Shown here one piece after another: positions 1-64,000 of a DNA stretch of 64,000 nucleotides. The DNA lies in assembly GCA_029262535.1 (NCBI GenBank), contig JAJCZF010000074.1, positions 8,395 to 72,394 on the forward strand. Reading direction: 5' to 3'. A model generated the notes under the pieces. The model saw nothing but the letters and a program-made list of their open reading frames with translations. It ran no database searches and was not told the DNA's origin. Position 1 is the first letter of the stretch. Each line of letters begins with the position of its first letter. A program made the translations under genes and the position numbers. Source of the DNA: Deltaproteobacteria bacterium (lineage in GTDB: Bacteria > Desulfobacterota > GWC2-55-46 > JAJCZF01).

Positions 1-20
1 ACCGAAGGATAAGTAAAGAC

Positions 21-166
21 GCGGGGGAAACTTTCTGTAAAAAGCCACTACCGTGCGGTTAATTGTTTAATTCGGAGGTATTAATGTGATTAGTGCCCAG
101 GATTAAGCAGTGTACCGTTGCCCCGCCGCAGGTGGCCCCCAGACCCCCTTCAAAGACTTTTAATAC
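21..166. repeat. Copy A of a ~150-nt conserved non-coding element (copy B at 10240..10390, same orientation)
   Basis: Direct alignment by eye. The 5' block gcgRgggaaactttctg..aaaggcactaccgtgcggttaa and the 3' block ccaggRttaagcagtgtacNgttgccccRccgcaggtggcYcYcagaccYcYttcaaaRaYttttaata are shared, with a variable centre. No conserved ORF spans it. Confidence 0.7.
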
Positions 167-296
167 TTGGGTTGGTTGCCCCCGTAAAGACCGGTGGGCA
201 ACCAACCCAAGTAGCAAGAGCCATTGCAGGGAATATGGGAAAAACTCACTACAAAAAGTCCCCTTCGGGACTTTACCAATCTTCAAGGCATTTCAT

Positions 297-1382
297 ATGG
301 GACAAAGGATCGTAATAGCCATGAGCGGCGGCGTGGATTCGTCGGTCGCGGCGGCCCTGTTGAAAGAGCAGGGTTACGAGGTCATAGGTGTAACGATGCG
401 CCTTTGGGATAACTCCGCGCTCGAAGAGGAGAGCGGAGCGACACCCGGCGGTTGTTGTTCTCTCGACGATCTTTACGATGCGCGACGCGTGGCCGACGCG
501 CTCGATATCCCCTACTACGTCATGAATATGGAAGAGCACTTTACCCGCGAGGTTGTTGACTATTTTGTTTCAAGTTACCTGAAGGGCGAAACGCCCAATC
601 CCTGCACACGCTGTAATGAGGAGATGAAGTTTCGCGTGCTCTTGAATAAGGCCCGCGAGCTTAAGGCCGACCTCCTTGCCACGGGCCACTATGCGAAGAT
701 ATCCGGGGGCGACGGGGCCCCTTATACCCTCTCCAAGGGGGTTGACGAGAGTAAAGATCAATCATATTTTTTATTCACAATGAATCAGGAAGAGCTTTCG
801 CGTGTGGTATTTCCGCTTGGCGGCATGACCAAGGACGAGGTGCGCGCCTACGCCGAGAAGATGGGTATTCGCACGGCACAGAAGCAAGAGAGCCAGGAGA
901 TATGCTTTGTGCCGGACGACGACTACGGACGATTTATAAGCGAGAGGGTCGAGACAGCTCTCGGCGGTGATATAGTTGATAGAGACGGTAATGTGCTCGG
1001 TTCTCACGAGGGGCTATTTCGTTATACGATAGGTCAGAGAAAGGGGCTCGGCATAGGCGGCCCCGGCGGGCCGTATTACGTTATCTCGCTCGATATGGAT
1101 ACCAACAGGCTCGTAGTCGGCCCGAAAGAGGGGCTTTATTCAAATGGCCTTAAGGCAAGAGAAGTAAACTGGATAAATGAGATGCCCGGTGCGGGAGAGA
1201 AGCTTGTCGCAAAGACCCGCTATCGCCATCCCGGTTCCATATGCCATATAGTTAAGGCCGGGGGCGGACTGCTTGAACTCGCTTTTGAAGAGCCTGAACG
1301 CGCCGTGACGCCGGGGCAGGCCGTGGTCCTGTATCGTGGAGACGAGTTGCTTGGCGGCGGCTGGATAGAGGAGGCTCTTTAG
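297..1382 (+). CDS. mnmA: tRNA 2-thiouridylase MnmA
   Basis: PP-loop IAMSGGVDSS, CTRCN and DQSYFL motifs, and full-length MnmA-like layout. I moved the start to ATG 297 because the upstream 68 codons of the tracked ORF overlie the non-coding repeat. Confidence 0.9.
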   Translation: MGQRIVIAMSGGVDSSVAAALLKEQGYEVIGVTMRLWDNSALEEESGATPGGCCSLDDLYDARRVADALDIPYYVMNMEEHFTREVVDYFVSSYLKGETPNPCTRCNEEMKFRVLLNKARELKADLLATGHYAKISGGDGAPYTLSKGVDESKDQSYFLFTMNQEELSRVVFPLGGMTKDEVRAYAEKMGIRTAQKQESQEICFVPDDDYGRFISERVETALGGDIVDRDGNVLGSHEGLFRYTIGQRKGLGIGGPGGPYYVISLDMDTNRLVVGPKEGLYSNGLKAREVNWINEMPGAGEKLVAKTRYRHPGSICHIVKAGGGLLELAFEEPERAVTPGQAVVLYRGDELLGGGWIEEAL

Positions 1383-2708
1383 ATGGTAGATATTAATACC
1401 GTCTCTATCTTTACGCTCGGTTGCCGCTCGAATCAGTACGACTCCGCCGCCATAGAAGGTTTAATAACCGGCGGGGGGCTGACGATTGTCGATTATTCCG
1501 GTCCGGAAATTGCCGACGCATATATAATAAATACCTGCACCGTAACAAGCCGGACAGACTCCGAGGCCCGACAGGTCATCCGCCGCATTAAAAGAAATAA
1601 CCCAAAAGCATTTATAATCGTTACGGGCTGCTACGCCCAGGTCTCACCCGAAGAGCTTGCAAAGATCGAGGATGTGGACGTCATACTCGGCAACCCTGAA
1701 AAGGACGATGTATTAAAATACCTCAAAAGCGAAAGTCAGGGCCGGGTAACCGATGTCGGCGATTATCTAAAAGGCGCGCCGCTCTCGCTTCGCGCCAAGG
1801 GCGCAAGCGGCAGGACGAGGGCCAATCTCAAGGTGCAGGACGGTTGCGATAAGCGCTGTACCTACTGCATCATCCCGATGGCTCGCGGGGCATCGAAGAG
1901 CCTTGAGCCGGACCAGATATTATCAGAGATGGAAGGGCTTATTGAAGACGGCTTTGTGGAGTTCGTCTTTACCGGCATACATCTTGGCGCGTGGGGCGCC
2001 GATCTCTCTCCCGCGCGCTCCATGACCGATCTTCTTCGTGAGATAGAAAAGAGAGATTACCCGATTCGTATTAGGCTCAGTTCGCTCGACCCGGACGAGG
2101 TCTCGGACGAACTTATCGATATCATCGCCTCGTCTTCCGTAATATGCCATCACCTGCACCTGCCGGTTCAGAGCGGGGACGATACTATTCTAAAGAGCAT
2201 GGGGCGTCCCTATACGGCGGCGACATTTGTTGAAAATGTAACGAAGCTTCATGACCGGATACCTGGTATCTCGATCGGCACCGATATCATCTCGGGCTTC
2301 CCCGGAGAGGGAGAGCTTGAGAGCGAAAATACCTATGCAATGATAGACGACCTGCCGTTAAGTTATCTCCATGTATTCCCCTATTCGGTACGGAGCGGCA
2401 CCCCTGCGGCCTCCTTTGCGGGACAGGTAGAGCCAAAGATCATAAAAAGCCGCGCCCACAGGCTCAGAGAGCTTGATATTATCAAGCGGAGGGTCTATTA
2501 TAGTGCTTTTATGGGTAAAGAGGAACGGGTCCTGATAGAATCGAAGAGAGATCGTAAGAGCGGCCTGCTCAAAGGGCGCACACGCAACTATATTCCTGCC
2601 TACATGGACTATGCGGGCGACCTGGAGGAGCTTTACGGCATGGAGCAACGGGTGCGTCTCACCTCTGAGTTTATGGACGGTTTGAAGGCGGAACTGTTTG
2701 ATATTTAG
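1383..2708 (+). CDS. mtaB: MiaB/MtaB-family tRNA methylthiotransferase (radical SAM)
   Basis: N-terminal UPF0004-type Cys triad (GCRSN, NTCTVT, TGCYAQ), radical-SAM CDKRCTYC and a TRAM-like C-terminus. The ATG overlaps the mnmA stop (tagATG). Confidence 0.85.
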   Translation: MVDINTVSIFTLGCRSNQYDSAAIEGLITGGGLTIVDYSGPEIADAYIINTCTVTSRTDSEARQVIRRIKRNNPKAFIIVTGCYAQVSPEELAKIEDVDVILGNPEKDDVLKYLKSESQGRVTDVGDYLKGAPLSLRAKGASGRTRANLKVQDGCDKRCTYCIIPMARGASKSLEPDQILSEMEGLIEDGFVEFVFTGIHLGAWGADLSPARSMTDLLREIEKRDYPIRIRLSSLDPDEVSDELIDIIASSSVICHHLHLPVQSGDDTILKSMGRPYTAATFVENVTKLHDRIPGISIGTDIISGFPGEGELESENTYAMIDDLPLSYLHVFPYSVRSGTPAASFAGQVEPKIIKSRAHRLRELDIIKRRVYYSAFMGKEERVLIESKRDRKSGLLKGRTRNYIPAYMDYAGDLEELYGMEQRVRLTSEFMDGLKAELFDI

Positions 2709-2750
2709 TCCTTTTTTCAGTTCGGAGTCAGCTTTTATTAAATTTTTAAT

Positions 2751-3500
2751 TTGGGCAATTTGTTGACAGTGGATAATTTTGATAAATTAAAAAAACGGCT
2801 TCCATTCTCTTTCGAGGATGATAAAATATTACAAAATGTCTTTGTCCACGGTTCCTTTCTGAAGGAAAGAGAGGGGCGGGGGCTAACGAGCAACGAGCGT
2901 CTGGAATTTCTTGGCGACGCCATACTCGAAAGCGTCATAAGCCATATTCTCTTTGAAAAATTTCCTGAGCGGAGCGAAGGAGAGCTTACAAGGTTTCGTT
3001 CAAGGCTCGTTAACAGACAGGTGCTTGCTCTTCTTGCCCGCGAGCTTTCGCTTGGCGATTATCTGTTGCTCGGCAAGGGCGAGGTCGTTAGTGGCGTCGC
3101 CGAGAACGACGCCATACTCTCTAATACCTTTGAGGCCCTTCTGGCCGCCATATACCTTGACGGCGGCGGGCAGACCGGCGAAGGTTACAAGAGGGCTTTT
3201 GCATTTATAAAAGAACTTTTTCTTGAGTTGATAGAGGACGGCGTGGGAGATATCGCGCACTTTGACCACAAACCGGCCTTGCAGGAGCTTACGCAGGCGC
3301 GTTTTAAGGTCGAACCCTCCTACGAGCTTATAGCCGAAGAGGGTCTGCCCCACCAGAGAGTCTTTACTATCGAGGTCCGGGTAATGGACAAGATACTCGG
3401 CACCGGCACTGCCGGAAAGAAGAAAGACGCCGAGCAGCTGGCCGCTAAAGAGGCGCTTGATAAGCTTGCGGAGGAAGAGCTGTCCGCTCCTGAAAATTAA
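2751..3500 (+). CDS. rnc: Ribonuclease III
   Basis: RNase III signature ERLEFLGDAILE and a C-terminal dsRNA-binding domain (GKKKDAEQLAAKEAL). The TTG start is tentative. Confidence 0.9.
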   Translation: MGNLLTVDNFDKLKKRLPFSFEDDKILQNVFVHGSFLKEREGRGLTSNERLEFLGDAILESVISHILFEKFPERSEGELTRFRSRLVNRQVLALLARELSLGDYLLLGKGEVVSGVAENDAILSNTFEALLAAIYLDGGGQTGEGYKRAFAFIKELFLELIEDGVGDIAHFDHKPALQELTQARFKVEPSYELIAEEGLPHQRVFTIEVRVMDKILGTGTAGKKKDAEQLAAKEALDKLAEEELSAPEN

Positions 3501-3683
3501 GTGTTGCACATATCTATTTTTATTTTTTCAAGAAGCCTCTCCTGAATTATATCGGAGGGTAAAAATTAGGGATTTTCCTCAAGGTCGAGGCGGGGCTGAC
3601 AATAAAAAGCGGAGCGTATGCTTTATACGTGAGCATTTTTATTTTTAGTCCCAACGAAGAGATTGAGGAAAAGAGCAATTTTT

Positions 3684-4505
3684 ATGGCTAAAAAGATACC
3701 TTATCTGATTATTCCTATTTTTATTCCTTTTGGCGGGTGTCCGCACCAGTGCGTCTTTTGCGATCAGACGAAGATAACCGGCGCCTCGCTTCTGCCGTCG
3801 CAGACTGAGATCGGGCGCACTATCGAAGAGTATCTATCCACCTGGACCCGTGGCGGCAGAAAAGAGGTCGCCTTCTACGGCGGCACCTTTACCGGTTTTC
3901 CAATGGATGTTCAGGAGGATTTTTTAAAGGGCGCGCACCGTTATATAAAGTCCGGGCGTATCGACTCGATACGTATCTCCACACGGCCCGATTATATATG
4001 CGACGAGACGATAAAGGTGCTCAAGAAATACGGTGTCGGCGCGGTCGAGCTCGGTGTGCAGTCGATGGTCAATAGCGTGCTTCGCAACTCCGGACGCGGA
4101 CACGGGGGTAAAGATACCGTTCGCGCCGTAAGGCTCTTGAAAGAGGCAGGCATCAAGGTCGGCATCCAGCTCATGCCGGGCCTTCCGGGAGATACCAAAA
4201 ACACCATAATCAATACCGCCAGACGGGTCATAATCTTAAAGCCCAATTTTGTCCGCATCTATCCTACGCTTGTTATAAAGGATACGCCGCTACACGATAT
4301 GTACCTGATGGGAAAGTACAAGCCCTGGGTGCTCGAAGATATGGTAGATGTCTGTCAGGAGATATATAAGCTCTTCACCCGCGCCAATGTCACCATTATC
4401 AGGATGGGCCTTCAGGCCTCAAAAGAACTCGAAGAAAATATCATAGCCGGTCCGTATCATCCGTCATTTCGCCAGCTCGTAGAGGGTCGCGTAAGCGCGG
4501 CGTAG
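3684..4505 (+). CDS. Radical SAM protein (ELP3-like catalytic domain only)
   Basis: CPHQCVFC (CxxxCxxC) near the N-terminus with a TIM-barrel-like remainder. I prefer ATG 3684 over TTG 3663. Confidence 0.7.
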   Translation: MAKKIPYLIIPIFIPFGGCPHQCVFCDQTKITGASLLPSQTEIGRTIEEYLSTWTRGGRKEVAFYGGTFTGFPMDVQEDFLKGAHRYIKSGRIDSIRISTRPDYICDETIKVLKKYGVGAVELGVQSMVNSVLRNSGRGHGGKDTVRAVRLLKEAGIKVGIQLMPGLPGDTKNTIINTARRVIILKPNFVRIYPTLVIKDTPLHDMYLMGKYKPWVLEDMVDVCQEIYKLFTRANVTIIRMGLQASKELEENIIAGPYHPSFRQLVEGRVSAA

Positions 4506-4521
4506 GCCGGTCGCCTATCTC

Positions 4522-5220
4522 TTAAGCAAGGTCGAATAAGAGAAACTCGCACTCGCTCACCCCTTCTATATATAAAGACTCTTCTTCGCTCACGGCGCAC
4601 GCGTCGCCGGCGAATATTTCGTGATCTCCAACACGCATCTCGCCTGTTATGAGCTGGAGCCAGATGTGGCGTCCGGGGGCGATTGCGTATTCAAGCTTCC
4701 TTCCCTCAACCATGCGGGATGAATATAAGGATAGATCCTGCCGGACCGTGAGCGAGCCGTCCCTGCCGTCTGGCGACGCGATAAGGCAAAGCGTGCTCGT
4801 TACGAGCCCTTCGGTAAAGTCCTTCTGTTCATATGAGGGTGTGAGCCCCTCTTCGTCCGGTAAAACCCATATCTGTAATAGGTGCACAGCCTCTTCCGTC
4901 GAAGGGTTGGACTCGCTGTGCCTTACGCCGGTCCCGGCCCTCATGCGTTGGACCTCTCCGGCTCGGATGGTCGCGCCGTTACCCATGTCGTCGCGGTGTT
5001 CGAGCGAGCCGCTTATGATGTAAGTAATGATCTCCATGTCGGCGTGCGGGTGCGTGGGAAAACCTTGACCCGGCTCGACACGATCTTCGTTAATAACGCG
5101 AAGCGCGCGAAAGCCCATATGGGCCGCGTCCTGATAGGTGCCGAACGAGAATGTATGGTATGTATCGAGCCACCCATGGTTAAGATGGCCCCGGTCGCGG
5201 GAACGTCTAACGGTAATCAT
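4522..5220 (-). CDS. Pirin-family cupin protein
   Basis: N-terminal RGHLNHGWLDTYHTFSF and metal-binding FPTHPHADMEI, with bicupin length. Confidence 0.85.
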   Translation of the reverse strand: MITVRRSRDRGHLNHGWLDTYHTFSFGTYQDAAHMGFRALRVINEDRVEPGQGFPTHPHADMEIITYIISGSLEHRDDMGNGATIRAGEVQRMRAGTGVRHSESNPSTEEAVHLLQIWVLPDEEGLTPSYEQKDFTEGLVTSTLCLIASPDGRDGSLTVRQDLSLYSSRMVEGRKLEYAIAPGRHIWLQLITGEMRVGDHEIFAGDACAVSEEESLYIEGVSECEFLLFDLA

Positions 5221-6197
5221 TTGGGGCCTCCGAATGGAACAGGTACGTCGGGGGTTTTATTCTCAAAAGATACTTTTATAATTCGAGTATCAATTTGCTT
5301 ATATTGAAAAATGGCCTTTGCTTTTGCACATAGTCTAGTGTCAGCACTTAGAAATATGTGGCAAAATGAAGCATACCCTAAGTGATTACCATCACTTTGA
5401 AAGTTTGACATGTTAGTAGGTTTCGACAGTCCTCTATCTGCTTTGTACCCGAGCATATTTAGCGCCGCATGACAGGCCGTAATGCCTAGGTTTAATGGTA
5501 CTTTTTTGAATCCGTTTTCTGTCATTTGTTCAAACCCGAACACTTGATCACATGTAAGAGAAGGGTTCTTGTTTTTAATAAGTTGCCAGATTTCTTCAAT
5601 AATGTTACTTCCTTTTGTTGCTACGGCCTTGCCGCTATCAGTACCAAACGCTTTTCTTAATTCTTCAAGAGGCATAGTTTTATTAAGGTTTTTCTCTATC
5701 ATTGAAAATAGAGTGTCGTTGACTGATTTGACTTCGTTCATGAGCATGTTGGTTATCTGGGATGGCATGCCAATTTCTTCGAACATCGTTTTAATTTCAG
5801 TAGTGCAATTTTTAAGCGAAGTAAGGACATCTTCAAAGTTATCTGCTCCCATGATGCGAGAACTAGCGGCTCTGAAAAAATTCGCGTTTTCGTCTATTTT
5901 AATATTACTAGTTGCTTTCTTATACGTTTGATAAACTTGATTAATTTCTTCATAAGGGTGTATTTTTGCTTCTTCTGTTATCTGAAAACTTTGGTTAACG
6001 TTAAATTCAATTCTTTGGGCTTTTATTTTCTCTAGGATTGCGAAACACCTAAAGTCATTTGAACGTTCCATCTCGACAAAATGCTCATTGGAATAAACCC
6101 ATACAACATTCTCTATAGGAGAAAGGTTAAGTGTCCCATCTTGCGCATAACTGAGTATATTTTGGTCAAGATAAATTCTGATTTTTTGATCTTCCAA
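5217..6197 (-). CDS. Hypothetical protein in an AT-rich island; possible split PIN-like nuclease
   Basis: The 326-aa ORF is sharply AT-rich: sampled 60-nt lines give 28-42% G+C against ~63% in a flank line. The N-terminus has IRIYLDQNILS and SNEHFVEMER, and the C-terminus has SDGNHLGYA..IFLSADTRL. These resemble the four acidic PIN positions separated by a ~200-aa helical insert. Its TGA overlaps the pirin ATG (ATGA). Confidence 0.45.
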   Translation of the reverse strand: MEDQKIRIYLDQNILSYAQDGTLNLSPIENVVWVYSNEHFVEMERSNDFRCFAILEKIKAQRIEFNVNQSFQITEEAKIHPYEEINQVYQTYKKATSNIKIDENANFFRAASSRIMGADNFEDVLTSLKNCTTEIKTMFEEIGMPSQITNMLMNEVKSVNDTLFSMIEKNLNKTMPLEELRKAFGTDSGKAVATKGSNIIEEIWQLIKNKNPSLTCDQVFGFEQMTENGFKKVPLNLGITACHAALNMLGYKADRGLSKPTNMSNFQSDGNHLGYASFCHIFLSADTRLCAKAKAIFQYKQIDTRIIKVSFENKTPDVPVPFGGPK

Positions 6198-6244
6198 GAT
6201 TATACCCTCAAGTAAGTTAGGTTGTATAAGGAGAGGAAGGGACC

Positions 6245-6805
6245 CTACAACCGCGCCAAGACCCCCTGATTCACCTCTTCGGCCTTTTCCTTCGATACAA
6301 GTATCTCAACAAGTTTAAAGGCGAATTCGAGGGCCGTTCCCGGGCCCTGGCTGGTGATTAGTTTGTCGTCCACGACGACTCGGTCTTCTATTACGTTTGC
6401 GTCTATGAGTTCGTTTATTACGGAGGGGTGACAGGTGATGGTGCGGCCTTCGGTGAGAGAAGCATCTTTCAGTACGGTCGGCGCGGCGCAGATTGCGGCG
6501 ATATATTTGCCCTGGTTGGAGAAATCTTTTAGCAGATCGCGTATGCGCAGGTCGCCGCGCAGGTTGTCTGTGCCGTCCTTGCCGCCGGGCAATACTATCA
6601 TGTCGAAACCCTTGGCGGTGAGGCCTTCAAGCGGTTCGTCGGGCGCGACCTTTATGGCGCACTTGCCTTTTATCAGACTGTTTTTGGTATCTTTGGCCGT
6701 GCCGGCGACGACCACCTCGACTCCGGCTCGGCGAAGGATATCAACGACTGCCAGGGCTTCTATCTCTTCAAAACCCGGCGCGAGAGGCATAAGAACTCTT
6801 GGCAT
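6245..6805 (-). CDS. DJ-1/PfpI family protein
   Basis: Nucleophile-elbow Cys in YIAAICAAP and a typical ~185-aa length. Confidence 0.85.
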   Translation of the reverse strand: MPRVLMPLAPGFEEIEALAVVDILRRAGVEVVVAGTAKDTKNSLIKGKCAIKVAPDEPLEGLTAKGFDMIVLPGGKDGTDNLRGDLRIRDLLKDFSNQGKYIAAICAAPTVLKDASLTEGRTITCHPSVINELIDANVIEDRVVVDDKLITSQGPGTALEFAFKLVEILVSKEKAEEVNQGVLARL

Positions 6806-6816
6806 TTTTTCATCCT

Positions 6817-7263
6817 TTATTTTCTTTCGTATGTGCCCATTACGGTCGATTCGGCTATGATGTGTCCGGCCATTGCCGCCTCGACCTCTTTCTTGGTTGC
6901 GCCTTCGGCTAGTCCCAGCGTCGCTATGTCGAGCGAGTAGAGCTTGAAGAAGTAGCGGTGAACGCCGTGACCCTTGGGGGGCATGGGGCCGCCGTAACCG
7001 ATATCGCCAAAGCCGTTGATGCCTTCGATTGCGCCGTCCTCGTAGGGGTCTACCCTTAATGCGTCGCCCGGCAGATCGAATAAGACCCAGTGGACGAATG
7101 GCTCGTCCATCGGAGCGTCGGGGTCGTCGCCTATGAGGGCGTAACTCTTGACATTGGCCGGGGGGTTGTCGATATTGAATTCCGGAGTGCGGTCCATGCT
7201 GTCGCCGGTAAATTCACGTGGTATGGGCAGTCCGTCGGCAAATGCGGTGCAGGTAAGTAACAT
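6817..7263 (-). CDS. YbhB/YbcL-family PEBP (Raf-kinase-inhibitor-like) protein
   Basis: DDPDAP..HWVLFD and GYGGPMPPKGHGVHRYFFKLYSLD motifs. Confidence 0.85.
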   Translation of the reverse strand: MLLTCTAFADGLPIPREFTGDSMDRTPEFNIDNPPANVKSYALIGDDPDAPMDEPFVHWVLFDLPGDALRVDPYEDGAIEGINGFGDIGYGGPMPPKGHGVHRYFFKLYSLDIATLGLAEGATKKEVEAAMAGHIIAESTVMGTYERK

Positions 7264-7484
7264 GATGATATCTCCTCTTTTTAGTTCATGCCGTGACGGC
7301 GTAAGAGGCCGTACGGCAAATTAGTGAGAAATATTTAAAAACCAGCCGAAATGAAAATGATCCCCTATTTTACACCCGTTTTAGATGATTGCAACAGGTT
7401 TTTGCGTTTTTGGGATTGCTAGATGGGTGAAAAAGATTTATATTGGAGATAGGGGGAGTTTTCCCCACCTAATCGGAGGAAAAA

Positions 7485-8636
7485 ATGGAAGAAAAAGAGA
7501 TGGAAGTAGTACCGGGGTTGGCAGGCATACCCGCGGCCGAGTCGGGCATAAGTTTTGTGGACGGACTAAAGGGCATTTTGGAATATCGCGGCATTAATAT
7601 TTCCGACCTTGCCGAGCATAGTACTTTTCTGGAGAGTTCCTACCTTCTCGTATTCGGCAAACTGCCTAATAAAGAAGAGTTCGAGTCCTTTTCTCATGAT
7701 ATAAAATTCCATACAAGGCTAAAGCTCAAGGTACTGCGTTTGATGGAGGATCTGCCCGAGAACGGCCATCCAATGGACTACTTGCAGGCCGTGGTGAGCG
7801 CCATGGGCATGTACTATCCGGCCAGAGACACGCTTGACGAAACGGTTCGCTACGAGTCGGTCGTAAGGCTCATTGCAAAGATGCCGACCATTGTGGCGGC
7901 AAGCCACAGGTTAAGGCACGGCGACGCGCCGATAGCGCCCAATAACGATATCTCTTTTGCGGCTAACTTCTACTATATGCTCTTTGAGAAAGAACCAGAC
8001 CCGCTTATCGAGAAGATAATCGACGTACTCTTAATCCTTCATGCCGATCATACTATGAATGCCTCTACATTCAGCGCGCGCGTGGTCGGCTCGACACTTG
8101 CCGATCCATATACGGTGGTATCTTCGGCCGTTGGCACGCTCTCGGGTCCCCTTCACGGCGGGGCAAACGAAAAGGTCATCGAGATGCTTCGCGATATTGG
8201 CACGGCCGACAAGGCGCGCCCTTATATAGAGGGAAAGATAGACCGCAAGGAGAAGATAATGGGCATAGGGCACAGGGTCTATAAGACGAAGGACCCACGC
8301 GCCGTATTATTGCAAAAGTACGCCCATTCGCTATTTGACCATTCGGAGGCGAAAAATACCGAGATACTCGCCATTGCCGAAGAGGTTGAGAAGGTATGCC
8401 AGGAACGGCTTGCGCCTAAAGGGCTCTATCCTAATGTGGATTTCTATTCGGGAATAGTCTTTCAGGCCATAGGCATACCGCCGGAACTCTTTACGCCGAT
8501 ATTCGCTGTAGGACGCGTCTCAGGGTGGCTCGCGCACTGGGAGGAACAGCTCAAGACAAATCGTATCTACAGGCCCACACAGATATATACGGGCACGCAT
8601 GAGGTCGCTTATCTACCTATGGACAAGAGAGAATAA
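7485..8636 (+). CDS. gltA: Citrate synthase (small, type-I-like form)
   Basis: LILHADH and GIGHRVYKTKDPR catalytic motifs; 383 aa. Confidence 0.9.
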   Translation: MEEKEMEVVPGLAGIPAAESGISFVDGLKGILEYRGINISDLAEHSTFLESSYLLVFGKLPNKEEFESFSHDIKFHTRLKLKVLRLMEDLPENGHPMDYLQAVVSAMGMYYPARDTLDETVRYESVVRLIAKMPTIVAASHRLRHGDAPIAPNNDISFAANFYYMLFEKEPDPLIEKIIDVLLILHADHTMNASTFSARVVGSTLADPYTVVSSAVGTLSGPLHGGANEKVIEMLRDIGTADKARPYIEGKIDRKEKIMGIGHRVYKTKDPRAVLLQKYAHSLFDHSEAKNTEILAIAEEVEKVCQERLAPKGLYPNVDFYSGIVFQAIGIPPELFTPIFAVGRVSGWLAHWEEQLKTNRIYRPTQIYTGTHEVAYLPMDKRE

Positions 8637-8691
8637 TAGAGGTTAACTTGTCGTAAAAAACCGTGGATAGGTGAAATAGTTCAAAAAACAC

Positions 8692-8720
8692 TTGACAAAA
8701 AGCCATCAACTTATTATTAT
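8692..8720 (+). promoter_or_regulatory. Sigma-70-type promoter: TTGACA, 17-nt spacer, TATTAT
   Basis: Read directly: TTGACA at 8692-8697, a 17-nt spacer, then TATTAT at 8715-8720, about 75 nt upstream of the M23 peptidase start. Confidence 0.55.
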
Positions 8721-8794
8721 TTAAGGAATTTTACTGCCGGACAGGGGCGTCCGGTTCTAATTCTTCTTTTCCTTAAATAAAAAAGAAAAGATCT

Positions 8795-10222
8795 GTGGAC
8801 GAATTCTTTAAAGTAAAAAAGAGAGAAAACAGGATACTTTCAAATAAGAGCAACCGTCGTGTCAAGGGCCGTAGTGGCCTTCGCAGGCGGCTCTTCGTCC
8901 TATGCGCGCTCGTATTTGTAGCGGTCTTATCGTTCTTTCTGCTTGGCGATCCCTATGCCACTTCGCAAGAGGCCGTCGCCTCCAAGGAACCGGCACGCGA
9001 ACCCGGCGTGGTCGAGCGAGTTGTAAATTCCGTTGATAAAAAACCCTATATAGTTGCTGAGGACGAGCCAGCACCGGAAGTTGCGCAGGAGTCTCAGAAG
9101 CCCTCCTTTACCACGGTCGAGCTTTCTATTAAAAAGAACGACACCCTCTACAATCTGCTCCGTGACTTGAAGGTTCCGCCGGAAGATATAATAAATGTCG
9201 CCAAATCCTCACGTAAAGTCTACGATCTCAGAAAACTTAGAAGCGGCGACCTCCTAAAGGTCTCGCTTGATTCCAGTGAAGATCTCGATTCCATTGAATT
9301 TAGATATGCCGATTTCGAGTCGATGATAATCGAACGCGACCCGGACGCAAGTCACGGCTTTACCGCCGCGAAGTATGAGGTTCCCCATTATTCTGAAGAG
9401 GCCCTTGTACAAGGAGAGATCACAAACAGCCTCTATGAATCGGCGCTTCGCGCCGGCACCGATCCCAAGGTCATCATGGACCTTACCGATATATTCGCAT
9501 GGGACGTTGACTTCGCCACCGACATACGCAAGGGCGATACCTTTAAGATACTTTTTGAGACTGTCTTTGTCGAGGGCATACCGCTTCGCACAGGGCCTAT
9601 CCTTGCCGCCGAGGTTGAAAATCGTGGCAAGAAGTATACGGCAATCTACTACAAAAACTCAAAAGGGCGCGGCGACTATTATGACGCAAACGGCAAGACG
9701 CTCACGCGTACGCTTTTAAAATCCCCGCTTCGTTTCTCAAGAATATCGAGCCATTTTTCAAAGAAGCGTTATCACCCGATACTCAAGAGATATAAACCGC
9801 ATCACGGCATAGATTACGCAGCACCTACCGGCACGCCCGTCGAGACCTCCGGAGACGGTAAGGTCGTATACGCAGGATGGAAGGGCGGCTACGGCAAGTA
9901 TGTAAAGATCAAGCATAACTCCACCTACTCCACGGTCTATGCGCATCTGTCCAGGATAGGCAAGGGAATTAGAAAAGGCGCGCGCGTAAAACAGGGACAG
10001 GTCATCGGTAAGGTCGGAAAGACCGGGCGGGTGACCGGTCCGCACCTGCACTACGAGGTAGTAGTGCGAGGCAAGGTCGTAAACCCGCTCTCGGTAAAAA
10101 GCAAGGCCAGAAAGTCACTCAAAGGCGACGAGAAAACACGTTTTTCACAACTGAAAAATAATGTAATGGCCAAACTTGAAGGAAACGACCCCTCCATAAT
10201 AGTCGCTATGGCCGATAACTAA
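8795..10222 (+). CDS. M23-family murein endopeptidase (MepM-like)
   Basis: N-terminal TM segment, OapA/LysM-like segment, and zinc ligands HHGIDYAAPTGTPV and GPHLHYEV. GTG start. Confidence 0.85.
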   Translation: MDEFFKVKKRENRILSNKSNRRVKGRSGLRRRLFVLCALVFVAVLSFFLLGDPYATSQEAVASKEPAREPGVVERVVNSVDKKPYIVAEDEPAPEVAQESQKPSFTTVELSIKKNDTLYNLLRDLKVPPEDIINVAKSSRKVYDLRKLRSGDLLKVSLDSSEDLDSIEFRYADFESMIIERDPDASHGFTAAKYEVPHYSEEALVQGEITNSLYESALRAGTDPKVIMDLTDIFAWDVDFATDIRKGDTFKILFETVFVEGIPLRTGPILAAEVENRGKKYTAIYYKNSKGRGDYYDANGKTLTRTLLKSPLRFSRISSHFSKKRYHPILKRYKPHHGIDYAAPTGTPVETSGDGKVVYAGWKGGYGKYVKIKHNSTYSTVYAHLSRIGKGIRKGARVKQGQVIGKVGKTGRVTGPHLHYEVVVRGKVVNPLSVKSKARKSLKGDEKTRFSQLKNNVMAKLEGNDPSIIVAMADN

Positions 10223-10239
10223 GGTAGTTGTAAACTTCC

Positions 10240-10390
10240 GCGAGGGAAACTTTCTGAAGAAAGGCACTACCGTGCGGTTAAGATTTGAATCAAGTCAGTA
10301 TCGCTGAAGGTAGTTTATACCAGGGGTTAAGCAGTGTACAGTTGCCCCACCGCAGGTGGCTCTCAGACCTCTTTCAAAAATTTTTAATAT
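10240..10390. repeat. Copy B of the ~150-nt conserved non-coding element
   Basis: Same conserved 5' and 3' blocks as 21..166, and it is also followed by a strong hairpin. Confidence 0.7.
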
Positions 10391-10395
10391 TAAAA

Positions 10396-10434
10396 AGCCC
10401 GTAACCCCCTTATATGGGGGCTACGGGCTTTTTG
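10396..10434. terminator. Bidirectional intrinsic terminator between convergent genes
   Basis: The stem agcccgtaaccccc / gggggctacgggct has 14 bp with 1 mismatch and a ttatat loop. It has an A-run upstream and TTTTT downstream, and it sits between the 8795..10222(+) and 10543..10929(-) genes. Confidence 0.7.
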
Positions 10435-10542
10435 GTGTTAGAAGTTTTCGACGGAAGCCTGAGAGGAAAACGTTTTACAAAAAGATTTCCCCCGGCAACC
10501 TTTACAGTAGCAAGAGATGAAAAGATAAGAATAGAAAACAGG

Positions 10543-10929
10543 CTATTTTTCTAGAGGTCCTTTGTAGCGGCGCATCCCGCCGCGCAGGTTGTATACCTTT
10601 TTAAAGCCGTTTTCAAGCAAGAGGGCCGAGAGGTCGTCTCCCATAGGTCCGCCGTGGCAGACGAATAGGATATTGTCCTTCGGAGAAAGCTCTTTTACAA
10701 CGCGCTCGTGGGAGCCGTAGTAGGGGATATTTATCGCGCCGGGGATATGTCCGGCTTCGTAAAGTTCTACCTCCCGAACGTCAACGATTGTAAAGGCCGC
10801 GCCGTCAGCGCGCATATTAAGAAACTCGTTTGATGTAATCTTCTTGTGCCCGGCGGCGTAAGAGCCTGTTGCGGCCATGAGGAGAAAGACGATAAGAGGT
10901 ATTGTCGCTATAAGAATTTTCTTTTGCAT
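10543..10929 (-). CDS. Secreted rhodanese-domain sulfurtransferase
   Basis: Signal peptide ending SYAAG, a rhodanese fold and the active-site loop CHGGPMG. Confidence 0.8.
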   Translation of the reverse strand: MQKKILIATIPLIVFLLMAATGSYAAGHKKITSNEFLNMRADGAAFTIVDVREVELYEAGHIPGAINIPYYGSHERVVKELSPKDNILFVCHGGPMGDDLSALLLENGFKKVYNLRGGMRRYKGPLEK

Positions 10930-11010
10930 GATTCAGTCCTTTGGTGAAAAATGTTATAGTACAGTATAGCCTATAAGCGCGATTCTTCCAAGTTATAGGT
11001 CTTTATAAAA

Positions 11011-11044
11011 GCTTCTTCGCAAAAATAAGACCACACTTGTGTGG
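11011..11044 (-). repeat. Degenerate copy of the CACAC-NN-GTGTG / TATTTCGCG motif family
   Basis: The plus strand reads cttcgcaaaaataagaccacacttgtgtgg, which aligns with the array units ccgcgaaataagagcacacctgtgtgcc. Confidence 0.4.
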
Positions 11045-11133
11045 CGTGAAATTGGCTCCGCACACTGCGCGTTAAGATATTAGCTAAAATAGGAAAAAGT
11101 CAAAAAACCAACCTATAGAGAGGGGTATTTTTA

Positions 11134-11739
11134 GTGGTAAAAAAAGAGATAAAATATACTAAATACCAATCGCCGGTGGGAACGATATTTCTTGCGGTTT
11201 CGAGCAAGGGCTTGCTCTCTCTCTTCTTTACCGAATCGGAGAGTGAGTTTCTTGATACGATGCAAAAGAAGTATGGAGAAAAGCCGGAGTCCTACTCTCT
11301 TTCTTTTGGTAAAATATTTAATCTGCTCGATAGATATTTTAACGGAGAAGCGGTGGAGTTCGATATCAAGATCGATCTTGCCGGAACCCCGTTTAGGCAG
11401 TCTGTTTGGGCGGAATTAAGAAAGATTCCCTATGGCAGCACATTGACCTACGGTCAGGTGGCGCGCGTCGTGGGAAATCCCGCTGCGTCAAGGGCCGTTG
11501 GCGGTGCGTGCGGAGCGAACCCCTTGCCCGTGGTTGTGCCGTGCCACAGGGTGGTCGCTTCCGGTGGAGGGCTCGGCGGTTATAGCGCGGGCGAAGGCCT
11601 TGTACTTAAGAAAAAACTGTTGCTGATTGAGGGTGTGAAGACTTTTAAGAGAAAAGCTTTTTCCGGTGGAGGGGACTACTTAAGTGTTGCTAATATTCTG
11701 ACGTTCGGGTTTCCCTCGGCGTTTTTAAGGGATACGTAA
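11134..11739 (+). CDS. ogt: Methylated-DNA--protein-cysteine methyltransferase
   Basis: Active site VVPCHRVV and the TYGQVA helix. GTG start. The C-terminal tail overlaps the convergent gene by 64 nt. Confidence 0.85.
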   Translation: MVKKEIKYTKYQSPVGTIFLAVSSKGLLSLFFTESESEFLDTMQKKYGEKPESYSLSFGKIFNLLDRYFNGEAVEFDIKIDLAGTPFRQSVWAELRKIPYGSTLTYGQVARVVGNPAASRAVGGACGANPLPVVVPCHRVVASGGGLGGYSAGEGLVLKKKLLLIEGVKTFKRKAFSGGGDYLSVANILTFGFPSAFLRDT

Positions 11740-12122
11740 CCGATGGCGCCCTTGTTCTTCGATACGCGGCGAATAACCAGGCGTTGGCTCTTTACGGTGT
11801 GAGGCGGGTTAATGGCCTGATTGGTTATCTTTTTATGGGCCCATTCTTGCGCGACCTTGCTTGGTGTCTTTCCGAGTATCCTTCTGGAAAAGAGGCTTCG
11901 CGCGGCGCTCTCGACACTGAGGTCGTATAGGATGACCGGGGCTCCGCCGGGCCACTTTAGGATGTTGTTAACGTACATCTTCTTGAGCATATTATTATTT
12001 ATATTTGTGGCGGCATTGTCGTTATGAACTATGACGGCCACTGGCTCGGCCGCATACGAAACGGTAAATGAGGCTAGCGAGAAGGTCACGAGAATCGCAA
12101 CTATGTAAAGACGTTTTAACAC
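11676..12122 (-). CDS. Small periplasmic PBP-like (PstS-family-like) protein
   Basis: Signal peptide ending SYAAE, then a single-lobe PBP_like pattern (VIVHNDN.., IGYVS). The GTG start lies 3 nt after the porin stop. Confidence 0.55.
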   Translation of the reverse strand: MLKRLYIVAILVTFSLASFTVSYAAEPVAVIVHNDNAATNINNNMLKKMYVNNILKWPGGAPVILYDLSVESAARSLFSRRILGKTPSKVAQEWAHKKITNQAINPPHTVKSQRLVIRRVSKNKGAIGYVSLKNAEGNPNVRILATLK

Positions 12123-12125
12123 CCG

Positions 12126-13388
12126 TTACAGGTCCCCTATGGCTATGACTATTGAGCTTATGAACTGGTAGTAGTCTTCGTCTGTTGGGTCGTCGAATTT
12201 GTTCTTATGGTATTCTACTTTGCCTATTACGTTGTGGGCGAAGTGATAATTGAGAGCGCCTGTGTAACGTTTATGTACGGCGTCGGTTTTTGAATCGTTC
12301 TTGTCGTACCAGTCGTAGCGGCCGGCTAATGTCCACTTCCCTATATCGTACTGCGCTTCAGCGAACCAGCTTGTGTCGCTATAGTCGGTTAAACCCGCGC
12401 CGGGGTTGTTGTCGCGCGTAGCGTACTCGGTCAAGAGAGCCAGATTATCGTACTCGCCACGCAGATGCACAGAGTAGGAGTTTCTCCTGACCTTGTCATT
12501 GTCTTTTTCTCCGTAAAAGGAGACGCCTATGTCGATGCGGTCCAGAATATCGGGTGAGTAGTTAATTCGCGCGCCGACGGCCCTGTTTTGGTTTTTGTCG
12601 CCAAAGCCGTTGTTGCCCCTGCCGTTAACTACATAGAGGTGCGTATTTAAGAGCGAGCCAGCAATGGAAAAAGACTTTCTTAGCTGTATGCCGTCTGAAG
12701 ATTTTGGAAAGACCGTCTTTATCATCATCGGCTTTACCTGTGTCGGTACGTAGGGGTTGTAGTGGAAAATATTCCAGTAGCCTGCCGGGGTGATGAAGCG
12801 GCCGAAACGCAGGTCAAGGTCGAGCATAGGCTGATACTCGACGTAGAGCTGTTCGGCTAAAATCTTTCCGTGCGCCTCTTTGACGGTATTGGATGAGCGG
12901 TCTGTGTCTACAAGAGGCGCGTCCTCGAACTCGATTTCACTAAAGAGCTTCCATTTTTCCTGTATATCTTTTTTGAAAAAGAGGCTGAGGTGGTGCAGGC
13001 GAAAGCCATTACTCTCACTCTTGGAGTCGGTGATGCCGTATTCGATATCGGCGTACCCGCTGATATTGACCAGCCCGGCCAAGAGGTTGTAGCGGCTCTC
13101 TTCGGCCTCGCTTTCAACGATTTCGATGCGTTCGAGCAGCTCGTTCTGTTTAGTCGAATTATGATGATCCTGTGAGGCCTCCGCAGCTTCGTGCTGGTTG
13201 GTGAGCGTCTCTATTTGACCAAGCCGGTCTTTGAGCCTTTCGTTTTCCTTCTTGAGGCGTAAAAGCTCTTGCTCAAGCCTGTCGAGGCGGTCTCCATCCG
13301 ATACTGCGAAGACAGGAGCGGCAAGGGTTGCGGTAGATAGCGAGAAGATAATAAGCGCCAAAAATGTGATAAAAGTAGTTTTTTTCAT
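12126..13388 (-). CDS. Outer-membrane porin with N-terminal coiled coil
   Basis: Signal peptide, a heptad segment LDRLEQELLRLKKENERLKDRLGQIE, then alternating beta-strand pattern through the rest of the protein. Confidence 0.6.
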   Translation of the reverse strand: MKKTTFITFLALIIFSLSTATLAAPVFAVSDGDRLDRLEQELLRLKKENERLKDRLGQIETLTNQHEAAEASQDHHNSTKQNELLERIEIVESEAEESRYNLLAGLVNISGYADIEYGITDSKSESNGFRLHHLSLFFKKDIQEKWKLFSEIEFEDAPLVDTDRSSNTVKEAHGKILAEQLYVEYQPMLDLDLRFGRFITPAGYWNIFHYNPYVPTQVKPMMIKTVFPKSSDGIQLRKSFSIAGSLLNTHLYVVNGRGNNGFGDKNQNRAVGARINYSPDILDRIDIGVSFYGEKDNDKVRRNSYSVHLRGEYDNLALLTEYATRDNNPGAGLTDYSDTSWFAEAQYDIGKWTLAGRYDWYDKNDSKTDAVHKRYTGALNYHFAHNVIGKVEYHKNKFDDPTDEDYYQFISSIVIAIGDL

Positions 13389-13478
13389 GTCCGTTCCATT
13401 TTCGTCGTAATGGGCTATGACCGTATCGGGATCATATTTTTAAAGATAAATAGTACAATAAGGTCTCTGAAACATCAA

Positions 13479-15275
13479 CTATATTATAATGGCGGCGTCC
13501 GTGTTATTTTTGGAAGTAGGGAACTTCATGATAAAGGCCGTGCCCTTGTCCGGGCCGCTGTCCACATCTATGGTTCCCCCGTACTTGGTTACTATCCTGT
13601 AGACTACATAGAGGCCGAGTCCGGTGCCGCTACCGGCAGGTTTGGTGGTGAAGAAGGGGTCGAATATCTGGCTAAGGTATTTTGCGGGTATGCCGTGGCC
13701 CGTGTCGGCTATCTCGACAACGGCCATATTGCCCTCTCTTTTACAGTTGAGCGTTAGGCGTCCCTCTTGTTTCATGGCGTGGATGGCGTTTACTATAAGA
13801 TTTACGAAAACCTGTTGTAATTCTCCGCCGTTTGCCAGTATGTAGAGTCCCTCTTCAAGCTCTTCCGATACACTTATTGACATGAGCGGAGCCGCGTGTT
13901 TGGCCATCTTAAGAGAGCCCTTGAGTACGTCTGCGACGTCCATGGTCGAGGTTGCTTCATTACGCGCGGCGCGTGAGTAGGTCGATAGCTCTCTTACGAT
14001 GGAGCTGGCGTTTATCGAGTACTTAATAATATCGTCGGTGTAGCTCTTGACGAGCTCCATGTCATCTTCGTCTTTTATGGCCTCCGCCATTCCGAGTATG
14101 CCGGCGAGCGGATTGTTGATTTCGTGCGCTATGCCGGAGGCGAGCGTGCCGATACCGGCAAGCTTTTCGCTCTGAAGCAGCTTGAATTGTAGCATTTTTT
14201 GTTCGGAGATATCTTTTCCGATACCGACCGAGCCGATTATCTCATCGCGGTCGTTGACGAGTGTTGATAGCGACATGGAGACGTCCAGCACCTTGCCGCT
14301 CTTGGCCCTGAGCTTGACCTCCTTGTTGCGTGTGGCCCAGATGCCGCTCTTATCCGGGTTAACCAGCGTCGTTCTGATCTCCGGGTTTTCATAAAGCATG
14401 AGCACGCTCTCGCCGCCGACCTCTTCCTTGGTGTATTCGAGGGCCTGTTGGGCCTCCATGTTGAATTCGACGATATTACCCCTCGTATCGGTCGTTACGA
14501 TAAGCGCCTTTGAGTTGTCGAGGATGAGTTCCAGATAACGTTTTGTATCGTCAAGGTCGTGGTATGTTGACTGAAGGCTCTTGTTACTTTCGTTTATCTG
14601 CGTTAGCAGTTTGTTCTTGTCCTTAATAATTGCGCCGATTACGAGTACCGCGATGAGCGGTAGAGTGATGATAATACCGAGAAACCATATAAAGGTCTGG
14701 ACCGTATCGAGCACCGCAAAGTCTTCTTTGGTTGAGACGGAGAACTTCAATACCCCAAGTAACTCGCCCTCGTTTGAGTGGCACTTCAGGCAGCTTCCGC
14801 TTGCAAGCAGCGGTTCGTATCTTTCGTAGCTGGTCTCTTTGTGGTTAAAAAAGCCCGTCATATTGGAGGTTGAAAGAACCTTGTTGAACTGTTCCCGGTT
14901 GCCGTCATGAAGGGACCTTCGAATTTCGCCTTCCGTTGTGCCGGGATCGGCGAAACCATAGTCTGGATTGTCGAAACTTTCTTTGCCGTCCTTGCCGTAG
15001 ATGCCTATCTCGCTAACACCGATGAGGCTTGCGTACTCGATAATATTTTCATAGGCCTCCCCGTCATGGCCGTTGTTCATGAGGTTTATGGAGGCCCGGC
15101 TTATCAGGTCGGAGATCAGTTCGGTCTGTTCGACGACCCTGATGGTTACCCTGTCTTTCAGGCGGTGGTTGGAGTATATGAATAGAAATACGACCGCCAC
15201 CATAAAGGCCATGATGGCGATTACCAGATAGTTAAGGGTATTTCTGCTGTCGAATATTTTATTGCGGATCTTCAA
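13479..15275 (-). CDS. Sensor histidine kinase: periplasmic domain with CxxCH heme-c motif, PAS, HisKA, HATPase
   Basis: Two TM segments flank a ~150-aa loop containing CLKCH (nt 14778-14792). H-box SGIAHEINNPL, N-box NLIVNAIHAM, G-boxes DTGHGI and GTGLGL. Confidence 0.85.
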   Translation of the reverse strand: MKIRNKIFDSRNTLNYLVIAIMAFMVAVVFLFIYSNHRLKDRVTIRVVEQTELISDLISRASINLMNNGHDGEAYENIIEYASLIGVSEIGIYGKDGKESFDNPDYGFADPGTTEGEIRRSLHDGNREQFNKVLSTSNMTGFFNHKETSYERYEPLLASGSCLKCHSNEGELLGVLKFSVSTKEDFAVLDTVQTFIWFLGIIITLPLIAVLVIGAIIKDKNKLLTQINESNKSLQSTYHDLDDTKRYLELILDNSKALIVTTDTRGNIVEFNMEAQQALEYTKEEVGGESVLMLYENPEIRTTLVNPDKSGIWATRNKEVKLRAKSGKVLDVSMSLSTLVNDRDEIIGSVGIGKDISEQKMLQFKLLQSEKLAGIGTLASGIAHEINNPLAGILGMAEAIKDEDDMELVKSYTDDIIKYSINASSIVRELSTYSRAARNEATSTMDVADVLKGSLKMAKHAAPLMSISVSEELEEGLYILANGGELQQVFVNLIVNAIHAMKQEGRLTLNCKREGNMAVVEIADTGHGIPAKYLSQIFDPFFTTKPAGSGTGLGLYVVYRIVTKYGGTIDVDSGPDKGTAFIMKFPTSKNNTDAAIII

Positions 15276-15625
15276 CTATTATTCAATGACTTGGAGACTA
15301 TATCGAGAAGTTCTCTCTTAAGAAATGGCTTGCTGAGGTACCCTACGTTACCTGTAGCCGTTACCTCGCTTATGAGATCTTCATTCATGAAACCGGAGAC
15401 GGCTACTATAGGTGTGTTTTTGCAGTTCTTTCTCACGGAACGGATGATATCCACCCCGGAGATGTCCGGTAGCTTCAGGTCGCAGAGCACCAGGTCGAAG
15501 GCGCCGGAGATGGCGAACTCAAGCCCTTCGCTTCCGGTTGAGCACTGTGTAACTTCATATCCGGCGTGCGTGAGATGAAGATTCAGGACCATCCTGATGG
15601 AGCTTTCGTCGTCTATGACAAGCAC
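15272..15625 (-). CDS. Single-domain response regulator (REC)
   Basis: MLVIDDE, DLVLCDLKLPD and SKP receiver signature. It overlaps the kinase start by 4 nt. Confidence 0.85.
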   Translation of the reverse strand: MLVIDDESSIRMVLNLHLTHAGYEVTQCSTGSEGLEFAISGAFDLVLCDLKLPDISGVDIIRSVRKNCKNTPIVAVSGFMNEDLISEVTATGNVGYLSKPFLKRELLDIVSKSLNNS

Positions 15626-15678
15626 CTTCTTTTTATTATTCTCGGAAATGACAAGTCCCCTTTAAGGTATCAAACCTA

Positions 15679-16797
15679 CTATTCGTATAACTTTTCATTT
15701 ACAAATATATCTACAATTTCGGGGTCTAACTGCGAGCCTGAGACCCTCTTAAGCTCTTCGATTATAACATCCAGGCCGAGCCCCTTTCGATAGGGGCGTG
15801 TGGTGTGCATGGCGTCGAATAGGTCGGCCACAGAGATTATTCTGGCCATTAGCGGAATATCGTCACCCTTAAGTCCACGCGGATAACCCGAGCCGTCGAA
15901 GTTTTCATGGTGAGAGCCGACGACCCTTGCAACCGGCCCCATCAGGGTAATGGATTCAAGTATCTTTTCGCCTACCTGTGAATGTTCGCGCATATGCTGA
16001 AGCTCTTCTTCGGTAAGTCTGCCCTCTTTGTTGAGTATGGCCTCTTTTGTGCTCACCTTGCCGAGGTCGTGCAAGAGGGTAGCGTACTCAAGGACCTCCA
16101 TCTCTTCTTCGGAGAGTTTTAATAGTTGCCCTATCTTTAGGCACAGCTCTTTCATGCGGTCGCAGTGTCCGCGAGTATATGTATCCTTGGCCTCGATGGT
16201 CTCGGCCATGACGCCGACGAACTGCATATTGGCCTCTTTTAAAAGTTCGTTGGCGCGTTTAAGTTCGACCGCCTTTTCGCTAAGCTCTTTTGTGCGTGCC
16301 TTGACTTTATCTTCGAGGTAGAACTGGTACTCTTTGTTTTGCCGCTCAAGTTCCGTGTTTCTCTCAAGAAGGTCTCTGTAGACCAGTGCGCGTTTGATGG
16401 TGTCTAGAAGCTCGGCCTTCTTAACCGGCTTCATGACGTAGTCGAAAGCGCCCTTTTTCATTATATCTATTGCGATGGATATGTCGGTGAGGCCGGTGAG
16501 CATGATGACGGGTACTGTCTCCATATTGGAGCGGACATACTCAAGGACCTTGTATCCGTCGATCTCCGGCATGGTGATGTCTGAAATAACGAGATCGAAG
16601 TTTGCGACGTTAAGGTCGTCATAAACGCGGTTGCCGCCGGGTGACTCAATAACGTCGTAGCCCTCTTTTGCGAGGTGGGTCTTCAGGACCTTGCGTATGA
16701 ACTCTTCGTCGTCTACGATAAAGATAGAGCGCCTTTCAACCGATTCGGTATTGTCGTGGCTCTCTTCTTTTTCCGGTGTCTGGTACCGACTCTCCAT
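15679..16797 (-). CDS. Response regulator with HD-GYP c-di-GMP phosphodiesterase domain (RpfG-like)
   Basis: REC (FIVDDE, DLVISDITMPEIDG), a coiled linker, and HD-GYP motifs LLHDLGK and HHENFDGSGYP. Confidence 0.85.
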   Translation of the reverse strand: MESRYQTPEKEESHDNTESVERRSIFIVDDEEFIRKVLKTHLAKEGYDVIESPGGNRVYDDLNVANFDLVISDITMPEIDGYKVLEYVRSNMETVPVIMLTGLTDISIAIDIMKKGAFDYVMKPVKKAELLDTIKRALVYRDLLERNTELERQNKEYQFYLEDKVKARTKELSEKAVELKRANELLKEANMQFVGVMAETIEAKDTYTRGHCDRMKELCLKIGQLLKLSEEEMEVLEYATLLHDLGKVSTKEAILNKEGRLTEEELQHMREHSQVGEKILESITLMGPVARVVGSHHENFDGSGYPRGLKGDDIPLMARIISVADLFDAMHTTRPYRKGLGLDVIIEELKRVSGSQLDPEIVDIFVNEKLYE

Positions 16798-16931
16798 AAC
16801 CTGCTCATTCCTCGGGAGTAAAAGATTCTTGATGAAAAAAATAATTATAGTACGAGCACTGAATATTTTACCTTAAAGACGTTGAATTTTCAAACTTTTT
16901 AACTGCGAAGTCCTTGAGCGAGGCGGTAGTC

Positions 16932-17297
16932 TTAAGGGAGCTTATAGATGGGCGCGCCGGGGTGGAAGGACTCCCATACGAACCAGTAGGTAAGAACCGT
17001 ATCGATTTGCTTGCCGTCCCGGCCGGTAATGTAGGCCTCGCGGGACTCGACTTCATAGTGCAGGAGGATCTCTTGCCCTGCGAAACTGTCCATGGCCGGT
17101 CCCTTGAGTTCTTTGAGCGCGGAGACGGGATAGGCCTTGAAGAGACCGTCGAGAGTAAGCCCCATAACCAGCTCTTTCGCCTTTAAACCCCTCTTCTTGA
17201 GTGGAAAGCCGATAAAGGCAAACGGGTTTTTATGATAACTTCGGTATGGGTCGCGCGTGTAGTTGCGCCTGTGGCCTGTCTTAATTGAAAAAGCTCT
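16932..17297 (-). pseudogene. C-terminal remnant of a DUF3179-family gene
   Basis: The frame is open from 17297, with an in-frame stop just upstream. It reads ..RRNYTRDPYRSYHKNPFAFIGFPLKKRGLKAKELVMGLTLDG...TYWFVWESFHPGAPIYK, which resembles the C-terminal half of DUF3179 proteins. There is no N-terminal half and no credible start other than an internal ATG. Confidence 0.5.
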
Positions 17298-17323
17298 TCA
17301 CTGGACTGATCCTTTCGGTTCCG

Positions 17324-17995
17324 TTAAACGTGCTTGTGTCCTTTGCGCCTCTTGTAGATTATGGGTATGAGCGAGACGGCGATAACGAGTACGATGCCGA
17401 TGATAAAGGTCGGAGATATCCGTCCTCTGAAGATATCCAAAAGCGAGCTGGAAAAGACTACATAGGCTACTGCTCCGGGCAGCATGAATATAAAAGAGGC
17501 CAGCACGTAGTGAGAAAGTCTAATCTTTGTCAGGCCGAATGCGTAATTGAGAAAGTTAAATGGGAATAGCGGTATAAGGCGCGTAAATGCCACGACCTTC
17601 CAGCCCTGGTCGGCGACCTTCGCGTCCAGTTCCTTTAGGCGCGTGCCGCCAAAGCTCTTGAGTTTTGCTTCGACCCACTCCCTGCCCATGTAGCGCGATA
17701 TCAGAAATGCCAGCGTCGCCCCGCCCGTTGCGCTAAATATTACGTAGACCGTGCCCCATACCGGGCCGAAGAGTATACCGCCGATAACGGTTATGGGCAG
17801 GCCCGGCAGCATCAGGCTCGGCGCTATGAGGTATATCAGCATAAAGACTACCGGCCCCCAGAGACCGGCGTTTTCGATTACAGCTTTCAGTTCTTCTTCG
17901 TTTAGATAGCCGGTAAGGCCGAACCAGCGAAGCCCTAGCGAAGCGGTCACGATGAAGGCGATGAGTATTATAAATTTTATTGACGATTTCTTCAT
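17324..17995 (-). CDS. DedA/TVP38/TMEM64-family membrane protein
   Basis: Multi-TM protein with the SNARE-associated pattern (GLPITVIGGILFGPVWG, FTRLIPLFPFNFLNYAFG). Confidence 0.8.
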   Translation of the reverse strand: MKKSSIKFIILIAFIVTASLGLRWFGLTGYLNEEELKAVIENAGLWGPVVFMLIYLIAPSLMLPGLPITVIGGILFGPVWGTVYVIFSATGGATLAFLISRYMGREWVEAKLKSFGGTRLKELDAKVADQGWKVVAFTRLIPLFPFNFLNYAFGLTKIRLSHYVLASFIFMLPGAVAYVVFSSSLLDIFRGRISPTFIIGIVLVIAVSLIPIIYKRRKGHKHV

Positions 17996-18014
17996 TTTGA
18001 TATCTCGCCTTTGG

Positions 18015-19457
18015 TTAGTCGACCTTATTGGCGAATCGTTTCGCGAGCTTCGGCACCCATCCGGTAAATAGCTTTTCGCGGTAGTATTCGTCGGCTGCGC
18101 GTTTTACTCCTTGCGCAACGGTCGGGTATGCGTGTATCGTCTGGCTCAGTTTGGTAACGGGCAGCCCCGCGCTCATGGCGAGCGTGAATTCGTGTATGAA
18201 CTCCCCGGCGTTAGGGCCGACGATATGTGCGCCGACTATCTTTTTCTTCTTATCCACTATGACCTTTACGAGCCCCTCTGGATTGCCCTCTATAATGGCG
18301 CGGTCGTTCTCTTTAAACCAGTGGCGGTAGACTTTGACCTCGTCGCCGTATTTCTCACGTGCCTCGGCCTCTGTCAGGCCCACTCGCGCTAGCTCCGGTT
18401 CGGTAAATGTCACCCACGGCACGACCGTATAGTCGGCCTTGCGGTTGAGGAGCGGGAAGAGGGCGTTGGTGATGACGATGGACGCTTCGTATTCGGCTAC
18501 ATGGGTGAACTTATACTTTCCAGCAACGTCGCCGCAGGCGTATATATGTTTTGCGGTCGTCATTAGATGTTCGTCCACCTTTATGCCTGCCTTGTCGTAG
18601 TCGATGCCTGCTGCCTCAAGATTTAGCCCCGCTGTGTTGGGCGACTGTCCGAGGGCCGCGAGTACCTCCTCGGTCTCAAGTATTGTCTCTCCGTCCGGGC
18701 TCTTTATATTAAGCACTCTAATGCCGCCCGTGGGTTGGTCTATTGATATTTTTGATACGGTCGCCTCTTTTATAAAGGTAATGCCCTCTTTGGTCAAGAC
18801 TTCTTCGAGAGTATCGGCGACCTCGCGGTCTTCTTTGGAGAGTATGCGGTCTTTGCGTAGTATTACGGTGACCTCTGTGCCGAGGCGCGAAAATATTTGC
18901 GCGTATTCGATGGCGATAGGCCCAGCGCCGAGAATGGTCATAGAGTGCGGCAGGCTTTTAAGTTCAAGCATAGTGATATTGGTAAGCGGTTTTGCCTCCT
19001 TAAGGCCCGGTATGGGCGGCAGTATCGCGCTAGAGCCGGTCGCTATGAGAAAGCGGCGGCCCTTTAGCTCTTCATTGGAGCGGTTTACTACAAAGGTTTC
19101 AGAATCCTTAAATTCTCCCGTGCCGATGATTACTCGTATGCCCATCTCCTCAAAACGGGCCGGTTCGTCTCGCACGCCGAGTTTTTTTTGTATGTCGCGT
19201 ACCGATTGCATTACCTTATTAAAATTAACATTTACCGTAACCGGTTCGATGCCGAACTCTGCAGCCCTCCGCATCCGGTGCGCAAGGCGCGCGCTCTCGA
19301 CCAGCCTCTTTGTCGGCACGCAGCCGTAATGCAGGCAGTCTCCGCCAAGCGCCTCCTTCTCAACGAGCGCAACCTTAGCCCCCAACTGCGCCGCCCCGCT
19401 AGCCGTAACCAGCCCCCCAACGCCGCCGCCGATAATGATTAAGTCGTAGTGTTGCAT
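18015..19457 (-). CDS. Pyridine-nucleotide disulfide oxidoreductase (dihydrolipoamide dehydrogenase / mercuric-reductase-like)
   Basis: FAD motif IIGGGVGG, redox-active GGDCLHYGCVPTK, NAD motif ILGAGPIAIE and a C-terminal dimerisation domain with HAYPT. Confidence 0.85.
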   Translation of the reverse strand: MQHYDLIIIGGGVGGLVTASGAAQLGAKVALVEKEALGGDCLHYGCVPTKRLVESARLAHRMRRAAEFGIEPVTVNVNFNKVMQSVRDIQKKLGVRDEPARFEEMGIRVIIGTGEFKDSETFVVNRSNEELKGRRFLIATGSSAILPPIPGLKEAKPLTNITMLELKSLPHSMTILGAGPIAIEYAQIFSRLGTEVTVILRKDRILSKEDREVADTLEEVLTKEGITFIKEATVSKISIDQPTGGIRVLNIKSPDGETILETEEVLAALGQSPNTAGLNLEAAGIDYDKAGIKVDEHLMTTAKHIYACGDVAGKYKFTHVAEYEASIVITNALFPLLNRKADYTVVPWVTFTEPELARVGLTEAEAREKYGDEVKVYRHWFKENDRAIIEGNPEGLVKVIVDKKKKIVGAHIVGPNAGEFIHEFTLAMSAGLPVTKLSQTIHAYPTVAQGVKRAADEYYREKLFTGWVPKLAKRFANKVD

Positions 19458-19588
19458 TGAAAAACCCCTCCAAATGGCACTGTAGAATAGTGCGCTAATA
19501 AAACCGGACCTGTCCGGCTTATGATTCCCATTATAGCACTATGTGGGGAGAAGTCTGTAGGGTGGATTACAGTTTTTGGGGGGATGAG

Positions 19589-19617
19589 TTGACAGGGGCG
19601 GACTATAGTACTATTAT
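19589..19617 (+). promoter_or_regulatory. Sigma-70-type promoter: TTGACA, 17-nt spacer, TATTAT, upstream of rayT
   Basis: TTGACA at 19589-19594, a 17-nt spacer, then TATTAT at 19612-19617. The hexamer pair is identical to the one at 8692..8720. Confidence 0.5.
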
Positions 19618-19681
19618 AAATAATATGTTTTTATCGTAGGGTGGGCTGTGCCCACCAAATCTAAACTCAAATGCATTTAAA

Positions 19682-20224
19682 ATGTCCAAATACCTAAGAT
19701 CCCAACAGGGAAAGACCTTTTTCTTCACGGTAGTTACATATCAAAGGAGGCCTATCCTTTGCCTGGAAGAGTCAAGGGCGGTCATGAAAGAGGTTTTGGC
19801 TGAAGTAAAGGCCTCTCACCCTTTTGAGATAAAGGCGTGGATCTTATTACCGGACCACCTGCATACGATATGGGAACTTCCAAAAGGCGATCTTGATTAT
19901 TCAACGAGATGGGCTTTAATTAAGAAAAATTTTACAAAGCGGGTAAGGTCCACTTTACCGGCTACCACCATGACAGAGTCTCGGCAGCGTCATCGGGAAG
20001 GGGCTATTTGGCAGCGGCGGTTTTGGGAGCATTTTATAAGGGATGAGGAGGATTACCGAAGACATCTTGACTATATCCATTATAATCCTGTTAAACACGG
20101 CCTTGTTAGCAGTCCTAAAAGGTGGGCTTATTCAACCTTTCATAGGTATGTGGAGCGTGGTATTTACCCAGAGGGTTGGGGTGAGGATATGATAGAGTTT
20201 TCAGAAGAGATTTTTAAGGAATAA
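19682..20224 (+). CDS. REP-associated tyrosine transposase (RayT / TnpA-REP, IS200/IS605 Y1 superfamily)
   Basis: HUH motif in LLPDHLHTIW, catalytic-Tyr helix YIHYNPVKHGLV, and flanking inverted REPs. Confidence 0.85.
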   Translation: MSKYLRSQQGKTFFFTVVTYQRRPILCLEESRAVMKEVLAEVKASHPFEIKAWILLPDHLHTIWELPKGDLDYSTRWALIKKNFTKRVRSTLPATTMTESRQRHREGAIWQRRFWEHFIRDEEDYRRHLDYIHYNPVKHGLVSSPKRWAYSTFHRYVERGIYPEGWGEDMIEFSEEIFKE

Positions 20225-20299
20225 AGGCATCTTTTGGTGGGCACAGCCCACCCTACGAGAGAGGCAAAGACGCATTTAATATGAAAGGAGAGTGAAAAT

Positions 20300-20776
20300 A
20301 TGAGTAAGGGGCTTGGTTCTTCTCAAAAAGGAAAAGTGGTTGAAAGCCTTATCGCTGCAACATGCATAATAGGTTCAGATGGAAAATTATCTGTAGGTGT
20401 GCCCTTTGTAGATGATGATGGTGTGGACCTTATGTTTACGCCTAAAGGAGGTGGGGGTACGATATTTGTTCAGGTTAAAAGCCGGTTTTCCTTGATGAAA
20501 AACGGTAGTTACCGCAGCATGGTAAGGAAAAAGACTTTTAATACACGCGATGACTACTTTGTGCTTTTTGCCCATTTTGATTTGAGTAAGATGCAACTCG
20601 GTGATACTCTTTGGTTAATTCCTTCAATTGATTTTAAAAAGAAACTTAAAAATCAGAATAAAGAAAATCCCAATTATATATTTCAGAGCAATTTCAACTC
20701 AAAAAAGGATATGTGGTTGCCTTATCGTTTACAACTAACAGACTTGCCAAAAGAATTATTAAATTTACTAAAATAA
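20300..20776 (+). CDS. Hypothetical protein; PD-(D/E)xK nuclease-fold candidate (DUF4365-like)
   Basis: AT-rich ORF (one sampled 60-nt line has 25% G+C) bracketed by REP2 and REP3. The pattern GKVVESLIAA ... DDDGVDLMF ... IFVQVKS matches the E / D / (E/Q)xK arrangement of restriction-endonuclease-fold proteins. Confidence 0.4.
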   Translation: MSKGLGSSQKGKVVESLIAATCIIGSDGKLSVGVPFVDDDGVDLMFTPKGGGGTIFVQVKSRFSLMKNGSYRSMVRKKTFNTRDDYFVLFAHFDLSKMQLGDTLWLIPSIDFKKKLKNQNKENPNYIFQSNFNSKKDMWLPYRLQLTDLPKELLNLLK

Positions 20777-20919
20777 AAGTCCTTCTCATAGGGTGGGCTG
20801 CGCCCACCAAATAATGTACTTTTCCTATTGGTGGGCACAGCCCACCCTACGATAGAGACTCCCGTCATAGGCATTCCCTCATTGCCCTTTCCCCCCCGAC
20901 CTGTTAAGATATCCGGCTA

Positions 20920-23523
20920 ATGGATTCTCAAAATAAAAAACCCAATGTAAAAGAGTTTTTGCCGCTCGTTCGGAGGCCGTCGCGTTATATCGGCGGGGAG
21001 GCGGGTAGTGTCTTAAAGGACCCTGCTTCGGTTCGGCTTTCCTTTGCGCTTGCTTTTCCCGATACCTATGAGGTTGGTATAAGCCATCTCGGTTGCCAGA
21101 TACTTTATCAGATACTTAGCGCAGAGGCCGACTTCGCCTGCGAGAGGGTATACGCGCCCTGGGGGGACATGGAGGCTTTGTTGCGTGAAAAGGAGCTTCC
21201 GCTAACGGCCCTTGAGAGCGGGCGTGCGCTCTCGGATTTTGATATTCTCGGCTTTTCCATGCAGTACGAGCTCTCTTTTACCAATATCCTAAATATGCTC
21301 GACCTCGGCGGTATCCCACTCCTTCAAAAGGATAGGGGTGAGGGTGACACGCTGGTCATCGGCGGCGGCCCTGCGACATTCAACCCGGAGCCAGTTGCGG
21401 ACTTCTTCGACGCATTCCTTTTGGGCGACGGCGAGGAGGCGATAGTCGATATCTCTAAATGCGTCGCCGACTGTAAAGAAGAAGGTCTTTCGAGAGAAGA
21501 GACGCTTATACGCCTTGCCGGAATCGAAGGCATATACGTGCCCTCTTTCTACGAGATATCTTATAAAGAAGACGGCACGATAGAAGAGATAAGATCTCTA
21601 AAACCTGATCTTGGACCGGTACGTAGGAGAATAGTTAAGGATATCAACGACCTGCCCGACCCGGTAAAACCTGTTGTGCCTATTGTCACGGCTGTGCACG
21701 ACCGCCTTACGGTCGAGATAGCGCGCGGCTGTACGCGTGGATGCCGCTTCTGTCACGCTGGTATGGTGACGCGCCCCATACGCGAGCGCGACCCGCAAAA
21801 GATTATCGATATAGTTAAAGAAGGGCTTCGTAATACCGGTTACGACGAGGTATCGCTACTATCGCTAAGTACCGGAGATTATTGCAATATAGGCCCGGTT
21901 ATAACGGCCCTCATGCAGTCGCTTAAAGAGGAGCGCACATCGGTCTCGCTTCCTTCGCTTCGCGTAGGCACGCTGACCGAAGGGCTAGCCGAAGAGATCA
22001 GGAAGGTCAAGAAGACAGGTTTTACCATGGCCCCGGAGGCCGGGACCGAGCGATTACGCAGGGTTATAAATAAGGTGATAGAAGAGGACGCGCTTGTAGA
22101 TATCGCAAAGACGGTCTACGAGCTTGGCTGGCGTTCGATAAAACTATATTTCATGATAGGCCTTCCGACCGAGACAAAGGGAGATATCGACGGCATAATA
22201 GGGCTAGCCGATCGAGTGCGAGCGGCATCGGGACAGCCAAGGCCCAAATTCAAGAAGAAGAAACCCGCGCGAAATACCCCGGTAAATGTCAGCGTCGGCA
22301 CATATGTACCAAAGCCCTTTACGCCATTTCAGTGGGAAGCGCAGATATCGCTCGACGAAACCTATGAGAGACAGCGCAAGTTGCGCGGCGAGGTCGAGTC
22401 CCTTGGCCTGAGCTTTAAGTGGAACGACGCAAAACTCTCCAACCTCGAAGGGGTTTTTTCAAGGGGCGACCGCAGGCTTGCCAATGCCGTGCTTGGGGCC
22501 TTTAATAAGGGCGCGCGTTTCGACGGCTGGAGCGAATGCTTTAAGAACGACCTCTGGCAGGAGGTCTTTGTCGAAGAGTTCATAGATGTAACTTTTTACA
22601 CAACGCGCAGGCGCGATCGCAAAGAGATACTTCCCTGGGACCATCTCGACTGTGGTGTTACTAAAGAGTTTTTATTAAAAGATCTCGACCTGGCCCTTGC
22701 CGAAGAGGAGACGCCAGACTGCAAGACCTCTCGCTGTACCGACTGCGGGGTCTGCGATTTTAAAGAGATTAAGAATATCGTTTCAGAGTTAGCTGAATCG
22801 CTTGACGGACATACTGTGAAGAGGCGGCCCGCGCCTGACGTGCCGGGCCTGAAGGCGCGTCTTAAGTTCACAAAGAGGGGACCGATAAGGCTTGCGGGCC
22901 ACCTTGAGCTGATGACGACCGTTTCGAGAGCTATCCGGCGTGCGCGCCTTCCGGTGGCCCATTCGGCGGGCTTTCATCCGCACCCCAAGATAAGCTTTTC
23001 AAACCCCCTTCCGGTCGGTATGGAGAGTGACGCGGAGTATATGGATATTGAATTTACCTGTCCCGTTACCGTGGCCAATCTGCCCGACAGGCTCAACCGC
23101 GTACTACCCGACGGACTGCGTTTTATAGAGGCATCCGTTATTGGCTTGAAAACTCCTGCGCTCTCTGCTACTATGAAGGGTAATGAGTATTTAATTGATG
23201 TTACGAACGGCCCCGCGGATGCGGAGGGCCTGGGAATAGATTTTATAGAGTTAGAGCGTCGTATCGAGTCATTTCTCGCAAAAGATCAAATACCGATCAC
23301 TGTGAGAAGAAAAGAAAAGCTAAAGGAGCTGGACCTAAAACCCTTTATAGACTCAATTTTGCTTGAAGACGAGAGTAAGATTAGGCTCGTCTTGAAAACG
23401 TCTGTCGGTCTTGGACGCGAAGGTGGGGGTGTGAAACCTCATGAATGTATAACAGCCCTTCTCAACCTCCGGCCCGAAGACGCCCTCTTAATTCCCATCC
23501 TGAAGACCCGGACCGTTCTTTAG
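20920..23523 (+). CDS. B12-binding radical SAM protein fused to a radical-SAM-associated C-terminal domain (TIGR03960 + TIGR03936-like)
   Basis: Radical-SAM CTRGCRFC after a B12-like N-domain, a basic linker (KFKKKKPARN) and a DUF2344-like C-terminal half. Its position immediately upstream of an RNase E/G gene is typical of this family. Confidence 0.7.
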   Translation: MDSQNKKPNVKEFLPLVRRPSRYIGGEAGSVLKDPASVRLSFALAFPDTYEVGISHLGCQILYQILSAEADFACERVYAPWGDMEALLREKELPLTALESGRALSDFDILGFSMQYELSFTNILNMLDLGGIPLLQKDRGEGDTLVIGGGPATFNPEPVADFFDAFLLGDGEEAIVDISKCVADCKEEGLSREETLIRLAGIEGIYVPSFYEISYKEDGTIEEIRSLKPDLGPVRRRIVKDINDLPDPVKPVVPIVTAVHDRLTVEIARGCTRGCRFCHAGMVTRPIRERDPQKIIDIVKEGLRNTGYDEVSLLSLSTGDYCNIGPVITALMQSLKEERTSVSLPSLRVGTLTEGLAEEIRKVKKTGFTMAPEAGTERLRRVINKVIEEDALVDIAKTVYELGWRSIKLYFMIGLPTETKGDIDGIIGLADRVRAASGQPRPKFKKKKPARNTPVNVSVGTYVPKPFTPFQWEAQISLDETYERQRKLRGEVESLGLSFKWNDAKLSNLEGVFSRGDRRLANAVLGAFNKGARFDGWSECFKNDLWQEVFVEEFIDVTFYTTRRRDRKEILPWDHLDCGVTKEFLLKDLDLALAEEETPDCKTSRCTDCGVCDFKEIKNIVSELAESLDGHTVKRRPAPDVPGLKARLKFTKRGPIRLAGHLELMTTVSRAIRRARLPVAHSAGFHPHPKISFSNPLPVGMESDAEYMDIEFTCPVTVANLPDRLNRVLPDGLRFIEASVIGLKTPALSATMKGNEYLIDVTNGPADAEGLGIDFIELERRIESFLAKDQIPITVRRKEKLKELDLKPFIDSILLEDESKIRLVLKTSVGLGREGGGVKPHECITALLNLRPEDALLIPILKTRTVL

Positions 23524-23593
23524 CCCCGGAAGCGTGCGCTCATAATGCGCACTTCATACGGGCCAACTCCTTATTTCTACGGGTTTTTTCATT

Positions 23594-25078
23594 ATGGCCG
23601 AACGTAAGACCAATACTACCATACTAATCAATTCAAACCCCTTTGAAACTCGTGTAGCCATTGTCAAAGACAAGAGGCTTGTCGAATTCTATCTTGAGCG
23701 GCCCGCCGACAGGGGCATTACCGGTAATATCTATAAGGGTACGGTCGTTCGCGTACTTCCGGGTATGCAGGCGGCCTTTGTAGAGGCCGGGCTTGACCGT
23801 ACCACCTTTCTTCATGTTTCCGATATTAAGATGGACTTTGATGATGACGATGATTCTCCAAGAAACAGGAGGTCTCCCCGTCAGGAGCCGCCGCGTATTC
23901 AGGATGTGCTTAAAGAGGGGCAAAAGGTCACCGTACAGGTAGCCAAAGAGCCTATCGGCACCAAGGGCGCGCGCGTTACAGGTTATGTATCGCTACCCGG
24001 CAGATATCTCGTCCTTATGCCCGATTACGATAAGATTGCCTGTTCGAGGCGTATCTCCGACGAGCGCGAGAGAAGACGTTTGAAGAAGATGGTCTCCGAG
24101 CTCAAACCTAAGAATTTTGCCTTTATCATAAGAACCGTCTGCGAGGGCGCTGAGCGCGAACATATGCAGAGCGATATGGATTACCTTGTTCGTCTCTGGC
24201 AGGGTATCGAAAAGAAGGCAAAAGACTGCTCTACTCCATCGGTTCTTTATGAGGAACTAGACCTTACGCTCCGTACAGTCAGAGATATATTCAGTGAGGA
24301 TGTGGATAAGCTCATAATAGATTCCGAGAGTGAGTACAAAACGACCGCAGCCTTTATTGAAGAGTTTATGCCTCACCTTTCAGGGCGTGTCGAGCACTAC
24401 GCCGGCAAGGATCCGATATTCGACGCATACGGCATAGAGCTTGAGATATCGGACGCTCTTGAAAAGAAGGTCTGGTTAAAGAGCGGTGGACATCTCGTTA
24501 TAGATCAGATGGAGGCCCTTACCGCCATAGATGTAAATACCGGAAAGTACGTCGGAAAGAAGAACTCCGAAGAGACCGTGCTAAAGACCAATCTTGAGTC
24601 TGTCGATGAGGTCGTTTACCAGTTAAAGCTTCGTAATATCGGCGGCATTATCGTGATCGACTTTATCGACATGGAGAAGGCCGCCAACAGGACACGTGTA
24701 TATAACGCCCTTAAGGAAGCCCTTAAGAGCGATAAGACTCGAACCAATATCCTTAAGATCTCGGAGCTCGGTGTCATCGAGATGACGAGAAAGAGGACGC
24801 GCGAGTCCATAGGCCAGTCGCTTTGCGAGCCGTGCCCGTATTGCGACGGCAACGGTCTTGTAAGGGGCAGAGAGACTGTGATAATGGAAATATACAGGGA
24901 GCTTATAAGAGAGCTCCCGAAAAAGAGGCGCAAAGTAGTCGTTTATGTAAATTCGCTTGTTTCGGAAAAACTCAAGGAAGACCCCGCCATAATCGAAGAG
25001 CTCCAGAATACTTTTAAGAAGAAGGTAGTAATAAAGACCGTTGATACATTCCATATGGAGCAATACGAAATAGTTTAA
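23594..25078 (+). CDS. rng: Ribonuclease G / E family endoribonuclease
   Basis: S1 domain GNIYKGTVVRVLPGMQAAFVEAG, catalytic AIDVNTGK, and the zinc-link CPYC near the C-terminus. Confidence 0.85.
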   Translation: MAERKTNTTILINSNPFETRVAIVKDKRLVEFYLERPADRGITGNIYKGTVVRVLPGMQAAFVEAGLDRTTFLHVSDIKMDFDDDDDSPRNRRSPRQEPPRIQDVLKEGQKVTVQVAKEPIGTKGARVTGYVSLPGRYLVLMPDYDKIACSRRISDERERRRLKKMVSELKPKNFAFIIRTVCEGAEREHMQSDMDYLVRLWQGIEKKAKDCSTPSVLYEELDLTLRTVRDIFSEDVDKLIIDSESEYKTTAAFIEEFMPHLSGRVEHYAGKDPIFDAYGIELEISDALEKKVWLKSGGHLVIDQMEALTAIDVNTGKYVGKKNSEETVLKTNLESVDEVVYQLKLRNIGGIIVIDFIDMEKAANRTRVYNALKEALKSDKTRTNILKISELGVIEMTRKRTRESIGQSLCEPCPYCDGNGLVRGRETVIMEIYRELIRELPKKRRKVVVYVNSLVSEKLKEDPAIIEELQNTFKKKVVIKTVDTFHMEQYEIV

Positions 25079-25174
25079 AATCTTTTCTTTTCAGCCCATC
25101 TCTGCGACATAACACACTTTATAGTTTCTTTCTGAAATACTGTTTCTTTTCTAATAATTATGTTATAAGTTTAG

Positions 25175-26320
25175 GTGGATCGGTTTCTGCTATATAGGCG
25201 GGTTGGTCTAACTATATCAAAAATATTATATATTGGAGGTCGTACGATTAATACACACGCACATAAGGCGAGGTTGCTCGTCGTTGACGATATGGCGACT
25301 GAACGCGCCATGGTAAAGGCTATCTTTAAAGGTCCCGACTATGAGGTTATCGAGGCCAAAAACGGCGAAGAGGCCCTCGAAATACTTCGCACGAGTGACA
25401 TCGATACCGTGCTTTTAGATGTTATGATGCCGGGCATGGACGGTTTTGAGTTATGCAGGCATATACGGCTAGATACGGCCTTAAAGCTACTGCCGGTCAT
25501 AATGCTCACTTCTCTCGATAGCGCCGCAGACATCAGAAGCGGCATGGAGGCCGGGGCGAGCGAGTTTATCTCCAAACCTGTTAACCGTATAGAAATAGAG
25601 GCCCGAGTGAGCGGCGCTATCACCCTTAAACGCGTGACGGATCAGCTCGTCGATGCCGAGACCATACTCTTTACCATAGCAAGGGTGGTGGAATATCGTG
25701 ACTACTCGACCGGCGCTCACTGCGGCAGGCTCTCTCAGATGGCCGATGTCTTTGGTCGTTCTCTCGGTCTCAGGGAGGTAGATATTGAGTCGCTCAAGCG
25801 CGGCGCGGTGATGCACGATATCGGCAAGGTCGGCATATCCGACTCCATACTTGCCAAGAACGGGCCGCTTACCGACAAGGAATGGCTCATAATGCAGACC
25901 CACACCATAATCGGCGCAAAGCTTCTGGATCGCCTCAAGAAGATGGCCCCGGTCATAGAGATTATTCGCCACCACCATGAAAGATATGACGGCACGGGTT
26001 ATCCCGACGGCCTGTCGGGCGAAGATATCCCATTCCTCGCAAGGGTCTTTCAGATCATGGATATTTACGACGCGCTCTCCTCCAAGAGACCCTATAAAGA
26101 GGCCTATGCAAGAGAGATCGTAATAGAAAAGATGAAATCCGAGACCGACGACGGCAAGTGGGACCCGAAGCTTATGAAGGCTTTTCTATCGATACTTATA
26201 AATAAGCCTGAGGCCTTTGATTACGATGTAGATTCGGCTCACCTGGACTGGAAAGACGATATCGCGGAGATAATGAAAACCCACGGTCACGACTATACCG
26301 CTGGCATGGATGAGAACTAA
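25175..26320 (+). CDS. Response regulator with HD-GYP domain
   Basis: REC (LLVVDD, DTVLLDVMMPGMDG, SKP) plus MHDIGKV and HHHERYDGTGYP. The GTG start is uncertain. Confidence 0.8.
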   Translation: MDRFLLYRRVGLTISKILYIGGRTINTHAHKARLLVVDDMATERAMVKAIFKGPDYEVIEAKNGEEALEILRTSDIDTVLLDVMMPGMDGFELCRHIRLDTALKLLPVIMLTSLDSAADIRSGMEAGASEFISKPVNRIEIEARVSGAITLKRVTDQLVDAETILFTIARVVEYRDYSTGAHCGRLSQMADVFGRSLGLREVDIESLKRGAVMHDIGKVGISDSILAKNGPLTDKEWLIMQTHTIIGAKLLDRLKKMAPVIEIIRHHHERYDGTGYPDGLSGEDIPFLARVFQIMDIYDALSSKRPYKEAYAREIVIEKMKSETDDGKWDPKLMKAFLSILINKPEAFDYDVDSAHLDWKDDIAEIMKTHGHDYTAGMDEN

Positions 26321-26344
26321 GAGCCTCTATCGCGGAGTTATATT

Positions 26345-26935
26345 TTGCTGGTAATCAAGAAAGGCGAGTCTGCCGCCAATGTCGGGGCACAAGCCGCTCC
26401 ACAGAGATGGGATGGCGCTGGCGATGGCGGCGCAGATAAGACAGAACCGCTTAGAGCCGTGCTTGAATTTACCTTGTCCTCCATGAACTTTTGCGCCGAT
26501 CTCATGGATGTCCACAAGATCTTGCCCTTTATGAAGTATATGCCCTCTCCTGCCGGTCCTACGTACCTTGTTGGTTTTATTAACTTTCACGGCGAGAGCG
26601 TTCCGCTCATCGACATGGCCGAGCGCCTCGGTATGGAACGCGCTACGCCCTACGGGTTAGATACTCCGGTCCTGATAGTAAAGGACAGCGAGAGGCTTTC
26701 GGCTCTTGTAGTGGACGATGTCGCCGCCATATCCGAGTCCGGCGACGGCGCGGTGAGGTTGGGTCAGGCTGTCGGCATTAAGCCTTTTAAGAACGTAGTA
26801 TTTACTACATCAGGCTCCATGTCGTTACTTGTCGACATGGGCGCTCTTACCAGGTTTGAAGGTGACGACGAGTATCTGAAAGTGAATTTAGTGGAGCTTA
26901 ACGAATTTATTAAGAGCGCAAAGACAAGGCTTTAA
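26345..26935 (+). CDS. cheW: CheW-like coupling protein
   Basis: CheW domain (VLEFTLSSMNFCADLMDVHKI..LVGFINFHGESVPLIDMAERLG). The TTG start is tentative. Confidence 0.7.
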   Translation: MLVIKKGESAANVGAQAAPQRWDGAGDGGADKTEPLRAVLEFTLSSMNFCADLMDVHKILPFMKYMPSPAGPTYLVGFINFHGESVPLIDMAERLGMERATPYGLDTPVLIVKDSERLSALVVDDVAAISESGDGAVRLGQAVGIKPFKNVVFTTSGSMSLLVDMGALTRFEGDDEYLKVNLVELNEFIKSAKTRL

Positions 26936-26952
26936 TTTTTTACGGATAAGAG

Positions 26953-28533
26953 ATGGCGGAAAAGTCACAAAAAACGGGAAATGGCGTGGCGGGTCTCTCC
27001 GCGGAGATGGAGGAGGCGGTCTGCAATTTTATTCTCAAAAAGACCGGCATAGTCATTCACGATCACCAACTTCCAAATCTCGCTACCAGTATAGAACGCG
27101 GCGCCAGCCACTTTGGCTTTAAAACTGTAGGTGGTTATGTTCAGGCCCTTGAAGGCTGCGGCAGCGTTTCGCCGGAGTTGGAATTCCTGGTTTCGGCTAT
27201 AACTGTCGGAGAGAGCTACTTCTTCCGCGATTCGGAACAGATAGAGTTTCTACGGGATAAGTGGCTTCCGGAGATTATTGCCAGGAAGCGGGCGAGCGGG
27301 GATAAATCCATACGTATATGGAGCGCGGGTTGTTCCGGCGGTCAGGAGATATATACCCTCGCAATACTGCTTTCGGAGGCCATGGTTGATATCAAGGATT
27401 GGCGTATACACTTGCTCGGGACCGATATCAATACCGAGGCGCTTTCGGAGGGTATAAAGGCGAATTATAGAAAGTGGTCCTTTCGTTCAACTCCTGACAA
27501 GATCAGGGAGAAGTATTTTACGCCCAGCGGGGAGCGTTTTGTTATCAACCCGGACCTTCGGAGGCTTGTAAAGTTCTCTTACCTTAATCTTAGAGACGAT
27601 AGCTACCCGTCGATGCTCTCGGAGACGACATCGATTGATTTGATCCTCTGCAGAAATGTATTTATATATTTCAACAGGGAAGTTATAGAAGAGGTTTTGG
27701 AAAAATTCTCTTTGACCTTGAATGCGGAGGGCGTGCTGCTTCTAGGGGCCTCGGATGTTATAAACTTAACCGTGTCCGGCCTTGTGATGCGCCACTTCAA
27801 GAAAACCTTTTTCTATGAACATGGAATAAAGGAAGAGGCTCCGGAGCCCGCGGCGAAGGTTCCTGTAAAGGTTGAGCAAAAGAGATATCCACACGCGCCT
27901 AAAGATGGGTTGGAACCAAGGTCTAGATCAGGACTTGGGCCAGTGGCGAAACGTTCCGGGCCGGCGGTTGCGCCGCCAGTTAAGAAGCAGGCCACCCCCC
28001 CCGGTGATGACCCGGCCACGACATATCCTGAGTTGATAGAGCTTGACCGTAGCGCGTCTTGGGCGGAGCTTCCCGATGCGGTAGACAGGATAATAAGGCG
28101 TGACGGGGAGACAGAGTTTCTGCTTTGCATGAAGGCCAAGGCCCTTGCTAACAGAGGAGAGCTTAAGAGCGCCCTTAAGGTTTGTAACAGGGCGATAGAG
28201 ACGGACCCCGTCGGTAAACACAGCTACTTTATAAAGGCTATGACTCTGATGGAGCTTGACAGATCCGCGGATGCCATGGAGATGCTTAGAAAGGTCATCT
28301 ATCTGGATCCATACTTTCTGGAGGCGCATTTCCAGATGGGACTTTTACATATAAGGTCCGGTAATATAAAGGCCGGGCTAAAGAGCCTTAATAACGCTCT
28401 CGACCTTGCCAAAAAGGGCGACCCTGAAAGAAAGCTTCACACCGCGCCGGAGATGAATTATGGCAGGCTCGTGGATGTTCTGAAAAATGAGATAAGCATA
28501 TTCGAGGCCCAAAACAATAAGCGGTCTGTCTAA
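26953..28533 (+). CDS. cheR: CheR methyltransferase with C-terminal TPR repeats
   Basis: SAM-binding IRIWSAGCSGGQEIYTLA and LILCRNVFIYF, a Pro/Ala-rich linker, and TPR-like helices at the C-terminus. Confidence 0.85.
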   Translation: MAEKSQKTGNGVAGLSAEMEEAVCNFILKKTGIVIHDHQLPNLATSIERGASHFGFKTVGGYVQALEGCGSVSPELEFLVSAITVGESYFFRDSEQIEFLRDKWLPEIIARKRASGDKSIRIWSAGCSGGQEIYTLAILLSEAMVDIKDWRIHLLGTDINTEALSEGIKANYRKWSFRSTPDKIREKYFTPSGERFVINPDLRRLVKFSYLNLRDDSYPSMLSETTSIDLILCRNVFIYFNREVIEEVLEKFSLTLNAEGVLLLGASDVINLTVSGLVMRHFKKTFFYEHGIKEEAPEPAAKVPVKVEQKRYPHAPKDGLEPRSRSGLGPVAKRSGPAVAPPVKKQATPPGDDPATTYPELIELDRSASWAELPDAVDRIIRRDGETEFLLCMKAKALANRGELKSALKVCNRAIETDPVGKHSYFIKAMTLMELDRSADAMEMLRKVIYLDPYFLEAHFQMGLLHIRSGNIKAGLKSLNNALDLAKKGDPERKLHTAPEMNYGRLVDVLKNEISIFEAQNNKRSV

Positions 28534-28546
28534 AAGGGATCTTACT

Positions 28547-29161
28547 GTGACCGAGAAGGAAAATGATAAAAAGGACGATTCGGTGTCCGGCGGAGCCAGG
28601 GTTTTAACACCAAGCCCGTTTGATAGTTTTACACAGCATGAGCGAGATATATTGCAGGCGCGCGCCCTTCAATATGCGGCGCGCGAGGTTGTCGAAGAGC
28701 GTAGTACTATTCCCTATATCCGTTTTCGTCTTGGCGGCACGGAGCACTACGGTGTGCCTTATGAGATCTCAGATGAGGTCATGCCCTTTACCGGGCTCTC
28801 CGGCGTGCCGGGCACGCCGGACTTTGTAGCAGGTGTGGTGAATCGCAGGGGAAAGCTAACGACAGTTATTGATCTGAAGAGTTTCTTTAAGGTCAGGGGT
28901 GTTGGTAATAGTAACGAAGAGAGCGTGGTTATCGTAAGTAGCGAGGGCCTGACGGTAGGTTTTTTAGTGGATGAGATAATCGGTTACGACGAGTTCGACC
29001 CTGCCGGGTTATCAAAACCGCTCTGCTCGGAAGGGGTCACGGAGATTAAATACGTCCTTGGTATTTACGAGGGAATAGTTACCATGATAGATGTCCTGAA
29101 CCTGCTTGCAGACCCGGCGATATTGGTTGGAAAGCCGGGGCAGGACAGCGCTTGGGGTTAG
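28547..29161 (+). CDS. cheW: CheW-like coupling protein
   Basis: CheW domain (YIRFRLGGTEHYGVPYE..VAGVVNRRGKLTTVIDLKSFF). GTG start. Confidence 0.8.
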   Translation: MTEKENDKKDDSVSGGARVLTPSPFDSFTQHERDILQARALQYAAREVVEERSTIPYIRFRLGGTEHYGVPYEISDEVMPFTGLSGVPGTPDFVAGVVNRRGKLTTVIDLKSFFKVRGVGNSNEESVVIVSSEGLTVGFLVDEIIGYDEFDPAGLSKPLCSEGVTEIKYVLGIYEGIVTMIDVLNLLADPAILVGKPGQDSAWG

Positions 29162-29237
29162 AAGGTTTTTGATAATAGTTTTATATATCTATATATGAAA
29201 AGAGCGCAATATTAAATATTAGAGGAGGAGCCACAAT

Positions 29238-31427
29238 ATGAATTTTCTCGCAAATACGCGGATCAAGAACAAACTTATCATTATGCTTATCATCCCGGTA
29301 GTAGGGCTTTTATACTTCTCGGTTTCGGGTTTTGTGGATAAGCTTCGGGTCGCGGGCGAGATGGATTCGCTCCAGGAGCTATCGGCCCTCTCTGTTAAGG
29401 TAAGCGAGTTTACTCACGAGCTTCAAAAGGAGCGTGGCAGGACCGGCTCTTTTCTTTCAAGCGGCGGCAAGACCTTTGCAAAGGAACTGGAGGCGCAGAG
29501 GGCTCTCACAGATGAGAAGCTGACGAATCTGAACAGTTACCTGGTTGGTTTTGGCAAGTCGGGCTTCGGTGATGAGTTTTCTACGACGCTCAATATCGCC
29601 CTGTCGGCTGTATCGGGCTTAGGGGTTGAGCGCGCCTCCATAAGCCAACTCAAGATTAAGAGCGCTGACGCCATTAACTTTTATTCCGAAATAAACGAAA
29701 GAATGCTCGACGTCATAACCTCCTCAGCCACAATAACTACAAGTACGCGTATTTCCGGTCACCTTTCAGGGTACTATTTTCTCCTGAATAAGAAGAATAA
29801 TCTTGGGCTTGAGAGGGCCATTTTAAGCAAGGTCTTCCTGAACGATAGTTTTACCCCTGAAACGCGTACCGCCTACGATAAAGTCGTAAAGGCGCAGGAA
29901 ATATATATGCGTCAGTTCTTCTCTTACGCGAGCCCTGAACAGAGAGACCTTTTGAGGGATACGCTCAAGGGGCGTGCCGTGGAAGAGACCGCAAGGCTCA
30001 GGGCAATAGCTATTGAAAAGGAATATGTCGGAGGCTTCGGCGTGGACCCCGGCCAGTGGTTTGATACCGTAACGGGTGAGATAGATCTCCTTAAAAATGT
30101 CATAGGAAGTATCTCGCAAGAGCTTGACTCCGATACCGAAGCGATGAGGGCCGCCGCCAATACCGGCCTAATCGTCTTTGCCATAATCATAATAGTCTCC
30201 ATAATAGTCACCTTCGGGCTGGCAATAAATATTACGCGTAATATCTCAAGGCAGGTTCGCGACCTGGTCGAATCGATAACCGACCTTGCGAGGGGCAACC
30301 TTTCAAGACGTGTAAATGTGACGAGCGCCGACGAGATAGGTCAACTCGGCGAGGCCCTTAACGATATGGGGCAGAAGATCGAGGAGAGCGCCGAACGCGA
30401 GCGCCGTCAGGCCGAGCGCGAACGAGACGCGGCCAACCAGCTTAAGCAGGGGGTCGAGATTATACGCGAAGGTGTCGGCAAGATCTCAACCGGTGACCTT
30501 AGGCATCAGTTCAGGATTTCGGGTAATGACGCTCTTTCGGAGCTTTCCGGCCACTTGAATGGAATGTCTGCGAGCCTTGCCGGTATGGCGGCTGAAGTAA
30601 GCGAGGCGAGTGGGGCCTTGAATAGCGCCATAACCGAGGTTCAGAGTTCCGTGACGGCGCAGTCGTCTGGAACCTCCGAGCAGGCGGCTTCAATTAATGA
30701 GACCGTTTCGACGCTCGAAGAGATAAGGGCTACGAGCAAGCAGACGCAAGAAAAGGCCATGACGCTTGGAAGCTCGGCTGAGCGTACGCGAGAAGAAGGC
30801 GTGCGCGGCGCCGGTTCCGTCGAGGATACGGTCGAGGCCATGTTGTCCATACGTGGCAAGGTTGAGTCGATTGCAGAAAATATACTGGCTCTAAGCGAGA
30901 AGACTCAGCAGATAGGCGAGATAACAACGACGGTAAATAACCTGGCGCAGCAGCTTAAGATGCTCGCCCTCAACGCCTCTATCGAGGCCAGCAAGGCAGG
31001 CGAGGCAGGAAAGGGCTTTGCCGTTGTCGCGGCAGAGGTCAGGGAGCTTGCCGAGCAGTCGCACCAGTCCACTCAGCAGGTTCAAAAGATTCTTCAGGAT
31101 ATCCAGAACGCCACTGAAAGGGCCGTCATGGTCACCGAAGAGGGCACCAAGGGTGTTGACGAAGGCGTTTTTCTTGTTGAGCAGACCGGTTCCATCATAT
31201 CGAGCCTCTCCAAGGTTATTAGCGAGAGCGCGATAGCGAGTCAGCAGATAGTGGCGGCCGTAAGGCAGGAGGGCGCGGGCATCGACCAGATAGCCACGGC
31301 GATGACCGACATTAACAAGGCCACCAGCCAGTCGGTTTCGTCCACACAGCAGACGATGGAGGCCGTGCGTAACATGGGCGAGATAGCGGCCAAGTTAAAA
31401 GAGAGCGCCGGGGTCTACAAGGTATAA
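29238..31427 (+). CDS. Methyl-accepting chemotaxis protein with NIT (nitrate/nitrite-sensing-type) domain and HAMP
   Basis: N-terminal TM, a NIT-like region (HELQKERGRTGSFLSSGG), a second TM, HAMP, and the invariant signalling hairpin LALNASIEASKAGEAGKGFAVVAAEVRELAEQS. Confidence 0.85.
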   Translation: MNFLANTRIKNKLIIMLIIPVVGLLYFSVSGFVDKLRVAGEMDSLQELSALSVKVSEFTHELQKERGRTGSFLSSGGKTFAKELEAQRALTDEKLTNLNSYLVGFGKSGFGDEFSTTLNIALSAVSGLGVERASISQLKIKSADAINFYSEINERMLDVITSSATITTSTRISGHLSGYYFLLNKKNNLGLERAILSKVFLNDSFTPETRTAYDKVVKAQEIYMRQFFSYASPEQRDLLRDTLKGRAVEETARLRAIAIEKEYVGGFGVDPGQWFDTVTGEIDLLKNVIGSISQELDSDTEAMRAAANTGLIVFAIIIIVSIIVTFGLAINITRNISRQVRDLVESITDLARGNLSRRVNVTSADEIGQLGEALNDMGQKIEESAERERRQAERERDAANQLKQGVEIIREGVGKISTGDLRHQFRISGNDALSELSGHLNGMSASLAGMAAEVSEASGALNSAITEVQSSVTAQSSGTSEQAASINETVSTLEEIRATSKQTQEKAMTLGSSAERTREEGVRGAGSVEDTVEAMLSIRGKVESIAENILALSEKTQQIGEITTTVNNLAQQLKMLALNASIEASKAGEAGKGFAVVAAEVRELAEQSHQSTQQVQKILQDIQNATERAVMVTEEGTKGVDEGVFLVEQTGSIISSLSKVISESAIASQQIVAAVRQEGAGIDQIATAMTDINKATSQSVSSTQQTMEAVRNMGEIAAKLKESAGVYKV

Positions 31428-31431
31428 GTCC

Positions 31432-33753
31432 GTGGAATTTGATAAAGAGACATTAAAGTTACTGGTCGATACGTTAGAGGGTGAATTAACAGACCAGATA
31501 GAGATCATAACCGACGGCCTTTTAAAGCTTGAAAAGGGTCCTTCGGGAGACGAGCGCCGTTCTTCGCTCGAGGCAATCTTCAGGGCGGCTCATAATATCA
31601 AGGGAGCGGCCCGTGGCGTTGGTGTTTCGACCGTTGCCGAGATATCGCATCACATGGAAACATTTTTTAGCGCCCTTAAACACAAAAATATGAATCCCGA
31701 ACCTGAACATATAGACCTCTGTCTTGAGGCCGTGGACCGTATGACCGAGGCTATGAGCGCCTTTGCGGATGAGACGCCGGACTCTTTTGACGCCAAGGAA
31801 CTATATAACAGGCTCGACCAGGCTATAGCGTCGGGTAGGTCTACAAAGGATCAGGTTTCGAAAGAGGAAACCGCGCCACCCAAAAAAAAAATTAAAGAAA
31901 GAGCTGTAGCCACCCCATCTTCCGTGGCACCTCCCTTGCCGGAACCGGATAGAGTTCAGGCGGGTAAATTAAAAAAAGAAAAAGAGGGCGAGGCGAGGCC
32001 TGCCGCGCATGTTTCAGCGGCTGTTGAGGCCATAAAGGTTACAGTTGATAAGATAGAAAAGATCGGAGCGCTTACCGAAGAGCTCCAATCGGCAAAGATA
32101 GAGAGCGAAGATCACCTGAAGGATCTGAAGGGGGTCGCCATAAACGCCCGCGAGCTTGCGACGAGTTTTTCCATGATCAACCCGGTCGTAAAGGGCGAGA
32201 TGAGAAGGAGACTCTCCCCGGACGCAGTGGCCTTTGTCGATGAGACCATGGAGACGGTGGCGACGCTTAGCGAGAATGCCGCAAGGGTCTCCAAGGCGGT
32301 CGAGAGCGCGGTGAATAGTTTAGGTCTTGTTACGTCGTCACTCGTTAACGATACAAGGATGCTCCGGTTGGTTCCGGCCTCGACATTATTAAATTCGGCG
32401 GGAAGGACGATTCGCGATCTTGCCCGCGAGCTTGGCAAAAAGGTAGATATTGAGATAAACGGCGCCGAGATAGAGATGGACAGGGCGGTGCTCGACGGCC
32501 TTAGGGACCCACTGAATCACCTGCTCAGAAATGCCGTGGATCACGGTATTGAGCCCCCTCTTGAAAGGATTAAGGCCTTTAAGCCTGAGACGGCGAAGGT
32601 GATAATAGATCTTGAGGGCCGGGGCAGCACCATCATATTATTTATAGAAGACGACGGTGGCGGTATCGACGCCGGCAAGATTCGCGCCGCCGCGGTAAAG
32701 AAGGGCGTTACGACTGAGACCGAGGCCGAGCGCCTTAGCGACGAAGAGGTGATAAATTTAATCTTCCGTCCCGGTTTCTCATCAAAGGAGATCGTGACGA
32801 ATATCTCGGGCCGGGGCGTCGGCCTTGATGTGGTTGGCACTAACCTTCACAGGCTCAAGGGCTCGGTCGCCGTAAGCACGGAGTTTGGCTCGTGGACGCG
32901 TTTTACGCTTACGCTACCGTTAACGCTCGTAACCGAACGGGGACTGATGGTGCGCGCCGGGGGCGCGGAGTTTGTTATCCCGACCAACTCGGTAAACAAG
33001 GTGATGGAAATCGGGCCGGACGATATAGTCGATGTGGAGGCGAGCCAGGCGCTCTTGATAGACGGTGTGCCTATCCCCATACGAGGACTTGCGACCGCTC
33101 TTGGGCTCGAAGAGAGAGAGCCTGCTTCCTCAAAAAGGCTACCGGTGGCGGTGCTTTCGGGTGTGCGGGGTTCGGTGGCCTTCCTGGTGGAAGAAGTCGT
33201 CGGCGAGCGCGAGATAGTTATCAAGACGCTTGAACCGCCACTATATTCGGTAAGAAATATAACCGGGGCGACCCTCACGGGTCGCGGTGAGATAATAATG
33301 GTCCTTAACCCGATCGACCTGGTTGAGAACGCCCTTGGCACAGGACTCAGCGACAGGCTCTTTGATGAGCCGGGCGAGGACGAAGAGCAAGAGATAGAGA
33401 TCCTGGCGGTGGACGACTCTGTTACGACCCGGACGCTTCTCAAAAGTGTGCTTGAACATAGCGGTTATACCGTGACCACAGCCGTTAACGGTAAAGAGGC
33501 GTGGGAGATTTTACAGAAGAAAAGATTTGATCTTATAGTTACCGACTTGCAGATGCCAATCATGGACGGCTTTGAGTTTACCGAAAGGGTAAAGACGAAC
33601 GAAAAGTTCAAAGAGGTCCCTGTTATAATGGTTACCTCGCTAACGAGCGAAGAGGATAAAAAACGCGGCATCGAGGTCGGAGCCGACGCATATATTGTAA
33701 AGGCCCAGTTTGAAAGCAGGGCGCTTTTAGAGGTAATAGAGCAGTGGGTATAG
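31432..33753 (+). CDS. cheA: Hybrid CheA histidine kinase with C-terminal receiver (WspE-like)
   Basis: Hpt AHNIKGAARGVG, N-box HLLRNAVDHGIE, G-boxes DDGGGID and GRGVGLDVV, a CheW-like domain, and REC (ILAVDDS, DLIVTDLQMPIMDG). Confidence 0.9.
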   Translation: MEFDKETLKLLVDTLEGELTDQIEIITDGLLKLEKGPSGDERRSSLEAIFRAAHNIKGAARGVGVSTVAEISHHMETFFSALKHKNMNPEPEHIDLCLEAVDRMTEAMSAFADETPDSFDAKELYNRLDQAIASGRSTKDQVSKEETAPPKKKIKERAVATPSSVAPPLPEPDRVQAGKLKKEKEGEARPAAHVSAAVEAIKVTVDKIEKIGALTEELQSAKIESEDHLKDLKGVAINARELATSFSMINPVVKGEMRRRLSPDAVAFVDETMETVATLSENAARVSKAVESAVNSLGLVTSSLVNDTRMLRLVPASTLLNSAGRTIRDLARELGKKVDIEINGAEIEMDRAVLDGLRDPLNHLLRNAVDHGIEPPLERIKAFKPETAKVIIDLEGRGSTIILFIEDDGGGIDAGKIRAAAVKKGVTTETEAERLSDEEVINLIFRPGFSSKEIVTNISGRGVGLDVVGTNLHRLKGSVAVSTEFGSWTRFTLTLPLTLVTERGLMVRAGGAEFVIPTNSVNKVMEIGPDDIVDVEASQALLIDGVPIPIRGLATALGLEEREPASSKRLPVAVLSGVRGSVAFLVEEVVGEREIVIKTLEPPLYSVRNITGATLTGRGEIIMVLNPIDLVENALGTGLSDRLFDEPGEDEEQEIEILAVDDSVTTRTLLKSVLEHSGYTVTTAVNGKEAWEILQKKRFDLIVTDLQMPIMDGFEFTERVKTNEKFKEVPVIMVTSLTSEEDKKRGIEVGADAYIVKAQFESRALLEVIEQWV

Positions 33754-33778
33754 TTCTTCAGGAAGGACATATGAGCAT

Positions 33779-34825
33779 ATGATCAGGATTTTGATAGTAG
33801 AAGATTCGAATGTCGTTGCGTTGCTGTTGAAGGCAATCTTTGAGAAGGCGCCGGATATGGAGGTCATTGGGCGCGCAAGCGACGGGGCAGAGGCCGTGGA
33901 GTTGAATAATACACTCCGTCCCGACCTGATAACCATGGACATTCGAATGCCGCTTATGGACGGTTTCGAGGCCACGCGTAATATTATGGCCGACAGGGCT
34001 ATTCCCATAGTGGTCATAAGCGCAAGCGTGGACGACGAAGAGATGCGTACTACGTTCCGGGCCATAGAGGAGGGCGCTCTCGCCGTCATTGAGAAGCCGC
34101 GCGGGGTGCTTCATGAGGATTTTGATAAGATAAGCACAAACCTCATCGAGACGGTACGCGCCATGAGTGAGGTTAAAGTCGTACGCCGGGTTGCAAGGCA
34201 GACGCAGCAGCAATTTACTCCTCAGTCGAGGCCTGTAAAGCGAAAGGATTTAGCCGCCATCGAGCTGATTGCGATAGGCTCGTCGACCGGCGGTCCGCAG
34301 GCCCTTCAGACCATACTTTCGTCGCTTCCAAGGGATCTTGCCGTACCTATAGCCATTGCGCAGCATATGTCCCAGGGCTTCCTGGGCGGCATGGTGGACT
34401 GGTTAAAACTCAATGCGTTGCTTGATATAAAGGTAGCAGTGGATGGAGAACCGCTAAAGAACGGCGTTGTCTATTTTGCCCCGGAGGATAAGAATCTGAA
34501 CTTTATCCGTTCGGGCGGTTCTATACATGCCTCCGTGATGGAACCAGCGCCAACGGATCGCTTTGTCCCCTCCGCAACGGCGCTAATTAGCTCTGCGACA
34601 GATGTCTGCGGCAGGGGGGCGGTCGGAGTCGTCCTGAGTGGGATGGGCAACGACGGAGCCGAAGGCCTGTTGGAGCTTAAGAGGGCAGGCGGCCATACGA
34701 TCATTCAGGACGAAAAGAGTTCGGTTGTATTTGGAATGCCCGGCTCTGCGTTGGCGCTTGATGCCGTGGAAAAGATTGTCGAACTGCATTTGATGGCGCC
34801 TTACATATCCAGTCTTTTAAGATAG
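33779..34825 (+). CDS. cheB: CheB protein-glutamate methylesterase (REC + esterase)
   Basis: REC (ILIVEDS, DLITMDIRMPLMDG) plus esterase motifs GSSTGGPQAL, QHMSQGF and GMGNDGA. Confidence 0.9.
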   Translation: MIRILIVEDSNVVALLLKAIFEKAPDMEVIGRASDGAEAVELNNTLRPDLITMDIRMPLMDGFEATRNIMADRAIPIVVISASVDDEEMRTTFRAIEEGALAVIEKPRGVLHEDFDKISTNLIETVRAMSEVKVVRRVARQTQQQFTPQSRPVKRKDLAAIELIAIGSSTGGPQALQTILSSLPRDLAVPIAIAQHMSQGFLGGMVDWLKLNALLDIKVAVDGEPLKNGVVYFAPEDKNLNFIRSGGSIHASVMEPAPTDRFVPSATALISSATDVCGRGAVGVVLSGMGNDGAEGLLELKRAGGHTIIQDEKSSVVFGMPGSALALDAVEKIVELHLMAPYISSLLR

Positions 34826-34833
34826 ATCAGAGG

Positions 34834-35268
34834 GTGAGAAGGCTAAATAAAAAGGATGCGGCCTCAATATTTAAGGCCTACAAGAAAGAGTTAGCGGAGC
34901 GTACCACCCGTCTTAATGTCGCACTAAAGGGTGTGGGGCGGGAGGGGCCTGGCGAGGGGCTCTTTGATATTATTCATCAGGAGTTCGACAGCCTCAGCGG
35001 CGCATCAAGGGCAGCGAATCTTACAAGGCTTGAAGAAGTCTCTCGACAGGCAGCTTCTTTTGCCAGACTTTTGAGAAACAAGGTAAAAGAAGGCGTTGAG
35101 GTAGAGAAGGAATTCGCAGTCTTGAGACTTCTTTGTGTGGAGCTCGGGGCGCTTTCTTTAGCCATGGACCACGACGCGGCCCCTGATTGGCCCGCAGAGC
35201 CGGGTGAGAAGCTTGGCAGCGCACTTGTAGAGATAGATCAATACCTTCGAGTGCGTGACCGGGAATAA
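34834..35268 (+). CDS. Hypothetical helical protein, possible Hpt-like phosphotransfer module
   Basis: The 144-aa protein looks helical. IIHQEFDSLSGASRAANL loosely resembles the Hpt HxxKG motif. GTG start. Context is the only other support. Confidence 0.35.
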   Translation: MRRLNKKDAASIFKAYKKELAERTTRLNVALKGVGREGPGEGLFDIIHQEFDSLSGASRAANLTRLEEVSRQAASFARLLRNKVKEGVEVEKEFAVLRLLCVELGALSLAMDHDAAPDWPAEPGEKLGSALVEIDQYLRVRDRE

Positions 35269-35367
35269 ACCTATTGATTTTGTGCTATTATTGTGTGAAA
35301 CTATATTTTGCGAAATACCGTATGGACTATAGTTTTATGGAAATTTTAACCGTTGGAGATATCTTCC

Positions 35368-35721
35368 ATGAGGATCCTCATAGTTGACGATAGCATAACT
35401 TCAAGGTTGCTCTTTAAGGCCAACCTCCCGCCCGGATTGGAAGTCGATCTGGACGAGGCAGGCGCATGCGAAGGGGCCTTGTTGAAGATCGCCGACAATG
35501 AGCCCGATCTAATATTTCTTGACTATAACCTGCCGGGAAAGAACGGTGTAGAGATAGCCCGCGCCATACGGGCTGCCGGGTGCCAGGGCAAGTTCGTACT
35601 GCTTACCGCAAACCTTCAAAACAGCATAGTGGACGAGGCCAAGGAAGTGGGTTTCGTTGCGGTTCTGGAAAAGCCCATTACGCGGGAGAATGTGGAATAT
35701 ATTCTTAGCGAGATAGGTTGA
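35368..35721 (+). CDS. cheY: CheY-like single-domain response regulator
   Basis: MRILIVDDS, DLIFLDYNLPGKNG and EKP. I prefer ATG 35368, with GGAG 9 nt upstream, over TTG 35353. Confidence 0.8.
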   Translation: MRILIVDDSITSRLLFKANLPPGLEVDLDEAGACEGALLKIADNEPDLIFLDYNLPGKNGVEIARAIRAAGCQGKFVLLTANLQNSIVDEAKEVGFVAVLEKPITRENVEYILSEIG

Positions 35722-35722
35722 T

Positions 35723-36322
35723 ATGGAGCTTACCGAAGCACAACTGGACGCCTTAAAAGAGATTGCCAACATAGGCATAAGCAGAGCGGCGACGCAGCTC
35801 TCTCTTCTTTTGAGCGATAAGATAGTGATGAATGTGCCCAATGCGCGTATCACTCTTTTGTCCGAGGCATCTAAAACGCTAAATACCACGGATGAAGATA
35901 TGGCCGTGGTCTATCAGGATCTCTCCGGCGAGCTTGCGGGACGCGCCCACCTGGTTCTTAATACCGAGGAAAGCAAGGTCCTCGTCCATGCCCTTCTCGG
36001 TAATGTGCCAACGCTTAGCGGGGCCGACCTTCTGGCCTACGAACACGAGGCGATGACCGAGATCGGCAACATCGTCATCTCTACCTGTATCTCCACGCTC
36101 GGCAACCTGCTTGACGGCGAGATCTTTCTTACAGTCCCCACTTATTCTGAAAAATCAGCTCTCGATATGTTCGCCGGCGGCGGTAAGGCCAAGGATGTGC
36201 TTATAATGGAGACCGTGCTTAAGGCCACCAATAAGAATGTCGAAGGTATGCTCGTCTTGGTATTAACGCTTGAATCGGCAACGGACCTTCTCGATATGCT
36301 CTCCGGGTTACTTGACAGCTAA
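35723..36322 (+). CDS. cheC: CheC/CheX-family CheY-P phosphatase
   Basis: Two ExxN sites in the typical context: LKEIANIGISRAATQLS and MTEIGNIVISTCISTLG. Confidence 0.7.
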   Translation: MELTEAQLDALKEIANIGISRAATQLSLLLSDKIVMNVPNARITLLSEASKTLNTTDEDMAVVYQDLSGELAGRAHLVLNTEESKVLVHALLGNVPTLSGADLLAYEHEAMTEIGNIVISTCISTLGNLLDGEIFLTVPTYSEKSALDMFAGGGKAKDVLIMETVLKATNKNVEGMLVLVLTLESATDLLDMLSGLLDS

Positions 36323-36380
36323 GCGGCCCTTAAGAAGAGTAAATATAGACTCTGTGCTAAGGTAACTACTGGATTATACT

Positions 36381-37331
36381 ATGGAATCTGAGCTTCCGGT
36401 TAAGGATATTGTCAGCAGGTTGCCCATTGGTGTTTTTGTTCTGGATGTCAATCATAAGATACGGCTCTGGAATAAGTGGCTTGTCGATAAGACATCAATG
36501 GCCGAGCAGGAGGTTTTGGGTAAGACCCTCTCCGAGTTATACGTCGGCCTTAACCACCATCGTTTTACCTGGGCCGTTGATCATGTTATCGCCAACAGAT
36601 CTCCGCAGATCCTGAGCCAGGCCCTTAATAGTTATATCATCCCCATACATGTCGAAACGCACGGTCCGCGTAATATTGAGTTTATGCAGCAGTACGTGCA
36701 GATAGAACCTGTCACCACTCATGGTCACGTGTATGCAGTGGTTAGCGTGGTGGATGTTACCGAGTCCATGGTGCGTTCGTCAGCTCTCGCGGACCTTACT
36801 ACAAAATATCAGCAAGAGTCCATAGTCGACCCTCTTACCGGCCTTTACAACAGGCGTTTTATGTGGGGCTGGCTGGTGCCTCAGCTCAACCTGGCCAGGA
36901 GGGAAGAGGCTTCGCTCGGGTGCATTATTATCGATATCGATCACTTTAAACGCTTAAACGACGACTTTGGCCACGATGTAGGAGACAAGGTCCTCAAGAG
37001 CTTTTCAAGGTTACTGAAGGGCGGGCTCCGCGATTCGGACATTATGGTGCGTTACGGTGGAGAGGAGTTTGTCGTGCTACTTCCGTCCATCGATCTCTCA
37101 GGCGCAAATGGTACCGCTATGAGGCTTATAGAGAGGCTTCGCACCACCGCTTTATCTAACTTTAAGGTAGGCGAGATTTCATGTAGCATGGGTGTCTCCT
37201 CTTTTGATCCTAATGACCCCATAAGCGGCGAAGAACTTATCAAATTTGCCGATAATTGCCTCTACCGGGCCAAGGAGACGGGTCGCAACCGGGTCGTCTC
37301 AATGGCTGATATCGAAAAAGAGTCCGAGTAG
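36381..37331 (+). CDS. PAS-GGDEF diguanylate cyclase
   Basis: N-terminal PAS-like domain, active site RYGGEEF, and an I-site RDSD exactly five residues upstream of GGEEF. Confidence 0.85.
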   Translation: MESELPVKDIVSRLPIGVFVLDVNHKIRLWNKWLVDKTSMAEQEVLGKTLSELYVGLNHHRFTWAVDHVIANRSPQILSQALNSYIIPIHVETHGPRNIEFMQQYVQIEPVTTHGHVYAVVSVVDVTESMVRSSALADLTTKYQQESIVDPLTGLYNRRFMWGWLVPQLNLARREEASLGCIIIDIDHFKRLNDDFGHDVGDKVLKSFSRLLKGGLRDSDIMVRYGGEEFVVLLPSIDLSGANGTAMRLIERLRTTALSNFKVGEISCSMGVSSFDPNDPISGEELIKFADNCLYRAKETGRNRVVSMADIEKESE

Positions 37332-37398
37332 CGCCCGAACACCCTTCCCGGTTCAGTATTTCCAGCCTTCTTATCCAAAAAATCCTTTTGTTTTCTGA

Positions 37399-37417
37399 CT
37401 GTTTATGATATAAACAG
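37399..37417. promoter_or_regulatory. Perfect 8-bp-arm inverted repeat CTGTTTAT-gat-ATAAACAG (candidate operator)
   Basis: Read directly. It lies in the AT-rich 163-nt gap, 78 nt upstream of the TPR/beta-barrel gene start. Confidence 0.35.
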
Positions 37418-37494
37418 TGCCGTATGAGTAGTAGTAGTTTCTTTTCTTTTTTCTGTTAATGATTCGAAAATATTATTGAAAACGGGATTATTTA

Positions 37495-39033
37495 ATGGCT
37501 AAAGTTTCAGACCGAAACCTTTTGGTTATACCGCTTCTTTTTTTCTTTCTATCTGCCTTTTACGCGCCGCCCATGGCGCGCGCCGGTAGTTCGGACGACG
37601 CGGACTTTCAGCGCGGCGTGACCGACTATCGAAGCGAGAACTTCGAGGAGGCCGCCGCTTCGTTTGAAAAGGCCCTCCGTAATGACCCGGCCTCGACCGT
37701 AACCTCTTACTGGTTAGGGCTCTCCTATAAGCAGATGCTCGATTACAAAAAGGCTCTTAAAAACTTTTCAAATGCCGTGGAAGGGCAGCCCGCCGTAAAG
37801 GAGGCCGTCTTCGAGCTTGCAGAGATGAACTATCATTTGAAGAAGTACGACGAGGCCCTTGGAAATATCCTTCTGGCGGAGAAGATCAATATAAGACCGG
37901 CGGAAGTGGCCTTTATGAAGGGGCTTGTCCTGTCGGAGAAGGGCAAGGCGACTGAGGCTGTTGCTTCTTTTGAAAAGGCCAAGGCGCTAGACAGCTCGAT
38001 GGCCCAGTCAGCGGATTACCAAATGGGCGTGGTGCTCGTAAAGCTAGGCAGGCTCAAGGAGGCCGACCAGGTTTTTAGGGGTCTTATAGTCGTCGACCCG
38101 AACTCCGATCTTGCTATCTTCGCCAAGCAATATGTTGATATGCTTGAAAGCAAGGCGATACGCGACAGGCCGTTAAAGCTAACGCTCTCGACCGGTTATG
38201 AGGCCGATAGCAATGTCATATTAAAACCATCCGACCAGAGCGCCGCCGGCGCCATTACCGGCGAGAGCGACGGGCGTTTTGTCGTTAACTTTACCGGTGA
38301 GTACGCGTTACCTGCAAAGGGCAAGTACAATGTCAAGGGGCAGTATTCATTATATCTAACAAATCATGGCACGCTCGATACCCACGATGTCGAGAGCCAT
38401 ACTTTTGCAATTATCCCTTCTCGCCAGGTGAAGAACGGTGTAGTGAATCTTCATCTCGGGTATAACCACACGCTCGTAAAACGCGAGCAGTATCTGCGCA
38501 CCATTACGCTGGCGCCGGGTTATACCTTCTCTCTAAAGCCGGGGCTGCTTGGTCAGTTAGGCGCCAGGTACCAGCATAAGGATTACAAAAAATCTCCGCT
38601 CATACCCGAAGAGGACCGCGACGCAAACGAGTATGCGTTAAACGGCGGTCTCATGTATCTCTTTATGGAGAATAAAGGGGTCTTAAGCTTTAGGTACGAA
38701 TATAATCGTGAAAATACCGATGGCGTAAACTGGAACTACGAGGGGCACAGGGCGACGGCCAGCCTTACGTTGCCGGTGCAAAAAATTCTGGACGAGAAGG
38801 CCCGTATTTCCGCCTCTACCGGTATATACAAACAGCGTTACGAAAAAAGATCGACCGTCTTTGGCATGAAGCGCGAGGACCTGAACTGGACTGCGTCTTT
38901 TTCAGCCTCTTACGATGTAAAGAAGAATGCCGAGTTACAGCTCCGCTACGCATATACGCGAGCCGATTCGAATGTAGCGGTATACGACTATAGAAAAAAT
39001 GTCACAGGCGCATATCTGATTTACAAGTATTAG
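37495..39033 (+). CDS. Outer-membrane protein: N-terminal TPR domain + C-terminal beta-barrel (Slam/DUF560-like, or PgaA/BcsC-like)
   Basis: Signal peptide ending PPMARA, ~180 aa of TPR-like helix pairs, then ~290 aa of alternating beta-strand pattern (LTLSTGYEADSNV...) ending in the aromatic terminal signal AYLIYKY. Confidence 0.65.
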   Translation: MAKVSDRNLLVIPLLFFFLSAFYAPPMARAGSSDDADFQRGVTDYRSENFEEAAASFEKALRNDPASTVTSYWLGLSYKQMLDYKKALKNFSNAVEGQPAVKEAVFELAEMNYHLKKYDEALGNILLAEKINIRPAEVAFMKGLVLSEKGKATEAVASFEKAKALDSSMAQSADYQMGVVLVKLGRLKEADQVFRGLIVVDPNSDLAIFAKQYVDMLESKAIRDRPLKLTLSTGYEADSNVILKPSDQSAAGAITGESDGRFVVNFTGEYALPAKGKYNVKGQYSLYLTNHGTLDTHDVESHTFAIIPSRQVKNGVVNLHLGYNHTLVKREQYLRTITLAPGYTFSLKPGLLGQLGARYQHKDYKKSPLIPEEDRDANEYALNGGLMYLFMENKGVLSFRYEYNRENTDGVNWNYEGHRATASLTLPVQKILDEKARISASTGIYKQRYEKRSTVFGMKREDLNWTASFSASYDVKKNAELQLRYAYTRADSNVAVYDYRKNVTGAYLIYKY

Positions 39034-39069
39034 CCGCACAGGCACACAGGTGTGCTTATATTTCGCGGA
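39034..39069 (+). repeat. Gene-end palindromic motif, copy 1 (ccGCACAGGCACACAGGTGTGCTTATATTTCGCGGA)
   Basis: It begins at the first base after the TAG of 37495..39033. The core is the near-palindromic GCACAC-AG-GTGTGC, followed by a T-rich tail and CGCGG. Confidence 0.7.
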
Positions 39070-39406
39070 GTAAATTTTAGGCGCTGATAGTTTCATTGTC
39101 CGCGCCCAAAGTATATAGAGCAATCTTAATTTAGAAGTATCAGCTTCGTCGAAAGACGAGCTTTGTAATAAAATAGTAATACCCCCCTTCTTAATAGCTA
39201 AATGGAGGGCGGGAGATATGAAAGGCGACAGGCGAAATGCCATTGTAATATGGCCGAGCCTTTCACGGACGCGCTTATTAAAGGTACTGCCTACCGGGGG
39301 GTAACGCGGTATCTTTCGTATTACTCCAGCGTCTGTTCTCACCCGTTTCTCTCCATTTGTCTACAAATAATATTTATAATCAAAATAACCTATATAGGGG
39401 TTTGCC

Positions 39407-39490
39407 ATGAAGTACGCCAAAAGACCTGTCTCCGCGATAGCGGTCCTTTTTCTCATCTTATTATCCGGTGTGTTTAGCGCGGCCTGGGCC
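39407..39490 (+). other. Sec/SPase-I signal peptide of the giant protein (aa 1-28)
   Basis: MKYAKRP + hydrophobic core AIAVLFLILLSGVF + SAAWA|D. No lipobox Cys. Confidence 0.7.
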
Positions 39491-42400
39491 GACATAGCCG
39501 GGACGCTCACGGCCCTTGAGGGCCGGGTGGATATTTTGAGGCCGGGCGAGGATAGGGCAACCCCCGCAAAGCTCTTCGACAAGGTAAGTGTCGGAGACAT
39601 TATTAGGACAAAGAGCAAATCCAAGGCCGAGATAACCTTTGTAGACGATTCGGTCATAAGGCTTGCGGCGGGTTCGCGCCTTGAGATTCAAGAGTATCTC
39701 TTTAGTGGCGGGGAGAGAAAGAGCGGCGTGGTTAAGCTCTTTAGAGGCAAGGCTCGTTCTATAATAAAGAGGCAAAAGGGAGAAAAGGTGGGCCGCTTCC
39801 AGGTCAAGACCCCGACCGCCGTCGCCGGAGTGCGCGGTACGGACTTCTTCGTATTTCATCAGCTGGGCCTTACCGGCGTAATGGTCGTAAACGGTATCGT
39901 AGACGTATTTAACCTCGATATACCCGACGTGGTCGTTACCCTGACCGCCGGAACCGCCACAACGGTCGAGGGTGACAAACCGCCGACCCCGCCGCGCGGA
40001 GCGAGCGAAGGCGAGGGCGGTAAACATGAAGACGAAACGACGCCTCTAGAGGACGACGGCGAGGGCGGTGATGGCGAGGGCGAGGGTAGTGCGGATGAAG
40101 GCGGCTCCGGCGAAGGCACAGACGCGACAAGGATTGCCGCAATCGCGCCAAGTGGTGTTGTGGACCCGGTAGATACCGGCACCCCTGAAACCCCGATAGA
40201 GCCGGTTATCGTAGAGCCGGACCTTATACCTTATGAAGGCGAGACCGGCGACACGACCGCGCCAACGGTAAATATCACGAGCGGCCCGACCCTGATAACT
40301 ACCACAACGACAGCGGGTTTTACCGTTACGACCAACGAAGACCCAACCACATTCAGTTATACACTCGACGGTGACGTCGTAGGTGGCCTTAATCTTGTCG
40401 GCCTGGCGCCCGGTGTGCATATCTTTAGGGCCGCCGGTGCGGATGAGGCCGGCAATATCGGCTATGACTCCTACACATGGTTCTCCGGCACGGCCGGTTC
40501 GACCTTTACAGGTAATTCCTACGGCACGGGCTCAACCTTCACAGGTACCGCTCTTGCGGGTGATGTCTATATGGGAACCTCCACAGACGGCTCATGGATG
40601 ATGGATATCGCTGGCGACTGGGTCGGCCCCTCCGGCGCGACATGGAATATCGACGCGGGAGGAGACGGCTTTGACGACACCGGCCTTATATGGGAGGGTT
40701 ATTGGGTAAATCAGATGGAGGGTACATACGGTTCCCCCGTATCTGGAGTTGCACCCATGTCCGGCCCGGCAGGGCTCTTATATATTACGGAAGATTATAT
40801 CGCCTCCGGCGCGGGCACGGCTACCGGCTCGGTAGATACCGGGGCCGGAACCTTCGCGCTCGGAGTGATGGGATTCGATACATATGCGGAGATACCTCTT
40901 CTCTTCGATGCTGGCATTGATGGTACATTTCTGCACAGTAGCGCGGGCAATATCGAAGGCGATCCGGCAAGCCCTGTAGTCGGCCTCATGGGCGGGGTCG
41001 ATCCGTTATGGACCGGAACGCCGGGGGTACTTTTCATTGGTCAGTATGAAAATCCGGGCGCGAGCCGTTATTTCTCGGCCCTTTTGGAGGGCGGCACCTC
41101 GGATGGAGGAGCGTTACTTGGTTATATAGGCGGCGTATCTCCGGACGCGGAGAATATCCGTGTTCTGGCCGGTCTGCTCTACGTAAAGGACGATGGCGAG
41201 GGCGGTAATACCGCAGGATACGCGCTCTCCGATAATATAGCCGGTATATTCTACCCAGAACTCGGTATGTGGGAGACTACCGGGACTTTTTCAACAGTTG
41301 ATACCGGTCCGACTACAGCGACACCCGGAGAGCTCTTTGACGGAAGCGTCTCTATAGATCAGAATAGCGGCAACAACCCGGTCGTTGGCGATATTACGGG
41401 AACGTTGGCCTTAGAGTCTTTTTCAATAGAAGATCAGGATTCGGGCATATTAGTCGGCGCGGGCGAGGGGTTATTCACGGCCACGCCGAGCGCGTCCTGG
41501 TCTGCCAGGACGGGCGGAACTGCCACGGACGGCCCGGATAGCTCTTACTACATAACCGAGATAACCGGCACGAGCTGGGCCGGTGACAATATGGGCGGCA
41601 CCTTCGCGGGTACGGCACTTAGCGCCGACAGCATCACCGACTTTTCTGGCGACATTCAGGGCGTATACGAGGTAACGGGCAGCGGCAACTGGCAGGCCGT
41701 GATGCTCGGCACGACCGAGAGTAGCCCGATTCTCTTCGGCGGCGACGTGGACGGGGAGTTCCTCGAGGCCCAGAGCCCGCTCGTAGGCAGCGGAACGCTT
41801 ACAGGTTTTATGGGTAGCGACCTTCCATTTAATCCAGGCGGCACGACCTCTTTACTAATGATGGGTGACTATACGAATCCATGCGCGGCCCGTATAGTGG
41901 CTGGAGACCTCTCCGGTACGACCGCCGACGGCGGCACTTACCTTGGTCTAATGTTAGGGCTTGCTCCGGGTGCGGCCGATACGACATTCGACGCTATTGC
42001 CGCGGGCCTCTATATAAATCCCGATGGCGTCGGCGGTTATACCGTTGGAACCTTCCTAAACGGCAGCCCGATAGATGGCTCCTTCTTCTCTGAGCTTGGC
42101 ATGTGGTCCGCTACGATGCCGCTTGGCACATTCGCAACCGACGAGGGTGTGACTACGACGGTGCCCGGTGACCTATACGACGGCAGCCCGGAGCTATTTT
42201 ATAATGCCGTGGACGGCAGGGTCGGGGGCGACATAAATGGCCATCTCGAACTGGACTCCCTAATGGTGGACGGCATGGCCGGTCCGGTACTAATCGGCGC
42301 GGGCGGCGGCTTCTTTGATACGACACCCGGCCCCGGCGCGTGGGCGGCTACGGCGGGCGGAAGCATAGACGCGGGCAACCCGTGTGCGCCGGTCGGTTTA

Positions 42401-45400
42401 TGGGTATCCAATATAAGCGGCTCTTCGTGGGCCGGAGACGAGTTTGCGGCAACCATTTCCGGGCATTCCATAGATCAGATAAATCATACGACCTTTACAG
42501 GCGATATCTTCGGTATCTACGAGATAACCGGTAGCGGCAACTGGCAGGCCGCCACGACCGGGCGAGCTATCTCTACCCCGCTGGCCTTTGTGAATGAGGT
42601 TGGGGCCGAGATATATTCGACAACACTTCTTCACGAAGGAGCCTATACATATTCCGACGGCGGCAAGTACGAATACTCCTTCCGCGAGGACGGCAGTTTT
42701 GGTTTTGGCAATAGAAGGTTGAACGACGCAAGTTACGTAAAGGACGAATACCAGGCCGGTGGCACGTATAGACATATTACCAGCCCGCCATATAACTCCA
42801 CGACCTCGACATGGGACCCGGCTCTATTCGATACGACAACGCTGGCCGTAGCGCCCGCGCCGCTCGACGCCGGTACGGTAACTTTCGCCTTCGATAATGT
42901 CACACCGGTCGGCTCTTCGAGCGGACTTCTTAACGGTTATATGGGCGGAGTCGATTCGCTCTGGGTCGGCACCGATATAGCGGTCGATTTCGTGGGAGAA
43001 TATGAGAATACCGGCTCAAGTATCTTTTACGACCCGAATATCATAAGCCACGATTATATCACCGGCGAGGGCTCGACATACGCGGGCGGCACCTACCGCG
43101 GAATATTTGCGGGTATCGACCTCGCTACCTCGCTTGACGGAAATTTTTTAGGGATATATATAGCGCCGAGCACAGAGGTCGGTTTCCTTCACGGCTCGCT
43201 CTCCGGCGCGGCAAACCCGGCGATAGGCATGGCAGATATGACCGGACTCTTAAACAGGACACCGGTCGCACCGTCGCCTAGTCCGATCAGCCTTGACTTC
43301 GCTACCAACTTTATCGAGGGTAACGATATCTGGACAACCGGCTTTGCCGGTACCTTCGACGGTGGCGGCGCGATTGCCATACCTATGTGGGAGGGCTGGG
43401 GCAATAGCATCAGTCTTGTAGACTTTACCGCGCAAAGAGATATAGGCTGGGGCATATACGGCCTCGAGCTCTTCGGCGGATACGATACGCCTACTCCGAC
43501 ATGGACGGCCATCACGGGTGGAGAGGCCGAGTTCGGCCTGCTTAAACATAACGTAAGGCGCTCCGCCACCTACGACTATACAGATGGCAGCTCTTATTCC
43601 TATCTCTTTGACAGCCATAACGAATATCGTTCAAGAGATACCGGCGAGTCTACATTTACCTACCCCGGCGGCGGCGATACGATAACGACTAGCTATTACT
43701 CAAACGGCACGACGAAGGTTGTCGATACGCTTGCCGGTACGACGACTTACGGCGCGTGGAGCCCGGCGGCTTTCGAGCAGTTCGACCTTGAAACCATACC
43801 GGTGGTCGCGGGTGAGACGTCAAGCCTCACGACGAGCGATGAAATAGACGCGCATGATAGGAACTACGGCTTCTGGCTGGCAAGTGTTTCTGACGGAACT
43901 CTTACGGAAGGCAGGCTCGACGGAACTCTTTCGGGCGGCCATTACATGACCTATAGCTCGCTAGGCACGCTCGACGGCACGCTTTTAGGTACCATCAACC
44001 CAACACTCGGCACATTTGATTCCGCCATTGTCGGTACGCGCGCCGACACAATACCGCTTACGCATATGACCGAATTCGGGGACGCTATATATAAGACACG
44101 CCGTCAGATAGAGACCGAAACGCGTTATACGAACGGTGAGTACTATACCAGCGAGCACGACCTGTCCAATATCGAAGGCGCTTATAGCTACCATAACGCG
44201 GCTGGCACGTCTAGCTCAATGACCTATAATAACGGCGGAGATACCTTTGGTTACGACTCGGCGACAGGCCTTCGTAGCTACGGCTTCTGGGACCCGACCT
44301 CCTTTGATTTATCTACACTGGCCACGCTTCCTGTTCCTCCGGCGGGCCATTCTATCCTTGCCGAGGGCTACGAGCCGTGGGATCTCGGATGGTATATCGG
44401 ATGGCAGTGGGGTTACATGGGCGGAACCGACACGCTCTGGTCCGGTGTGGATATACCGGGTAAGATCATGGGTGAGTTCGGCGACTCCATAACGCCATAC
44501 CCCGGCCAGAATATGAACGGGGTCTTTTATCACGAAACCCTATCATCCACTAACGAGCTGGTACGCTCCGGCGACCCTGCTGAGAATATGACATTCGACG
44601 GAGGCGCATATGTCGGAGACCTCGGCGGCATACGCATCGGTAGTTCGCTCGAAGGCGCCTTTATCGGCCTCTACGTGGACCCGGCCGGTAACGCCGGCGT
44701 GCTCACCGGAGACTTTCTCGGTACGCAGTTCACCGATATAAGCCTATTTGAGATGGACGGACTCTTTAACAGGCAGCAGATAGAGGCCGGCGCTTCGACC
44801 AACACACCGGCTTCGGCCTTGAACGGAAGTCTTATAGACGACTGGTCCTTTGCTTATGGCATTCAGGGCGACTTCGCCGGGTCGGGCTCGCTTTCCAGTG
44901 GAGCTTCCGGTAGTGGCTGGGGCAATATATATACATTTAACGACCGCGTCGGAGACGACGCGCTCGATTGGGGTACGATTAGCTTTATGGACTTCGGCCA
45001 CGCCTCCTCGCCAGGGCCCGACTGGGACGCGGTCTTCGCGGGTAGTGGGCGTTTCGGTATCTATAACGCCTATACGACCTACGAGGGCAGATTAAATTAC
45101 ACCGGCGGCGGCGAGTACAGTTATTCATACAGGCACGACGGCTCCGAGGCCGTGGTACATCTCATCCGCGCCGACGGCACGACACGCGACGTAACATACA
45201 ACCCGGACGGCACGCTGGGTGTAGTGGATACGCTTCTTGGCAACTCTTCGGGTTTTTGGACACCGGGTGACGACCTGTCATTTCTGGCCCTGCCCCTTGA
45301 GCTTCCCGGTGGAGAGACGGCCTACCCCGATCCGACCGACGGACCGAGCGCGTCGGATACTGGCACGGCTAATGAAGGTTACTACCTCTTAAGTGTAGCC

Positions 45401-48400
45401 GACGGCACGCTCGTCGGAGAACGCATGGCCGGGACATCGACGGGCCGTTATATATCGGAGAGGACGTTAGGTACGATAGACGGCGACCTGCTCGGAACCT
45501 ACGACCACGACGTAGATACCTTCGAGGTATTTAATTACGGTAGATGGCAAAAGACCGGTAACCTCTCGCATGTGGCAGATCTCCGGTCCGAAACGAATAC
45601 GATGGCCCACGAGCATGTCGGTTACTTTGACGATACCAGTTCCGTAAGCGGCTCTTATGAATATACCTATCACGAGGACAACAGCTTCGGTATGGCCAAG
45701 CTCACGCGGGCCGACGGCACATATACGCAGGTTACATATAGCCCGAACGGGCGTTTGGATGTCGTCGATACCGGCGGCGCGGGCAATACCAGTAATAGCT
45801 GGTGGGACAGGGGTACGATGGACCTGTCCACACTTGCCACCCCCCCGACCGTGGCGGGCATGACATTTGTAAACCTCAATACGATTGATGATTACTTGAT
45901 ATACCAGACGAGCGGTAGCTCGTTGGACGGGCTCATGGGCGAGATACCGTCGCTCTGGACCGGGCCGGGAGTCGGTATGCCAATTACCGCGCTCGGTCAG
46001 TACTCTGGTAATTACAACGGAGTATTCTACCAGGACTTTGTAGCGTCCAACGACTATACGCAGGGTAATAATGTCGTCGCCACATACGACGGCGGCGCCT
46101 ACGTCGGCCTCTTGGGCGGCGCGGACGTAAGCAGCCGTGGAGTTCTCGACGGCCTCTTTTACGCGATATATATGGACCCGGCGGGCGATAGCGGCATCCT
46201 CTCTTCTACCGATCTCGCCGGTACGAGCTACCGCGACGCCGCGGCCTTTGAGCTGGACGGCACCGTTACGAGAGAGCAGTTCGCTACCTCTGCCGAGGTT
46301 GGACTTACACCGGCCGACATGGGTTTCGCCGTTATGTACGGCAGTATGACCGGAACGCTTACGGCAGAGTTCGACGGTGGCGCTTCGCTTAACGTAACTC
46401 CGGGCTTCTCGGCCAGCGAGACACTAAGCATTGTAAATAACGCGACCCTCACCGGACAGGAGTGGGGCATCTACGGCATCTCTCTCTTCGGTACTATGGG
46501 CACTCAGACCACCACATGGTCCGGCATTGCGATGGGTCAGGGTGATTTCGGCAGGGTCCAGAGCGGCGCGGTAATGGTGGACGACCCCGGCTACTGGTAC
46601 GCCGACGTAACGAGCGGCACATTCGCAAGCGAGGCGATGAGCGCAGAGCTCCTCGGTATGTTCATTACAGACAACAAGGCCGGTATCATAGAGGGCCGGA
46701 TGCGCGGTTCATATAACGACGGCTTGGATACCTTCCAGCTGGCGAGCCTCGGTAAGTGGGAGGCCCTCGCGCCGACATTCTGGGGCGATATTACCGGCGG
46801 CCAGTTTTACGACCTTAACGGTGGGCTTGTCACACCGACCGCGCTTACGTCATTAACAGGAAGATACGCGGGCGGTTTCGTAACGCCGCACTTCGCGCTC
46901 AGCGAGGGCATACTCGCCGGTGACGCCGTTACAATAGGCAAAAAACTATTTACCGCTGACGTAACCGGCGCGTCCGATATAGGCGCGGTTATGGCGGGAC
47001 ATATGGTCGGCGTTGACGACGCCTTAACGGCATCGATTGCAACTATCTACATAGCCCCCGACGGCGGCGGCGGACAGACCGGCGGCTTATACCAGAGCCG
47101 CTCTATAAATGGAGAGTTCCAGCCGACCCAGATCTGGGCCGCCGGGGCCTCATTTAGCGAGACGGATAAGGGTCCGGTCGATGTCGCTGCGGCAAACCTT
47201 GCGACCTCGATATGGACGACCTCTTATATAGAACCCGGCATCGGCACCGTAACGGGCGGTTCGTTAGAAGGCGACTTCCTTGGTTCGGGCTCCATACTCG
47301 GAGATGTAAGGATAAGCACGAACTCCATATACAATAACGCCACGCATGTGACCGCTCCGTGGGGCACATTCGAGATGGCCATCGACAGCAAGGGCTTTTT
47401 GAATCCATTGGTTTCTAGCACTTGGAACGGTCAGGCTCGTGGCTGGAACGCCTTCGGCGCCTACTGGGACCCTGCCGCAAACGCGGGCGCGGGCGGCTTT
47501 ACGGACGACTTCGGCTTCTGGTCGGTCGATATGGTTAACGGCAATTGGAATGCGGACGGCACGCTTACCGCTGAGACGGCAAGCCTCTTTATGACACCCT
47601 ACAAGCTCGGGATAGTCACCGGCGATCTCTTCGGCGTACACGAGACGGGTGTCGCCGGAGAGCTTGGCGGACTCGGAGTTGGCACGTGGGAGAGCGACTG
47701 GCTCGCCTTTAGCGCTATCTTACAAAACGGCGCTACCGCATGGGCCGACGGACCTGTAAACGGCATCTTTGGTGATAACGGCGCGGGCGGCTTTGCCGAC
47801 ATCGACAACCTCTGGGTATTCGCCGGTTCGGCAATCGCCCCGTGGGACTGCCCGGCCACAAGCTGTGCGCCGCAGTCTACAACGGTAAACTACCTTGGCA
47901 TGCTCGGTTACGACCTGGCAGTTATCTCCCCCGGAACTTATATATGGGACTCGGAGCTTGAGATCAACGACTACGCGGAACCTGGAAGGACGACCACATA
48001 TGACGGCGGCTCCTTTTTGGGCTTTACCGGCGGGCTTCTCTCGGACGGCACGGTGGACGGACGCGTGGCAAGCATCTATATCGACCCCGAAGGCAACGTC
48101 GGTTACCTTACCGGTACGATAGACGGCGTTTACGACCCGGCGACACTCTACGCCCCGGGCGGCGGCGATTACTTTATGATGGACGCGAGCGGCCCTTGGA
48201 ATCCGACCCAGATGGTGAGCGCCGGCGCACTCGGCCTCGGCCCGGCCAACTTTTATAATAACGTAAGAACGAGCGCGGGCCTAACCGCGACGCTCAGCGG
48301 TGAATTCACCGGGCCAAGCGGTTCTATCGACGGAGCGGCCTACTCGCCGGGTGTTGGAGAGATTGCCGCGTGGACACGTTACATAGACGGCGAGCCGTGG

Positions 48401-51400
48401 GGAATATTCGATGTCGCGCTTGACGGTTATCCGGGCGCGGTCAACCCGTGTGGCGAGACGACCTGGACCGGCTTCATGGGTGGCGAGGGTGTATTCGGCA
48501 GCAGGCCCGACGGCGGCGGCGGATTTTTGGATAATAACGGATACTATCTTACATACGCGAGTCCCGGCTCCTGGGACGCGGCCAAGGTCACGGCCACGCT
48601 CGACGGCGACTTCATGACCGCCGAGACATTTGGCAGGATAAGCGGCGACCTCATCGGTTACTACGACGCCTCGGGCAACTGGGCCGGTAAGGCGCTCGGC
48701 GTCTTCGACGGCGCGACTTACGGCTTCGTAACGGGTCTCAACAATAGCTTCTATCACTTCTATGACGGCGACGACACTATATGGGACCGAGACAGCATAA
48801 GCGGATACTTCGGTTCCATCGCCTCTCCTTTTACAATACCGGGAACGCCAGTATCCTTTATGGCGATGGGCAAGGTTAGCGGCATTTGGTCTCAGACATG
48901 GTGGGATAACTTTTCCGGCACCGGAAGCGCGTGGGACGGCTTCATAGGCGGCAACCGCTCCTTTGATAACAAGACCATATCCGGCGGCGTTGCATCCTTT
49001 TATATAGCAAACGACGGCTCGGCCGGAATACTCGACGCAACACTCGACGGTACGATCTATCCGGGTAGTATCTTTAAGGTGGACGGCACAGACCTTAAGG
49101 CCACGGAAAAGACCGCCTCGGGTTACATCCCGGCTAACTTCAATACATACCTTGCGACCAGCGCCGTAAACGGAGAGATAACCGGCGAATTCGCCGGAGG
49201 AACGGGCTCTATCTCTACGGTCGGTTTCTTGCAGGATATCGCATTTAACGCGTCCGGAACCCGCACCCAATGGTTCGTAAATCCAGGTACGGCGAAGGAC
49301 GAGCCGTGGGGCATATATAAGCTTGAGCTTGGCGGCTATTATACGAACCCGGCGGCGGCGACGACCTTTGATATGACCCTTGGAGGTAATAACTGGAGGG
49401 CTGCGACGGATTACTGGATAATGGATATCGCCGGTAACTGGAACGCGGACCAGACCGTAGACGGTACGATAAACGGACGTTACTTGAACCTGACCTCGTT
49501 AGGTTCGATAAATAGTGGCATGTGGGGCAGCTACGATACCGATACAGGCGGAGTGTGGGAGGGTGTCGCGCTCGGTACATTTGAAGAAACACCGCTCGCC
49601 TTCTCCGGTGAGATCACATTTGCCACGGACTGGGATACCGGTCCGTGGTGGGGCCTATACGGTAATGACGGACTAGGCGCGTTCGACGCGGTGGACGACT
49701 TCTATGGCGTAGCGGGCTCTCTCGAAAACCCATGGGATTGTACGGCAGGGTGCGTACCGCAGACCATAGATGTGGTCTATATGGGCCAGCCGTGTTCCGT
49801 AAATAACCAGCCGCTTATATGGAACAACGATCTCTATGCCTTTGACGTAAAATGGAACGAAGGCGCATTCTCCGGTTTCATAGGCGGCGCGCTACTCGAC
49901 GGCGCGGCTACGGGCGGCGTTAGGCTTATATATCTGGACCCGGATGGAAATGTCGGTTATATCGAAGGCACGCTACTTGGGGATTATTATGGAGAAAGCT
50001 CCATGATACCCTTCTCGGCGGACGGTCAGTGGGTAGCGACCGAGGTCTCGGACTCTCTCGGTTATGACGGAGTGGATCCGGTCTATGCCGAGTATCTTCA
50101 CGGGGATCTTGGAAGAGATCCATATTTTAAGACGACCCTGTCGGGCGGCTTCGGTGCGGGTGGCGCGTCCGGTTTTATAAACGGTGTAGACTTTAACGGA
50201 GATTTCGCCACATACGGTTATCGTGGCTGGACGCGTTATATAGACGGCGAAGACTGGGGCATCTTTGATGTAATCATTGATGGTTATCAGGGCGGCGGAT
50301 ATTCGAATCCCAACCCGGATTCGACCTTCTCCGGCCTTGTCGGCGGCTCCGGCAACTTCGGCAGCCACTTTGTAGAGGGGCCGAGTTATGTAAAAAACCC
50401 CGGTTACTGGCTTGCGGACGTAAACGGCACGGTAACAAATAGAAATCTCGACGGTACGGCGGTAGGTACCTTTATGACGCGTGAGGCGATAGGGCCGATA
50501 TGGGGTGACCTCTACGGTTATCACGAAGGCGCGGCCTGGGGCGGTAAGCTCATGGGTGTATTCGAGGGCGACCCGGTCGCTTACAGTGGAGAGCTCTTAA
50601 CGGGCGGAACGTTCTTTAATACAAATCTATCGCCTCCCACTGAGTCGGACTCTATTACCGGTCTTATGGGTAGTTTGAACGCCATTAATCCCGGCGGCAG
50701 TACGGATATAGATCTTTTGGGTGAATACTTGAACCCGAACGGGTTGAGGCTTTTTGGTGCCGATTTTGAAGGTACGGCTTCGGACGGCACGGCCTTCCTT
50801 GGTATATACGCCGGGCTCGACCGACAGGGTACGCTCGACGGCGTACTTGGCGGCATATATATCAGACCAGACGGAGTGGGCGGCCATATCGCCGGAACGC
50901 TTCTTGCCGATGATCTCGCGGGTGAATTTCTTCCCGACCTTGGCATGTGGAGGGCTTCGAGCGCAAACTTCATTGCCACCGATCTCGGCGCTACCGCCGA
51001 ACTGCCCGGTGACCTCTTCTCTGGCGGCACGGCATTTGACGATTCAGAGGTCAACGGCCTGGTTGGTGGAGATATTTTTGGAAATATGTTGTTGATCGCC
51101 CAGTCGGTGGTCGATATAGACAGCGGCCTATTGATAGGCATAACGGGCGGGCTCTTCGGCACGAATCCGGCTCCGGGCTGGACGGCGCATGGAGGCGGCA
51201 CGGTAAATAACGGCGGGCTAGATCCGGACGACCTGTGGCTTGCGCAGATAACCGGCTCCGCATGGGCCGCCGGTAATATGGACGGAACCTATAGCGGTTT
51301 CGCCATGAACCCGAACGAGATGACGAACTTTTCCGGCGACCTGCGCGGCCAGTACGAGGTGACGGGCAGCGGCAATTGGCAGGCGATATCGATCGGCACA

Positions 51401-54400
51401 TTCGGCGCGGCCACACCCTTAAACTTTTTCGCCGGTCTGACGCCGCGCTTCTGGATGACGGGCGACTTCAATTGGGTAGAGCAGGGTTTCCTCAACGGGG
51501 ATACCTATGACTACTCATACGAGAGCGGCACGAATCAGGGCTTTGGCAGATACGCTCCGCTAGGCGTTAATGCGAACCGTGTGGATACGACATTCTTTGC
51601 CGACGGTACGACCGAGAGCTTCGACCGCGTGACCGGCCTTTATAGCAGCGGCACATGGAACGAGGCCGGGGGCGAAGCGGCGATGGCCGCATGGTACGGC
51701 ACTCCGGACTCTTCCGTTCCGAGCCCCTCCGCATTCGGCGTAGAGGCTATGGGCGGCTGGTTCGATATCTATATGGGTAGTACGACTTCGTTATGGCCCG
51801 TAACGACCCCGACCCCTACAGCCGTGCCGGTTACGGTTCTGGCTAAGCATATCGGTTCCGACTGGCAAAGTGGAGAGCCGAGGCTCATCTACGAAGGAGC
51901 TCGTTACCTGCGTAATGACCCTACATGGGGCGCGACATTTAACGACTACGACGGCGGGGCCTTCAGGTTCGGCCTTGTCGGTATGATAGAGGCGGACGAT
52001 ACGATAGACCCCGATATAGTGGGTCTCTATATCGACCCGGCAGGCAACGCGGGCCTGCTTAACGGTGTTGTCACCGGCACGGCCTATACCGATATCGGCA
52101 TGGCTGAGATGGCAGGCCAGATAACGCCCCGCCAGATGGCCATGGCCGCCGAGGTCGGCGTCTTACCGGCGAGCCTAGATAGTTCTATCTATAGATCGGG
52201 CATTAGTAACCCGGTAAGCATGCTTTCGGGAACGTTGCCTGGCGGCGGCGCGCTCGACTCCACCATCTACGAGATCGGATCGTCTACTATCGTTGACTAC
52301 TCCGGCCCGACGGTGGTCCAGCAGTGGGGTACGCTCAACTATGTATTCGAGGCTGGAGGATTCGCCAATCCGGGCGCGGCCACTACATGGTCGGCGACCA
52401 TGGGCGGATACGACCCCTTTGGTCCGGACGCTACCGGACTCGCCGATGAGCTCGGTTACTGGCTCGCCGATACGGTCGGCGGCACCATTGGCGACCGCAC
52501 GCTCAGGGCAGATTTTTCGGGTAACTTTATCACCCCGACAAAGCTTGGCACGATAGACGGCTCGCTTTACGGCCTATACGATACGGCGGTCGGCGAGTGG
52601 GGCGGCAGGGGGCTTGCCACCTACGAGAGCGACCCGCTCTTATACGCCGGAGAGATAACGCCTATCCTTATGACGACAAGTGCTGGCAGGAGAGATATCT
52701 ATAACTACTCCGACGGTAGTATCCATATCATAGAGATAATGGACGATAACACCTATGCCAGGGTCGTGGAGCAAGGCACAGGCTATCACCGTGTAACGAG
52801 CTATTTTTCCAACGGTAAAGTTGTTGAACTAGACAGGCTTACCGGAGCCGTAACAGAGACAACCTGGAACCCGGCGGTTGACGTCCTTTCGACGATCTTA
52901 ACGCCTCCGACCGGATATACCGGCTCGACCCTGACGCCGGGCGCGCTCACCACCGCCGCGGGCAAGCTCGACATGCTGATGGGCGGTATTGATTCGCTCT
53001 GGTCCGGCACGCCTAATATCCCGGTCACCATGATGGGAGAGTACGACTATAATAGCGGCGCGCCATATATATTCCGCGACTGGTTCGTAGATAGCCCGGC
53101 CTTCCCGGAGATAGGCTTTACGACCTACGACGGCGGCGACTACGCCGGGGCTATTGCCGGAGGCATCGCGCTTGACGAGTCGATGGAGGCGCACTTTGCG
53201 GCCCTATATCTGGACTCTTCCGGCAATGCCGGTCTCATATACGACCCGGTTTCTGGTAACGCCGATTCGTCGATAGATATCTTTAACATGGCCGGCGGAT
53301 TGAATCCCTACCAGATGGCAACCGCCGCAGAGGTAGGGGCCGACCCCAATGTCGATCTATACTGGACCCAGTCCGGCGGGCTCGGCGACCGGCTTGCCGG
53401 ATGGTTCCCGGACGGAGATACGACCGCCGATATGTCTAACGAATACTACCGCTTCCGCACCTTATCTCTCACAAACTCGGTGACCGGCACGGTACCGGCC
53501 CAGCCGTGGGGAATATTTACGGGCCAGTTTAAGTACGGCGCGGCGACATTCGCTAATCCGGGCGTATTTAATACGTGGTACGGAGGCCTTGCGGGCATGG
53601 ATCCGATAGGGGCCTACTGGACCGGCTCTGCATTTGCCGACGATCCGGGCATCTATGCGGCCGATATAATAAACGGCAACTGGGCCGACGGCAGCTTCGA
53701 CGGCGAGATAGACGGATGGTTCATGACTCCGAACAAGATGGGGCCGCTCGCAGGTAATATCTACGGCCTCTACGACGAGCTCGACGGTGTCTGGGGTGCA
53801 TATACAATCGGTACATGGGAGGGCGCGCCATACGGCTTCGTCTCGAACTTTAATAATAGCTTTTACCACTTCGACAACACTCCGGTGATCCTTGCGCCGA
53901 CGGCGACGACCATGCTCGATGGTTATCTTGGTTCCTTTGATTCGCCTTTTGCGACTCCGGGTATCGGTGTGAACTTTAGCGTAATGGGGCAGGGCGTTGA
54001 CGCAGGCTCTCAGACATGGTTTGGCCAGTTCTCCGGCACGGGTAGCGCATGGGACGGCTGGACAGGCGGGCATCTCTCGAATACGGATGATACGATTAAC
54101 GGCATAGTGAATGCCCTTTATATAGACGACGTGGGTAACGCGGGCATACTCGGAGCAAATTTCTTTGGCGACCTCCTGCCTAATGAGGTCTTTGTCGCTT
54201 CCGGTACGAACCTTACCGCCACGCAAAAGGCAACGGGGGGTTATACCGCCGGACTCTTTAATATTTACTTGCAGCGGGGCCGTCCGGAGGGCGGTATCGG
54301 CGGCGGCTTCCCGGGCCAGCCCGGTTATATCGGCTCGCCGGGCATACAGGGGCTCGTAAGTGTCGAGAGCGAGACGCGCTGGTTTGATAACGGAACCATA

Positions 54401-57400
54401 GAGCCGTGGGGCATCTATAAGATAGAACTCGGCGGCGACTACGCAAATCCCAACGGGGCGACAGGCTTTGAGATATCGCTCGGCGGCAGCGGCTGGAAGA
54501 ATCTCAATAACTGGCAAAACCCGAATACTTCTACCTACTTTTCGGGTGATAACTGGTATGCCGATATAACCGGTAACTGGAATACGGATGGTACTCTCGA
54601 CGGCACGATAAACGGCCGCTTCCTGACGCCCTTTGCGCTGGGCACGATAAATAGCGAGGCATGGGGTAGCTACGACACGGTGAACGCCGGTTTCTGGGAG
54701 GGGCTGGTCCTCGGCGAGTTCTACGAGACGCCGCTGGCCTTCGCCGGGATCATGGATTTTGAGGATGTGGGGACCTGGGCCGACGGGCCGAACTGGTCTC
54801 TCTTCGGCGAGTATGCCAGCGCCTTTAAAGAGGTGGGAGATATTATAGCGCGCACAGGCGGACTTGACGAGCCGTGGGACTGCGCCGCAGGCCTATGCGG
54901 ACCGACCGCGGCCCCGGTAGACGTAACGATACTGGGCGAGGTGATCGACTGGGATAACGAAGTGATGCAGGTCTTGCCCAATAACGCTTCTTATGTTTGG
55001 AATACCGAACTCTACAGCTGGAACGAAGGGCCGCAGACGAGGACGACCTTTGACGGCGGCGCATTCCGCGGTTTTGCCGGAGGCGTTCTGATCGACGACG
55101 GAGTAAACTTCTTCCAGGAGGTTGATGGATATTCGGTCGCGCTCTATATAGATCCCGAAGGCAATGTCGGTTATCTTAAGGGCGACGTGGCGGGTAACTA
55201 CTACTTTGATATGTACGGAGATGAGAGGGACAATCTTGGCGCGATAATAGAGAGTTACTCATTCTCGCTCCTAAATGCCGATGGCACCTTACAGGCCTAT
55301 GAGATGAAGACTCCGGGCAACCACTCCATAACTAGCGCGGCCAGTTTCTACAGCGAGGTCGTAACGAGCGCCACGCTGGATACCATGTTGTGGGGCGGCT
55401 TCCCGGTTGGTGGAGGCAACTTCGACGCGACCGACTATAACCCCGGCGGCGACGGATGGACACGCTACATACCGGGCGAGAGCTGGGGTATCTTTGATAT
55501 CATACTTAACGGCTACCCCGGCGAATACGATAATATGAATAACGACACCACATGGATGACAATGCTTGGCGGTTCAGGCACATTCGGCTCCAATCCGGAC
55601 GGGGTCGGCGGTTATTTTGATAACGACGGCTATTGGACTGCCTGGGTCCTTGACGGCACCGCCGTAAACGGAAAGCTCACAGGTAGCATAAGCTCCGGTC
55701 GTTGGATGACTTCGACTCATTTAGGAAATATATGGGGCGACATACTCGGCTACTATGATGGTCCCGGGAATCCGACTCCCGCCAACTGGGCCGGAAAAGC
55801 ACTTGGCGTATTCGACGGCGACTCGCTGGCCTTTAGCGGCAGGATTACTACGGAGCAGCAGGCGTGGATAACCGGCCCATGGCAGAACGGCCCGCAGGCC
55901 GGAATATTCGGTAACGACTGGGGAGAGAACTTCACCTCTGTCGGCGACGTAGGGGCATTTGCGGGTTCGCTCACTCCGCTTTGGAACTGTACGGCAGGGC
56001 CGCTCGCTTGCGGCCCGCAGACGACTAATGTGACATATATGGGTGAGATAATAGATCTTGACGCGGACCTAATTCCTGTGCTGGATTCATTTCCAAATAG
56101 GGCTAATGTCTGGAACAACGATCTTTTGAGTCACAATCTCTATAATTCTACCTTTACAACATTTGATGGAGGGTCTTTCTACGGCTTTATCGGAGGCGTG
56201 CTTATGAAAGGCCTTACAGACTCTCACGATGCCGAGGGAATAGTTGCGAGCCTCTATTACGACCCCGAAGGCAATATAGGCTACTTTACAGGCGGCCTGA
56301 ACGGTAGTTACAACTACTATATCCCGTCGTCGTATATGCCGGGACCGATAAACTATCACTATAGCGTCCTTAACGCCGACGGCACATGGACGCCGACCGA
56401 AAAGGTCGCGGCCGGGGGCCATACCATAACGAGCGCCGCGCTCTTTACGAGCGAGGTCATAACCAATCCCTATATGACGGCCTCTCTCGAAGGCTCGTTC
56501 GGCGCGGGCGAGAACGGTTATATATATGGTAAGGAACATAACCAGGAGCCGTCCTACTACGCATGGACCCGTTATGTGCCGGAACAGCCCTGGGGTCTCT
56601 TCGACATCGTCTTTAACGGTTACATGTCGAGCGGACAGGGTTATCAGAATCCGCTTGCCGAGACTACATGGCAGACATGGATGGGCGGCGAAGGACGTTT
56701 CGGATATTTCTTTGACGATGGCGCCGCAGGTTTTGATTACTGGGGCCTCTGGAGCGCGGATACGGCCTCCAGCCCGTGGGGAGAGCTTAACGAGGAGAAC
56801 TACTTCGAGTCCGGCAGTCTATCGGGTCGTTACCTGACCTTTACTCATACCGGTTCTATATGGGGCGATATAGTCGGCTACTACGAAGACCCGCTCATCG
56901 GCGGCAACCCTGAGGACTGGGCCGCGAAGTCGGTCGGAGTATTTGAGGGCGAACAGCTCGCCTTTAGCGGAGAGATATCCTTCTCCACGGGATGGAACAC
57001 AGGGCCTTATTTTGATATATTCGCCGATGACGGCACCGCAAGCGCGCTTGCTACCTATGACGAGATATGGGGTATCTCCGGCAGTACACAGGCCCCGTGG
57101 TCCTGTAGCGCCGGTTGTGTCCCGCAAAATACCGATGTGCTTCACATGTCCCAGTTGTTGGCATCGGGCGCTTATAACCAGGACGGTCCGCTCATATGGA
57201 ACTCGAACATTACCAGTTATGAGCGTTACGGTTATACATACCAGACATACGACGGCGGCTCCTTTGACGGCTTTATCGGAGGACTTCTCTTAAACGGTAA
57301 TGTGGACGCGCGTGTGGCCAATGTCTACATGGACCCTGCGGGCAACGCCGGTTATATATGGGCGGTGCTTGACGGGCGTTACGGTCTTGACTTGACCGAT

Positions 57401-60382
57401 ATTGGTATTAATACGCCTTACCGCCTCATAGAGGCGGACGGCCTTTGGCAGCCGACGCAGATGGCGACTTTTGCCGAGGTGGACTTCACACCGGCCAACT
57501 TCCAGAGTACCGGTATCGTCACCAACGCCGACATGAACGCCGGGGTATCTGGCATATTCGGCGCGGGTAACGGCATGATCGACGGCGTGGAGTACCGCAG
57601 CGGCACACCGCCGACGGCGGCGTGGACACGTTATCTCGACGGCCAGCAGTGGGGCGTCTACGACCAGATACTCGACGGCTATGACGTGACACTTGGCGGC
57701 GGTACATATTCAAATCCGCTACTCGATCCGACCTTCTCAATACAGATAGGCGGCGTTGGCGTTTTCGGCTCCATAGAGACCTCACCCTTCAACTATGTGG
57801 ACAACTGGGGCTGGTACTACGGCGAGGTAAATGACGGCCCGTGGACCGGCGGTACGCTGTTAGGAAACTACGCCGGCAGCTGGATGAGCCAGCGCTATAT
57901 CGGCGACATATGGGGCGATGTGCTTGGTTACTACGACACCTCCTTATCGCCGAACGACGGCAACTGGACGGCCAAGAATATCGGTATATTCACCGGCGAT
58001 CCGCTGGCTTTCTCCGGAGAGTCTTACGAGGCCGCCAGGTGGGAGGAGGGTCCGCTTAACGCGACCTATACCGATGTTGCGGGTTCATTTACCGACCTGG
58101 CGACGATATCTCCGAGATTACACGCGGGCAGCGTTGACGCGCCCTGGTCTTGTCCGGGCGGAGTCGGCACATGCGTACCGTCTGTTACCGATGTGCTCTA
58201 TCTCGGCGACGTGGATAATACGGTAATCCCGTATCTCGCACAGCCGCTCTTATGGAACCAGAATCTTAAGAGCTATAATATAGACCTGTTAAACGACACG
58301 ACCTTTGATGGCGGTTCATTCTCAGGCTTCATAGGCGGCCTATGGGCCGGTAATGATATCGACGCCACCGCCGTCAGCCTCTATATAGACCCCGACGGAA
58401 ATGTCGGTTGGTTTACCGGAGATCTCGCGGGCCAGTACTATATGGATATAATAGCCTTCGGCACGAGGCAGCTCCTTTATGGCGACGGACAGTGGACGGC
58501 GACCCAGATGAATAGCTTTGGCAATCACTCGATATCTAGCGCGGCGCTCTTCACCGCCGAGGTCGTTACCGACTCTACGATGGACGCCGACCTCTTCGGT
58601 TGGTTCGGCGGCGGCTCCGGTTCGATATACGCTACCGAGTATACCGATAACGCAACCTACAGCGCCGCGTGGACGCGTTATATAAACGGCGAGTCGTGGG
58701 GTATATACGATATGATACTCGACGGCTACCCGGCCGCCGGCTCTTTCACGAACCCGGTTCCGGATACGACACTGACGGCGGCGGTTGGCGGAGGCGGAGT
58801 ATTCGGAAGCCGCCCGGACGGTTTCGGCGGTTATAATCCCGAGACCGGTTTCTGGCTCGCATATATCAACGGTCCCTCGTGGCAGAATAATGTAGTCGAT
58901 ACGGATATGAGCGGCCTTTACGTTTCGGAGACGACTTACGGCACCATCGACGGACGCGTTATCGGCTACTACGATAACGCCGGTAATTGGGCGGCAAAGA
59001 GCCTTGGCGTATTCGAAGGAGCGCCGCTCGATGCATGGGCCAATATGAATGATTACCTCCAGTACTTCGATACCACCTTACAGCAGGAGTATCAGGTGCA
59101 GGCCAATCTCGGTCTGCATGGAGCGACCTTCGACTTCGTAGGGCAGTATATGGACTTTAGCGCGGGCATGCATAATAGCGTGACCTTGAATACCTTCATG
59201 ACGAGTTGGAATAATATAGACTCAAATTCTACGACATATACCGGAGACTCTTTTAAGGGTTTACTCGGCATGAGGGATACGATGAATACGGCTGAAAAAG
59301 GCGACGTAGATATAGAGATGATCGCGCTTGAGCTGACCAGCGCGGGCAATCTGGGTTTTGTCAAATTATCGGGTAGTGGCGAGAGTTACTACACGCCTGA
59401 GACGGTACTGGTACAGGGCGGAGTGACACATATACCGATAGAGCTTACCGCCTTGAACCTGTCGACCTTTGCGAGCAATGTCCTTACATTCAACTACAGT
59501 CCGACTATAAAGGTAGGCGCTTTCGGCGGCGGCGGAGCGATAACGCCTGTTGACGTTACATGGGTCGATGTGGAATACGATAACGGCGCTTTCTTCTCGG
59601 ACTACGGTCCCATCGGAGGTCTGATGGGCGGTAGCTATACGGGACCCGCGACTGGAAACTGGACGATAGATACGAAGTTAACCAATTATCTCGCATCGGA
59701 TTCGGCTATTCTCCATACCCGTACCGAAGGTACGGGAGGGTGGTCTCCGGACAGCGCCTTTACTGGCAAGACTCACGCCTACGGCGCCGAGACCGATGCG
59801 AGCGAGGCTATGACGTGGATAGCCGTAGGCGATACTATGGGCAATACCAATACCTTCAATCCCGGCGCTATTACGAAGTTCCAAGCCGTGACGACAGGCG
59901 CGTGGTTCAGGACTGATCAGTTCCTTGAGATGATCGGTGTTATAGCCGGTACTGCGAATACCGCGGCGCTCGACCAGTTAAACATACCGCATGCCGAGGT
60001 TGCTCTTATGACGATGTTCGGAGCCGGAAACGGAATCGACGTAACCCTGAATAATATGAAGTTCTACGGTTACTCGGCAGGACAAGCGCCGAAGATATTT
60101 GCTACAGAGGACGTCACCGGTAATATCACCGGGACGCCGACGACCGGCAATCCCTTTACCATTAACGCGGTAAGCGGCGGCGCGGCTTCCGCACAGTTTG
60201 AGATTCAGCAGTGGGACACCGGCGTCACGCAAAAGTGGCTCGGAACGATTGACGGCGGCACCGGCACCCTGTCGGGCGGCACCTATACCGGCCCTGTTAA
60301 CTTCACAGGCGCGGCCGCCGGAGATATTAGTACCGGAACGGGGACATTTTCAGGAACGGCAGCCGGCATAGCAACACCCTAG
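39407..60382 (+). CDS. Giant secreted repeat protein, 6,991 aa (FecR-like N-domain; repeat family unassigned)
   Basis: One ORF of 20,976 nt (3 x 6,992) with no interruption, and an AGGGG Shine-Dalgarno about 9 nt upstream of the ATG. All overlapping ORFs on other frames are short or antisense. Confidence 0.9.
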   Translation: MKYAKRPVSAIAVLFLILLSGVFSAAWADIAGTLTALEGRVDILRPGEDRATPAKLFDKVSVGDIIRTKSKSKAEITFVDDSVIRLAAGSRLEIQEYLFSGGERKSGVVKLFRGKARSIIKRQKGEKVGRFQVKTPTAVAGVRGTDFFVFHQLGLTGVMVVNGIVDVFNLDIPDVVVTLTAGTATTVEGDKPPTPPRGASEGEGGKHEDETTPLEDDGEGGDGEGEGSADEGGSGEGTDATRIAAIAPSGVVDPVDTGTPETPIEPVIVEPDLIPYEGETGDTTAPTVNITSGPTLITTTTTAGFTVTTNEDPTTFSYTLDGDVVGGLNLVGLAPGVHIFRAAGADEAGNIGYDSYTWFSGTAGSTFTGNSYGTGSTFTGTALAGDVYMGTSTDGSWMMDIAGDWVGPSGATWNIDAGGDGFDDTGLIWEGYWVNQMEGTYGSPVSGVAPMSGPAGLLYITEDYIASGAGTATGSVDTGAGTFALGVMGFDTYAEIPLLFDAGIDGTFLHSSAGNIEGDPASPVVGLMGGVDPLWTGTPGVLFIGQYENPGASRYFSALLEGGTSDGGALLGYIGGVSPDAENIRVLAGLLYVKDDGEGGNTAGYALSDNIAGIFYPELGMWETTGTFSTVDTGPTTATPGELFDGSVSIDQNSGNNPVVGDITGTLALESFSIEDQDSGILVGAGEGLFTATPSASWSARTGGTATDGPDSSYYITEITGTSWAGDNMGGTFAGTALSADSITDFSGDIQGVYEVTGSGNWQAVMLGTTESSPILFGGDVDGEFLEAQSPLVGSGTLTGFMGSDLPFNPGGTTSLLMMGDYTNPCAARIVAGDLSGTTADGGTYLGLMLGLAPGAADTTFDAIAAGLYINPDGVGGYTVGTFLNGSPIDGSFFSELGMWSATMPLGTFATDEGVTTTVPGDLYDGSPELFYNAVDGRVGGDINGHLELDSLMVDGMAGPVLIGAGGGFFDTTPGPGAWAATAGGSIDAGNPCAPVGLWVSNISGSSWAGDEFAATISGHSIDQINHTTFTGDIFGIYEITGSGNWQAATTGRAISTPLAFVNEVGAEIYSTTLLHEGAYTYSDGGKYEYSFREDGSFGFGNRRLNDASYVKDEYQAGGTYRHITSPPYNSTTSTWDPALFDTTTLAVAPAPLDAGTVTFAFDNVTPVGSSSGLLNGYMGGVDSLWVGTDIAVDFVGEYENTGSSIFYDPNIISHDYITGEGSTYAGGTYRGIFAGIDLATSLDGNFLGIYIAPSTEVGFLHGSLSGAANPAIGMADMTGLLNRTPVAPSPSPISLDFATNFIEGNDIWTTGFAGTFDGGGAIAIPMWEGWGNSISLVDFTAQRDIGWGIYGLELFGGYDTPTPTWTAITGGEAEFGLLKHNVRRSATYDYTDGSSYSYLFDSHNEYRSRDTGESTFTYPGGGDTITTSYYSNGTTKVVDTLAGTTTYGAWSPAAFEQFDLETIPVVAGETSSLTTSDEIDAHDRNYGFWLASVSDGTLTEGRLDGTLSGGHYMTYSSLGTLDGTLLGTINPTLGTFDSAIVGTRADTIPLTHMTEFGDAIYKTRRQIETETRYTNGEYYTSEHDLSNIEGAYSYHNAAGTSSSMTYNNGGDTFGYDSATGLRSYGFWDPTSFDLSTLATLPVPPAGHSILAEGYEPWDLGWYIGWQWGYMGGTDTLWSGVDIPGKIMGEFGDSITPYPGQNMNGVFYHETLSSTNELVRSGDPAENMTFDGGAYVGDLGGIRIGSSLEGAFIGLYVDPAGNAGVLTGDFLGTQFTDISLFEMDGLFNRQQIEAGASTNTPASALNGSLIDDWSFAYGIQGDFAGSGSLSSGASGSGWGNIYTFNDRVGDDALDWGTISFMDFGHASSPGPDWDAVFAGSGRFGIYNAYTTYEGRLNYTGGGEYSYSYRHDGSEAVVHLIRADGTTRDVTYNPDGTLGVVDTLLGNSSGFWTPGDDLSFLALPLELPGGETAYPDPTDGPSASDTGTANEGYYLLSVADGTLVGERMAGTSTGRYISERTLGTIDGDLLGTYDHDVDTFEVFNYGRWQKTGNLSHVADLRSETNTMAHEHVGYFDDTSSVSGSYEYTYHEDNSFGMAKLTRADGTYTQVTYSPNGRLDVVDTGGAGNTSNSWWDRGTMDLSTLATPPTVAGMTFVNLNTIDDYLIYQTSGSSLDGLMGEIPSLWTGPGVGMPITALGQYSGNYNGVFYQDFVASNDYTQGNNVVATYDGGAYVGLLGGADVSSRGVLDGLFYAIYMDPAGDSGILSSTDLAGTSYRDAAAFELDGTVTREQFATSAEVGLTPADMGFAVMYGSMTGTLTAEFDGGASLNVTPGFSASETLSIVNNATLTGQEWGIYGISLFGTMGTQTTTWSGIAMGQGDFGRVQSGAVMVDDPGYWYADVTSGTFASEAMSAELLGMFITDNKAGIIEGRMRGSYNDGLDTFQLASLGKWEALAPTFWGDITGGQFYDLNGGLVTPTALTSLTGRYAGGFVTPHFALSEGILAGDAVTIGKKLFTADVTGASDIGAVMAGHMVGVDDALTASIATIYIAPDGGGGQTGGLYQSRSINGEFQPTQIWAAGASFSETDKGPVDVAAANLATSIWTTSYIEPGIGTVTGGSLEGDFLGSGSILGDVRISTNSIYNNATHVTAPWGTFEMAIDSKGFLNPLVSSTWNGQARGWNAFGAYWDPAANAGAGGFTDDFGFWSVDMVNGNWNADGTLTAETASLFMTPYKLGIVTGDLFGVHETGVAGELGGLGVGTWESDWLAFSAILQNGATAWADGPVNGIFGDNGAGGFADIDNLWVFAGSAIAPWDCPATSCAPQSTTVNYLGMLGYDLAVISPGTYIWDSELEINDYAEPGRTTTYDGGSFLGFTGGLLSDGTVDGRVASIYIDPEGNVGYLTGTIDGVYDPATLYAPGGGDYFMMDASGPWNPTQMVSAGALGLGPANFYNNVRTSAGLTATLSGEFTGPSGSIDGAAYSPGVGEIAAWTRYIDGEPWGIFDVALDGYPGAVNPCGETTWTGFMGGEGVFGSRPDGGGGFLDNNGYYLTYASPGSWDAAKVTATLDGDFMTAETFGRISGDLIGYYDASGNWAGKALGVFDGATYGFVTGLNNSFYHFYDGDDTIWDRDSISGYFGSIASPFTIPGTPVSFMAMGKVSGIWSQTWWDNFSGTGSAWDGFIGGNRSFDNKTISGGVASFYIANDGSAGILDATLDGTIYPGSIFKVDGTDLKATEKTASGYIPANFNTYLATSAVNGEITGEFAGGTGSISTVGFLQDIAFNASGTRTQWFVNPGTAKDEPWGIYKLELGGYYTNPAAATTFDMTLGGNNWRAATDYWIMDIAGNWNADQTVDGTINGRYLNLTSLGSINSGMWGSYDTDTGGVWEGVALGTFEETPLAFSGEITFATDWDTGPWWGLYGNDGLGAFDAVDDFYGVAGSLENPWDCTAGCVPQTIDVVYMGQPCSVNNQPLIWNNDLYAFDVKWNEGAFSGFIGGALLDGAATGGVRLIYLDPDGNVGYIEGTLLGDYYGESSMIPFSADGQWVATEVSDSLGYDGVDPVYAEYLHGDLGRDPYFKTTLSGGFGAGGASGFINGVDFNGDFATYGYRGWTRYIDGEDWGIFDVIIDGYQGGGYSNPNPDSTFSGLVGGSGNFGSHFVEGPSYVKNPGYWLADVNGTVTNRNLDGTAVGTFMTREAIGPIWGDLYGYHEGAAWGGKLMGVFEGDPVAYSGELLTGGTFFNTNLSPPTESDSITGLMGSLNAINPGGSTDIDLLGEYLNPNGLRLFGADFEGTASDGTAFLGIYAGLDRQGTLDGVLGGIYIRPDGVGGHIAGTLLADDLAGEFLPDLGMWRASSANFIATDLGATAELPGDLFSGGTAFDDSEVNGLVGGDIFGNMLLIAQSVVDIDSGLLIGITGGLFGTNPAPGWTAHGGGTVNNGGLDPDDLWLAQITGSAWAAGNMDGTYSGFAMNPNEMTNFSGDLRGQYEVTGSGNWQAISIGTFGAATPLNFFAGLTPRFWMTGDFNWVEQGFLNGDTYDYSYESGTNQGFGRYAPLGVNANRVDTTFFADGTTESFDRVTGLYSSGTWNEAGGEAAMAAWYGTPDSSVPSPSAFGVEAMGGWFDIYMGSTTSLWPVTTPTPTAVPVTVLAKHIGSDWQSGEPRLIYEGARYLRNDPTWGATFNDYDGGAFRFGLVGMIEADDTIDPDIVGLYIDPAGNAGLLNGVVTGTAYTDIGMAEMAGQITPRQMAMAAEVGVLPASLDSSIYRSGISNPVSMLSGTLPGGGALDSTIYEIGSSTIVDYSGPTVVQQWGTLNYVFEAGGFANPGAATTWSATMGGYDPFGPDATGLADELGYWLADTVGGTIGDRTLRADFSGNFITPTKLGTIDGSLYGLYDTAVGEWGGRGLATYESDPLLYAGEITPILMTTSAGRRDIYNYSDGSIHIIEIMDDNTYARVVEQGTGYHRVTSYFSNGKVVELDRLTGAVTETTWNPAVDVLSTILTPPTGYTGSTLTPGALTTAAGKLDMLMGGIDSLWSGTPNIPVTMMGEYDYNSGAPYIFRDWFVDSPAFPEIGFTTYDGGDYAGAIAGGIALDESMEAHFAALYLDSSGNAGLIYDPVSGNADSSIDIFNMAGGLNPYQMATAAEVGADPNVDLYWTQSGGLGDRLAGWFPDGDTTADMSNEYYRFRTLSLTNSVTGTVPAQPWGIFTGQFKYGAATFANPGVFNTWYGGLAGMDPIGAYWTGSAFADDPGIYAADIINGNWADGSFDGEIDGWFMTPNKMGPLAGNIYGLYDELDGVWGAYTIGTWEGAPYGFVSNFNNSFYHFDNTPVILAPTATTMLDGYLGSFDSPFATPGIGVNFSVMGQGVDAGSQTWFGQFSGTGSAWDGWTGGHLSNTDDTINGIVNALYIDDVGNAGILGANFFGDLLPNEVFVASGTNLTATQKATGGYTAGLFNIYLQRGRPEGGIGGGFPGQPGYIGSPGIQGLVSVESETRWFDNGTIEPWGIYKIELGGDYANPNGATGFEISLGGSGWKNLNNWQNPNTSTYFSGDNWYADITGNWNTDGTLDGTINGRFLTPFALGTINSEAWGSYDTVNAGFWEGLVLGEFYETPLAFAGIMDFEDVGTWADGPNWSLFGEYASAFKEVGDIIARTGGLDEPWDCAAGLCGPTAAPVDVTILGEVIDWDNEVMQVLPNNASYVWNTELYSWNEGPQTRTTFDGGAFRGFAGGVLIDDGVNFFQEVDGYSVALYIDPEGNVGYLKGDVAGNYYFDMYGDERDNLGAIIESYSFSLLNADGTLQAYEMKTPGNHSITSAASFYSEVVTSATLDTMLWGGFPVGGGNFDATDYNPGGDGWTRYIPGESWGIFDIILNGYPGEYDNMNNDTTWMTMLGGSGTFGSNPDGVGGYFDNDGYWTAWVLDGTAVNGKLTGSISSGRWMTSTHLGNIWGDILGYYDGPGNPTPANWAGKALGVFDGDSLAFSGRITTEQQAWITGPWQNGPQAGIFGNDWGENFTSVGDVGAFAGSLTPLWNCTAGPLACGPQTTNVTYMGEIIDLDADLIPVLDSFPNRANVWNNDLLSHNLYNSTFTTFDGGSFYGFIGGVLMKGLTDSHDAEGIVASLYYDPEGNIGYFTGGLNGSYNYYIPSSYMPGPINYHYSVLNADGTWTPTEKVAAGGHTITSAALFTSEVITNPYMTASLEGSFGAGENGYIYGKEHNQEPSYYAWTRYVPEQPWGLFDIVFNGYMSSGQGYQNPLAETTWQTWMGGEGRFGYFFDDGAAGFDYWGLWSADTASSPWGELNEENYFESGSLSGRYLTFTHTGSIWGDIVGYYEDPLIGGNPEDWAAKSVGVFEGEQLAFSGEISFSTGWNTGPYFDIFADDGTASALATYDEIWGISGSTQAPWSCSAGCVPQNTDVLHMSQLLASGAYNQDGPLIWNSNITSYERYGYTYQTYDGGSFDGFIGGLLLNGNVDARVANVYMDPAGNAGYIWAVLDGRYGLDLTDIGINTPYRLIEADGLWQPTQMATFAEVDFTPANFQSTGIVTNADMNAGVSGIFGAGNGMIDGVEYRSGTPPTAAWTRYLDGQQWGVYDQILDGYDVTLGGGTYSNPLLDPTFSIQIGGVGVFGSIETSPFNYVDNWGWYYGEVNDGPWTGGTLLGNYAGSWMSQRYIGDIWGDVLGYYDTSLSPNDGNWTAKNIGIFTGDPLAFSGESYEAARWEEGPLNATYTDVAGSFTDLATISPRLHAGSVDAPWSCPGGVGTCVPSVTDVLYLGDVDNTVIPYLAQPLLWNQNLKSYNIDLLNDTTFDGGSFSGFIGGLWAGNDIDATAVSLYIDPDGNVGWFTGDLAGQYYMDIIAFGTRQLLYGDGQWTATQMNSFGNHSISSAALFTAEVVTDSTMDADLFGWFGGGSGSIYATEYTDNATYSAAWTRYINGESWGIYDMILDGYPAAGSFTNPVPDTTLTAAVGGGGVFGSRPDGFGGYNPETGFWLAYINGPSWQNNVVDTDMSGLYVSETTYGTIDGRVIGYYDNAGNWAAKSLGVFEGAPLDAWANMNDYLQYFDTTLQQEYQVQANLGLHGATFDFVGQYMDFSAGMHNSVTLNTFMTSWNNIDSNSTTYTGDSFKGLLGMRDTMNTAEKGDVDIEMIALELTSAGNLGFVKLSGSGESYYTPETVLVQGGVTHIPIELTALNLSTFASNVLTFNYSPTIKVGAFGGGGAITPVDVTWVDVEYDNGAFFSDYGPIGGLMGGSYTGPATGNWTIDTKLTNYLASDSAILHTRTEGTGGWSPDSAFTGKTHAYGAETDASEAMTWIAVGDTMGNTNTFNPGAITKFQAVTTGAWFRTDQFLEMIGVIAGTANTAALDQLNIPHAEVALMTMFGAGNGIDVTLNNMKFYGYSAGQAPKIFATEDVTGNITGTPTTGNPFTINAVSGGAASAQFEIQQWDTGVTQKWLGTIDGGTGTLSGGTYTGPVNFTGAAAGDISTGTGTFSGTAAGIATP
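39503..39994 (+). other. FecR-like domain (aa ~33-196)
   Basis: The pattern G.V.I.R.G......A..GD.I..GD.I.T...S.A.I.F.D.S.I.L...S.L.I, followed by VKTPTAVAGVRGTDFFV, is typical of the FecR periplasmic sensor fold. Confidence 0.6.
40001..40126 (+). other. Acidic Gly/Glu/Asp low-complexity linker (aa 199-240)
   Basis: SEGEGGKHEDETTPLEDDGEGGDGEGEGSADEGGSGEGTD, read directly. Confidence 0.8.
40250..40483 (+). other. Ig-like (bacterial Ig / HYR-like) domain (aa ~282-359)
   Basis: DTTAPTVNITSGP...TAGFTVT...FSYTLDG...LAPGVHIFRAAGADEAGN is the common surface-protein Ig-like pattern. Confidence 0.5.
40484..59039 (+). repeat. About 17-18 long (280-500 aa) degenerate protein repeats in at least four subtypes
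   Basis: In-frame (L/I/F)Y(I/V/L/M)xPxG-type anchors start at 41177, 42008, 43154, 44669, 46166, 47045, 48074, 48998, 49928, 50855, 52025, 53204, 54116, 55142, 56252, 57323 and 58379, with a degenerate one at 59327. Confidence 0.8.
59040..60379 (+). other. Distinct C-terminal region (~445 aa) ending in a Gly/Thr-rich tail
   Basis: The WTRY/WGIFD/YxDPxGN motifs stop after ~59.0 kb. The sequence becomes richer in N/Q/M/F/K and ends ..GTGTLSGGTYTGPVNFTGAAAGDISTGTGTFSGTAAGIATP. Confidence 0.5.
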
Positions 60383-60445
60383 CCACACACCACACAGGTG
60401 TGCTTCTATTTTCGCGCCACACAGGTGTGGTTTTACTTTCGCGGA
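60383..60445 (+). repeat. Gene-end palindromic motif, two tandem copies directly after the giant-gene stop
   Basis: ccacacaCCACACAGGTGTGCTTCTATTTTCGCG followed by CCACACAGGTGTGGTTTTACTTTCGCGGA. It starts at the first base after the TAG. Confidence 0.7.
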
Positions 60446-60502
60446 GAGAGTTCTTAGAGGACTGCTTGTGTCTTGCCCGCGTCTTTAATATGTAGATATG
60501 TA

Positions 60503-60543
60503 GAAAGGGACCGCCGGTATATTCGGCGGTCCCTTTCTTTTTG
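60503..60543. terminator. Strong bidirectional intrinsic terminator
   Basis: A perfect 14-bp stem gaaagggaccgccg / cggcggtccctttc with a 7-nt loop. It has a T-run on the plus side and the complementary A-rich flank for the minus side, and it sits between the convergent giant gene and the adaptor gene. Confidence 0.8.
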
Positions 60544-60562
60544 TATTATATATTGGGTGGGC

Positions 60563-61756
60563 CTATCTGAACTTTACTTCCGTTCCGTCTTCGATTGAAT
60601 CGTCCGGGTGGTTTATTATTGTGTCGCCTTCTGTTACGCCGTCCAGTATCTCCGCCGTCAGGCCGCTTCTATGGCCGATCTTTACCGGAGTAAGACGCGC
60701 GGTCTTACCTGCGACCTTAAAGAGCGCCCAGCCTTGACCTCCGTTTCTAAATAGAGCTCCGGCAGGCACGGTAAGTATCTCGTCACCCTCCCATATGATA
60801 AAGGCCGCCTCTACACGGTAGCCGTCTCCGAGTCTCGCCCATTTTTCTCGCGGGGAGCTTATATCGGTTATGACAAGGACCCTTTGTTCCTCTACTCCAA
60901 GGGCCGATACCTTTGTAAAACCGGTGGGCTCGATCACTCGCACACGGCCCTCAAGTTTGCCCTCGCCACCCCAGCGAGTGAATAGGACCTTTGCTCCCGG
61001 CCTTATCTTTACCGCATCCGCGCTTAGCACTTCTACCTCTACCTCAAGCCCGGTGGGATCGCCGATCTCGATGAGCGGATCGCCTTCCGTGACAACACCT
61101 TCGCTCTCGCGCGCTAGTCGAAGCACGCGTCCGGCGACCGGGCTCTTTACGGTTATGGCATCGCTTTCGTTCTTGCCGTTATCTCCGGAATATTTTAGGG
61201 CCGTCTTTGCTGCTTCGACCTCGTGCCTGGCTACATCAACGGAAAACTCGGCGCTCTTAAGGCGGGCGCGTGTGGCCTCGGCCTCGCGCCTTGAAGCGTC
61301 GAGCGTATCTTCGGTGACGTGTCCGTCCTTAAATAATATTGTAGTCCTTTTAAAGGCGCTCGCCGCGTAGTCGTGATCGGCTGCCGCGCTGAGGGCGTTT
61401 TCTTTAGCGGCCTTCAGGGCCGATACCGCTGATGAGATCACGGCGCGGGCCTCTGCTTCGCTCCTTGCGTCAAGTGCGCGGGCGCGTAGCGGTTCAAGCA
61501 GCACGATGGCATCGCCCTTACTGACTATATCGCCGACATCCAGCCCGATCCTTTGCGCAAAACCCGCGACCGGGGCTGAAACGACGTAGCGGTCTATGAC
61601 GCGTGTTTTGCCCTTCTCATCGACCGTGACACTCATGTGGCCGCGTATGGCCGTGGCGGTCTCGACTGTTGACGGGCCGGGCCTCAGGCCATAGATTACC
61701 GCTCCCGCGACCACGGCGATAATGACGATTATGAATATCCTTCTTTTCCAGTGCAA
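60563..61756 (-). CDS. HlyD/MacA-family periplasmic adaptor (membrane-fusion) protein
   Basis: N-terminal TM (IFIIVIIAVVAGAVIYG), a biotinyl/lipoyl-like hairpin, coiled-coil segments and beta-barrel C-domains. TTG start with an AAGGAG Shine-Dalgarno. Confidence 0.8.
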   Translation of the reverse strand: MHWKRRIFIIVIIAVVAGAVIYGLRPGPSTVETATAIRGHMSVTVDEKGKTRVIDRYVVSAPVAGFAQRIGLDVGDIVSKGDAIVLLEPLRARALDARSEAEARAVISSAVSALKAAKENALSAAADHDYAASAFKRTTILFKDGHVTEDTLDASRREAEATRARLKSAEFSVDVARHEVEAAKTALKYSGDNGKNESDAITVKSPVAGRVLRLARESEGVVTEGDPLIEIGDPTGLEVEVEVLSADAVKIRPGAKVLFTRWGGEGKLEGRVRVIEPTGFTKVSALGVEEQRVLVITDISSPREKWARLGDGYRVEAAFIIWEGDEILTVPAGALFRNGGQGWALFKVAGKTARLTPVKIGHRSGLTAEILDGVTEGDTIINHPDDSIEDGTEVKFR

Positions 61757-62279
61757 GGCTTTCTACTCCTTATAGAATGGCAAAGTTAAGAGCAAACCTT
61801 TAGCGCGTACGATAAACTTGCGTCACCTAGAAACTCTATCCGCGAAATAGGAGCACACCTGTGTGCCTTTTCCAGTGCAAGATTTATTCCTTCTTAATTA
61901 CTGACGCGTTACTACAAAAGCTGACGCTTCTACGGACTCTATTCGCGAAATAGGAGCACACCTGTGTGCCTTTTCCAGTGCAAGGCTTATTACTCCTTAA
62001 TTGTTGACGCGTTACTATAACACTTGACGCTTCTATGGACTCTATCCGCGAAATAAGAGCACACCTGTGTGCCTTTTCCAGTGCAAGGCTTATTACTCCT
62101 TAATTGTTGACGCGTTACTATAAAACCTGACGCTGCTATGGACTCTATTCGCGAAATAAGAGCACACCTGTGTGCCTTTTCCAGTGCAAGGCTTATTACC
62201 TCTTAATTACTGACGCGTTACTACAAGAGCTGATGCTTCTACGGATTCTATCCGCGAAATAAGAGCACACCTGTGTGCC
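61744..62279 (-). repeat. Tandem array: one 124-bp unit plus four 103-bp units, each with the palindromic motif, a Shine-Dalgarno and TTGCACTGGAAAAG
   Basis: The unit anchor ttttccagtgcaa occurs at 61744, 61868, 61971, 62074 and 62177. The palindrome gcacacctgtgtgc occurs at 61853, 61956, 62059, 62162 and 62265. Confidence 0.9.
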
Positions 62280-62287
62280 CTGTGTGC

Positions 62288-64000
62288 TTACTCTTTGGTC
62301 TTTAGTACTTCTACGAGGTCCAGGTGGTCGAGCTTTTCTCTTACTATTATACCGGATATTACGGCGGCTATGAGTACGACCAGCGCTGAGAGCGCGTATG
62401 TATCGGACTCTATTACCAGCGGTATCCGGTAGAGTTCGGTCTGCATAGAGTCGATTATATATTTCGCAAGTCCGCGCCCTATGATAAAGCCCAGCGGTAT
62501 TGCGAGAAGGGTCAGTATCGCAAGCTCTCCGAGCAGGATATACGATACCTCGCCTCGTGTGTAACCGAGCACCCGGAGGCTTCCAAGTTCACGTTGGCGT
62601 TCGGCCAGAGCGATCCTCGCGCTATTATATACTACGCCGAAGGCGATAATGGTCGCAAGGGAAATTATAAAAAATATAAAGATATAGATTTGTTCCGCCA
62701 TTGCATTGTTAAAGTTCTGCAGGGCGTCTTCGCGCGCAAGGCTGCCGGCTACGCGAGGCATATCCTTGAGGCGTGAATATATATCGGCCCTGTAGGTTGG
62801 GTCGAAGGTAAGGCGTACGCCGCTTATGGCCGAGCCTTCACGCATGAACCTAGCGAGCGCGTCTATCTCCATATAGGCCGAGACACCGACGAACTGTTTT
62901 ACCAGGGCCGCGACCTGCGCCTCTTTTATTGGGCGTTCGCCTTCAAGCACTTCTATCGTAAGCCTGTCGCCAGGCCGGACACCGAGCAGCTTTCCGAGAT
63001 GTTCGGTTAGGACTATGCCTTCCGGCGGCAGTTCGATCTTCTTTAAGTCTTGGTCGAGCAAGGTGCTGAGCCTGTTTTCGTTGCTCGTACCCTCAAGCGT
63101 CGTCCGGTAGCTCTTGTGTCCGTTTACGAGCTTTACCGGCACGGAGCGGAAGGGCTCGGCGTGAAAAACGCCTTCGAGCGACTTAAGTTCATTTAGCGCG
63201 CTTCCTGAAGTTGGCTCGATAAAAGATACTATGAGGTCGTCGTGCCTTGAGATATTAAACTCTACGTCGATCATATAGTCTATCGCGTCGCCAAAACATG
63301 TGCCCATCACCATTATAGCGCAGCCGAAGGCTATGCCGACGACGGTCATGAGGCTCTTTACGGGCCTCCTCTCCAGATGGCGAAGAATCATTCGTCCGGG
63401 TTGGCTTATGAAGCTCTGGAGGCCTAAGCGCTCGATGAATGTGGCGCGGTAGCTTACCGGCGGCTCCGGTCTCATGGCTACGGCTGGGCTTAGTTTTACC
63501 GCCCTTCGCACAGCCAGGAGCGTGCCCGATATCGCGGCAAGAAGGCTGATAAGGCACGATATGATGACGACCGAGGGCCTTAAGACGTAATTAAGATAGG
63601 GGAATCGATAGAACTCCATATAGAGGTTCGATAGATTCTCACCGAGCCAGACCCCGGCGTATATTCCGATAGCGAGCCCTATCGCGCTAATGATGAGCAC
63701 GAGTTTGAAGTAGAGATAACCGACTTCGAGGTTGTCGTAACCAAAGGCTTTCAGGATGGCAATCTGTTCGCGTTCGGTCGATATCATACGGGTCATAACG
63801 ACATTTAAGAGAAAGGCCGCCACGCCGAGAAAGATGACCGGATATACGGTGGCCATCTTCTGTAGTCCTTTAAGTTCTTCGGTAAGGTAACGGTGAGAGA
63901 GCTGGTACTCGCGTCCGTAGCCCCCTCTGGAGCCGTAGGGTTCGAGGATGAGGTCGAGCCTTTCGAGCACCTCCTCTTCGGAGCGTTCGCCGGAGAGAGA
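62288..64000 (-). CDS. FtsX/MacB-type ABC transporter permease (double-FtsX large form), 5' end outside the window
   Basis: Two FtsX-like 4-TM modules with a periplasmic domain between them (REQIAILKAFGY and RQRELGSLRVLGY linkers). The reading frame stays open to nt 64000. Confidence 0.8.
   Translation of the reverse strand, partial: SLSGERSEEEVLERLDLILEPYGSRGGYGREYQLSHRYLTEELKGLQKMATVYPVIFLGVAAFLLNVVMTRMISTEREQIAILKAFGYDNLEVGYLYFKLVLIISAIGLAIGIYAGVWLGENLSNLYMEFYRFPYLNYVLRPSVVIISCLISLLAAISGTLLAVRRAVKLSPAVAMRPEPPVSYRATFIERLGLQSFISQPGRMILRHLERRPVKSLMTVVGIAFGCAIMVMGTCFGDAIDYMIDVEFNISRHDDLIVSFIEPTSGSALNELKSLEGVFHAEPFRSVPVKLVNGHKSYRTTLEGTSNENRLSTLLDQDLKKIELPPEGIVLTEHLGKLLGVRPGDRLTIEVLEGERPIKEAQVAALVKQFVGVSAYMEIDALARFMREGSAISGVRLTFDPTYRADIYSRLKDMPRVAGSLAREDALQNFNNAMAEQIYIFIFFIISLATIIAFGVVYNSARIALAERQRELGSLRVLGYTRGEVSYILLGELAILTLLAIPLGFIIGRGLAKYIIDSMQTELYRIPLVIESDTYALSALVVLIAAVISGIIVREKLDHLDLVEVLKTKE

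Follow-up and report, generated by a model that had tools for sequence, protein, structure and literature searches.

A 735-kDa FecR-domain protein from a Deltaproteobacteria bacterium, encoded next to a TPR-barrel outer-membrane protein, represents an uncharacterised multi-phylum family of predicted secreted proteins and is its longest listed member

Background

The locus described here has its closest known counterparts in three groups of cell-envelope systems. The first are the Slam or type XI secretion systems (T11SS), in which a TPR-barrel outer-membrane protein (OMP) serves Sec-exported cargo such as TbpB, fHbp, hemophilin or NilC. T11SS have so far been described in Proteobacteria only and, to our knowledge, the cargo of Slam-like OMPs outside this group is largely unknown. 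The second are the intimin/invasin and LapA adhesins, which retain their N-terminus in the periplasm by a dedicated domain, keep a segment in an outer-membrane pore, and carry a long array of beta-repeats with a distinct C-terminal tip.

The third group is formed by signalling pathways that employ FecR-domain proteins. In FecR, the PF04773 domain is in contact with an outer-membrane protein on its periplasmic side (PMC5498481). In Campylobacterota, a gene cluster for a FecR protein, a TPR protein and a CHASE2 adenylate cyclase has been noted and was described, together with a phosphodiesterase, as one pathway (PMC9239204). FecR-CHASE2 pairings are also documented in Burkholderia (PMC5192318) and in the cyaD1 locus of S. 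meliloti with its outer-membrane receptor NsrA (PMC5498481, PMC7529298).

Here, we analyse a giant gene and its surroundings within a 64-kb window, i.e. the whole stretch of DNA under study, which belongs to a contig of a draft assembly, and we compare the locus with 47 related loci and with the systems mentioned above.

Results

The giant gene and its product

The giant gene (39407..60382, plus strand, stop codon included) is an uninterrupted reading frame with an ATG start and only one stop, at its end. It encodes a secreted protein of 6,991 aa with a computed mass of 735 kDa and a computed pI of 4.05. A Shine-Dalgarno-like AGGGG is located 8-9 nt 5' of the ATG, and a terminator-like hairpin with a 16-bp stem followed by a T run (60502-60538, plus strand) closes the transcription unit. 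At the DNA level, the internal repeats reach identities of at most 76-91 % over at most 143 nt, and because they are so diverged, a repeat collapse or another mis-assembly is unlikely. The raised G+C content of the gene resides mainly in codon position 2 (0.51 versus 0.36-0.41 in the neighbouring genes), which is explained by the Gly/Ala/Thr-rich composition of the protein. Horizontal transfer as the cause of the high G+C content was rejected in favour of this effect of amino acid composition.

The protein is rich in glycine (15.6 %), threonine (9.8 %), alanine (8.6 %) and aspartate (7.6 %) and poor in lysine (1.1 %) and cysteine (0.23 %). Its N-terminus reads MKYAKRPVSAIAVLFLILLSGVFSAAWA before and DIAG after the predicted cleavage site and has, as judged by eye and not by a predictor, the n/h/c layout of signals cleaved by signal peptidase I (SPase-I). 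The resulting Sec/SPase-I signal peptide spans aa 1-28 (39407..39490, plus strand) and would be cut behind AWA. It is the sole strongly hydrophobic stretch of the whole protein, it lacks the cysteine of a lipobox, and equivalent N-termini are present in the family members described below. The protein ends with ...GTFSGTAAGIATP and has no hydrophobic C-terminal segment; likewise, no model of an LPXTG, PEP-CTERM or T9SS CTD sorting domain matched at its C-terminus. A first-pass annotation of the locus had already postulated the single 21-kb frame, the SPase-I signal peptide and the biased composition, all of which agree with our results. It had also found no sign of RTX repeats, cadherin/Big/VCBS modules, a TPS domain, an autotransporter or the three C-terminal sorting signals, and indeed none of the corresponding Pfam and NCBIfam models matches the giant protein.

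FecR domain, linker and a 90-aa module

The same annotation had assigned the protein to no recognisable family. This assessment holds for the repeats and the C-terminal domain, but it overlooked a FecR domain close to the N-terminus (aa 65-165; 39599..39901, plus strand). The match to PF04773 covers 95 of 97 profile positions with a score of 53.6 bits (cutoff 24) and E = 3.2e-14, and the NCBIfam scan yielded partial Lsa33/LipL45 matches over the FecR region. The domain occupies the N-terminus in 110 out of 159 family sequences; many of the other 49 are fragments.

The FecR domain is followed by an acidic low-complexity linker rich in glycine, glutamate and proline (aa ~190-285; 39974..40261, plus strand), which might be the segment that crosses the barrel of an outer-membrane protein. 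Next comes a module of about 90 aa (aa ~286-375; 40262..40531, plus strand) that phmmer detected in 11 family proteins. It occurs in tandem in the homologues P0034 and P0060, and arrays of up to six tandem copies exist in some homologues. The Pfam scan gave no match for this module, which by its pattern of residues might be Ig-like.

An array of long beta-modules

The largest part of the protein is made up of 17 full all-beta modules of about 300 aa each (aa 528-6543; 40988..59035, plus strand), which were delimited by a self-trained HMM and by alignment. With the same HMM we identified a partial copy comprising only the N-terminal third of the module (aa 6562-6718; 59090..59560, plus strand) and two extra C-terminal half-copies inside units of about 500 aa (aa 1400-1551 and 1897-2053). 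At least four module subtypes can be distinguished. Their pairwise identity is 27-47 % as determined by BLAST of the protein in chunks; a self-BLAST of the whole protein returned the identity match alone. Some copies are followed by Tyr/Gly-rich inserts of about 110 aa, and these inserts account for the spacing of 280-500 aa between the repeats that had been reported before. Six cysteine pairs of the type PW[DSN]C-x3-6-C are present in the protein, a pattern that suggests folding outside the cytoplasm.

The AlphaFold2 (AF2) model of a single module (aa 5519-5854) has a pLDDT of 82.5 and a pTM of 0.85. A structure prediction of single units followed by a Foldseek search had been proposed along with an HMM scan. 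Foldseek found no matching fold for the model in the PDB or in BFVD, comparison of the module profile with PDB sequences produced noise only, and Pfam and NCBIfam contained no matching family.

The C-terminal domain

The protein terminates in a conserved domain of about 270 aa (aa 6719-6991; 59561..60379, plus strand), which we defined by family alignment and which 141 family sequences carry at their C-terminal end. A repeat-like half is followed by a terminal subdomain (aa ~6863-6991; nt 59993-60379) that closes with the family motif F.G.AAG...G.FSGTAAG[IV]A. In the AF2 model of the domain (pLDDT 87.5, pTM 0.86), the eight predicted strands of the terminal subdomain have pLDDT values above 95.

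No solved fold, PDB sequence, Pfam family or NCBIfam family matched this domain, and the profile search against the PDB gave noise. None of the 495 Foldseek matches in the PDB was significant (best E-value 0.013). TbpB, fHbp and hemophilin are absent from these matches, with fHbp being included in the library, and the intimin and invasin barrels appeared without significance (E = 0.03-0.3, TM < 0.2). An alignment of the terminal subdomain with fHbp by hhalign resulted in a probability of 0.1 %, and TbpB_B_D and Lipoprotein_C of Pfam matched neither the giant protein nor its C-terminal domain. Since the models are confident and match no solved structure or curated family, both the module and the C-terminal domain may represent new families or folds.

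A protein family in several phyla

An exhaustive HMMER search with the module profile revealed 487 representative proteins, 232 of them at E ≤ 1e-30, so that the repeats are not idiosyncratic, as had been supposed. Because of this result, the low counts of a word-indexed search (one match for two repeat units, seven for the C-terminal profile) are no sign of rarity. The general layout of the family is a signal peptide, the FecR domain, an acidic linker, 0 to ~18 modules and the C-terminal beta domain. The smallest member, P0164, consists of the FecR domain and the terminal subdomain with zero modules. The protein of the window (P0002) is the longest among the matches listed; others reach 3,400-4,100 aa, and one exceeds 4,711 aa and runs off the edge of its locus. 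Judged by these comparisons, no listed member of this uncharacterised multi-phylum family of predicted secreted proteins is larger than the giant protein.

The hosts belong to the Syntrophales, other Desulfobacterota, Omnitrophota, Planctomycetia and Thermodesulfovibrionales, and they include the syntrophs Syntrophus, Smithella and Syntrophorhabdus. Two cultured Geomonas species possess a short version of about 1,280 aa together with a gene for a CHASE2 cyclase.

The partner outer-membrane protein

Directly upstream of the giant gene lies a gene for an OMP of 512 aa (37495..39033, plus strand), which was identified by Pfam and synteny. Behind its signal peptide come about six TPR repeats (aa ~38-215) and a barrel (aa ~225-512), and the OMP ends with ...LIYKY, a canonical aromatic C-terminus. 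The barrel has weak Pfam matches to BBP2_2 (30.8 bits), DUF2860 (30.1 bits) and SlipAM/DUF560 (PF04575; 24.4 bits against a cutoff of 22, E = 2.6e-5, 180 of 288 profile positions). In the set of 32 syntenic OMPs, 28 match BBP2_2, 22 match TPR_Slam and 14 match DUF2860, and SlipAM was outside the top 25 Pfam families. Of the 57 closest database homologues, 18 have a record of PF04575, and some of the 57 are named 'surface lipoprotein assembly modifier' in NCBI and UniRef.

The nearest OMPs, with 42-43 % identity, come from MAGs labelled 'Deltaproteobacteria' or Thermodesulfobacteriota. NCBIfam yielded sub-threshold matches to EpsL and TIGR03016 only, and the OMP profile retrieved only noise or generic TPR matches from the PDB sequences. 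No Pfam or NCBIfam model of an autotransporter, intimin, TPS or POTRA/Omp85 protein matched the OMP or the giant protein. We place the predicted barrel on the fringe of the Slam/DUF560-BBP2-DUF2860 superfamily. In Desulfonema limicola, the gene for a SlipAM-positive OMP of more distant kinship is directly followed by a gene for a FecR protein; this FecR partner lacks the C-terminal domain of the family.

Conservation of the gene neighbourhood

The 47 related loci were gathered with an alignment built around the motif [LI]Y[IV]DPxGN[AV]G. The OMP gene is located directly upstream of the relative of the giant gene in 29 of the 30 loci that have enough upstream DNA, and directly downstream of it in one further locus. 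This pairing extends over Desulfobacterota, Omnitrophota, Planctomycetia, Thermodesulfovibrionales and Geomonas. Since the OMP gene keeps its position in so many loci and in several phyla, the two genes, as far as gene order can tell, are a two-gene cassette with the OMP as the dedicated partner, in accordance with the first impression of a dedicated-looking OMP.

Further genes accompany the cassette in a part of the loci. A gene for Skp/OmpH lies immediately 3' of the relative of the giant gene in 14 loci and a SurA-like gene was found in 13. A gene for a CHASE2 protein with a class III adenylate cyclase adjoins the cassette in 15 of the 47 loci, including both cultured Geomonas, while about two thirds of the loci have no CHASE2 gene in the DNA covered. 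GAF-containing proteins are encoded in five loci, and the one examined by Pfam is a GAF-HD-GYP protein. Skp, SurA-like and CHASE2 genes are all absent from the window, and a tblastn search of its 64 kb with a representative CHASE2 cyclase gave no match.

Directly upstream of the OMP gene, the window contains a gene for a PAS-GGDEF diguanylate cyclase (36381..37331, plus strand), which according to Pfam has no periplasmic domain. A chemosensory, c-di-GMP-producing cluster further upstream had been taken as one of the hints at an undescribed system. However, only 3 of the 47 loci have a GGDEF homologue close to the cassette, and the Che/GGDEF neighbours are not conserved; the signalling gene that recurs elsewhere is that of the CHASE2 cyclase. 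Neither a sigma factor nor a TonB-dependent receptor was found among the scanned neighbours in the window. On the other side of the giant gene, HlyD_3 and FtsX/MacB_PCD genes of the MacAB type are located on the minus strand (60563-63970). They have no homologue in any of the 47 related loci, in which T1SS or LapG/LapD partners are not conserved either.

Discussion

The family and its near-constant OMP neighbour point to an uncharacterised cell-envelope system for display or sensing. The earlier proposal of an undescribed surface or secretion system is thus supported by the unmatched module and C-terminal domain and by the dedicated OMP, but it has to be restricted, since the OMP belongs to the edge of a known barrel superfamily and a FecR/TPR/CHASE2 cluster is already known.

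We consider it most plausible, with a rough probability of 0.45, that the giant protein is a surface fibre partnered with the OMP, has a periplasmic FecR head and functions in adhesion or as a contact antenna. The protein would leave the cytoplasm via Sec and stay unfolded in the periplasm, a stage at which the Skp and SurA-like chaperones of the relatives would serve, and it would then be passed to the Slam-like TPR-barrel OMP. T11SS cargo is known to cross the outer membrane unfolded, and some of it needs Skp (bioRxiv 10.1101/2024.09.26.615229). The FecR domain would remain on the periplasmic side, where it would bind the TPR domain of the OMP and, in the relatives, be within reach of the CHASE2 receptor cyclase, and the acidic linker would span the barrel. 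The modules and the C-terminal domain would form a long, acidic, disulfide-stapled fibre at the surface, whose reach would be fixed by the number of modules. The reading frame, the domains, the family, the conserved synteny and the lack of a match to known repeat or fold families are observed; surface exposure, topology, translocation or anchoring by the OMP and any signalling output are inferred.

Several observations speak against a surface fibre of this kind. The DUF560 match of the barrel is marginal and exceeded by BBP2_2 and DUF2860, the C-terminal domain is unlike the barrels of known Slam/T11SS cargo in fold and sequence, and the FecR partner of D. limicola does without this domain. 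Of the genes for Skp, a SurA-like protein and CHASE2 that accompany the relatives, none is present in the window, and the OMP gene and the giant gene are separated by a gap of 373 nt with a weak hairpin. We also know of no precedent among Slam-type proteins for the passage of a 735-kDa protein through a barrel of about 280 residues.

It is conceivable, though unlikely, that the system mainly serves signalling. The FecR protein would then be the sensory or ligand-presenting partner in an envelope-spanning cyclic-nucleotide pathway, which would run from the TPR-barrel OMP via the FecR protein to a CHASE2 cyclase or another second-messenger enzyme, and the repeats would be a sensing surface and not an adhesin. 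Comparable arrangements would be FecA-FecR surface signalling or NsrA-CyaD1/CyaK in Sinorhizobium. The CHASE2 cyclase genes adjoining the cassette in 15 of 47 loci, the GAF proteins in five, the one-pathway cluster of Campylobacterota (PMC9239204), the FecR-CHASE2 pairings in Burkholderia and S. meliloti (PMC5192318, PMC5498481, PMC7529298) and, in the window itself, the PAS-GGDEF gene next to the OMP gene are all consistent with such a role. However, neither the window nor about two thirds of the related loci provide a CHASE2 gene in the DNA covered, the GGDEF protein has no periplasmic domain, and a purely sensory role leaves up to 18 large modules unexplained. A signalling function is compatible with a surface fibre and the two do not exclude each other.

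Rather improbable is a location of the whole giant protein in the periplasm, as a scaffold tethered to an OMP that only anchors it and mediates no crossing of the outer membrane. The FecR domains characterised so far do work in the periplasm (PMC5498481). Moreover, translocation signals of known systems were not found with Pfam and NCBIfam, and Skp and SurA-like neighbours fit periplasmic handling equally well. On the other hand, seventeen or more modules of about 300 aa would presumably make a very long particle for the periplasm, and anchoring alone would need no dedicated barrel. Surface fibres are typically very acidic, poor in lysine and arginine, rich in G, T, D, Y and W, and variable in module number, and it is these that the composition and the changing number of modules in the family resemble.

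A genuine type XI pair, modelled on TbpB, fHbp and hemophilin, in which a DUF560 barrel would recognise the eight-stranded C-terminal domain as its cargo signal and would release or display the protein C-terminus first, appears improbable to us. The combination of TPR repeats and a barrel with a PF04575 score above the gathering threshold (24.4 versus 22 bits), the PF04575 records and Slam names among the close homologues (18 of 57 for the former), the eight confidently predicted strands and the 14 adjacent Skp genes, together with the Skp requirement of some T11SS cargo (bioRxiv 10.1101/2024.09.26.615229), argue for it. Yet BBP2_2 and DUF2860 outscore SlipAM on the OMP, and neither the 495 Foldseek matches nor hhalign (0.1 % with fHbp) nor the TbpB_B_D and Lipoprotein_C models connect the C-terminal domain to known cargo. 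In addition, the D. limicola cassette has a FecR partner without this domain, and the restriction of described T11SS to Proteobacteria does not favour this assignment.

An artefact, be it a faulty or chimeric assembly of the repeats or a decaying pseudogene that happens to be read through, is very improbable: although the source appears to be a contig of a draft assembly, 6,991 codons are open in frame, the domains follow each other from N to C as in the rest of the family with a proper head and tail, the internal repeats are too diverged at the DNA level to fool an assembler, and relatives of 3,400-4,100 aa and of more than 4,711 aa exist. Practically negligible is an RTX/LapA-like adhesin secreted by a type I system via the HlyD_3 and FtsX/MacB_PCD products, whose genes lie downstream at 60563-63970 but were rejected as secretion partners, since they are of the MacAB type, lie on the opposite strand beyond the terminator-like hairpin and have homologues in 0 of 47 related loci, and since the giant protein begins with a Sec signal and lacks RTX repeats.

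Returning to the surface fibre with its periplasmic FecR head, one could go further and speculate, with considerable doubt, that the Slam-like OMP both threads and holds the FecR-anchored fibre, and that contact with the fibre or load on it is signalled via FecR to CHASE2 cyclases or other second-messenger enzymes in an envelope system common to several phyla. If true, this would be a protein-fibre form of cell-surface signalling, mainly of syntrophic or partner-dependent anaerobes, whose threaded fibre would comprise two or more new beta folds.

Independent of the exact mechanism, an entire clade of Slam-like OMPs outside the Proteobacteria gains a concrete partner candidate with this family. 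It also ties the unexplained association of FecR, CHASE2 and TPR genes to a physical object, namely a modular protein of up to 735 kDa. The hosts include syntrophs, Omnitrophota and the metal-reducing Geomonas, for which contact with other cells or with surfaces matters. Because cultured Geomonas carry a short version of the protein and the CHASE2 cyclase, the hypotheses are directly testable.

Comparison with known systems

The Leptospira surface proteins LipL45, Lsa33 and Lsa19, which have a FecR domain (NF033165, NF047849, NF047876) align with the N-terminal ~180 aa of the giant protein (E = 5e-16 to 7e-4). The likeness is limited to the FecR region, reaches 58.7 bits against a cutoff of 420, and the Leptospira proteins have only about 180-390 aa. 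The inverse autotransporters and the giant adhesins of the LapA type are functional analogues only. Their layout is similar to that of the proposed fibre, but the barrel is a separate protein here and Big, cadherin, RTX and LysM modules are missing.

With FecA-FecR-FecI signalling the giant protein shares the PF04773 domain. In contrast to FecR, it has neither an anti-sigma N-terminal domain nor a transmembrane helix, and there is no ECF sigma factor or TonB-dependent transducer near its gene.

The resemblance to Slam/T11SS is more extensive. In both cases an OMP of about 500 aa consists of a periplasmic TPR part followed by a small barrel, and its gene adjoins that of a Sec-exported partner whose N-terminal part varies and whose C-terminal beta domain is conserved. 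Eight strands are predicted in this C-terminal domain, Skp is often encoded alongside, and PF04575 matches and Slam names occur in a part of the OMP family. The differences are the DUF560 match of the OMP, which is marginal and ranks below BBP2_2 and DUF2860, and the C-terminal domain of the partner, which by sequence and Foldseek appears unrelated to barrels of the TbpB/fHbp type. Furthermore, the partner has a FecR head and a mass of up to 735 kDa, and the hosts are Desulfobacterota, Omnitrophota, Planctomycetia and Nitrospirota and not Proteobacteria.

The FecR/TPR/CHASE2 cluster of Campylobacterota likewise encodes a secreted FecR-domain protein beside a TPR protein, and the CHASE2 and class III cyclase genes in 15 of 47 related loci, as well as the GAF genes in five, extend this parallel. 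The window itself has no CHASE2 gene, and the TPR proteins are alike at the level of description. What sets the present family apart from this cluster is the FecR protein, which is extended by modules of about 300 aa, from 0 to ~18 in number, and by a new C-terminal domain.

An uninterrupted giant gene

The giant gene consists of one ATG-initiated ORF of 6,991 codons plus stop (39407..60382, + strand), which confirms the uninterrupted 21-kb gene of the first-pass annotation. Its product has a computed mass of 735 kDa and a pI of 4.05, and its composition is as had been estimated by eye (G 15.6 %, T 9.8 %, A 8.6 %, D 7.6 %, K 1.1 %, C 0.23 %). The N-terminus, MKYAKRPVSAIAVLFLILLSGVFSAAWA|DIAG, has on inspection the SPase-I signal layout that had been claimed for it, and it is the sole strongly hydrophobic segment of the protein. 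A Shine-Dalgarno-like AGGGG motif lies 5' of the start codon, and 3' of the stop codon lies a hairpin (60502-60538; 16-bp stem, then a T run). The G+C content of the gene is 0.57 compared to approximately 0.50-0.53 in neighbouring genes; since the excess is located mainly at codon position 2, it mirrors the amino acid composition of the protein.

The palindrome CACACAGGTGTG, which looks like a REP-like intergenic element, occurs in eight exact copies in the window, compared to 0.06 expected by chance. One copy is situated just past the OMP stop codon (39043-39054) and two just past that of the giant gene (60391-60402 and 60418-60429). The other five lie within 61833-62279 at a spacing of exactly 103 bp, in a tandem array (103 bp x 4.3) between an HlyD-like and an FtsX/MacB-like gene.

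Domains and repeats of the giant protein

No recognisable known domain had been reported for the giant protein, but a FecR domain (PF04773) at aa 65-165 was overlooked (Pfam, E = 3.2e-14). This region gave only sub-threshold NCBIfam matches to Leptospira FecR-type proteins. Outside of it there is no Pfam or NCBIfam match at E <= 1, so the Pfam check that had been proposed left the repeats unannotated. As first stated, features of RTX/T1SS, type V (autotransporter/TPS), T9SS, LPXTG and PEP-CTERM proteins are all absent from the giant protein and its cassette.

C-terminal to the FecR domain, an acidic Gly/Glu/Pro-rich linker (aa ~190-285) is followed by a ~90-aa module, which is tandemly repeated in some homologues. 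A self-trained HMM resolved the repeat array into 17 full copies of a ~300-aa module (aa 528-6543), two extra C-terminal half-copies inside ~500-aa units (aa 1400-1551 and 1897-2053) and a partial copy (aa 6562-6718), and the final ~270 aa are taken up by a distinct C-terminal domain. The module copies belong to several subtypes with pairwise identities of 23-47 %, and behind some of them lies a Tyr/Gly-rich insert of ~110 aa. Of the 16 cysteines, twelve are arranged in six PW[DSN]C-x3-6-C pairs within aa 2815-6256; all modules of one subtype open with such a pair. These pairs are probably short disulfide loops and therefore suggest that the protein folds outside the cytoplasm.

The best internal matches (aa 506-1100 with 3734-4048, and aa 3013-3528 with 4717-5266) are collinear over more than one module, with 38-46 % identity. 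Segmental duplication of such multi-module blocks is therefore the probable way in which the giant protein grew, and may account for its length, roughly double that of its next-largest relatives.

The module model (aa 5519-5854, with the 17 copies as input alignment; pLDDT 82.5, pTM 0.85) is predicted to be all-beta with long strands of 10-21 residues. The suggested fold search with a single unit gave no Foldseek match at E <= 1e-3 in PDB or BFVD (TM-scores <= 0.2), the top rows being non-significant membrane barrels, and a profile search of PDB sequences was empty. The C-terminal domain, modelled from 28 family sequences (pLDDT 87.5, pTM 0.86), ends in ~130 residues with eight predicted strands at pLDDT >95. 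Foldseek yielded no significant PDB match to this model (best E = 0.013, TM < 0.2), and profile searches against PDB and Pfam were empty. Module and C-terminal domain are thus two confidently predicted, unannotated beta domains.

A widespread protein family

An exhaustive HMMER search with the module profile against 1.84 billion representative proteins revealed 487 family members at E <= 1e-3, 232 of them at E <= 1e-30. The protein of the window (P0002) is the top match and the longest listed, followed by proteins of 4,121 and 3,756 aa, and of ten members that were looked up, none carries a name other than 'hypothetical protein'. The architecture is constant. A signal peptide precedes one FecR domain or two; tandem ~90-aa modules come next in some members, then 1-12 copies of the ~300-aa module and a C-terminal domain ending in F.G.AAG...G.FSGTAAG[IV]A[KR]. 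A minimal NCBI member of 404 aa (P0164), found with the family alignment of the C-terminal domain (A4), comprises signal peptide, FecR domain, linker and the terminal eight-strand subdomain, with zero modules. Judged from this protein and the constant ends, FecR head and C-terminal tail are the conserved core of the family, and the modules are an optional insert of variable length. The long repeats had been called idiosyncratic; they are unannotated, but the module is common to 487 proteins.

When one genome per GTDB species was scanned for a sequence pattern, 47 related loci were obtained, in Syntrophales/Syntrophaceae/Smithella, Syntrophorhabdaceae, Desulfobacterales, groundwater 'Deltaproteobacteria', Omnitrophota, Planctomycetia and Thermodesulfovibrionales. 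Among the hosts are two cultured species, Geomonas azotofigens Red51 and G. paludis Red736.

The partner OMP

The OMP encoded upstream of the giant gene (37495-39033; 512 aa) comprises a signal peptide, ~6 TPR repeats and a ~280-aa C-terminal barrel region with a terminal aromatic residue, as is typical of outer-membrane proteins. Its 'dedicated-looking' appearance was borne out: of the 30 related loci that extend 1.7 kb or more upstream, 29 have a homologue (28-43 % identity) directly 5' of the giant gene, and one additional locus has it directly 3'. By gene order, both genes form a conserved cassette in at least four phyla. The giant protein marks the extreme of its family, which is widespread, unnamed and linked by synteny to a Slam-like OMP.

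The nearest relatives of the OMP are those from Thermodesulfobacteriota-type MAGs (42-43 % identity). Its barrel weakly matches three Pfam families that are related to each other (BBP2_2 30.8 bits, DUF2860 30.1, SlipAM/DUF560 24.4 with a cutoff of 22), and among 32 syntenic OMPs, BBP2_2 was found in 28, TPR_Slam in 22 and DUF2860 in 14. A database search with the barrel profile showed precomputed PF04575 in 18 of the 57 closest homologues, and among the source names of these homologues are 'surface lipoprotein assembly modifier', 'DUF2860 family protein' and 'tetratricopeptide repeat protein'. Because of these mixed assignments, we regard the OMP as a clade of its own on the margin of the Slam/DUF560-BBP2-DUF2860 barrel superfamily; in architecture and size it corresponds to Slam. 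NCBIfam gave only sub-threshold matches (EpsL, TIGR03016), and matches of the OMP profile to PDB are confined to the TPR part.

In Desulfonema limicola (CP061799.1, 10001-12483), a distant, clearly SlipAM-positive TPR-barrel OMP is directly followed by a 319-aa FecR protein with an acidic tail, in which neither module repeats nor the C-terminal domain is present. OMP-FecR pairs thus extend beyond the giant-protein family, and FecR appears to be what this OMP clade generally pairs with.

Genomic neighbourhood

Several other genes recur among the 47 related loci: a CHASE2 protein with a class III adenylate cyclase (15 loci, both Geomonas included), Skp/OmpH directly 3' of the giant gene (14), a SurA-like gene (13), a small HAMP protein (10), DUF3047 (6) and GAF-containing proteins (5; GAF-HD-GYP in L001). 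None of these is present in the 64-kb window. In ten loci from Omnitrophota, Planctomycetia and some deltaproteobacterial hosts (L009, L010, L023, L031, L033, L036, L037, L040, L045, L048), three conserved genes come after the cassette. They encode a SurA-like protein, a small HAMP protein and a ~165-aa product that contains an HExxH-like motif but matches no Pfam family.

In the window, a PAS-GGDEF gene lies directly 5' of the OMP gene, preceded by a complete Che-type cluster. The whole region (25175-37331) encodes REC-HD-GYP, CheW, CheR-TPR, CheW, NIT-HAMP-MCP, CheA-CheW-REC, CheB, an unassigned 144-aa ORF, REC, a CheC/CheX-like protein and PAS-GGDEF, a layout that suggests a nitrate/nitrite-sensing pathway with cyclic-di-GMP output. 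The REC-HD-GYP (HD_5) regulator at its head (25175-26320, +) has a paralogue at 15679-16797 (-). The first-pass annotation had considered the giant gene together with this cluster, but the two are not conserved as neighbours: the Che cluster recurs in none of the 47 related loci, and GGDEF homologues are found near the cassette in only three. Beyond the terminator hairpin, downstream of the giant gene and convergent to it, lie the HlyD-like and FtsX/MacB-like genes; their homologues are absent from all 47 loci.

Possible function of the cassette

The most likely mechanism, to which we assign a probability of roughly 0.45 and which we largely infer, is an OMP-partnered surface fibre with a periplasmic FecR head. 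The giant protein would be exported by Sec and held by periplasmic chaperones. Its FecR head would stay in the periplasm where, by analogy to FecR-FecA contacts, it would dock on the OMP's TPR domain, and the acidic linker would occupy the barrel. Modules and tail would make up a long, acidic surface fibre that serves attachment or contact sensing. Where a CHASE2 neighbour is present, this fibre may be linked to cAMP signalling through the head.

It is unlikely, though the strongest of the alternatives, that the giant protein is primarily a signalling component, and its retention in the periplasm is somewhat less probable again. We are more doubtful still that it is genuine cargo of type XI secretion (T11SS): an fHbp sequence (validated against PDB) reached a probability of only 0.1 % with the profile of the terminal subdomain. 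An artefact by repeat-driven mis-assembly is very improbable, because the internal repeats are highly diverged at the DNA level (no more than 76-91 % identity, over 143 nt at most). A T1SS adhesin can practically be dismissed, as the protein lacks RTX/T1SS features.

Comparison with known systems

The surface fibre reading touches on the earlier proposal of an undescribed surface or secretion system, which is supported in part: the family is unnamed, its domains are unannotated and the OMP synteny is conserved, but a Slam-like OMP and the FecR-TPR-CHASE2 cluster are already known. In T11SS, described in Proteobacteria only, DUF560 OMPs move adjacent cargo with an eight-stranded C-terminal barrel across the outer membrane, and some of the cargo is Skp-dependent (bioRxiv 10.1101/2024.09.26.615229). 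The cassette resembles T11SS in OMP architecture, adjacency, the conserved, predicted eight-strand C-terminal domain and, in related loci, Skp neighbours; it differs in that this C-terminal domain has neither fold nor sequence similarity to TbpB/fHbp-type barrels.

Clusters of FecR, TPR, CHASE2-cyclase and phosphodiesterase genes probably constitute a single pathway in Campylobacterota (PMC9239204), FecR-CHASE2 pairings are found in Burkholderia (PMC5192318), and at the S. meliloti cyaD1 locus CHASE2 cyclases are fed by the outer-membrane receptor NsrA (PMC5498481, PMC7529298). The related loci fit this pattern, whereas the window lacks CHASE2. Judged by sequence and synteny, the known kinds that the cassette approaches are two: the Slam-like OMP with its partner, and the FecR-TPR-CHASE2 cluster.

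Follow-up and report, generated by a model that had tools for sequence, protein, structure and literature searches.

A 6,991-residue FecR-headed protein of all-beta modules encoded beside a TPR-barrel protein in a deltaproteobacterium

Described systems and the giant gene

Type 11 (Slam/TXISS) secretion, two-partner secretion (T5b, FhaC/FHA), the giant repeat adhesins and the FecR-type regulators are the described systems closest to a two-gene locus found in a window of 64,000 nt, the whole stretch of DNA analysed, from a Deltaproteobacteria bacterium. The locus encodes an outer-membrane protein (the partner) and, downstream, the giant protein. As in type 11 secretion, the partner combines a periplasmic TPR N-domain with a predicted 14-stranded barrel, scores above the SlipAM gathering threshold and is encoded beside a Sec-exported presumed cargo. 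The locus differs from type 11 systems in that the SlipAM match is marginal, with BBP2_2 and DUF2860 scoring higher, and in that the hosts are Desulfobacterota rather than Proteobacteria. Furthermore, the presumed cargo is 1,000-7,000 aa long with an N-terminal FecR domain, and a sequence test finds in it no C-terminal 8-stranded barrel of the TbpBBD/lipoprotein-C type seen in known cargo. Desulfobacterota and Deltaproteobacteria go unmentioned in both the T11SS cargo survey and the 2021 DUF560 survey, as does FecR in the cargo survey. T11SS cargo has been co-expressed in E. coli with its barrel present or absent (PMC12282271).

Two-partner secretion also relies on a two-gene cassette of a barrel and a huge Sec-exported beta-rich protein, and the conserved N-terminal domain of the giant protein could serve as a targeting element. 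However, Pfam matches to POTRA, ShlB or Haemagg_act are absent from both proteins, and the body of the giant protein is built of discrete modules instead of a continuous beta-helix. TpsB barrels have 16 strands, whereas the partner barrel has 14.

The giant repeat adhesins (LapA/RTX and BIg-repeat types) are likewise huge, acidic and Cys-poor, and gain their length from DNA-diverged tandem all-beta modules; c-di-GMP genes nearby in the window add to the likeness. Unlike RTX/type 1 proteins, the giant protein features a Sec signal peptide, has no HemolysinCabind match and is not adjacent to a T1SS, and its module of ~300 aa has no detectable relation to Ig-like repeats of ~100 aa. The FecR/PupR regulators and Leptospira LipL45/Lsa33 have the PF04773 domain in common with the giant protein, and the NCBIfam matches to Lsa33 (59.3 against a cutoff of 420) and LipL45 (47.5 against 350) cover the FecR domain only. 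In contrast to FecR-type anti-sigma regulators, the giant protein lacks both a cytoplasmic anti-sigma domain and a membrane anchor, and the neighbouring genes scanned include no ECF or other sigma factor and no TonB-dependent transducer or receptor.

The region analysed is the body of one real gene, whose Sec-exported product is very acidic, almost Cys-free, all-beta and modular. The features outside the module array are:

37495..39033, + strand: partner gene, 512-aa outer-membrane protein (Pfam, AF2, Foldseek, locus comparison)
39407..60382, + strand: giant ORF, 6,991 aa, single and uninterrupted, enclosing 40484-59039
39407..39490, + strand: Sec signal peptide, aa 1-28, cleavable at SAAWA|DIAG (read from sequence)
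39491..39991, + strand: N-terminal FecR domain, aa 29-195 (Pfam PF04773, E 2e-14)
39992..40486, + strand: acidic Gly/Glu/Asp linker, then a short beta-rich segment, aa 196-360 (sequence reading)
40487..41059, + strand: possible degenerate half-module, aa 361-551 (BLASTP, aa ~400-500 against ~700-800)
60011..60379, + strand: conserved C-terminal tail, aa 6869-6991, ending ...GTFSGTAAGIATP (homologue comparison)
60502..60538, + strand: intrinsic terminator 3' of the giant gene, a 16-bp G+C-rich stem then a T-tract

The product is identical to P0001 of the representative protein library. Its mature form has a mass of ~732 kDa and a pI of ~4 (806 Asp+Glu against 218 Lys+Arg), with 0.23% Cys, 15.7% Gly and 9.8% Thr. 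The signal peptide is cleavable, has no lipobox on reading of the sequence, and is followed directly by the FecR domain. The linker region (aa 196-360) has no Pfam match in a scan at E<=10, and its beta-rich segment may be Ig-like in appearance. The half-module candidate falls short of significance with the module HMM. Rfam searches of the window and of the 373-nt leader revealed no riboswitch or other family.

One module family and its duplication history

The original prediction placed a nested higher-order repeat at 40484-59039, and this repeat is real. Since self-BLASTP of the whole protein gave the identity match only, the dot-plot was made fragment against fragment; it shows strong, nested periodicity, and an iterated HMM finds 17 full modules and a terminal one. 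The 17 predicted anchors are also genuine. They lie at aa 591, 868, 1250, 1755, 2254, 2547, 2890, 3198 and 3508 (anchors 1-9) and 3817, 4207, 4600, 4904, 5246, 5616, 5973 and 6325 (anchors 10-17), and their spacing of 277-505 aa equals the 831-1515 nt first given, although the anchor expression as first worded, applied strictly, returns 10 sites only. The array is as follows:

41060..41884, + strand: module U01, type C (module HMM, tree)
41885..42631, + strand: module U02, type C (module HMM, tree)
42632..42865, + strand: mini-domain copy 1 (copy comparison)
42866..44107, + strand: module U03, type D, interrupted by mini-domain copy 2 (module HMM)
43559..43813, + strand: mini-domain copy 2, inside U03 (copy comparison)
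44108..44344, + strand: mini-domain copy 3 (copy comparison)
44345..45622, + strand: module U04, type D, interrupted by mini-domain copy 4 (module HMM)
45080..45310, + strand: mini-domain copy 4, inside U04 (copy comparison)
45623..45859, + strand: mini-domain copy 5 (one sub-threshold RHS_repeat match)
45860..46936, + strand: module U05, type D (module HMM, tree)
46937..47842, + strand: module U06, type x (module HMM, tree)
47843..48877, + strand: module U07, type A, Cys loop at start (motif, module HMM, tree)
48878..49732, + strand: module U08, type B (motif, module HMM, tree, block alignment)
49733..50701, + strand: module U09, type A, Cys loop (motif, module HMM, tree, block alignment)
50702..51475, + strand: module U10, type C, opening the second super-block (module HMM, tree, block alignment)
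51476..51712, + strand: mini-domain copy 6 (copy comparison)
51713..52687, + strand: module U11, type D (module HMM, tree, block alignment)
52688..52915, + strand: mini-domain copy 7 (copy comparison)
52916..53986, + strand: module U12, type D (module HMM, tree, block alignment)
53987..54874, + strand: module U13, type B (motif, module HMM, tree, block alignment)
54875..55981, + strand: module U14, type A, Cys loop (motif, module HMM, tree, block alignment)
55982..57097, + strand: module U15, type A, Cys loop (motif, module HMM, tree)
57098..58144, + strand: module U16, type A, Cys loop, the AF2-modelled unit (motif, module HMM)
58145..59176, + strand: module U17, type A, Cys loop (motif, module HMM, tree)
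59177..60010, + strand: module U18, terminal variant, aa 6591-6868 (hhalign against the module profile)

The subtype motifs occur where they had been reported, with E(V/I)TGSGNWQA of type C at nt 41669, 42521 and 51356, EPWGIYK(L/I)ELGG of type B at nt 49301 and 54401, and WTRY..(E/Q)xWG of type A at nt 48371, 50228, 55457, 56564, 57623 and 58670. These motifs do not mark different domains, however, as a single ~300-aa module, copied and diverged to 19-51% identity, underlies all of subtypes A, B, C, D and x; its HMM E-values reach 1e-100 in the iterated search of the giant protein. Similarly, the seven YD-like sites assigned to type D exist, but what seemed to define D is a separate mini-domain of ~80 aa with Y-x-Y...DG hairpins. 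Its seven copies in the giant protein stand either between modules or in a fixed loop of a module, and their pairwise identities of 17-46% are, taken alone, too low to confirm colinear pairing. The terminal variant U18 matches the module profile with an hhalign probability of 99% (E 6e-18), and the C-terminal region, aa 6591-6991, has no Pfam match at E<=10.

The W(D/N/S)C-x3-6-C-x-P loops were found with their Trp codons at 47843, 49733, 54875, 55982, 57098 and 58145. Type A units hold most of the cysteines, as had been noted (14 of 16, of which 12 lie in the six loops), and the Cys pairs probably staple a short inter-module loop by a disulfide. Conservation of the pairs, proposed as a check on homologues, did not hold: the loops are private to the giant protein, with a single occurrence among 149 homologues, and are not a family feature.

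An AF2 model of U16, for which the input was 17 paralogous sequences only, reaches a pTM of 0.80 and is all-beta, with strands of 12-23 residues. In this predicted fold the conserved motifs map to strands and hairpin turns: the anchor Y-x-D-P-x-G-N-x-G is a turn that joins two long strands, and WTRY...WG(I)(F/Y)D forms a beta-hairpin. The invariant columns of the module are Gly and Tyr, and no catalytic-looking residues are conserved in it. Searches of Pfam, NCBIfam, PDB sequences, PDB folds and BFVD gave no match for the module, and Foldseek against PDB and BFVD returned nothing at E<=0.001, with TM-scores of ~0.2 or below. A hexokinase matched by the module profile among PDB sequences was rejected as a chance match. 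The weak PDB list from Foldseek consists mostly of beta-barrels, which is a hint only.

Block alignments record how the array grew. Residues 3087-3732 align with 4791-5482 in one HSP of 712 columns (40% identity, E 6e-124), which covers the tail of the preceding unit, B and A. Residues 829-1377 align with 3781-4339 in one HSP of 574 columns (32% identity, E 1e-52) that covers C, the mini-domain and D, and this alignment resumes at 1488-1800 against 4350-4649, with an inserted mini-domain skipped. Both blocks stand in the same order in the two halves of the protein, and in the phylogeny of units, the C clade (82% bootstrap) and the B clade (83%) each span both halves. Growth involved not only tandem copying of single modules but also the duplication of two or more blocks of several modules (C-mini-D-mini-D and B-A). 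The original prediction of an ancient super-repeat duplication therefore stands for the blocks and is not proven as a single event: duplication of one whole super-repeat is the most parsimonious account, and two separate block duplications fit equally well.

Low DNA identity between the units shows the duplications to be old. TRF detects no tandem repeats at the DNA level, the longest exact DNA repeat in the giant gene is 19 nt, and DNA identity of 68-80% is confined to patches of up to 190 nt, with a few patches of 24-38 nt at 84-92%. With 19-51% identity at the protein level and DNA similarity almost gone, divergence is ancient rather than the product of recent slippage, in agreement with the first reading.

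The family core and the barrel partner

A word-index search with the 17-unit profile found no relatives, which reflects a limit of the index and is not evidence of absence. An exhaustive search of 1.84 billion proteins yielded 492 family representatives, mostly from Desulfobacterota (229 of them at E<1e-30). Among the matches listed, the giant protein is the largest member, with 18 matched stretches against 2-11 in the others. The family plan consists of a signal peptide, a FecR domain, 1-18 modules and a terminal tail. The FecR domain is N-terminal in 99 of 149 homologues. In 117 of 149 the terminal module and tail occupy the very C-terminus, and they are present even in minimal members of ~1,000 aa. 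The FecR head and one terminal module with tail are the invariant core, while the internal modules are a variable extension. No literature on the family turned up in searches that covered FecR giant proteins, T11SS in Desulfobacterota and adhesins of syntrophic sulfate reducers.

In the partner, a signal peptide is followed by a TPR domain (~190 aa) and a beta-barrel of 14 strands that is Slam/BBP2_2/DUF2860-like. Its TPR matches in Pfam have E-values down to 9e-20, and its scores exceed the gathering thresholds of BBP2_2 (30.8 bits) and DUF2860 (30.1 bits), as well as that of SlipAM/DUF560 (PF04575; 24.4-24.8 bits, cutoff 22) with partial coverage. Within the partner family, BBP2_2 is matched by 26 of 35 members, DUF2860 by 18 and SlipAM by 13, and some members match TPR_Slam. 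The AF2 model (pLDDT 88) has 11 helices at residues 36-223 and exactly 14 strands at 227-511, and the C-terminus is aromatic. The barrel alone retrieves OmpG/CymA in Foldseek, and no solved Slam structure is among the partner's matches.

Related loci were sought with an alignment of the six A units. The cassette is widespread in Desulfobacterota and also occurs in Omnitrophota and Thermodesulfovibrionales (Nitrospirota). Its cultured carriers include Geomonas azotofigens Red51 and Desulfobotulus alkaliphilus ASO4-4, in whose cassettes the encoded proteins measure ~1,000-1,260 aa. In 13 of 13 informative loci, the gene directly upstream of the FecR-headed gene encodes a partner homologue, and a search the other way, from partner barrel to FecR-headed gene, confirmed the linkage in 3 of 3. 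Nine loci feature a periplasmic chaperone gene directly downstream (Skp/OmpH-like in seven, SurA_N-like in two), which fits the transit of an unfolded beta-rich client. In the window, the downstream HlyD and FtsX/MacB genes are on the opposite strand, past a strong terminator, and are MacAB-like.

Proposed function and its alternatives

The explanation judged best, with odds somewhat in its favor, is that the giant protein is a modular surface fibre or adhesin, exported by Sec and handled by the upstream barrel. After Sec export, the partner barrel would pass the protein through the outer membrane or anchor it there, along a route that may be of the Slam/type-11-like or two-partner-like kind. 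Docking or targeting would fall to the FecR head, to the terminal module or to both, and the module array would form a long surface fibre, an adhesin or matrix protein whose reach would be set by the number of modules. The composition (pI ~4, little Cys, much Gly) is typical of extracellular proteins, and a Wsp-like chemosensory cluster with a PAS-GGDEF output and HD-GYP regulators, upstream in the window, is a context of surface behaviour. Against this explanation stand the marginal SlipAM match (24.4 against 22 bits; 13 of 35 members), the whole-chain structural likeness of the partner to exopolysaccharide exporters, and the lack of a C-terminal 8-stranded barrel, the defining feature of known type-11 cargo. 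In addition, FecR is classically a periplasmic protein-protein interaction domain, so that the protein could remain periplasmic, and the upstream signalling genes are not kept in other loci.

More tentatively, the barrel, the FecR-headed protein and an optional Skp-like chaperone may constitute a previously unrecognised cassette for outer-membrane secretion or anchoring, distantly related to Slam/type 11 but with another cargo signal, located in the FecR head, in the terminal module with tail, or in both. The module itself would then represent a new all-beta fold, polymerising in cis into surface fibres of up to 18 units.

The classical role of FecR (PF04773) as a periplasmic interaction domain is also the starting point for an unlikely alternative, in which the giant protein stays in the periplasm, or spans the envelope, as a scaffold or sensor whose FecR head binds the periplasmic TPR of the partner, as in FecR-FecA. 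Lying under the outer membrane, it would then serve as an envelope scaffold or, in a signalling pathway, as the extracytoplasmic arm. Two loci have CHASE2-guanylate cyclase genes next to the cassette, and several cassettes have two-component or chemosensory genes nearby. However, these neighbours vary by locus and only the barrel is constant. A 732-kDa chain of 18 modules is also hard to fit in the periplasm, a module number that ranges from 1 to 18 is typical of surface stalks, and the extreme acidity and scarcity of Cys are of the extracellular type.

Less probable still is a TPR-barrel that works as an exopolysaccharide porin of the BcsC/PelB/PgaA type, with the FecR-headed protein as a co-encoded matrix or polysaccharide-binding protein and not as cargo. 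Whole-chain Foldseek does rank BcsC (E 8.5e-13) and PelBC as the best matches of the partner, and the upstream genes in the window include those for c-di-GMP. Yet the barrel has 14 strands as opposed to 16 in PgaA, the TPR region is short at ~190 aa, the cassettes examined share no conserved glycosyltransferase or polysaccharide synthase, and the sole invariant neighbour is the FecR-headed gene. The BcsC barrel likewise has 16 strands.

That the giant protein is a polymorphic toxin of the RHS/YD-repeat kind, or a shell-forming protein related to these, is highly improbable. The YD/RHS likeness first seen in the type D hairpins comes down to one match to RHS_repeat (PF05593; E 0.12, 13.3 bits against a cutoff of 22), the only Pfam match at E<=10 in the two mini-domain copies scanned, and Pfam scans of the whole protein at E<=0.1, with all seven copies included, contain no RHS/YD match. 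The giant protein presents seven isolated ~80-aa copies and no long array of significant YD matches, its bulk is a different module, and scans of the giant protein and neighbouring genes revealed no toxin, PAAR, VgrG or immunity gene. Finally, that the periodicity is an artefact of the strongly biased composition (Gly 15.7%, Thr 9.8%), of recent slippage or of repeat misassembly is refuted and has next to no probability left, since the four motifs never appear in 500 residue shuffles, in which the strict anchor expression matches 0.06 times on average, the module HMM reaches 1e-100, the 492 representatives are homologous, and with no DNA repeat longer than 19 nt there is nothing to drive slippage or misassembly.

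Giant surface proteins govern the attachment of environmental anaerobes to minerals, to partner cells and to each other, and the Desulfobacterota include sulfate reducers, syntrophs and electroactive relatives of Geobacter. The family described here carries no annotated adhesin domain and is therefore invisible to adhesin surveys based on domain keywords, its members carrying no label beyond "FecR domain" or "TPR protein". If the barrel does export the FecR-headed protein, their strict pairing would carry type-11-like secretion beyond Proteobacteria, and to a new class of very large cargo that lacks the canonical C-terminal barrel, a question that published surveys have left open for non-canonical T11SS clusters. 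The giant protein itself is a clean natural case of a ~1,000-aa core that has grown to 7,000 aa through nested duplication of modules and blocks.

A giant Sec-targeted protein with an old, nested duplication history

The flagged interval of the window (40484-59039) is enclosed in a single open reading frame without internal stop codons:

39407-60382, + strand, giant protein of 6,991 aa

Residues 1-28 of the product form a Sec signal peptide with no lipobox; next come a FecR domain (residues 29-195; PF04773, E 2e-14), an acidic linker and a short segment rich in beta structure. Beyond the FecR domain, no Pfam or NCBIfam match occurs anywhere in the protein. The mature form is ~732 kDa, with 806 acidic versus 218 basic residues, 15.7% Gly and 0.23% Cys.

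The repeat architecture noticed in the original prediction was confirmed, and its interpretation is supported with corrections. A fragment-versus-fragment BLASTP dot-plot revealed strong nested periodicity, and every subtype motif and Cys loop was found in its predicted place: E(V/I)TGSGNWQA three times, EPWGIYK(L/I)ELGG twice, and WTRY..(E/Q)xWG and the W(D/N/S)C-x3-6-C-x-P loop six times each. Shuffling the protein's residues 500 times produced none of the four, and the strict expression for the recurring anchor, (L/I/F)Y(I/V/L/M)xPxG, averaged 0.06 matches, so the motifs go beyond composition alone. An artefactual origin of the periodicity was rejected. The 17 anchors spaced by 277-505 aa (831-1515 nt) hold in count and spacing, but the expression as written finds only 10 sites, reaching 17 once degenerate variants are admitted. 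A-type units do contain most of the cysteines (14 of 16, including the 12 of the six loops).

Starting from four A units, an iterated HMM search of the giant protein recovered every subtype (E 1e-20 to 1e-108), so A, B, C, D and x are all divergent versions of a single ~300-aa module. Seventeen copies can be aligned over their full length (alignment A1), and an 18th, variant module follows (aa 6601-6868; hhalign probability 99%, E 6e-18), with a conserved tail of ~125 aa behind it. In the phylogeny of the copies, the proposed subtypes C and B form clades (bootstrap 82% and 83%) and A is coherent, but D is loose. The seven positions of the YD-like hairpins ascribed to type D are exact, but the hairpins belong to a separate ~80-aa mini-domain outside the module proper, with five of its seven copies between modules and two inserted in the same loop of the third and fourth modules (U03 and U04). 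A YD toxin reading was rejected: the RHS/YD match, seen in one of two mini-domain copies scanned singly, reaches 13.3 bits against a cutoff of 22.

The AlphaFold2 model of one A unit, built on the alignment of 17 paralogues (pLDDT 77, pTM 0.80), is all-beta, with meandering hairpins and strands of up to 23 residues. The anchor Y-x-D-P-x-G-N-x-G is predicted to form the turn joining strands 68-78 and 84-95, and WTRY...WG(I)(F/Y)D a hairpin (175-180/185-193). Gly and Tyr are the invariant columns of the module alignment, none of which looks catalytic. Foldseek found no significant relative in PDB or BFVD, and a PDB sequence search with the module profile gave no match.

The predicted duplication of multi-unit blocks is borne out by two colinear alignments that link the protein halves. 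Residues 3087-3732 and 4791-5482 align in one HSP (712 columns, 40% identity, E 6e-124) spanning the B and A units and, ahead of them, the tail of the unit before. Residues 829-1377 and 3781-4339 align over 574 columns (32% identity, E 1e-52) spanning C, mini-domain (m) and D; this alignment resumes at 1488-1800 versus 4350-4649, the shift in offset being the mini-domain inserted in U03. Thus, duplication involved at least two blocks of several modules (C-m-D-m-D and B-A), whose order is identical in both halves. The most economical history is the single ancient super-unit duplication originally proposed, with local gains added later, but two separate block duplications could also account for the arrangement.

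The duplications are old, since almost no DNA-level similarity is left at protein identities of 19-51% among the copies. DNA identity of 68-80% is confined to patches of at most 190 nt, except for a few 24-38-nt patches at 84-92%. Slippage or misassembly is implausible as the source of the repeats, with a longest exact DNA repeat of 19 nt and no tandem array detected by TRF within the giant gene.

The protein family

Of 1.84 billion representatives searched exhaustively with HMMER, 492 were family proteins at E<=0.001 (229 at E<=1e-30), and no member checked carries a name. Among the 150 best of the 492, the other members have at most 4,121 aa and 2-11 matched stretches, versus 18 in the giant protein. 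The FecR domain stands at the start of 99 of the 149 best homologues, the terminal module with tail at the end of 117, and the mini-domain is present in 21. Minimal members of ~1,000 aa consist of FecR and one terminal module with tail; these elements are the invariant core of the family, and the internal modules an expansion of it. In some homologues (e.g., P0002, P0004 and P0007) two FecR domains are consecutive, and two loci in other genomes (L021, 3283-8101; L018, 3820-5898) carry two tandem family genes, the second FecR head right behind the C-terminal tail of the first.

Conservation of the paired cysteines did not extend to homologues: the W-x-C...C-x-P loop occurs only once outside the giant protein among the 149 best, and is private to its A lineage. 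Its retention in six copies otherwise 35-44% identical to each other suggests that it is maintained.

Named genomes carrying the family are mainly Desulfobacterota (Desulfobacteraceae, Syntrophales, Syntrophorhabdaceae), including the cultured Desulfobotulus alkaliphilus and Geomonas azotofigens; outliers belong to Omnitrophota and Thermodesulfovibrionales. The window proteins checked are all singletons at 90% identity, and their genome is also represented in SRA run SRR15505517. The closest named relatives of the cassette (partner plus FecR-headed gene) are Thermodesulfobacteriota MAGs; the source lineage of the window is thus poorly sampled.

The outer-membrane partner and the gene neighbourhood

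Directly upstream of the giant gene lies its partner:

37495-39033, + strand, 512-aa protein: signal peptide of its own, TPR repeats, C-terminal barrel

The barrel passes the gathering scores of BBP2_2 and DUF2860, and marginally that of SlipAM (Slam/type-11 family). In the AlphaFold2 model (pLDDT 88), the TPR domain spans ~190 aa and the barrel has exactly 14 strands. A full-length partner homologue (30-37% identity, E 1e-72 to 1e-105) immediately precedes the FecR start in each of the 13 loci with enough upstream DNA. In the reverse test, which began with three partner homologues, two of them the most distant full-length ones, each was followed by a FecR-headed gene. The genetic coupling of FecR-headed proteins to a TPR protein with a 14-stranded outer-membrane barrel is strict.

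Directly 3′ of the FecR-headed gene, seven loci in other genomes carry a Skp/OmpH-like gene and two a SurA_N-like gene:

L002, 18997-19518, Skp/OmpH-like
L003, 17228-17749, Skp/OmpH-like
L027, 10443-10955, Skp/OmpH-like
L011, ~8771-9286, Skp/OmpH-like
L015, ~6257-6694, Skp/OmpH-like
L016, ~8478-9026, Skp/OmpH-like
L022, ~9009-9443, Skp/OmpH-like
L001, 21291-22079, SurA_N-like
L012, ~4864-5208, SurA_N-like

Both are absent from the window; the periplasmic chaperone gene is an optional third member of the cassette. In two loci (L002, 19531-21498, − strand; L028, 14353-16470, + strand), the cassette has a CHASE2-guanylate/adenylate cyclase gene next to it, a hint that FecR-headed proteins are linked to CHASE2 signalling.

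The stretch just before the cassette is occupied by a Wsp-like chemosensory cluster, and a second regulator is found elsewhere in the window:

25175-37331, HD-GYP-type response regulator, CheR-TPR, NIT-MCP, CheA-CheW-REC hybrid, CheB, CheC-like and PAS-GGDEF genes
15679-16797, − strand, second HD-GYP-type regulator (REC-HD_5)

The cluster is compatible with c-di-GMP control of surface behaviour, but other cassette loci do not share the arrangement, which is therefore context only.

A 103-nt tandem repeat (61833-62279; 4.3 copies, 91% match) occupies the gap between HlyD and FtsX/MacB genes (− strand), each unit containing the palindrome GCACACAGGTGTGC and then TTATTTCGCGGA. The palindrome recurs just past the stop codons of the partner gene (39043-39054) and, twice, of the giant gene (60391-60402, 60418-60429), and at 11032-11043 (9 matches versus 0.06 expected), perhaps as a REP/MITE-like element or as a binding site for a protein. 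G+C is 55-59% inside the giant gene (40001-60000) versus about 48-52% in the flanking 40 kb, probably from its Gly/Ala/Asp/Thr-rich composition rather than foreign origin. Five long antisense ORFs (150-351 aa) within it most likely arise from its biased codon composition rather than being genes:

48281-49270, − strand
53462-54517, − strand
50581-51201, − strand
49973-50524, − strand
56087-56539, − strand

Proposed role and relation to known systems

The partner barrel would translocate or anchor the giant protein, with the FecR head and/or the terminal module as docking signal. The module array would then be a surface fibre that serves as adhesin or matrix protein, with a reach set by copy number. 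By Foldseek, the best fits are the 14-stranded OmpG and CymA for the barrel alone and, for the whole chain, BcsC and PelBC, exopolysaccharide exporters of TPR-plus-barrel build. A polysaccharide porin accompanied by a matrix protein is a less likely reading. So is a periplasmic scaffold or sensor, although the protein carries a FecR head.

The type-11 family is defined by a TPR domain and a 14-stranded DUF560 barrel, leaving out the 16-stranded PgaA (PMC8406197). The partner resembles it in TPR domain, strand number and marginal SlipAM score, but lies outside Proteobacteria and has a non-canonical presumed cargo. Desulfobacterota/Deltaproteobacteria are mentioned neither there nor in the T11SS cargo survey (PMC12282271), which does not mention FecR either.

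Ultimately, the giant protein adds an extreme new member to a protein family not previously described. Its repeat architecture is as expected for giant adhesins, and the object is best classed with giant modular surface proteins that have an outer-membrane partner of their own, being new in three respects: the unknown module, the FecR head, and the Slam-like partner outside Proteobacteria with its non-canonical presumed cargo.

Follow-up and report, generated by a model that had tools for sequence, protein, structure and literature searches.

A tandem array separates the permease and adaptor genes of an exporter operon

The window analysed here, by which we mean the whole 64,000-nt stretch of DNA, comes from an uncultured organism and carries two neighbouring exporter genes on its minus strand. 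The first (62288-64000) encodes an FtsX/MacB-type ABC permease (Pfam FtsX and MacB_PCD), with its 3′ part translating in frame to the window edge. The gene runs past that edge, and the full permease has 790 aa (protein P0122; Logan contig L088), with an ABC ATPase gene lying immediately upstream of it in the same Logan contig. The permease stop codon, TAA, is located at 62288-62290, the final codons being AAA GAG TAA (K-E-stop). The second gene (60563-61756, minus strand) encodes a HlyD/YknX-type periplasmic adaptor of 397 aa (Pfam HlyD_3/HlyD_D23) and begins with TTG CAC TGG AAA AGA, read as MHWKR, at 61756. Since its homologues start with VRWQRRI, MQWRRRI or MQLKRNI and are of equal length, we take this TTG as the true adaptor start. 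The gene caller had placed the start 14 codons downstream.

Five head-to-tail units, one of 124 nt and four of 103 nt, separate the permease stop from the adaptor start. Tandem Repeats Finder reported the array at 61833-62279 with a period of 103, 4.3 copies, 91% matches, no indels and a score of 712, while a repeat search recovered five copies of a 30-nt block (SD, TTG and 14 nt), spaced 124, 103, 103 and 103 nt apart, both bearing out the five-unit arrangement proposed in the initial annotation. All units share one plan, consisting of a 34-nt hairpin core, a spacer and a 29-nt junction copy (AAGGAG TAA, 6 nt, TTG and 11 nt). Every unit terminates as an SD, 9 nt and TTGCACTGGAAAAG, and the SD and start codon are present in five of the five units.

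Read in the direction of transcription, the permease stop is abutted by a 9-nt partial duplication of the first hairpin's 5′ arm, GCACACAGG (62279-62287; Tandem Repeats Finder period 9, 2.0 copies, 100%). Unit A follows, its hairpin core GCACACAGGTGTGC + TCTTATTTCGCGGATAGAAT (62245-62278; nhmmer E=1.2e-11) starting 9 nt past the stop, succeeded by a variable 40-nt spacer, defined by alignment of the units (62205-62244), and by a junction copy (62176-62204) that reads AAGAGG TAA TAAGCC TTGCACTGGAAAAG, that is, SD, relic stop, 6-nt gap and decoy start. Unit B (62073-62175) comprises a core at 62142-62175, a spacer at 62102-62141 with TATAGT at 62117-62122, and a junction copy at 62073-62101. Unit C (61970-62072) has its core at 62039-62072, a spacer at 61999-62038 with TGtTATAGT at 62014-62022, and its junction copy at 61970-61998, and unit D (61867-61969) has its core at 61936-61969, its spacer at 61896-61935 and a degenerate junction copy (AAGAAGGAATAAATC TTG...) at 61867-61895. 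The proximal unit E (61743-61866, 124 nt) has its core at 61833-61866, a 61-nt spacer at 61772-61832 and the working junction at 61743-61771, AAGGAG TAG AAAGCC TTGCACTGGAAAAG, followed by AAGGAT. The unit E spacer is barely alignable with the others (p ~0.005 against one unit, not significant against two), so homology between them appears marginal at best.

The finer details recorded in the initial annotation were found where it had put them. These were the SDs (AAGGAG at 62101, 61998 and 61771, AAGAGG at 62204, GAAGGA at 61893), the GCGTCA direct repeats, and the two TATAGT hexamers at 62014-62019, with a TG two bases upstream, and at 62117-62122. A 9-nt direct repeat, AAAGAGTAA / AAGAGGTAA, also flanks the first unit, one member being the 3′ end of the permease gene and the other the version of it carried in the junction copy.

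The palindrome belongs to a dispersed hairpin element

The initial annotation had recognised a palindrome in each unit, which is correct, but had missed that it is dispersed, REP-like and also present behind other stop codons. The palindrome is a 6+2+6 inverted repeat, GCACAC-AG-GTGTGC, and this 14-nt sequence has 14 matches in the window versus 0.14 expected by chance. It forms part of a 34-nt element with nine copies at four loci within the 64-kb window, all of them intergenic and co-oriented with the local genes. Outside the array, one copy (39042-39075, plus strand) follows a TPR/beta-barrel gene, 8 nt past its stop (39031-39033), and precedes a giant gene by 365 nt. Two tandem copies with a 27-nt period (60390-60451, plus strand, starting at 60390 and 60417) lie 7 nt past the stop of a gene encoding 6991 aa, between convergent genes, and a diverged copy, CCACACAAGTGTGG... 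(11014-11044, minus strand; nhmmer E=1.8e-5), falls within a divergent promoter region that precedes a rhodanese gene and where, unlike at the other loci, no stop codon stands in front of it. Counted from the stop codon, the palindrome begins at 9 nt (stop at 62288), 8 nt (39033) and 7 nt (60382), and a stretch of 23 kb holds three of the four loci. The palindromic motif is a short hairpin element of REP-like type, with dispersed copies in this genome.

Blast similarity among the dispersed copies is confined to a core of ~28-34 nt, whereas the 103-nt unit itself is not dispersed. RNAalifold, applied to the element copies, gave a consensus hairpin in which 6 pairs close a CAGG loop and one pair shows a compensatory change from G-C to C-G, two copies having changed both outer positions symmetrically (G..C to C..G); a suspected long-range CGCGG/CCGCG stem was not recovered in this analysis, which supported the 6-pair hairpin alone. 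Conservation reaches asymmetrically into the U-rich/TTTCGCGGA tail. Since the element lies in three different frames behind its three stop codons, we excluded a read-through coding extension. A PYLIS- or SECIS-like element was also considered and dropped, the preceding stops being TAG, TAG and TAA.

Searches beyond the window yielded no further copies, whether in an additional 4.4 kb of flanking sequence or in ~400 kb of the relatives' loci, where the only match to the element pattern fell inside a coding sequence. The pattern gave 0 matches in GTDB representatives, and its three matches in JGI metagenomes were to one unrelated coding sequence. Within the window, the ORFs scanned with Pfam included no transposase-like gene such as the RAYT (TnpA_REP) gene with which REPs are associated, although one may lie elsewhere in the genome; no GTAG tetranucleotide adjoins the palindrome, and the neighbouring ORFs, likewise checked with Pfam, gave no candidate regulator gene beside any copy.

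The repeated start block copies an ancestral gene junction

To place the second component of the unit we compared the junction with the three closest homologous loci (57-60% identity), all of which have the order ATPase-permease-adaptor and only 6 nt between the permease stop and the adaptor start. Their junctions read AAGGAGTAA|TGGTCA|GTG, AGGGAGTAG|CATATA|GTG and AGGGAGTAG|CGTACG|ATG, and the array units read AAGGAGTAA|TAAGCC|TTG and AAGGAGTAG|AAAGCC|TTG at the same site. In the relatives the adaptor SD is embedded in the final permease codons (K-E-stop). The real permease here still ends in ...KTKE*, its C-terminus VEVLKTKE* being orthologous to VEVLKTRE* and AVLKTKE* in the relatives. Judged from this correspondence, the repeated 29-nt block is a copy of the ancestral 6-nt permease-adaptor junction. 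The initial annotation was thus right that the block reproduces the adaptor 5′ end, but it had overlooked this origin.

The array is absent from these three loci, although none of the relatives compared is closer than about 60% identity; once the organism's own proteins are set aside, the top homologues of the adaptor and the permease are 60-62% identical. A dispersed element joined to a copy of the ancestral junction provides an evolutionary explanation of the array that needs no regulatory purpose.

Four decoy mini-ORFs coincide with the conserved part of the unit

Minus-strand translation confirmed that the array re-copies the adaptor RBS, start codon and first codons and thereby yields four decoy ORFs of 14 codons. 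The first (62145-62189) ends in TAG and crosses the hairpin core of unit B, the second and third lie at 62042-62086 and 61939-61983, and the fourth (61836-61880) crosses the core of unit E. Their peptides, (M)HWKRHTGVLLFR(G/E)*, correspond to the first five residues of the adaptor followed by the hairpin element read in one frame. All hairpins except the first fall inside a mini-ORF, and the mini-ORFs end 3 nt short of the end of the element core. The distance from the permease stop to the first TTG is 98 nt, the gaps between mini-ORFs are 58 nt, and the gap to the adaptor start is 79 nt. Another set of ORFs, of 24 codons and running from a GTG in the palindrome to the relic TAA, was rejected as coding, the differences between its copies being mostly non-synonymous.

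No two of the four 103-nt units are alike. They differ pairwise at 4-13 positions (about 4-12%), units B and C at only 4, and since the divergence is of this size the array is not very recent, yet it has not collapsed. Unit-specific variants fall at unit positions 17, 27, 33, 37, 41, 45, 49, 50, 52, 55, 69, 70, 78, 79, 81, 87 and 88. Variation is unevenly distributed, with a near-invariant, contiguous 64-nt block made up of the SD and mini-ORF set against a variable 40-nt spacer. Variable columns amount to 2 of 45 in the mini-ORF and 15 of 58 elsewhere (Fisher p=0.003, for a partition chosen post hoc, after the data had been seen). Only two substitutions fall inside the mini-ORFs, one synonymous and one not, and all four decoys retain the TTG and an SD of at least 5 nt despite substitutions in the SD region. 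The presence of near-identical 64-nt blocks makes recombination-driven change in copy number, one of the roles suggested in the initial annotation, mechanistically plausible.

The boundaries of the duplicated segments also follow a pattern. Duplications of 9, 7-8, 27 and 103 nt all start at the 5′ edge of the palindrome, and the 29-nt junction block has an AAGGA direct repeat at its edges, opening with this pentamer and being followed by AAGGAT. Together these end-points suggest hairpin- or microhomology-mediated slippage followed by unequal crossing-over. No terminal inverted repeats were found at the unit ends, which speaks against a MITE.

Independent contigs support the repeat and leave its copy number uncertain

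Two k=31 Logan contigs from SRR15505517 are 100% identical to the window, and both end inside the outermost element copies. One of them, L001, begins exactly 30 nt before the G/A site that separates unit E from unit D, indicating that the reads contain at least two different units behind the same ...GGAAAAG and core. The other, L088, ends 9 nt sooner than expected from the window sequence at k=31, perhaps owing to a polymorphism at 62258. As the four 103-nt units are all distinct, the array is not a simple over-expansion of identical repeats. The repeat exists, then, while the number of units is uncertain.

An assembly artefact, be it a wrong number or order of units or the joining of strain variants from a locus with one or two units, would find some encouragement in the metagenomic origin of the contig, the failure of the k=31 assembly to cross the region, the closeness of units B and C and the early end of L088. 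We nevertheless consider it very improbable, given that the units are all distinct, in register and free of indels, and that L001 breaks exactly where units sharing a 30-mer diverge.

RNA structure and promoter scans point to a weak local hairpin

An Rfam scan of 60300-62400 (E<=10) gave no match in the array, the only hits being chance matches to a terminator at 60502-60538. The z-scores for folding of the whole array were not significant on either strand (-0.22 and -1.29), and single units folded worse than shuffled sequences (+1.4/+1.8). Local hairpins folded at -8 to -11 kcal/mol, with -9.3 kcal/mol for the one extended by GGAAAAG/CUCUUAUUUC pairing, and no stable, mutually exclusive alternative structure was found. 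The partition-function ensemble was dominated by non-specific pairing between units, and because the palindromes pair with each other in the fold, the calculated accessibility of the five initiation regions is uninformative.

A terminator consensus scan made calls in units B and C, at 60386-60431 and at 11030-11049, all resting on a 5-6-pair stem and an interrupted U-tract (CUCUUAUUU or CUCCUAUUU); the terminator at 60502-60538, after the 60390 element copies, is strong and canonical. A scan for sigma-70-like promoters, whose consensus may not be that of this lineage, gave no minus-strand call, and its single call in the array region, on the opposite strand, compares with 1.1 expected. The -10-like hexamer is TATAGT in units B and C and TGTAGT in A and D, and is absent from E. 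A sigma-54 promoter was rejected by eye, the GG-N10-GC spacing being one off. Two roles suggested in the initial annotation lost ground. Promoter multiplication gained no support, there being no minus-strand call and TATAGT being confined to two of five units, and for leader-peptide attenuation neither the alternative structures that it requires nor conservation in the relatives was found.

Discussion

A probable self-compensating expansion of the operon junction

The explanation that we favour, with a probability of about 0.55, is that the array arose when the permease-adaptor junction of a MacB/FtsX-type exporter underwent a lineage-specific, self-compensating expansion, and that the mini-ORFs are tolerated by-products. 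The order of events that we infer from the sequence starts with genes 6 nt apart and the adaptor SD in the last two permease codons (AAG GAG and stop). The REP-like hairpin element, which in this genome is placed 7-9 nt behind stops, would have come to sit behind the permease stop, and the segment comprising the 34-nt hairpin core, the spacer and the 29-nt copy of the old junction would then have been amplified in tandem, by hairpin- or microhomology-mediated slippage and later by unequal crossing-over. Of the five junction copies, the adaptor is fused to the last alone, which would provide its working SD and TTG, so that the insertion would compensate for itself. Stop-start coupling would thereby have given way to independent initiation at the adaptor start.

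The operon mRNA would now traverse five weak hairpin and U-rich elements. The other four junction copies open the 14-codon ORFs that read through the next hairpin, and these are probably translated, making the expansion tolerable. Their translation would be expected to melt the hairpins and to leave no more than 58-98 nt of ribosome-free RNA per stretch, limiting hairpin- or Rho-dependent polarity on the adaptor. Because the hairpin, at -8 to -9 kcal/mol, is weak, such an anti-polarity benefit is a conjecture, and we regard the mini-ORFs as tolerated, perhaps mildly beneficial, rather than as a dedicated sensor. Dedicated regulation by the array is possible but unsupported, in that there is no Rfam match, significant fold, promoter call or close relative to argue for it. 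The near-invariant 64-nt block does, however, stand out from the variable spacer more sharply than a purely neutral by-product predicts, and either selection on the mini-ORFs or gene conversion may be the cause.

That excess of conservation is what gives weight to the proposal that the array was selected as a cis-regulatory ribosome relay or rheostat, its chain of SD-led mini-ORFs carrying or reloading ribosomes across the hairpins so as to suppress termination or polarity, or to set the adaptor:permease ratio, with unit number as a dial turned by unequal crossing-over. The conserved block coincides exactly with the SD and mini-ORF (2/45 versus 15/58 variable columns), a usable SD has been kept in all four decoys despite local substitutions, and every hairpin but the first lies within a mini-ORF. 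The gaps of 58-79 nt are within coupling distances reported in PMC12548453, a review in which short ORFs that 'deliver' ribosomes are proposed as a mechanism, and the near-identical 64-nt blocks would be adequate substrates for homologous recombination. This proposal is weakened by the column partition having been picked with the data in view, by the dispersed element's own constraint, which already explains conservation of the core, by the presence of just two ORF substitutions, too few to reveal coding selection, and by the absence of the array in relatives. We think it unlikely. Its most ambitious version, in which a selected relay of four SD-led mini-ORFs arose independently of MIRUs and unit number forms a heritable, reversible dial of adaptor per permease, strikes us as decidedly unlikely.

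The inverted repeat might instead be the operator of a dimeric DNA-binding protein, or the site of an RNA-binding protein, in which case five sites ~10 helical turns apart would build a roadblock or nucleoprotein complex on the adaptor and the dispersed copies would define a small regulon in the neighbourhood of the giant-protein and exporter genes. In two copies the symmetric outer change leaves both dyad symmetry and pairing intact, a co-oriented gene lies downstream of three of the four loci (the 11044 copy being in a promoter region), three loci lie within 23 kb, and 103 bp is arithmetically close to 10 helical turns; the idea is still improbable, as no candidate regulator gene adjoins any copy, the 60390/60417 copies are between convergent genes, and co-orientation and the asymmetric conservation of the tail argue for a feature at the RNA or single-strand level. 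We judge quite improbable an attenuator in which stalling on the mini-ORFs, governed by an antibiotic or by amino-acid supply, toggles the hairpin and U-tract between terminator and read-through. Each unit does combine an SD-led short ORF with an overlapping terminator-like hairpin and U-rich tract, two are labelled terminator-like by the scan, the extended hairpin reaches -9.3 kcal/mol, and an efflux context matches known drug-induced leaders. But no mutually exclusive structure was found, the fold z-score is not significant, relatives lack the array, the peptide is simply the adaptor N-terminus and the element in one frame, with other frames used behind other genes, and the device would sit within an operon, separating the genes for two subunits of a single pump. 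Finally, each unit could be a module with a TATAGT -10, a transcript over the SD and TTG and a hairpin terminator, multiplying promoters or producing ~65-nt RNAs. Tandem small-RNA arrays occur in other bacteria, TATAGT is present in units B and C, once with an extended -10 TG, and the hairpin and U-tract are suitably distant from it. With no -35, no minus-strand promoter call, TGTAGT in A and D, no hexamer in E, no Rfam match and no structural signal, and with the putative -10 in the least conserved part of the unit, we find this hardly credible.

Taken as structure alone, the junction expansion is a clean natural example of a tightly coupled junction absorbing the insertion of a repeat element, which it would have survived by having the junction copy, including the SD hidden in the last codons of the upstream gene, regenerated beside the downstream start. 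For annotators it explains both the misplaced adaptor start and the breaks in short-read assemblies. Should the mini-ORFs prove functional, a MIRU-like solution, namely translated ORFs in intercistronic repeats, would have arisen outside the actinobacteria, and the locus would be a simple setting in which to test translational coupling over long distances and the control of subunit ratios by copy number.

Comparison with known repeat systems

By analogy, the closest counterparts appear to be REP/BIME clusters and mycobacterial MIRUs. As in the REP/BIME sequences of enterobacterial operons such as malE-malF and the his transport operon, a small stem-loop can form from the core, an imperfect palindrome whose ~34 nt fall in the 21-65 bp range of REPs, and the element is extragenic, dispersed and co-transcribed, single or clustered, and found between operon cistrons. 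REP/BIMEs have been linked to recombination and affect mRNA stability (PMC3184786), and according to the account in PMC12306157 of Liang, Rudd & Deutscher 2015, E. coli REPs less than 16 nt from a stop reportedly lower translation of the upstream gene; three copies here, 7-9 nt after a stop, are inside that range. The element differs in having no sequence relation to described REPs, no GTAG-type 5′ tetranucleotide and a short, only moderately GC-rich stem. REPs occur in tens to hundreds of dispersed copies in each genome, while the present count, covering 64 kb, is nine. The chief difference is that the SD and start codon of the gene downstream are not copied within REP clusters.

MIRU-VNTRs such as that of senX3-regX3 resemble the array in being tandem, tens to ~100 bp long, intercistronic and gene-oriented, with a short ORF per unit. 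Here the same-strand units of 103 and 124 nt likewise lie between cistrons of an operon whose order is conserved in relatives, and both can be read as insertions that spare downstream expression through translation of internal ORFs (PMC12548453; PMC3184786). MIRU copy number differs between strains. However, the ORF of a MIRU shares its ends with the adjoining stop and start codons (-4 coupling), whereas the mini-ORFs here have their own SDs and gaps of 58-98 nt; only the 34-nt core of the unit is dispersed in the 64-kb window; the ORF start copies the host gene's own start and is not part of a mobile unit; and the phylum is another one, with no sequence similarity.

Less close are the Neisseria REP2 and Borrelia inverted repeats, which bring a promoter, RBS and ATG and are dispersed before many different genes, whereas the RBS/start block here is local, derives from one junction, is arranged in tandem and has no detected promoter. 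With leader peptides and uORFs (erm/cat-type, or those that deliver ribosomes) the array shares an SD-led short ORF overlapping a hairpin that its translation would open. It departs from them in having four copies in series, in lying within an operon instead of a 5′ leader, and in its long gaps to the next start; moreover no alternative pairing, known arrest motif or conservation in relatives was found here.

The way in which the units are joined also has a parallel, since Shyamala, Schneider and Ames are said to have described, in EMBO J in 1990, tandem duplications whose join-points fall on REPs or other palindromes. Here too a palindromic repeat marks one end-point of the duplications of 9, 27 and 103 nt. 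The classical duplications, however, span from kilobases to hundreds of kilobases between distant REPs and are unstable, whereas those described here are short, local and diverged.

Anatomy of the repeat array

The spacer between the stop codon of the FtsX/MacB-type permease gene (62288) and the start of the HlyD/YknX-type adaptor gene (61756) is occupied on the minus strand, as assembled, by five head-to-tail units, A (permease-side) to E (adaptor-proximal). The initial annotation had described them as repeating the ribosome-binding site, start and first codons of the adaptor gene, and this is borne out by Tandem Repeats Finder (61833-62279: period 103, 4.3 copies, 91% matches, no indels, score 712), by a repeat search, in which a 30-nt block (plus-strand sequence CTTTTCCAGTGCAAGGCTT..) occurs five times, with copies 124, 103, 103 and 103 nt apart, and by our reading of the units. 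Each unit ends on the minus strand in a Shine-Dalgarno (SD) sequence, 9 nt and TTG CAC TGG AAA AG, and a 14-nt palindrome is matched 14 times in the window, where 0.14 would be expected by chance. The four distal copies translate as (M)HWKRHTGVLLFR(G/E)-stop, confirming the four 14-codon mini-ORFs exactly where they had been placed (61836-61880, 61939-61983, 62042-62086 and 62145-62189, minus strand), and the fifth, gene-proximal copy runs on as the adaptor, MHWKRRIFII... The positions reported for the SD variants, two TATAGT hexamers and the GCGTCA repeats were all correct.

Alignment of the five units divides each into a 34-nt core (GCACACAGGTGTGC TCYTATTTCGCGRATAGAGT), a spacer of 40 nt (units A-D) or 61 nt (unit E) and a 29-nt block (AAGGAG TAA TAAGCC TTGCACTGGAAAAG). 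Since each block adjoins the core of the following unit, conservation extends over one contiguous stretch of ~64 nt that coincides with the SD and mini-ORF. Among units A-D, 2 of 45 columns vary within the mini-ORF versus 15 of 58 elsewhere (Fisher p = 0.003, for a partition made post hoc), the two being a synonymous CTA/TTA change and Gly/Glu in the last codon. The 103-nt units A-D are all distinct, with 4-13 pairwise differences, A resembling D and B resembling C; unit E has only core and block in common with the others, its spacer aligning marginally or not at all.

The ancestral permease-adaptor junction

Even the closest homologues of the adaptor share only 57-60% identity with it. In three homologue loci, arranged as ABC ATPase, FtsX permease and adaptor, exactly 6 nt separate the permease stop from the adaptor start, and the junctions read ...AAA ACA AAG GAG TAA-TGGTCA-GTG, ...AAG ACA AGG GAG TAG-CATATA-GTG and ...AGG GAG TAG-CGTACG-ATG, indicating that the adaptor SD is formed by the last two permease codons (K/R-E). 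The layout is identical in units B and C (AAG GAG TAA-TAAGCC-TTG), A (AAG AGG TAA-TAAGCC-TTG) and E (AAG GAG TAG-AAAGCC-TTG), and the permease of the window still ends in ...VEVLKTKE-stop (AAA GAG TAA) with the hairpin element directly after it. This common layout implies that the 531-nt spacer is a lineage-specific expansion of the 6-nt junction and that the 'decoy' SDs are relics of the last permease codons; judged by sequence, the SD/start block that is repeated was copied from the ancestral gene junction. AAGGAT follows the 29-nt block in the adaptor gene and the same pentamer opens the block, a typical signature of slipped-strand duplication.

The TTG at 61756 is the genuine adaptor start: homologues of the same length share that N-terminus, beginning VRWQRRI, MQWRRRI and MQLKRNI. 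The public adaptor protein P0001 (383 aa) is called from an internal GTG at 61714 (minus strand), 14 codons downstream, probably a start-codon miscall caused by its contig ending in the repeat. Each 103-nt unit also contains an open frame of 24-25 codons (61884-62270, minus strand) from a GTG in the palindrome to the relic TAA, MCSYFA(D/N)R...IKE-stop; since differences between copies are mostly non-synonymous, these frames were rejected as genes and are probably not coding.

A hairpin element dispersed in the window

Copies of the core, which we call the hairpin element, lie at 39042, 8 nt past the stop of a TPR/beta-barrel gene; at 60390 and 60417, a 27-nt tandem of 89% identity (60390-60443, plus strand) 7 nt past the stop of a giant gene; and at 62278 (minus strand), 9 nt past the permease stop. 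A diverged copy at 11014-11044 (minus strand; CCACACAAGTGTGG TCTTATTTTTGCGAAG) stands not behind a stop codon but in the promoter region of two divergent genes, for a rhodanese (10543-10929, minus) and an O6-methylguanine methyltransferase (11134-11739, plus), with a sigma-70-like TTGGAA-17-TATACT just downstream. All copies are parallel to local transcription, and similarity between loci is limited to the ~28-34-nt core. In consensus the element folds into a hairpin of 6 pairs with a CAGG loop, and a U-rich tract comes after it. One stem pair is changed from G-C to C-G in two copies, among them the second of the 60390-60443 tandem with its compensatory C...G outer pair. Local folds reach -8 to -11 kcal/mol, and several copies scored as terminator-like in a consensus scan. 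At 60502-60538, between the convergent giant and adaptor genes, a perfectly symmetrical, strong 15-16-bp stem with T-runs on both sides has the form of a canonical bidirectional terminator, making the weak element ~100 nt upstream unlikely as the main terminator there. A coding role for the element was rejected because its frames differ behind the three stop codons. Searched by its pattern, the element was missing from JGI metagenomes, GTDB representative genomes and ~400 kb of relatives' loci.

In front of every stop-proximal ('native') copy, 7-9 nt of its 5' arm are duplicated (62270-62287, 39034-39041 and 60383-60389), exactly filling the gap between stop and palindrome. This partial duplicate either arises repeatedly by slippage or belongs to the element itself, permitting two alternative hairpins. 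In every case of duplication the first copy and the later ones have different sequence upstream, so the 5' edge of the palindrome is a true end-point rather than an arbitrary choice of phase; the duplications of 7-9, 27 and 103 nt each have one end there.

Genomic setting

The window comes from the chromosome of an uncultured bacterium, whose citrate synthase shows no more than 81% identity to MAGs labelled Deltaproteobacteria, Thermodesulfobacteriota or Nitrospinota. Besides that enzyme, its genes include mnmA, RNase III, a Che-type cluster, genes for a GGDEF protein and for a TPR/beta-barrel protein, and the giant gene. The last, at 39407-60382 (plus strand), is a single, internally repetitive ORF of 6991 aa with a G+C of 0.55-0.59 versus ~0.50 in its flanks, preceded by a TPR and Slam/beta-barrel-like outer-membrane gene (37495-39033) and followed by ABC exporter genes on the opposite strand; its product may be secreted or displayed at the surface, with an export neighbourhood of its own. 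This 23-kb stretch holds three of the four loci of the hairpin element. The Che-type cluster is complete (25175-36322, plus strand: response regulator-HD, two CheW, CheR-TPR, NIT-domain MCP, CheA-CheW-REC, CheB and CheC-like), and the PAS-GGDEF gene after it lies immediately upstream of the TPR/giant-protein genes, a placement compatible with a possible regulatory link to surface-protein expression.

Origin of the array and alternative explanations

The array is a real structure whose evolution can be explained satisfactorily, by a reading to which, taken whole, we assign a probability of roughly 0.55: a REP-like element at the junction, tandem amplification that compensates for itself, and mini-ORFs as the consequence. 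In this genome the hairpin element is placed just behind stop codons, and it occupies the permease-adaptor junction. Core, spacer and junction copy would then have been multiplied into a tandem array through slippage associated with the hairpin or with microhomology, and afterwards by unequal crossing-over. Because the adaptor SD lay inside the last permease codons, only arrangements regenerating the junction beside the adaptor start would have kept the pump functional, and the insertion would thus be self-compensating. The four extra junction copies necessarily open short ORFs through the next hairpin; on their translation ribosomes would melt the hairpins and leave at most 58-98 nt of naked RNA, limiting hairpin- or Rho-dependent polarity, and the adaptor would be translated from its own SD/TTG, replacing the 6-nt stop-start coupling. 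The sequences show the anatomy of the array, its uneven conservation, the dispersal of the element, the ancestral junction and where a separate assembly breaks; we infer the order of events, as well as mini-ORF translation and any effect on expression.

The initial annotation had also proposed regulatory functions, and here its interpretation stood only in part. That the units form a selected ribosome relay or copy-number rheostat is unlikely: the conserved block coincides with SD and mini-ORF and all four decoy SDs are retained, but the element itself already accounts for conservation of the core, and the 15-nt start block that is left makes weak evidence. An operator array for a palindrome-binding protein, to which dyad symmetry and the copy in a promoter region would be suited, is quite improbable given that the copies are strictly co-oriented and have an asymmetric conserved tail. 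Leader-peptide attenuation, very improbable, lacks alternative structures, sensor codons and conservation; the array matched no Rfam family, on neither strand did its RNA fold better than shuffled sequence, and no alternative-pairing scheme emerged from folding the array or its units. Promoter or sRNA modules, for which the scans gave no supporting signal, are hardly credible. The proposed multiplication of promoters in particular gains no support, as a consensus scan of the region called no sigma-70-like promoter on the minus strand and the TATAGT hexamers occur in only two of five units, in their least conserved part. The region's only sigma-70-like match (61669-61697, plus strand; TTGACG-17-TAGATT, 9/12), located within the adaptor gene and directed antisense at the adaptor start and array, was given no weight because it is at chance level (1 found vs 1.1 expected). 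A dedicated regulatory role for the array is possible but, from its sequence, unsupported.

An assembly artefact in unit number or order is improbable, and a repeat certainly exists. Two Logan k=31 contigs of run SRR15505517, one each side of the array, are 100% identical to the window; L001 spans 56992-61870 and L088 ends at 62259, neither crossing the array. A de Bruijn graph breaks where two continuations follow one 30-mer, and L001 starts exactly 30 nt upstream of the G/A site separating unit E from unit D, implying at least two different units of this kind in the reads. The end of L088 (SRR15505517_376334) comes 9 nt earlier than the ~62250 predicted from the window's repeats, which suggests that the sample has a polymorphism, or a break from low coverage, at 62258/62259.

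Comparison with known intercistronic repeats

REP elements have been linked to recombination and mRNA stability (PMC3184786), and the core resembles them in being ~35 nt long, palindromic, extragenic, single or clustered, and intercistronic. E. coli REPs less than 16 nt behind a stop codon were reported to lower the translation of the gene before them (PMC12306157); three copies here lie within that reported range. The element differs in having no GTAG-type tetranucleotide, and on its features within the window we regard it as REP-like, short of the REP family proper. As a whole, the array is most like the mycobacterial MIRUs, tandem 40-100-bp units between cistrons with a short ORF in each, whose insertion is proposed to be minimally damaging because translation of the ORF remains coupled to that of the gene downstream (PMC12548453; PMC3184786). 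However, the stop/start overlaps that define MIRUs are replaced here by gaps of 58-98 nt, each mini-ORF has its own SD, and the full unit is not dispersed. Neisseria REP2-type repeats likewise carry a ribosome-binding site and ATG, but are dispersed and carry promoters. From these comparisons, we would class the array as an intercistronic repeat array with embedded short ORFs, a variant within a kind already known.
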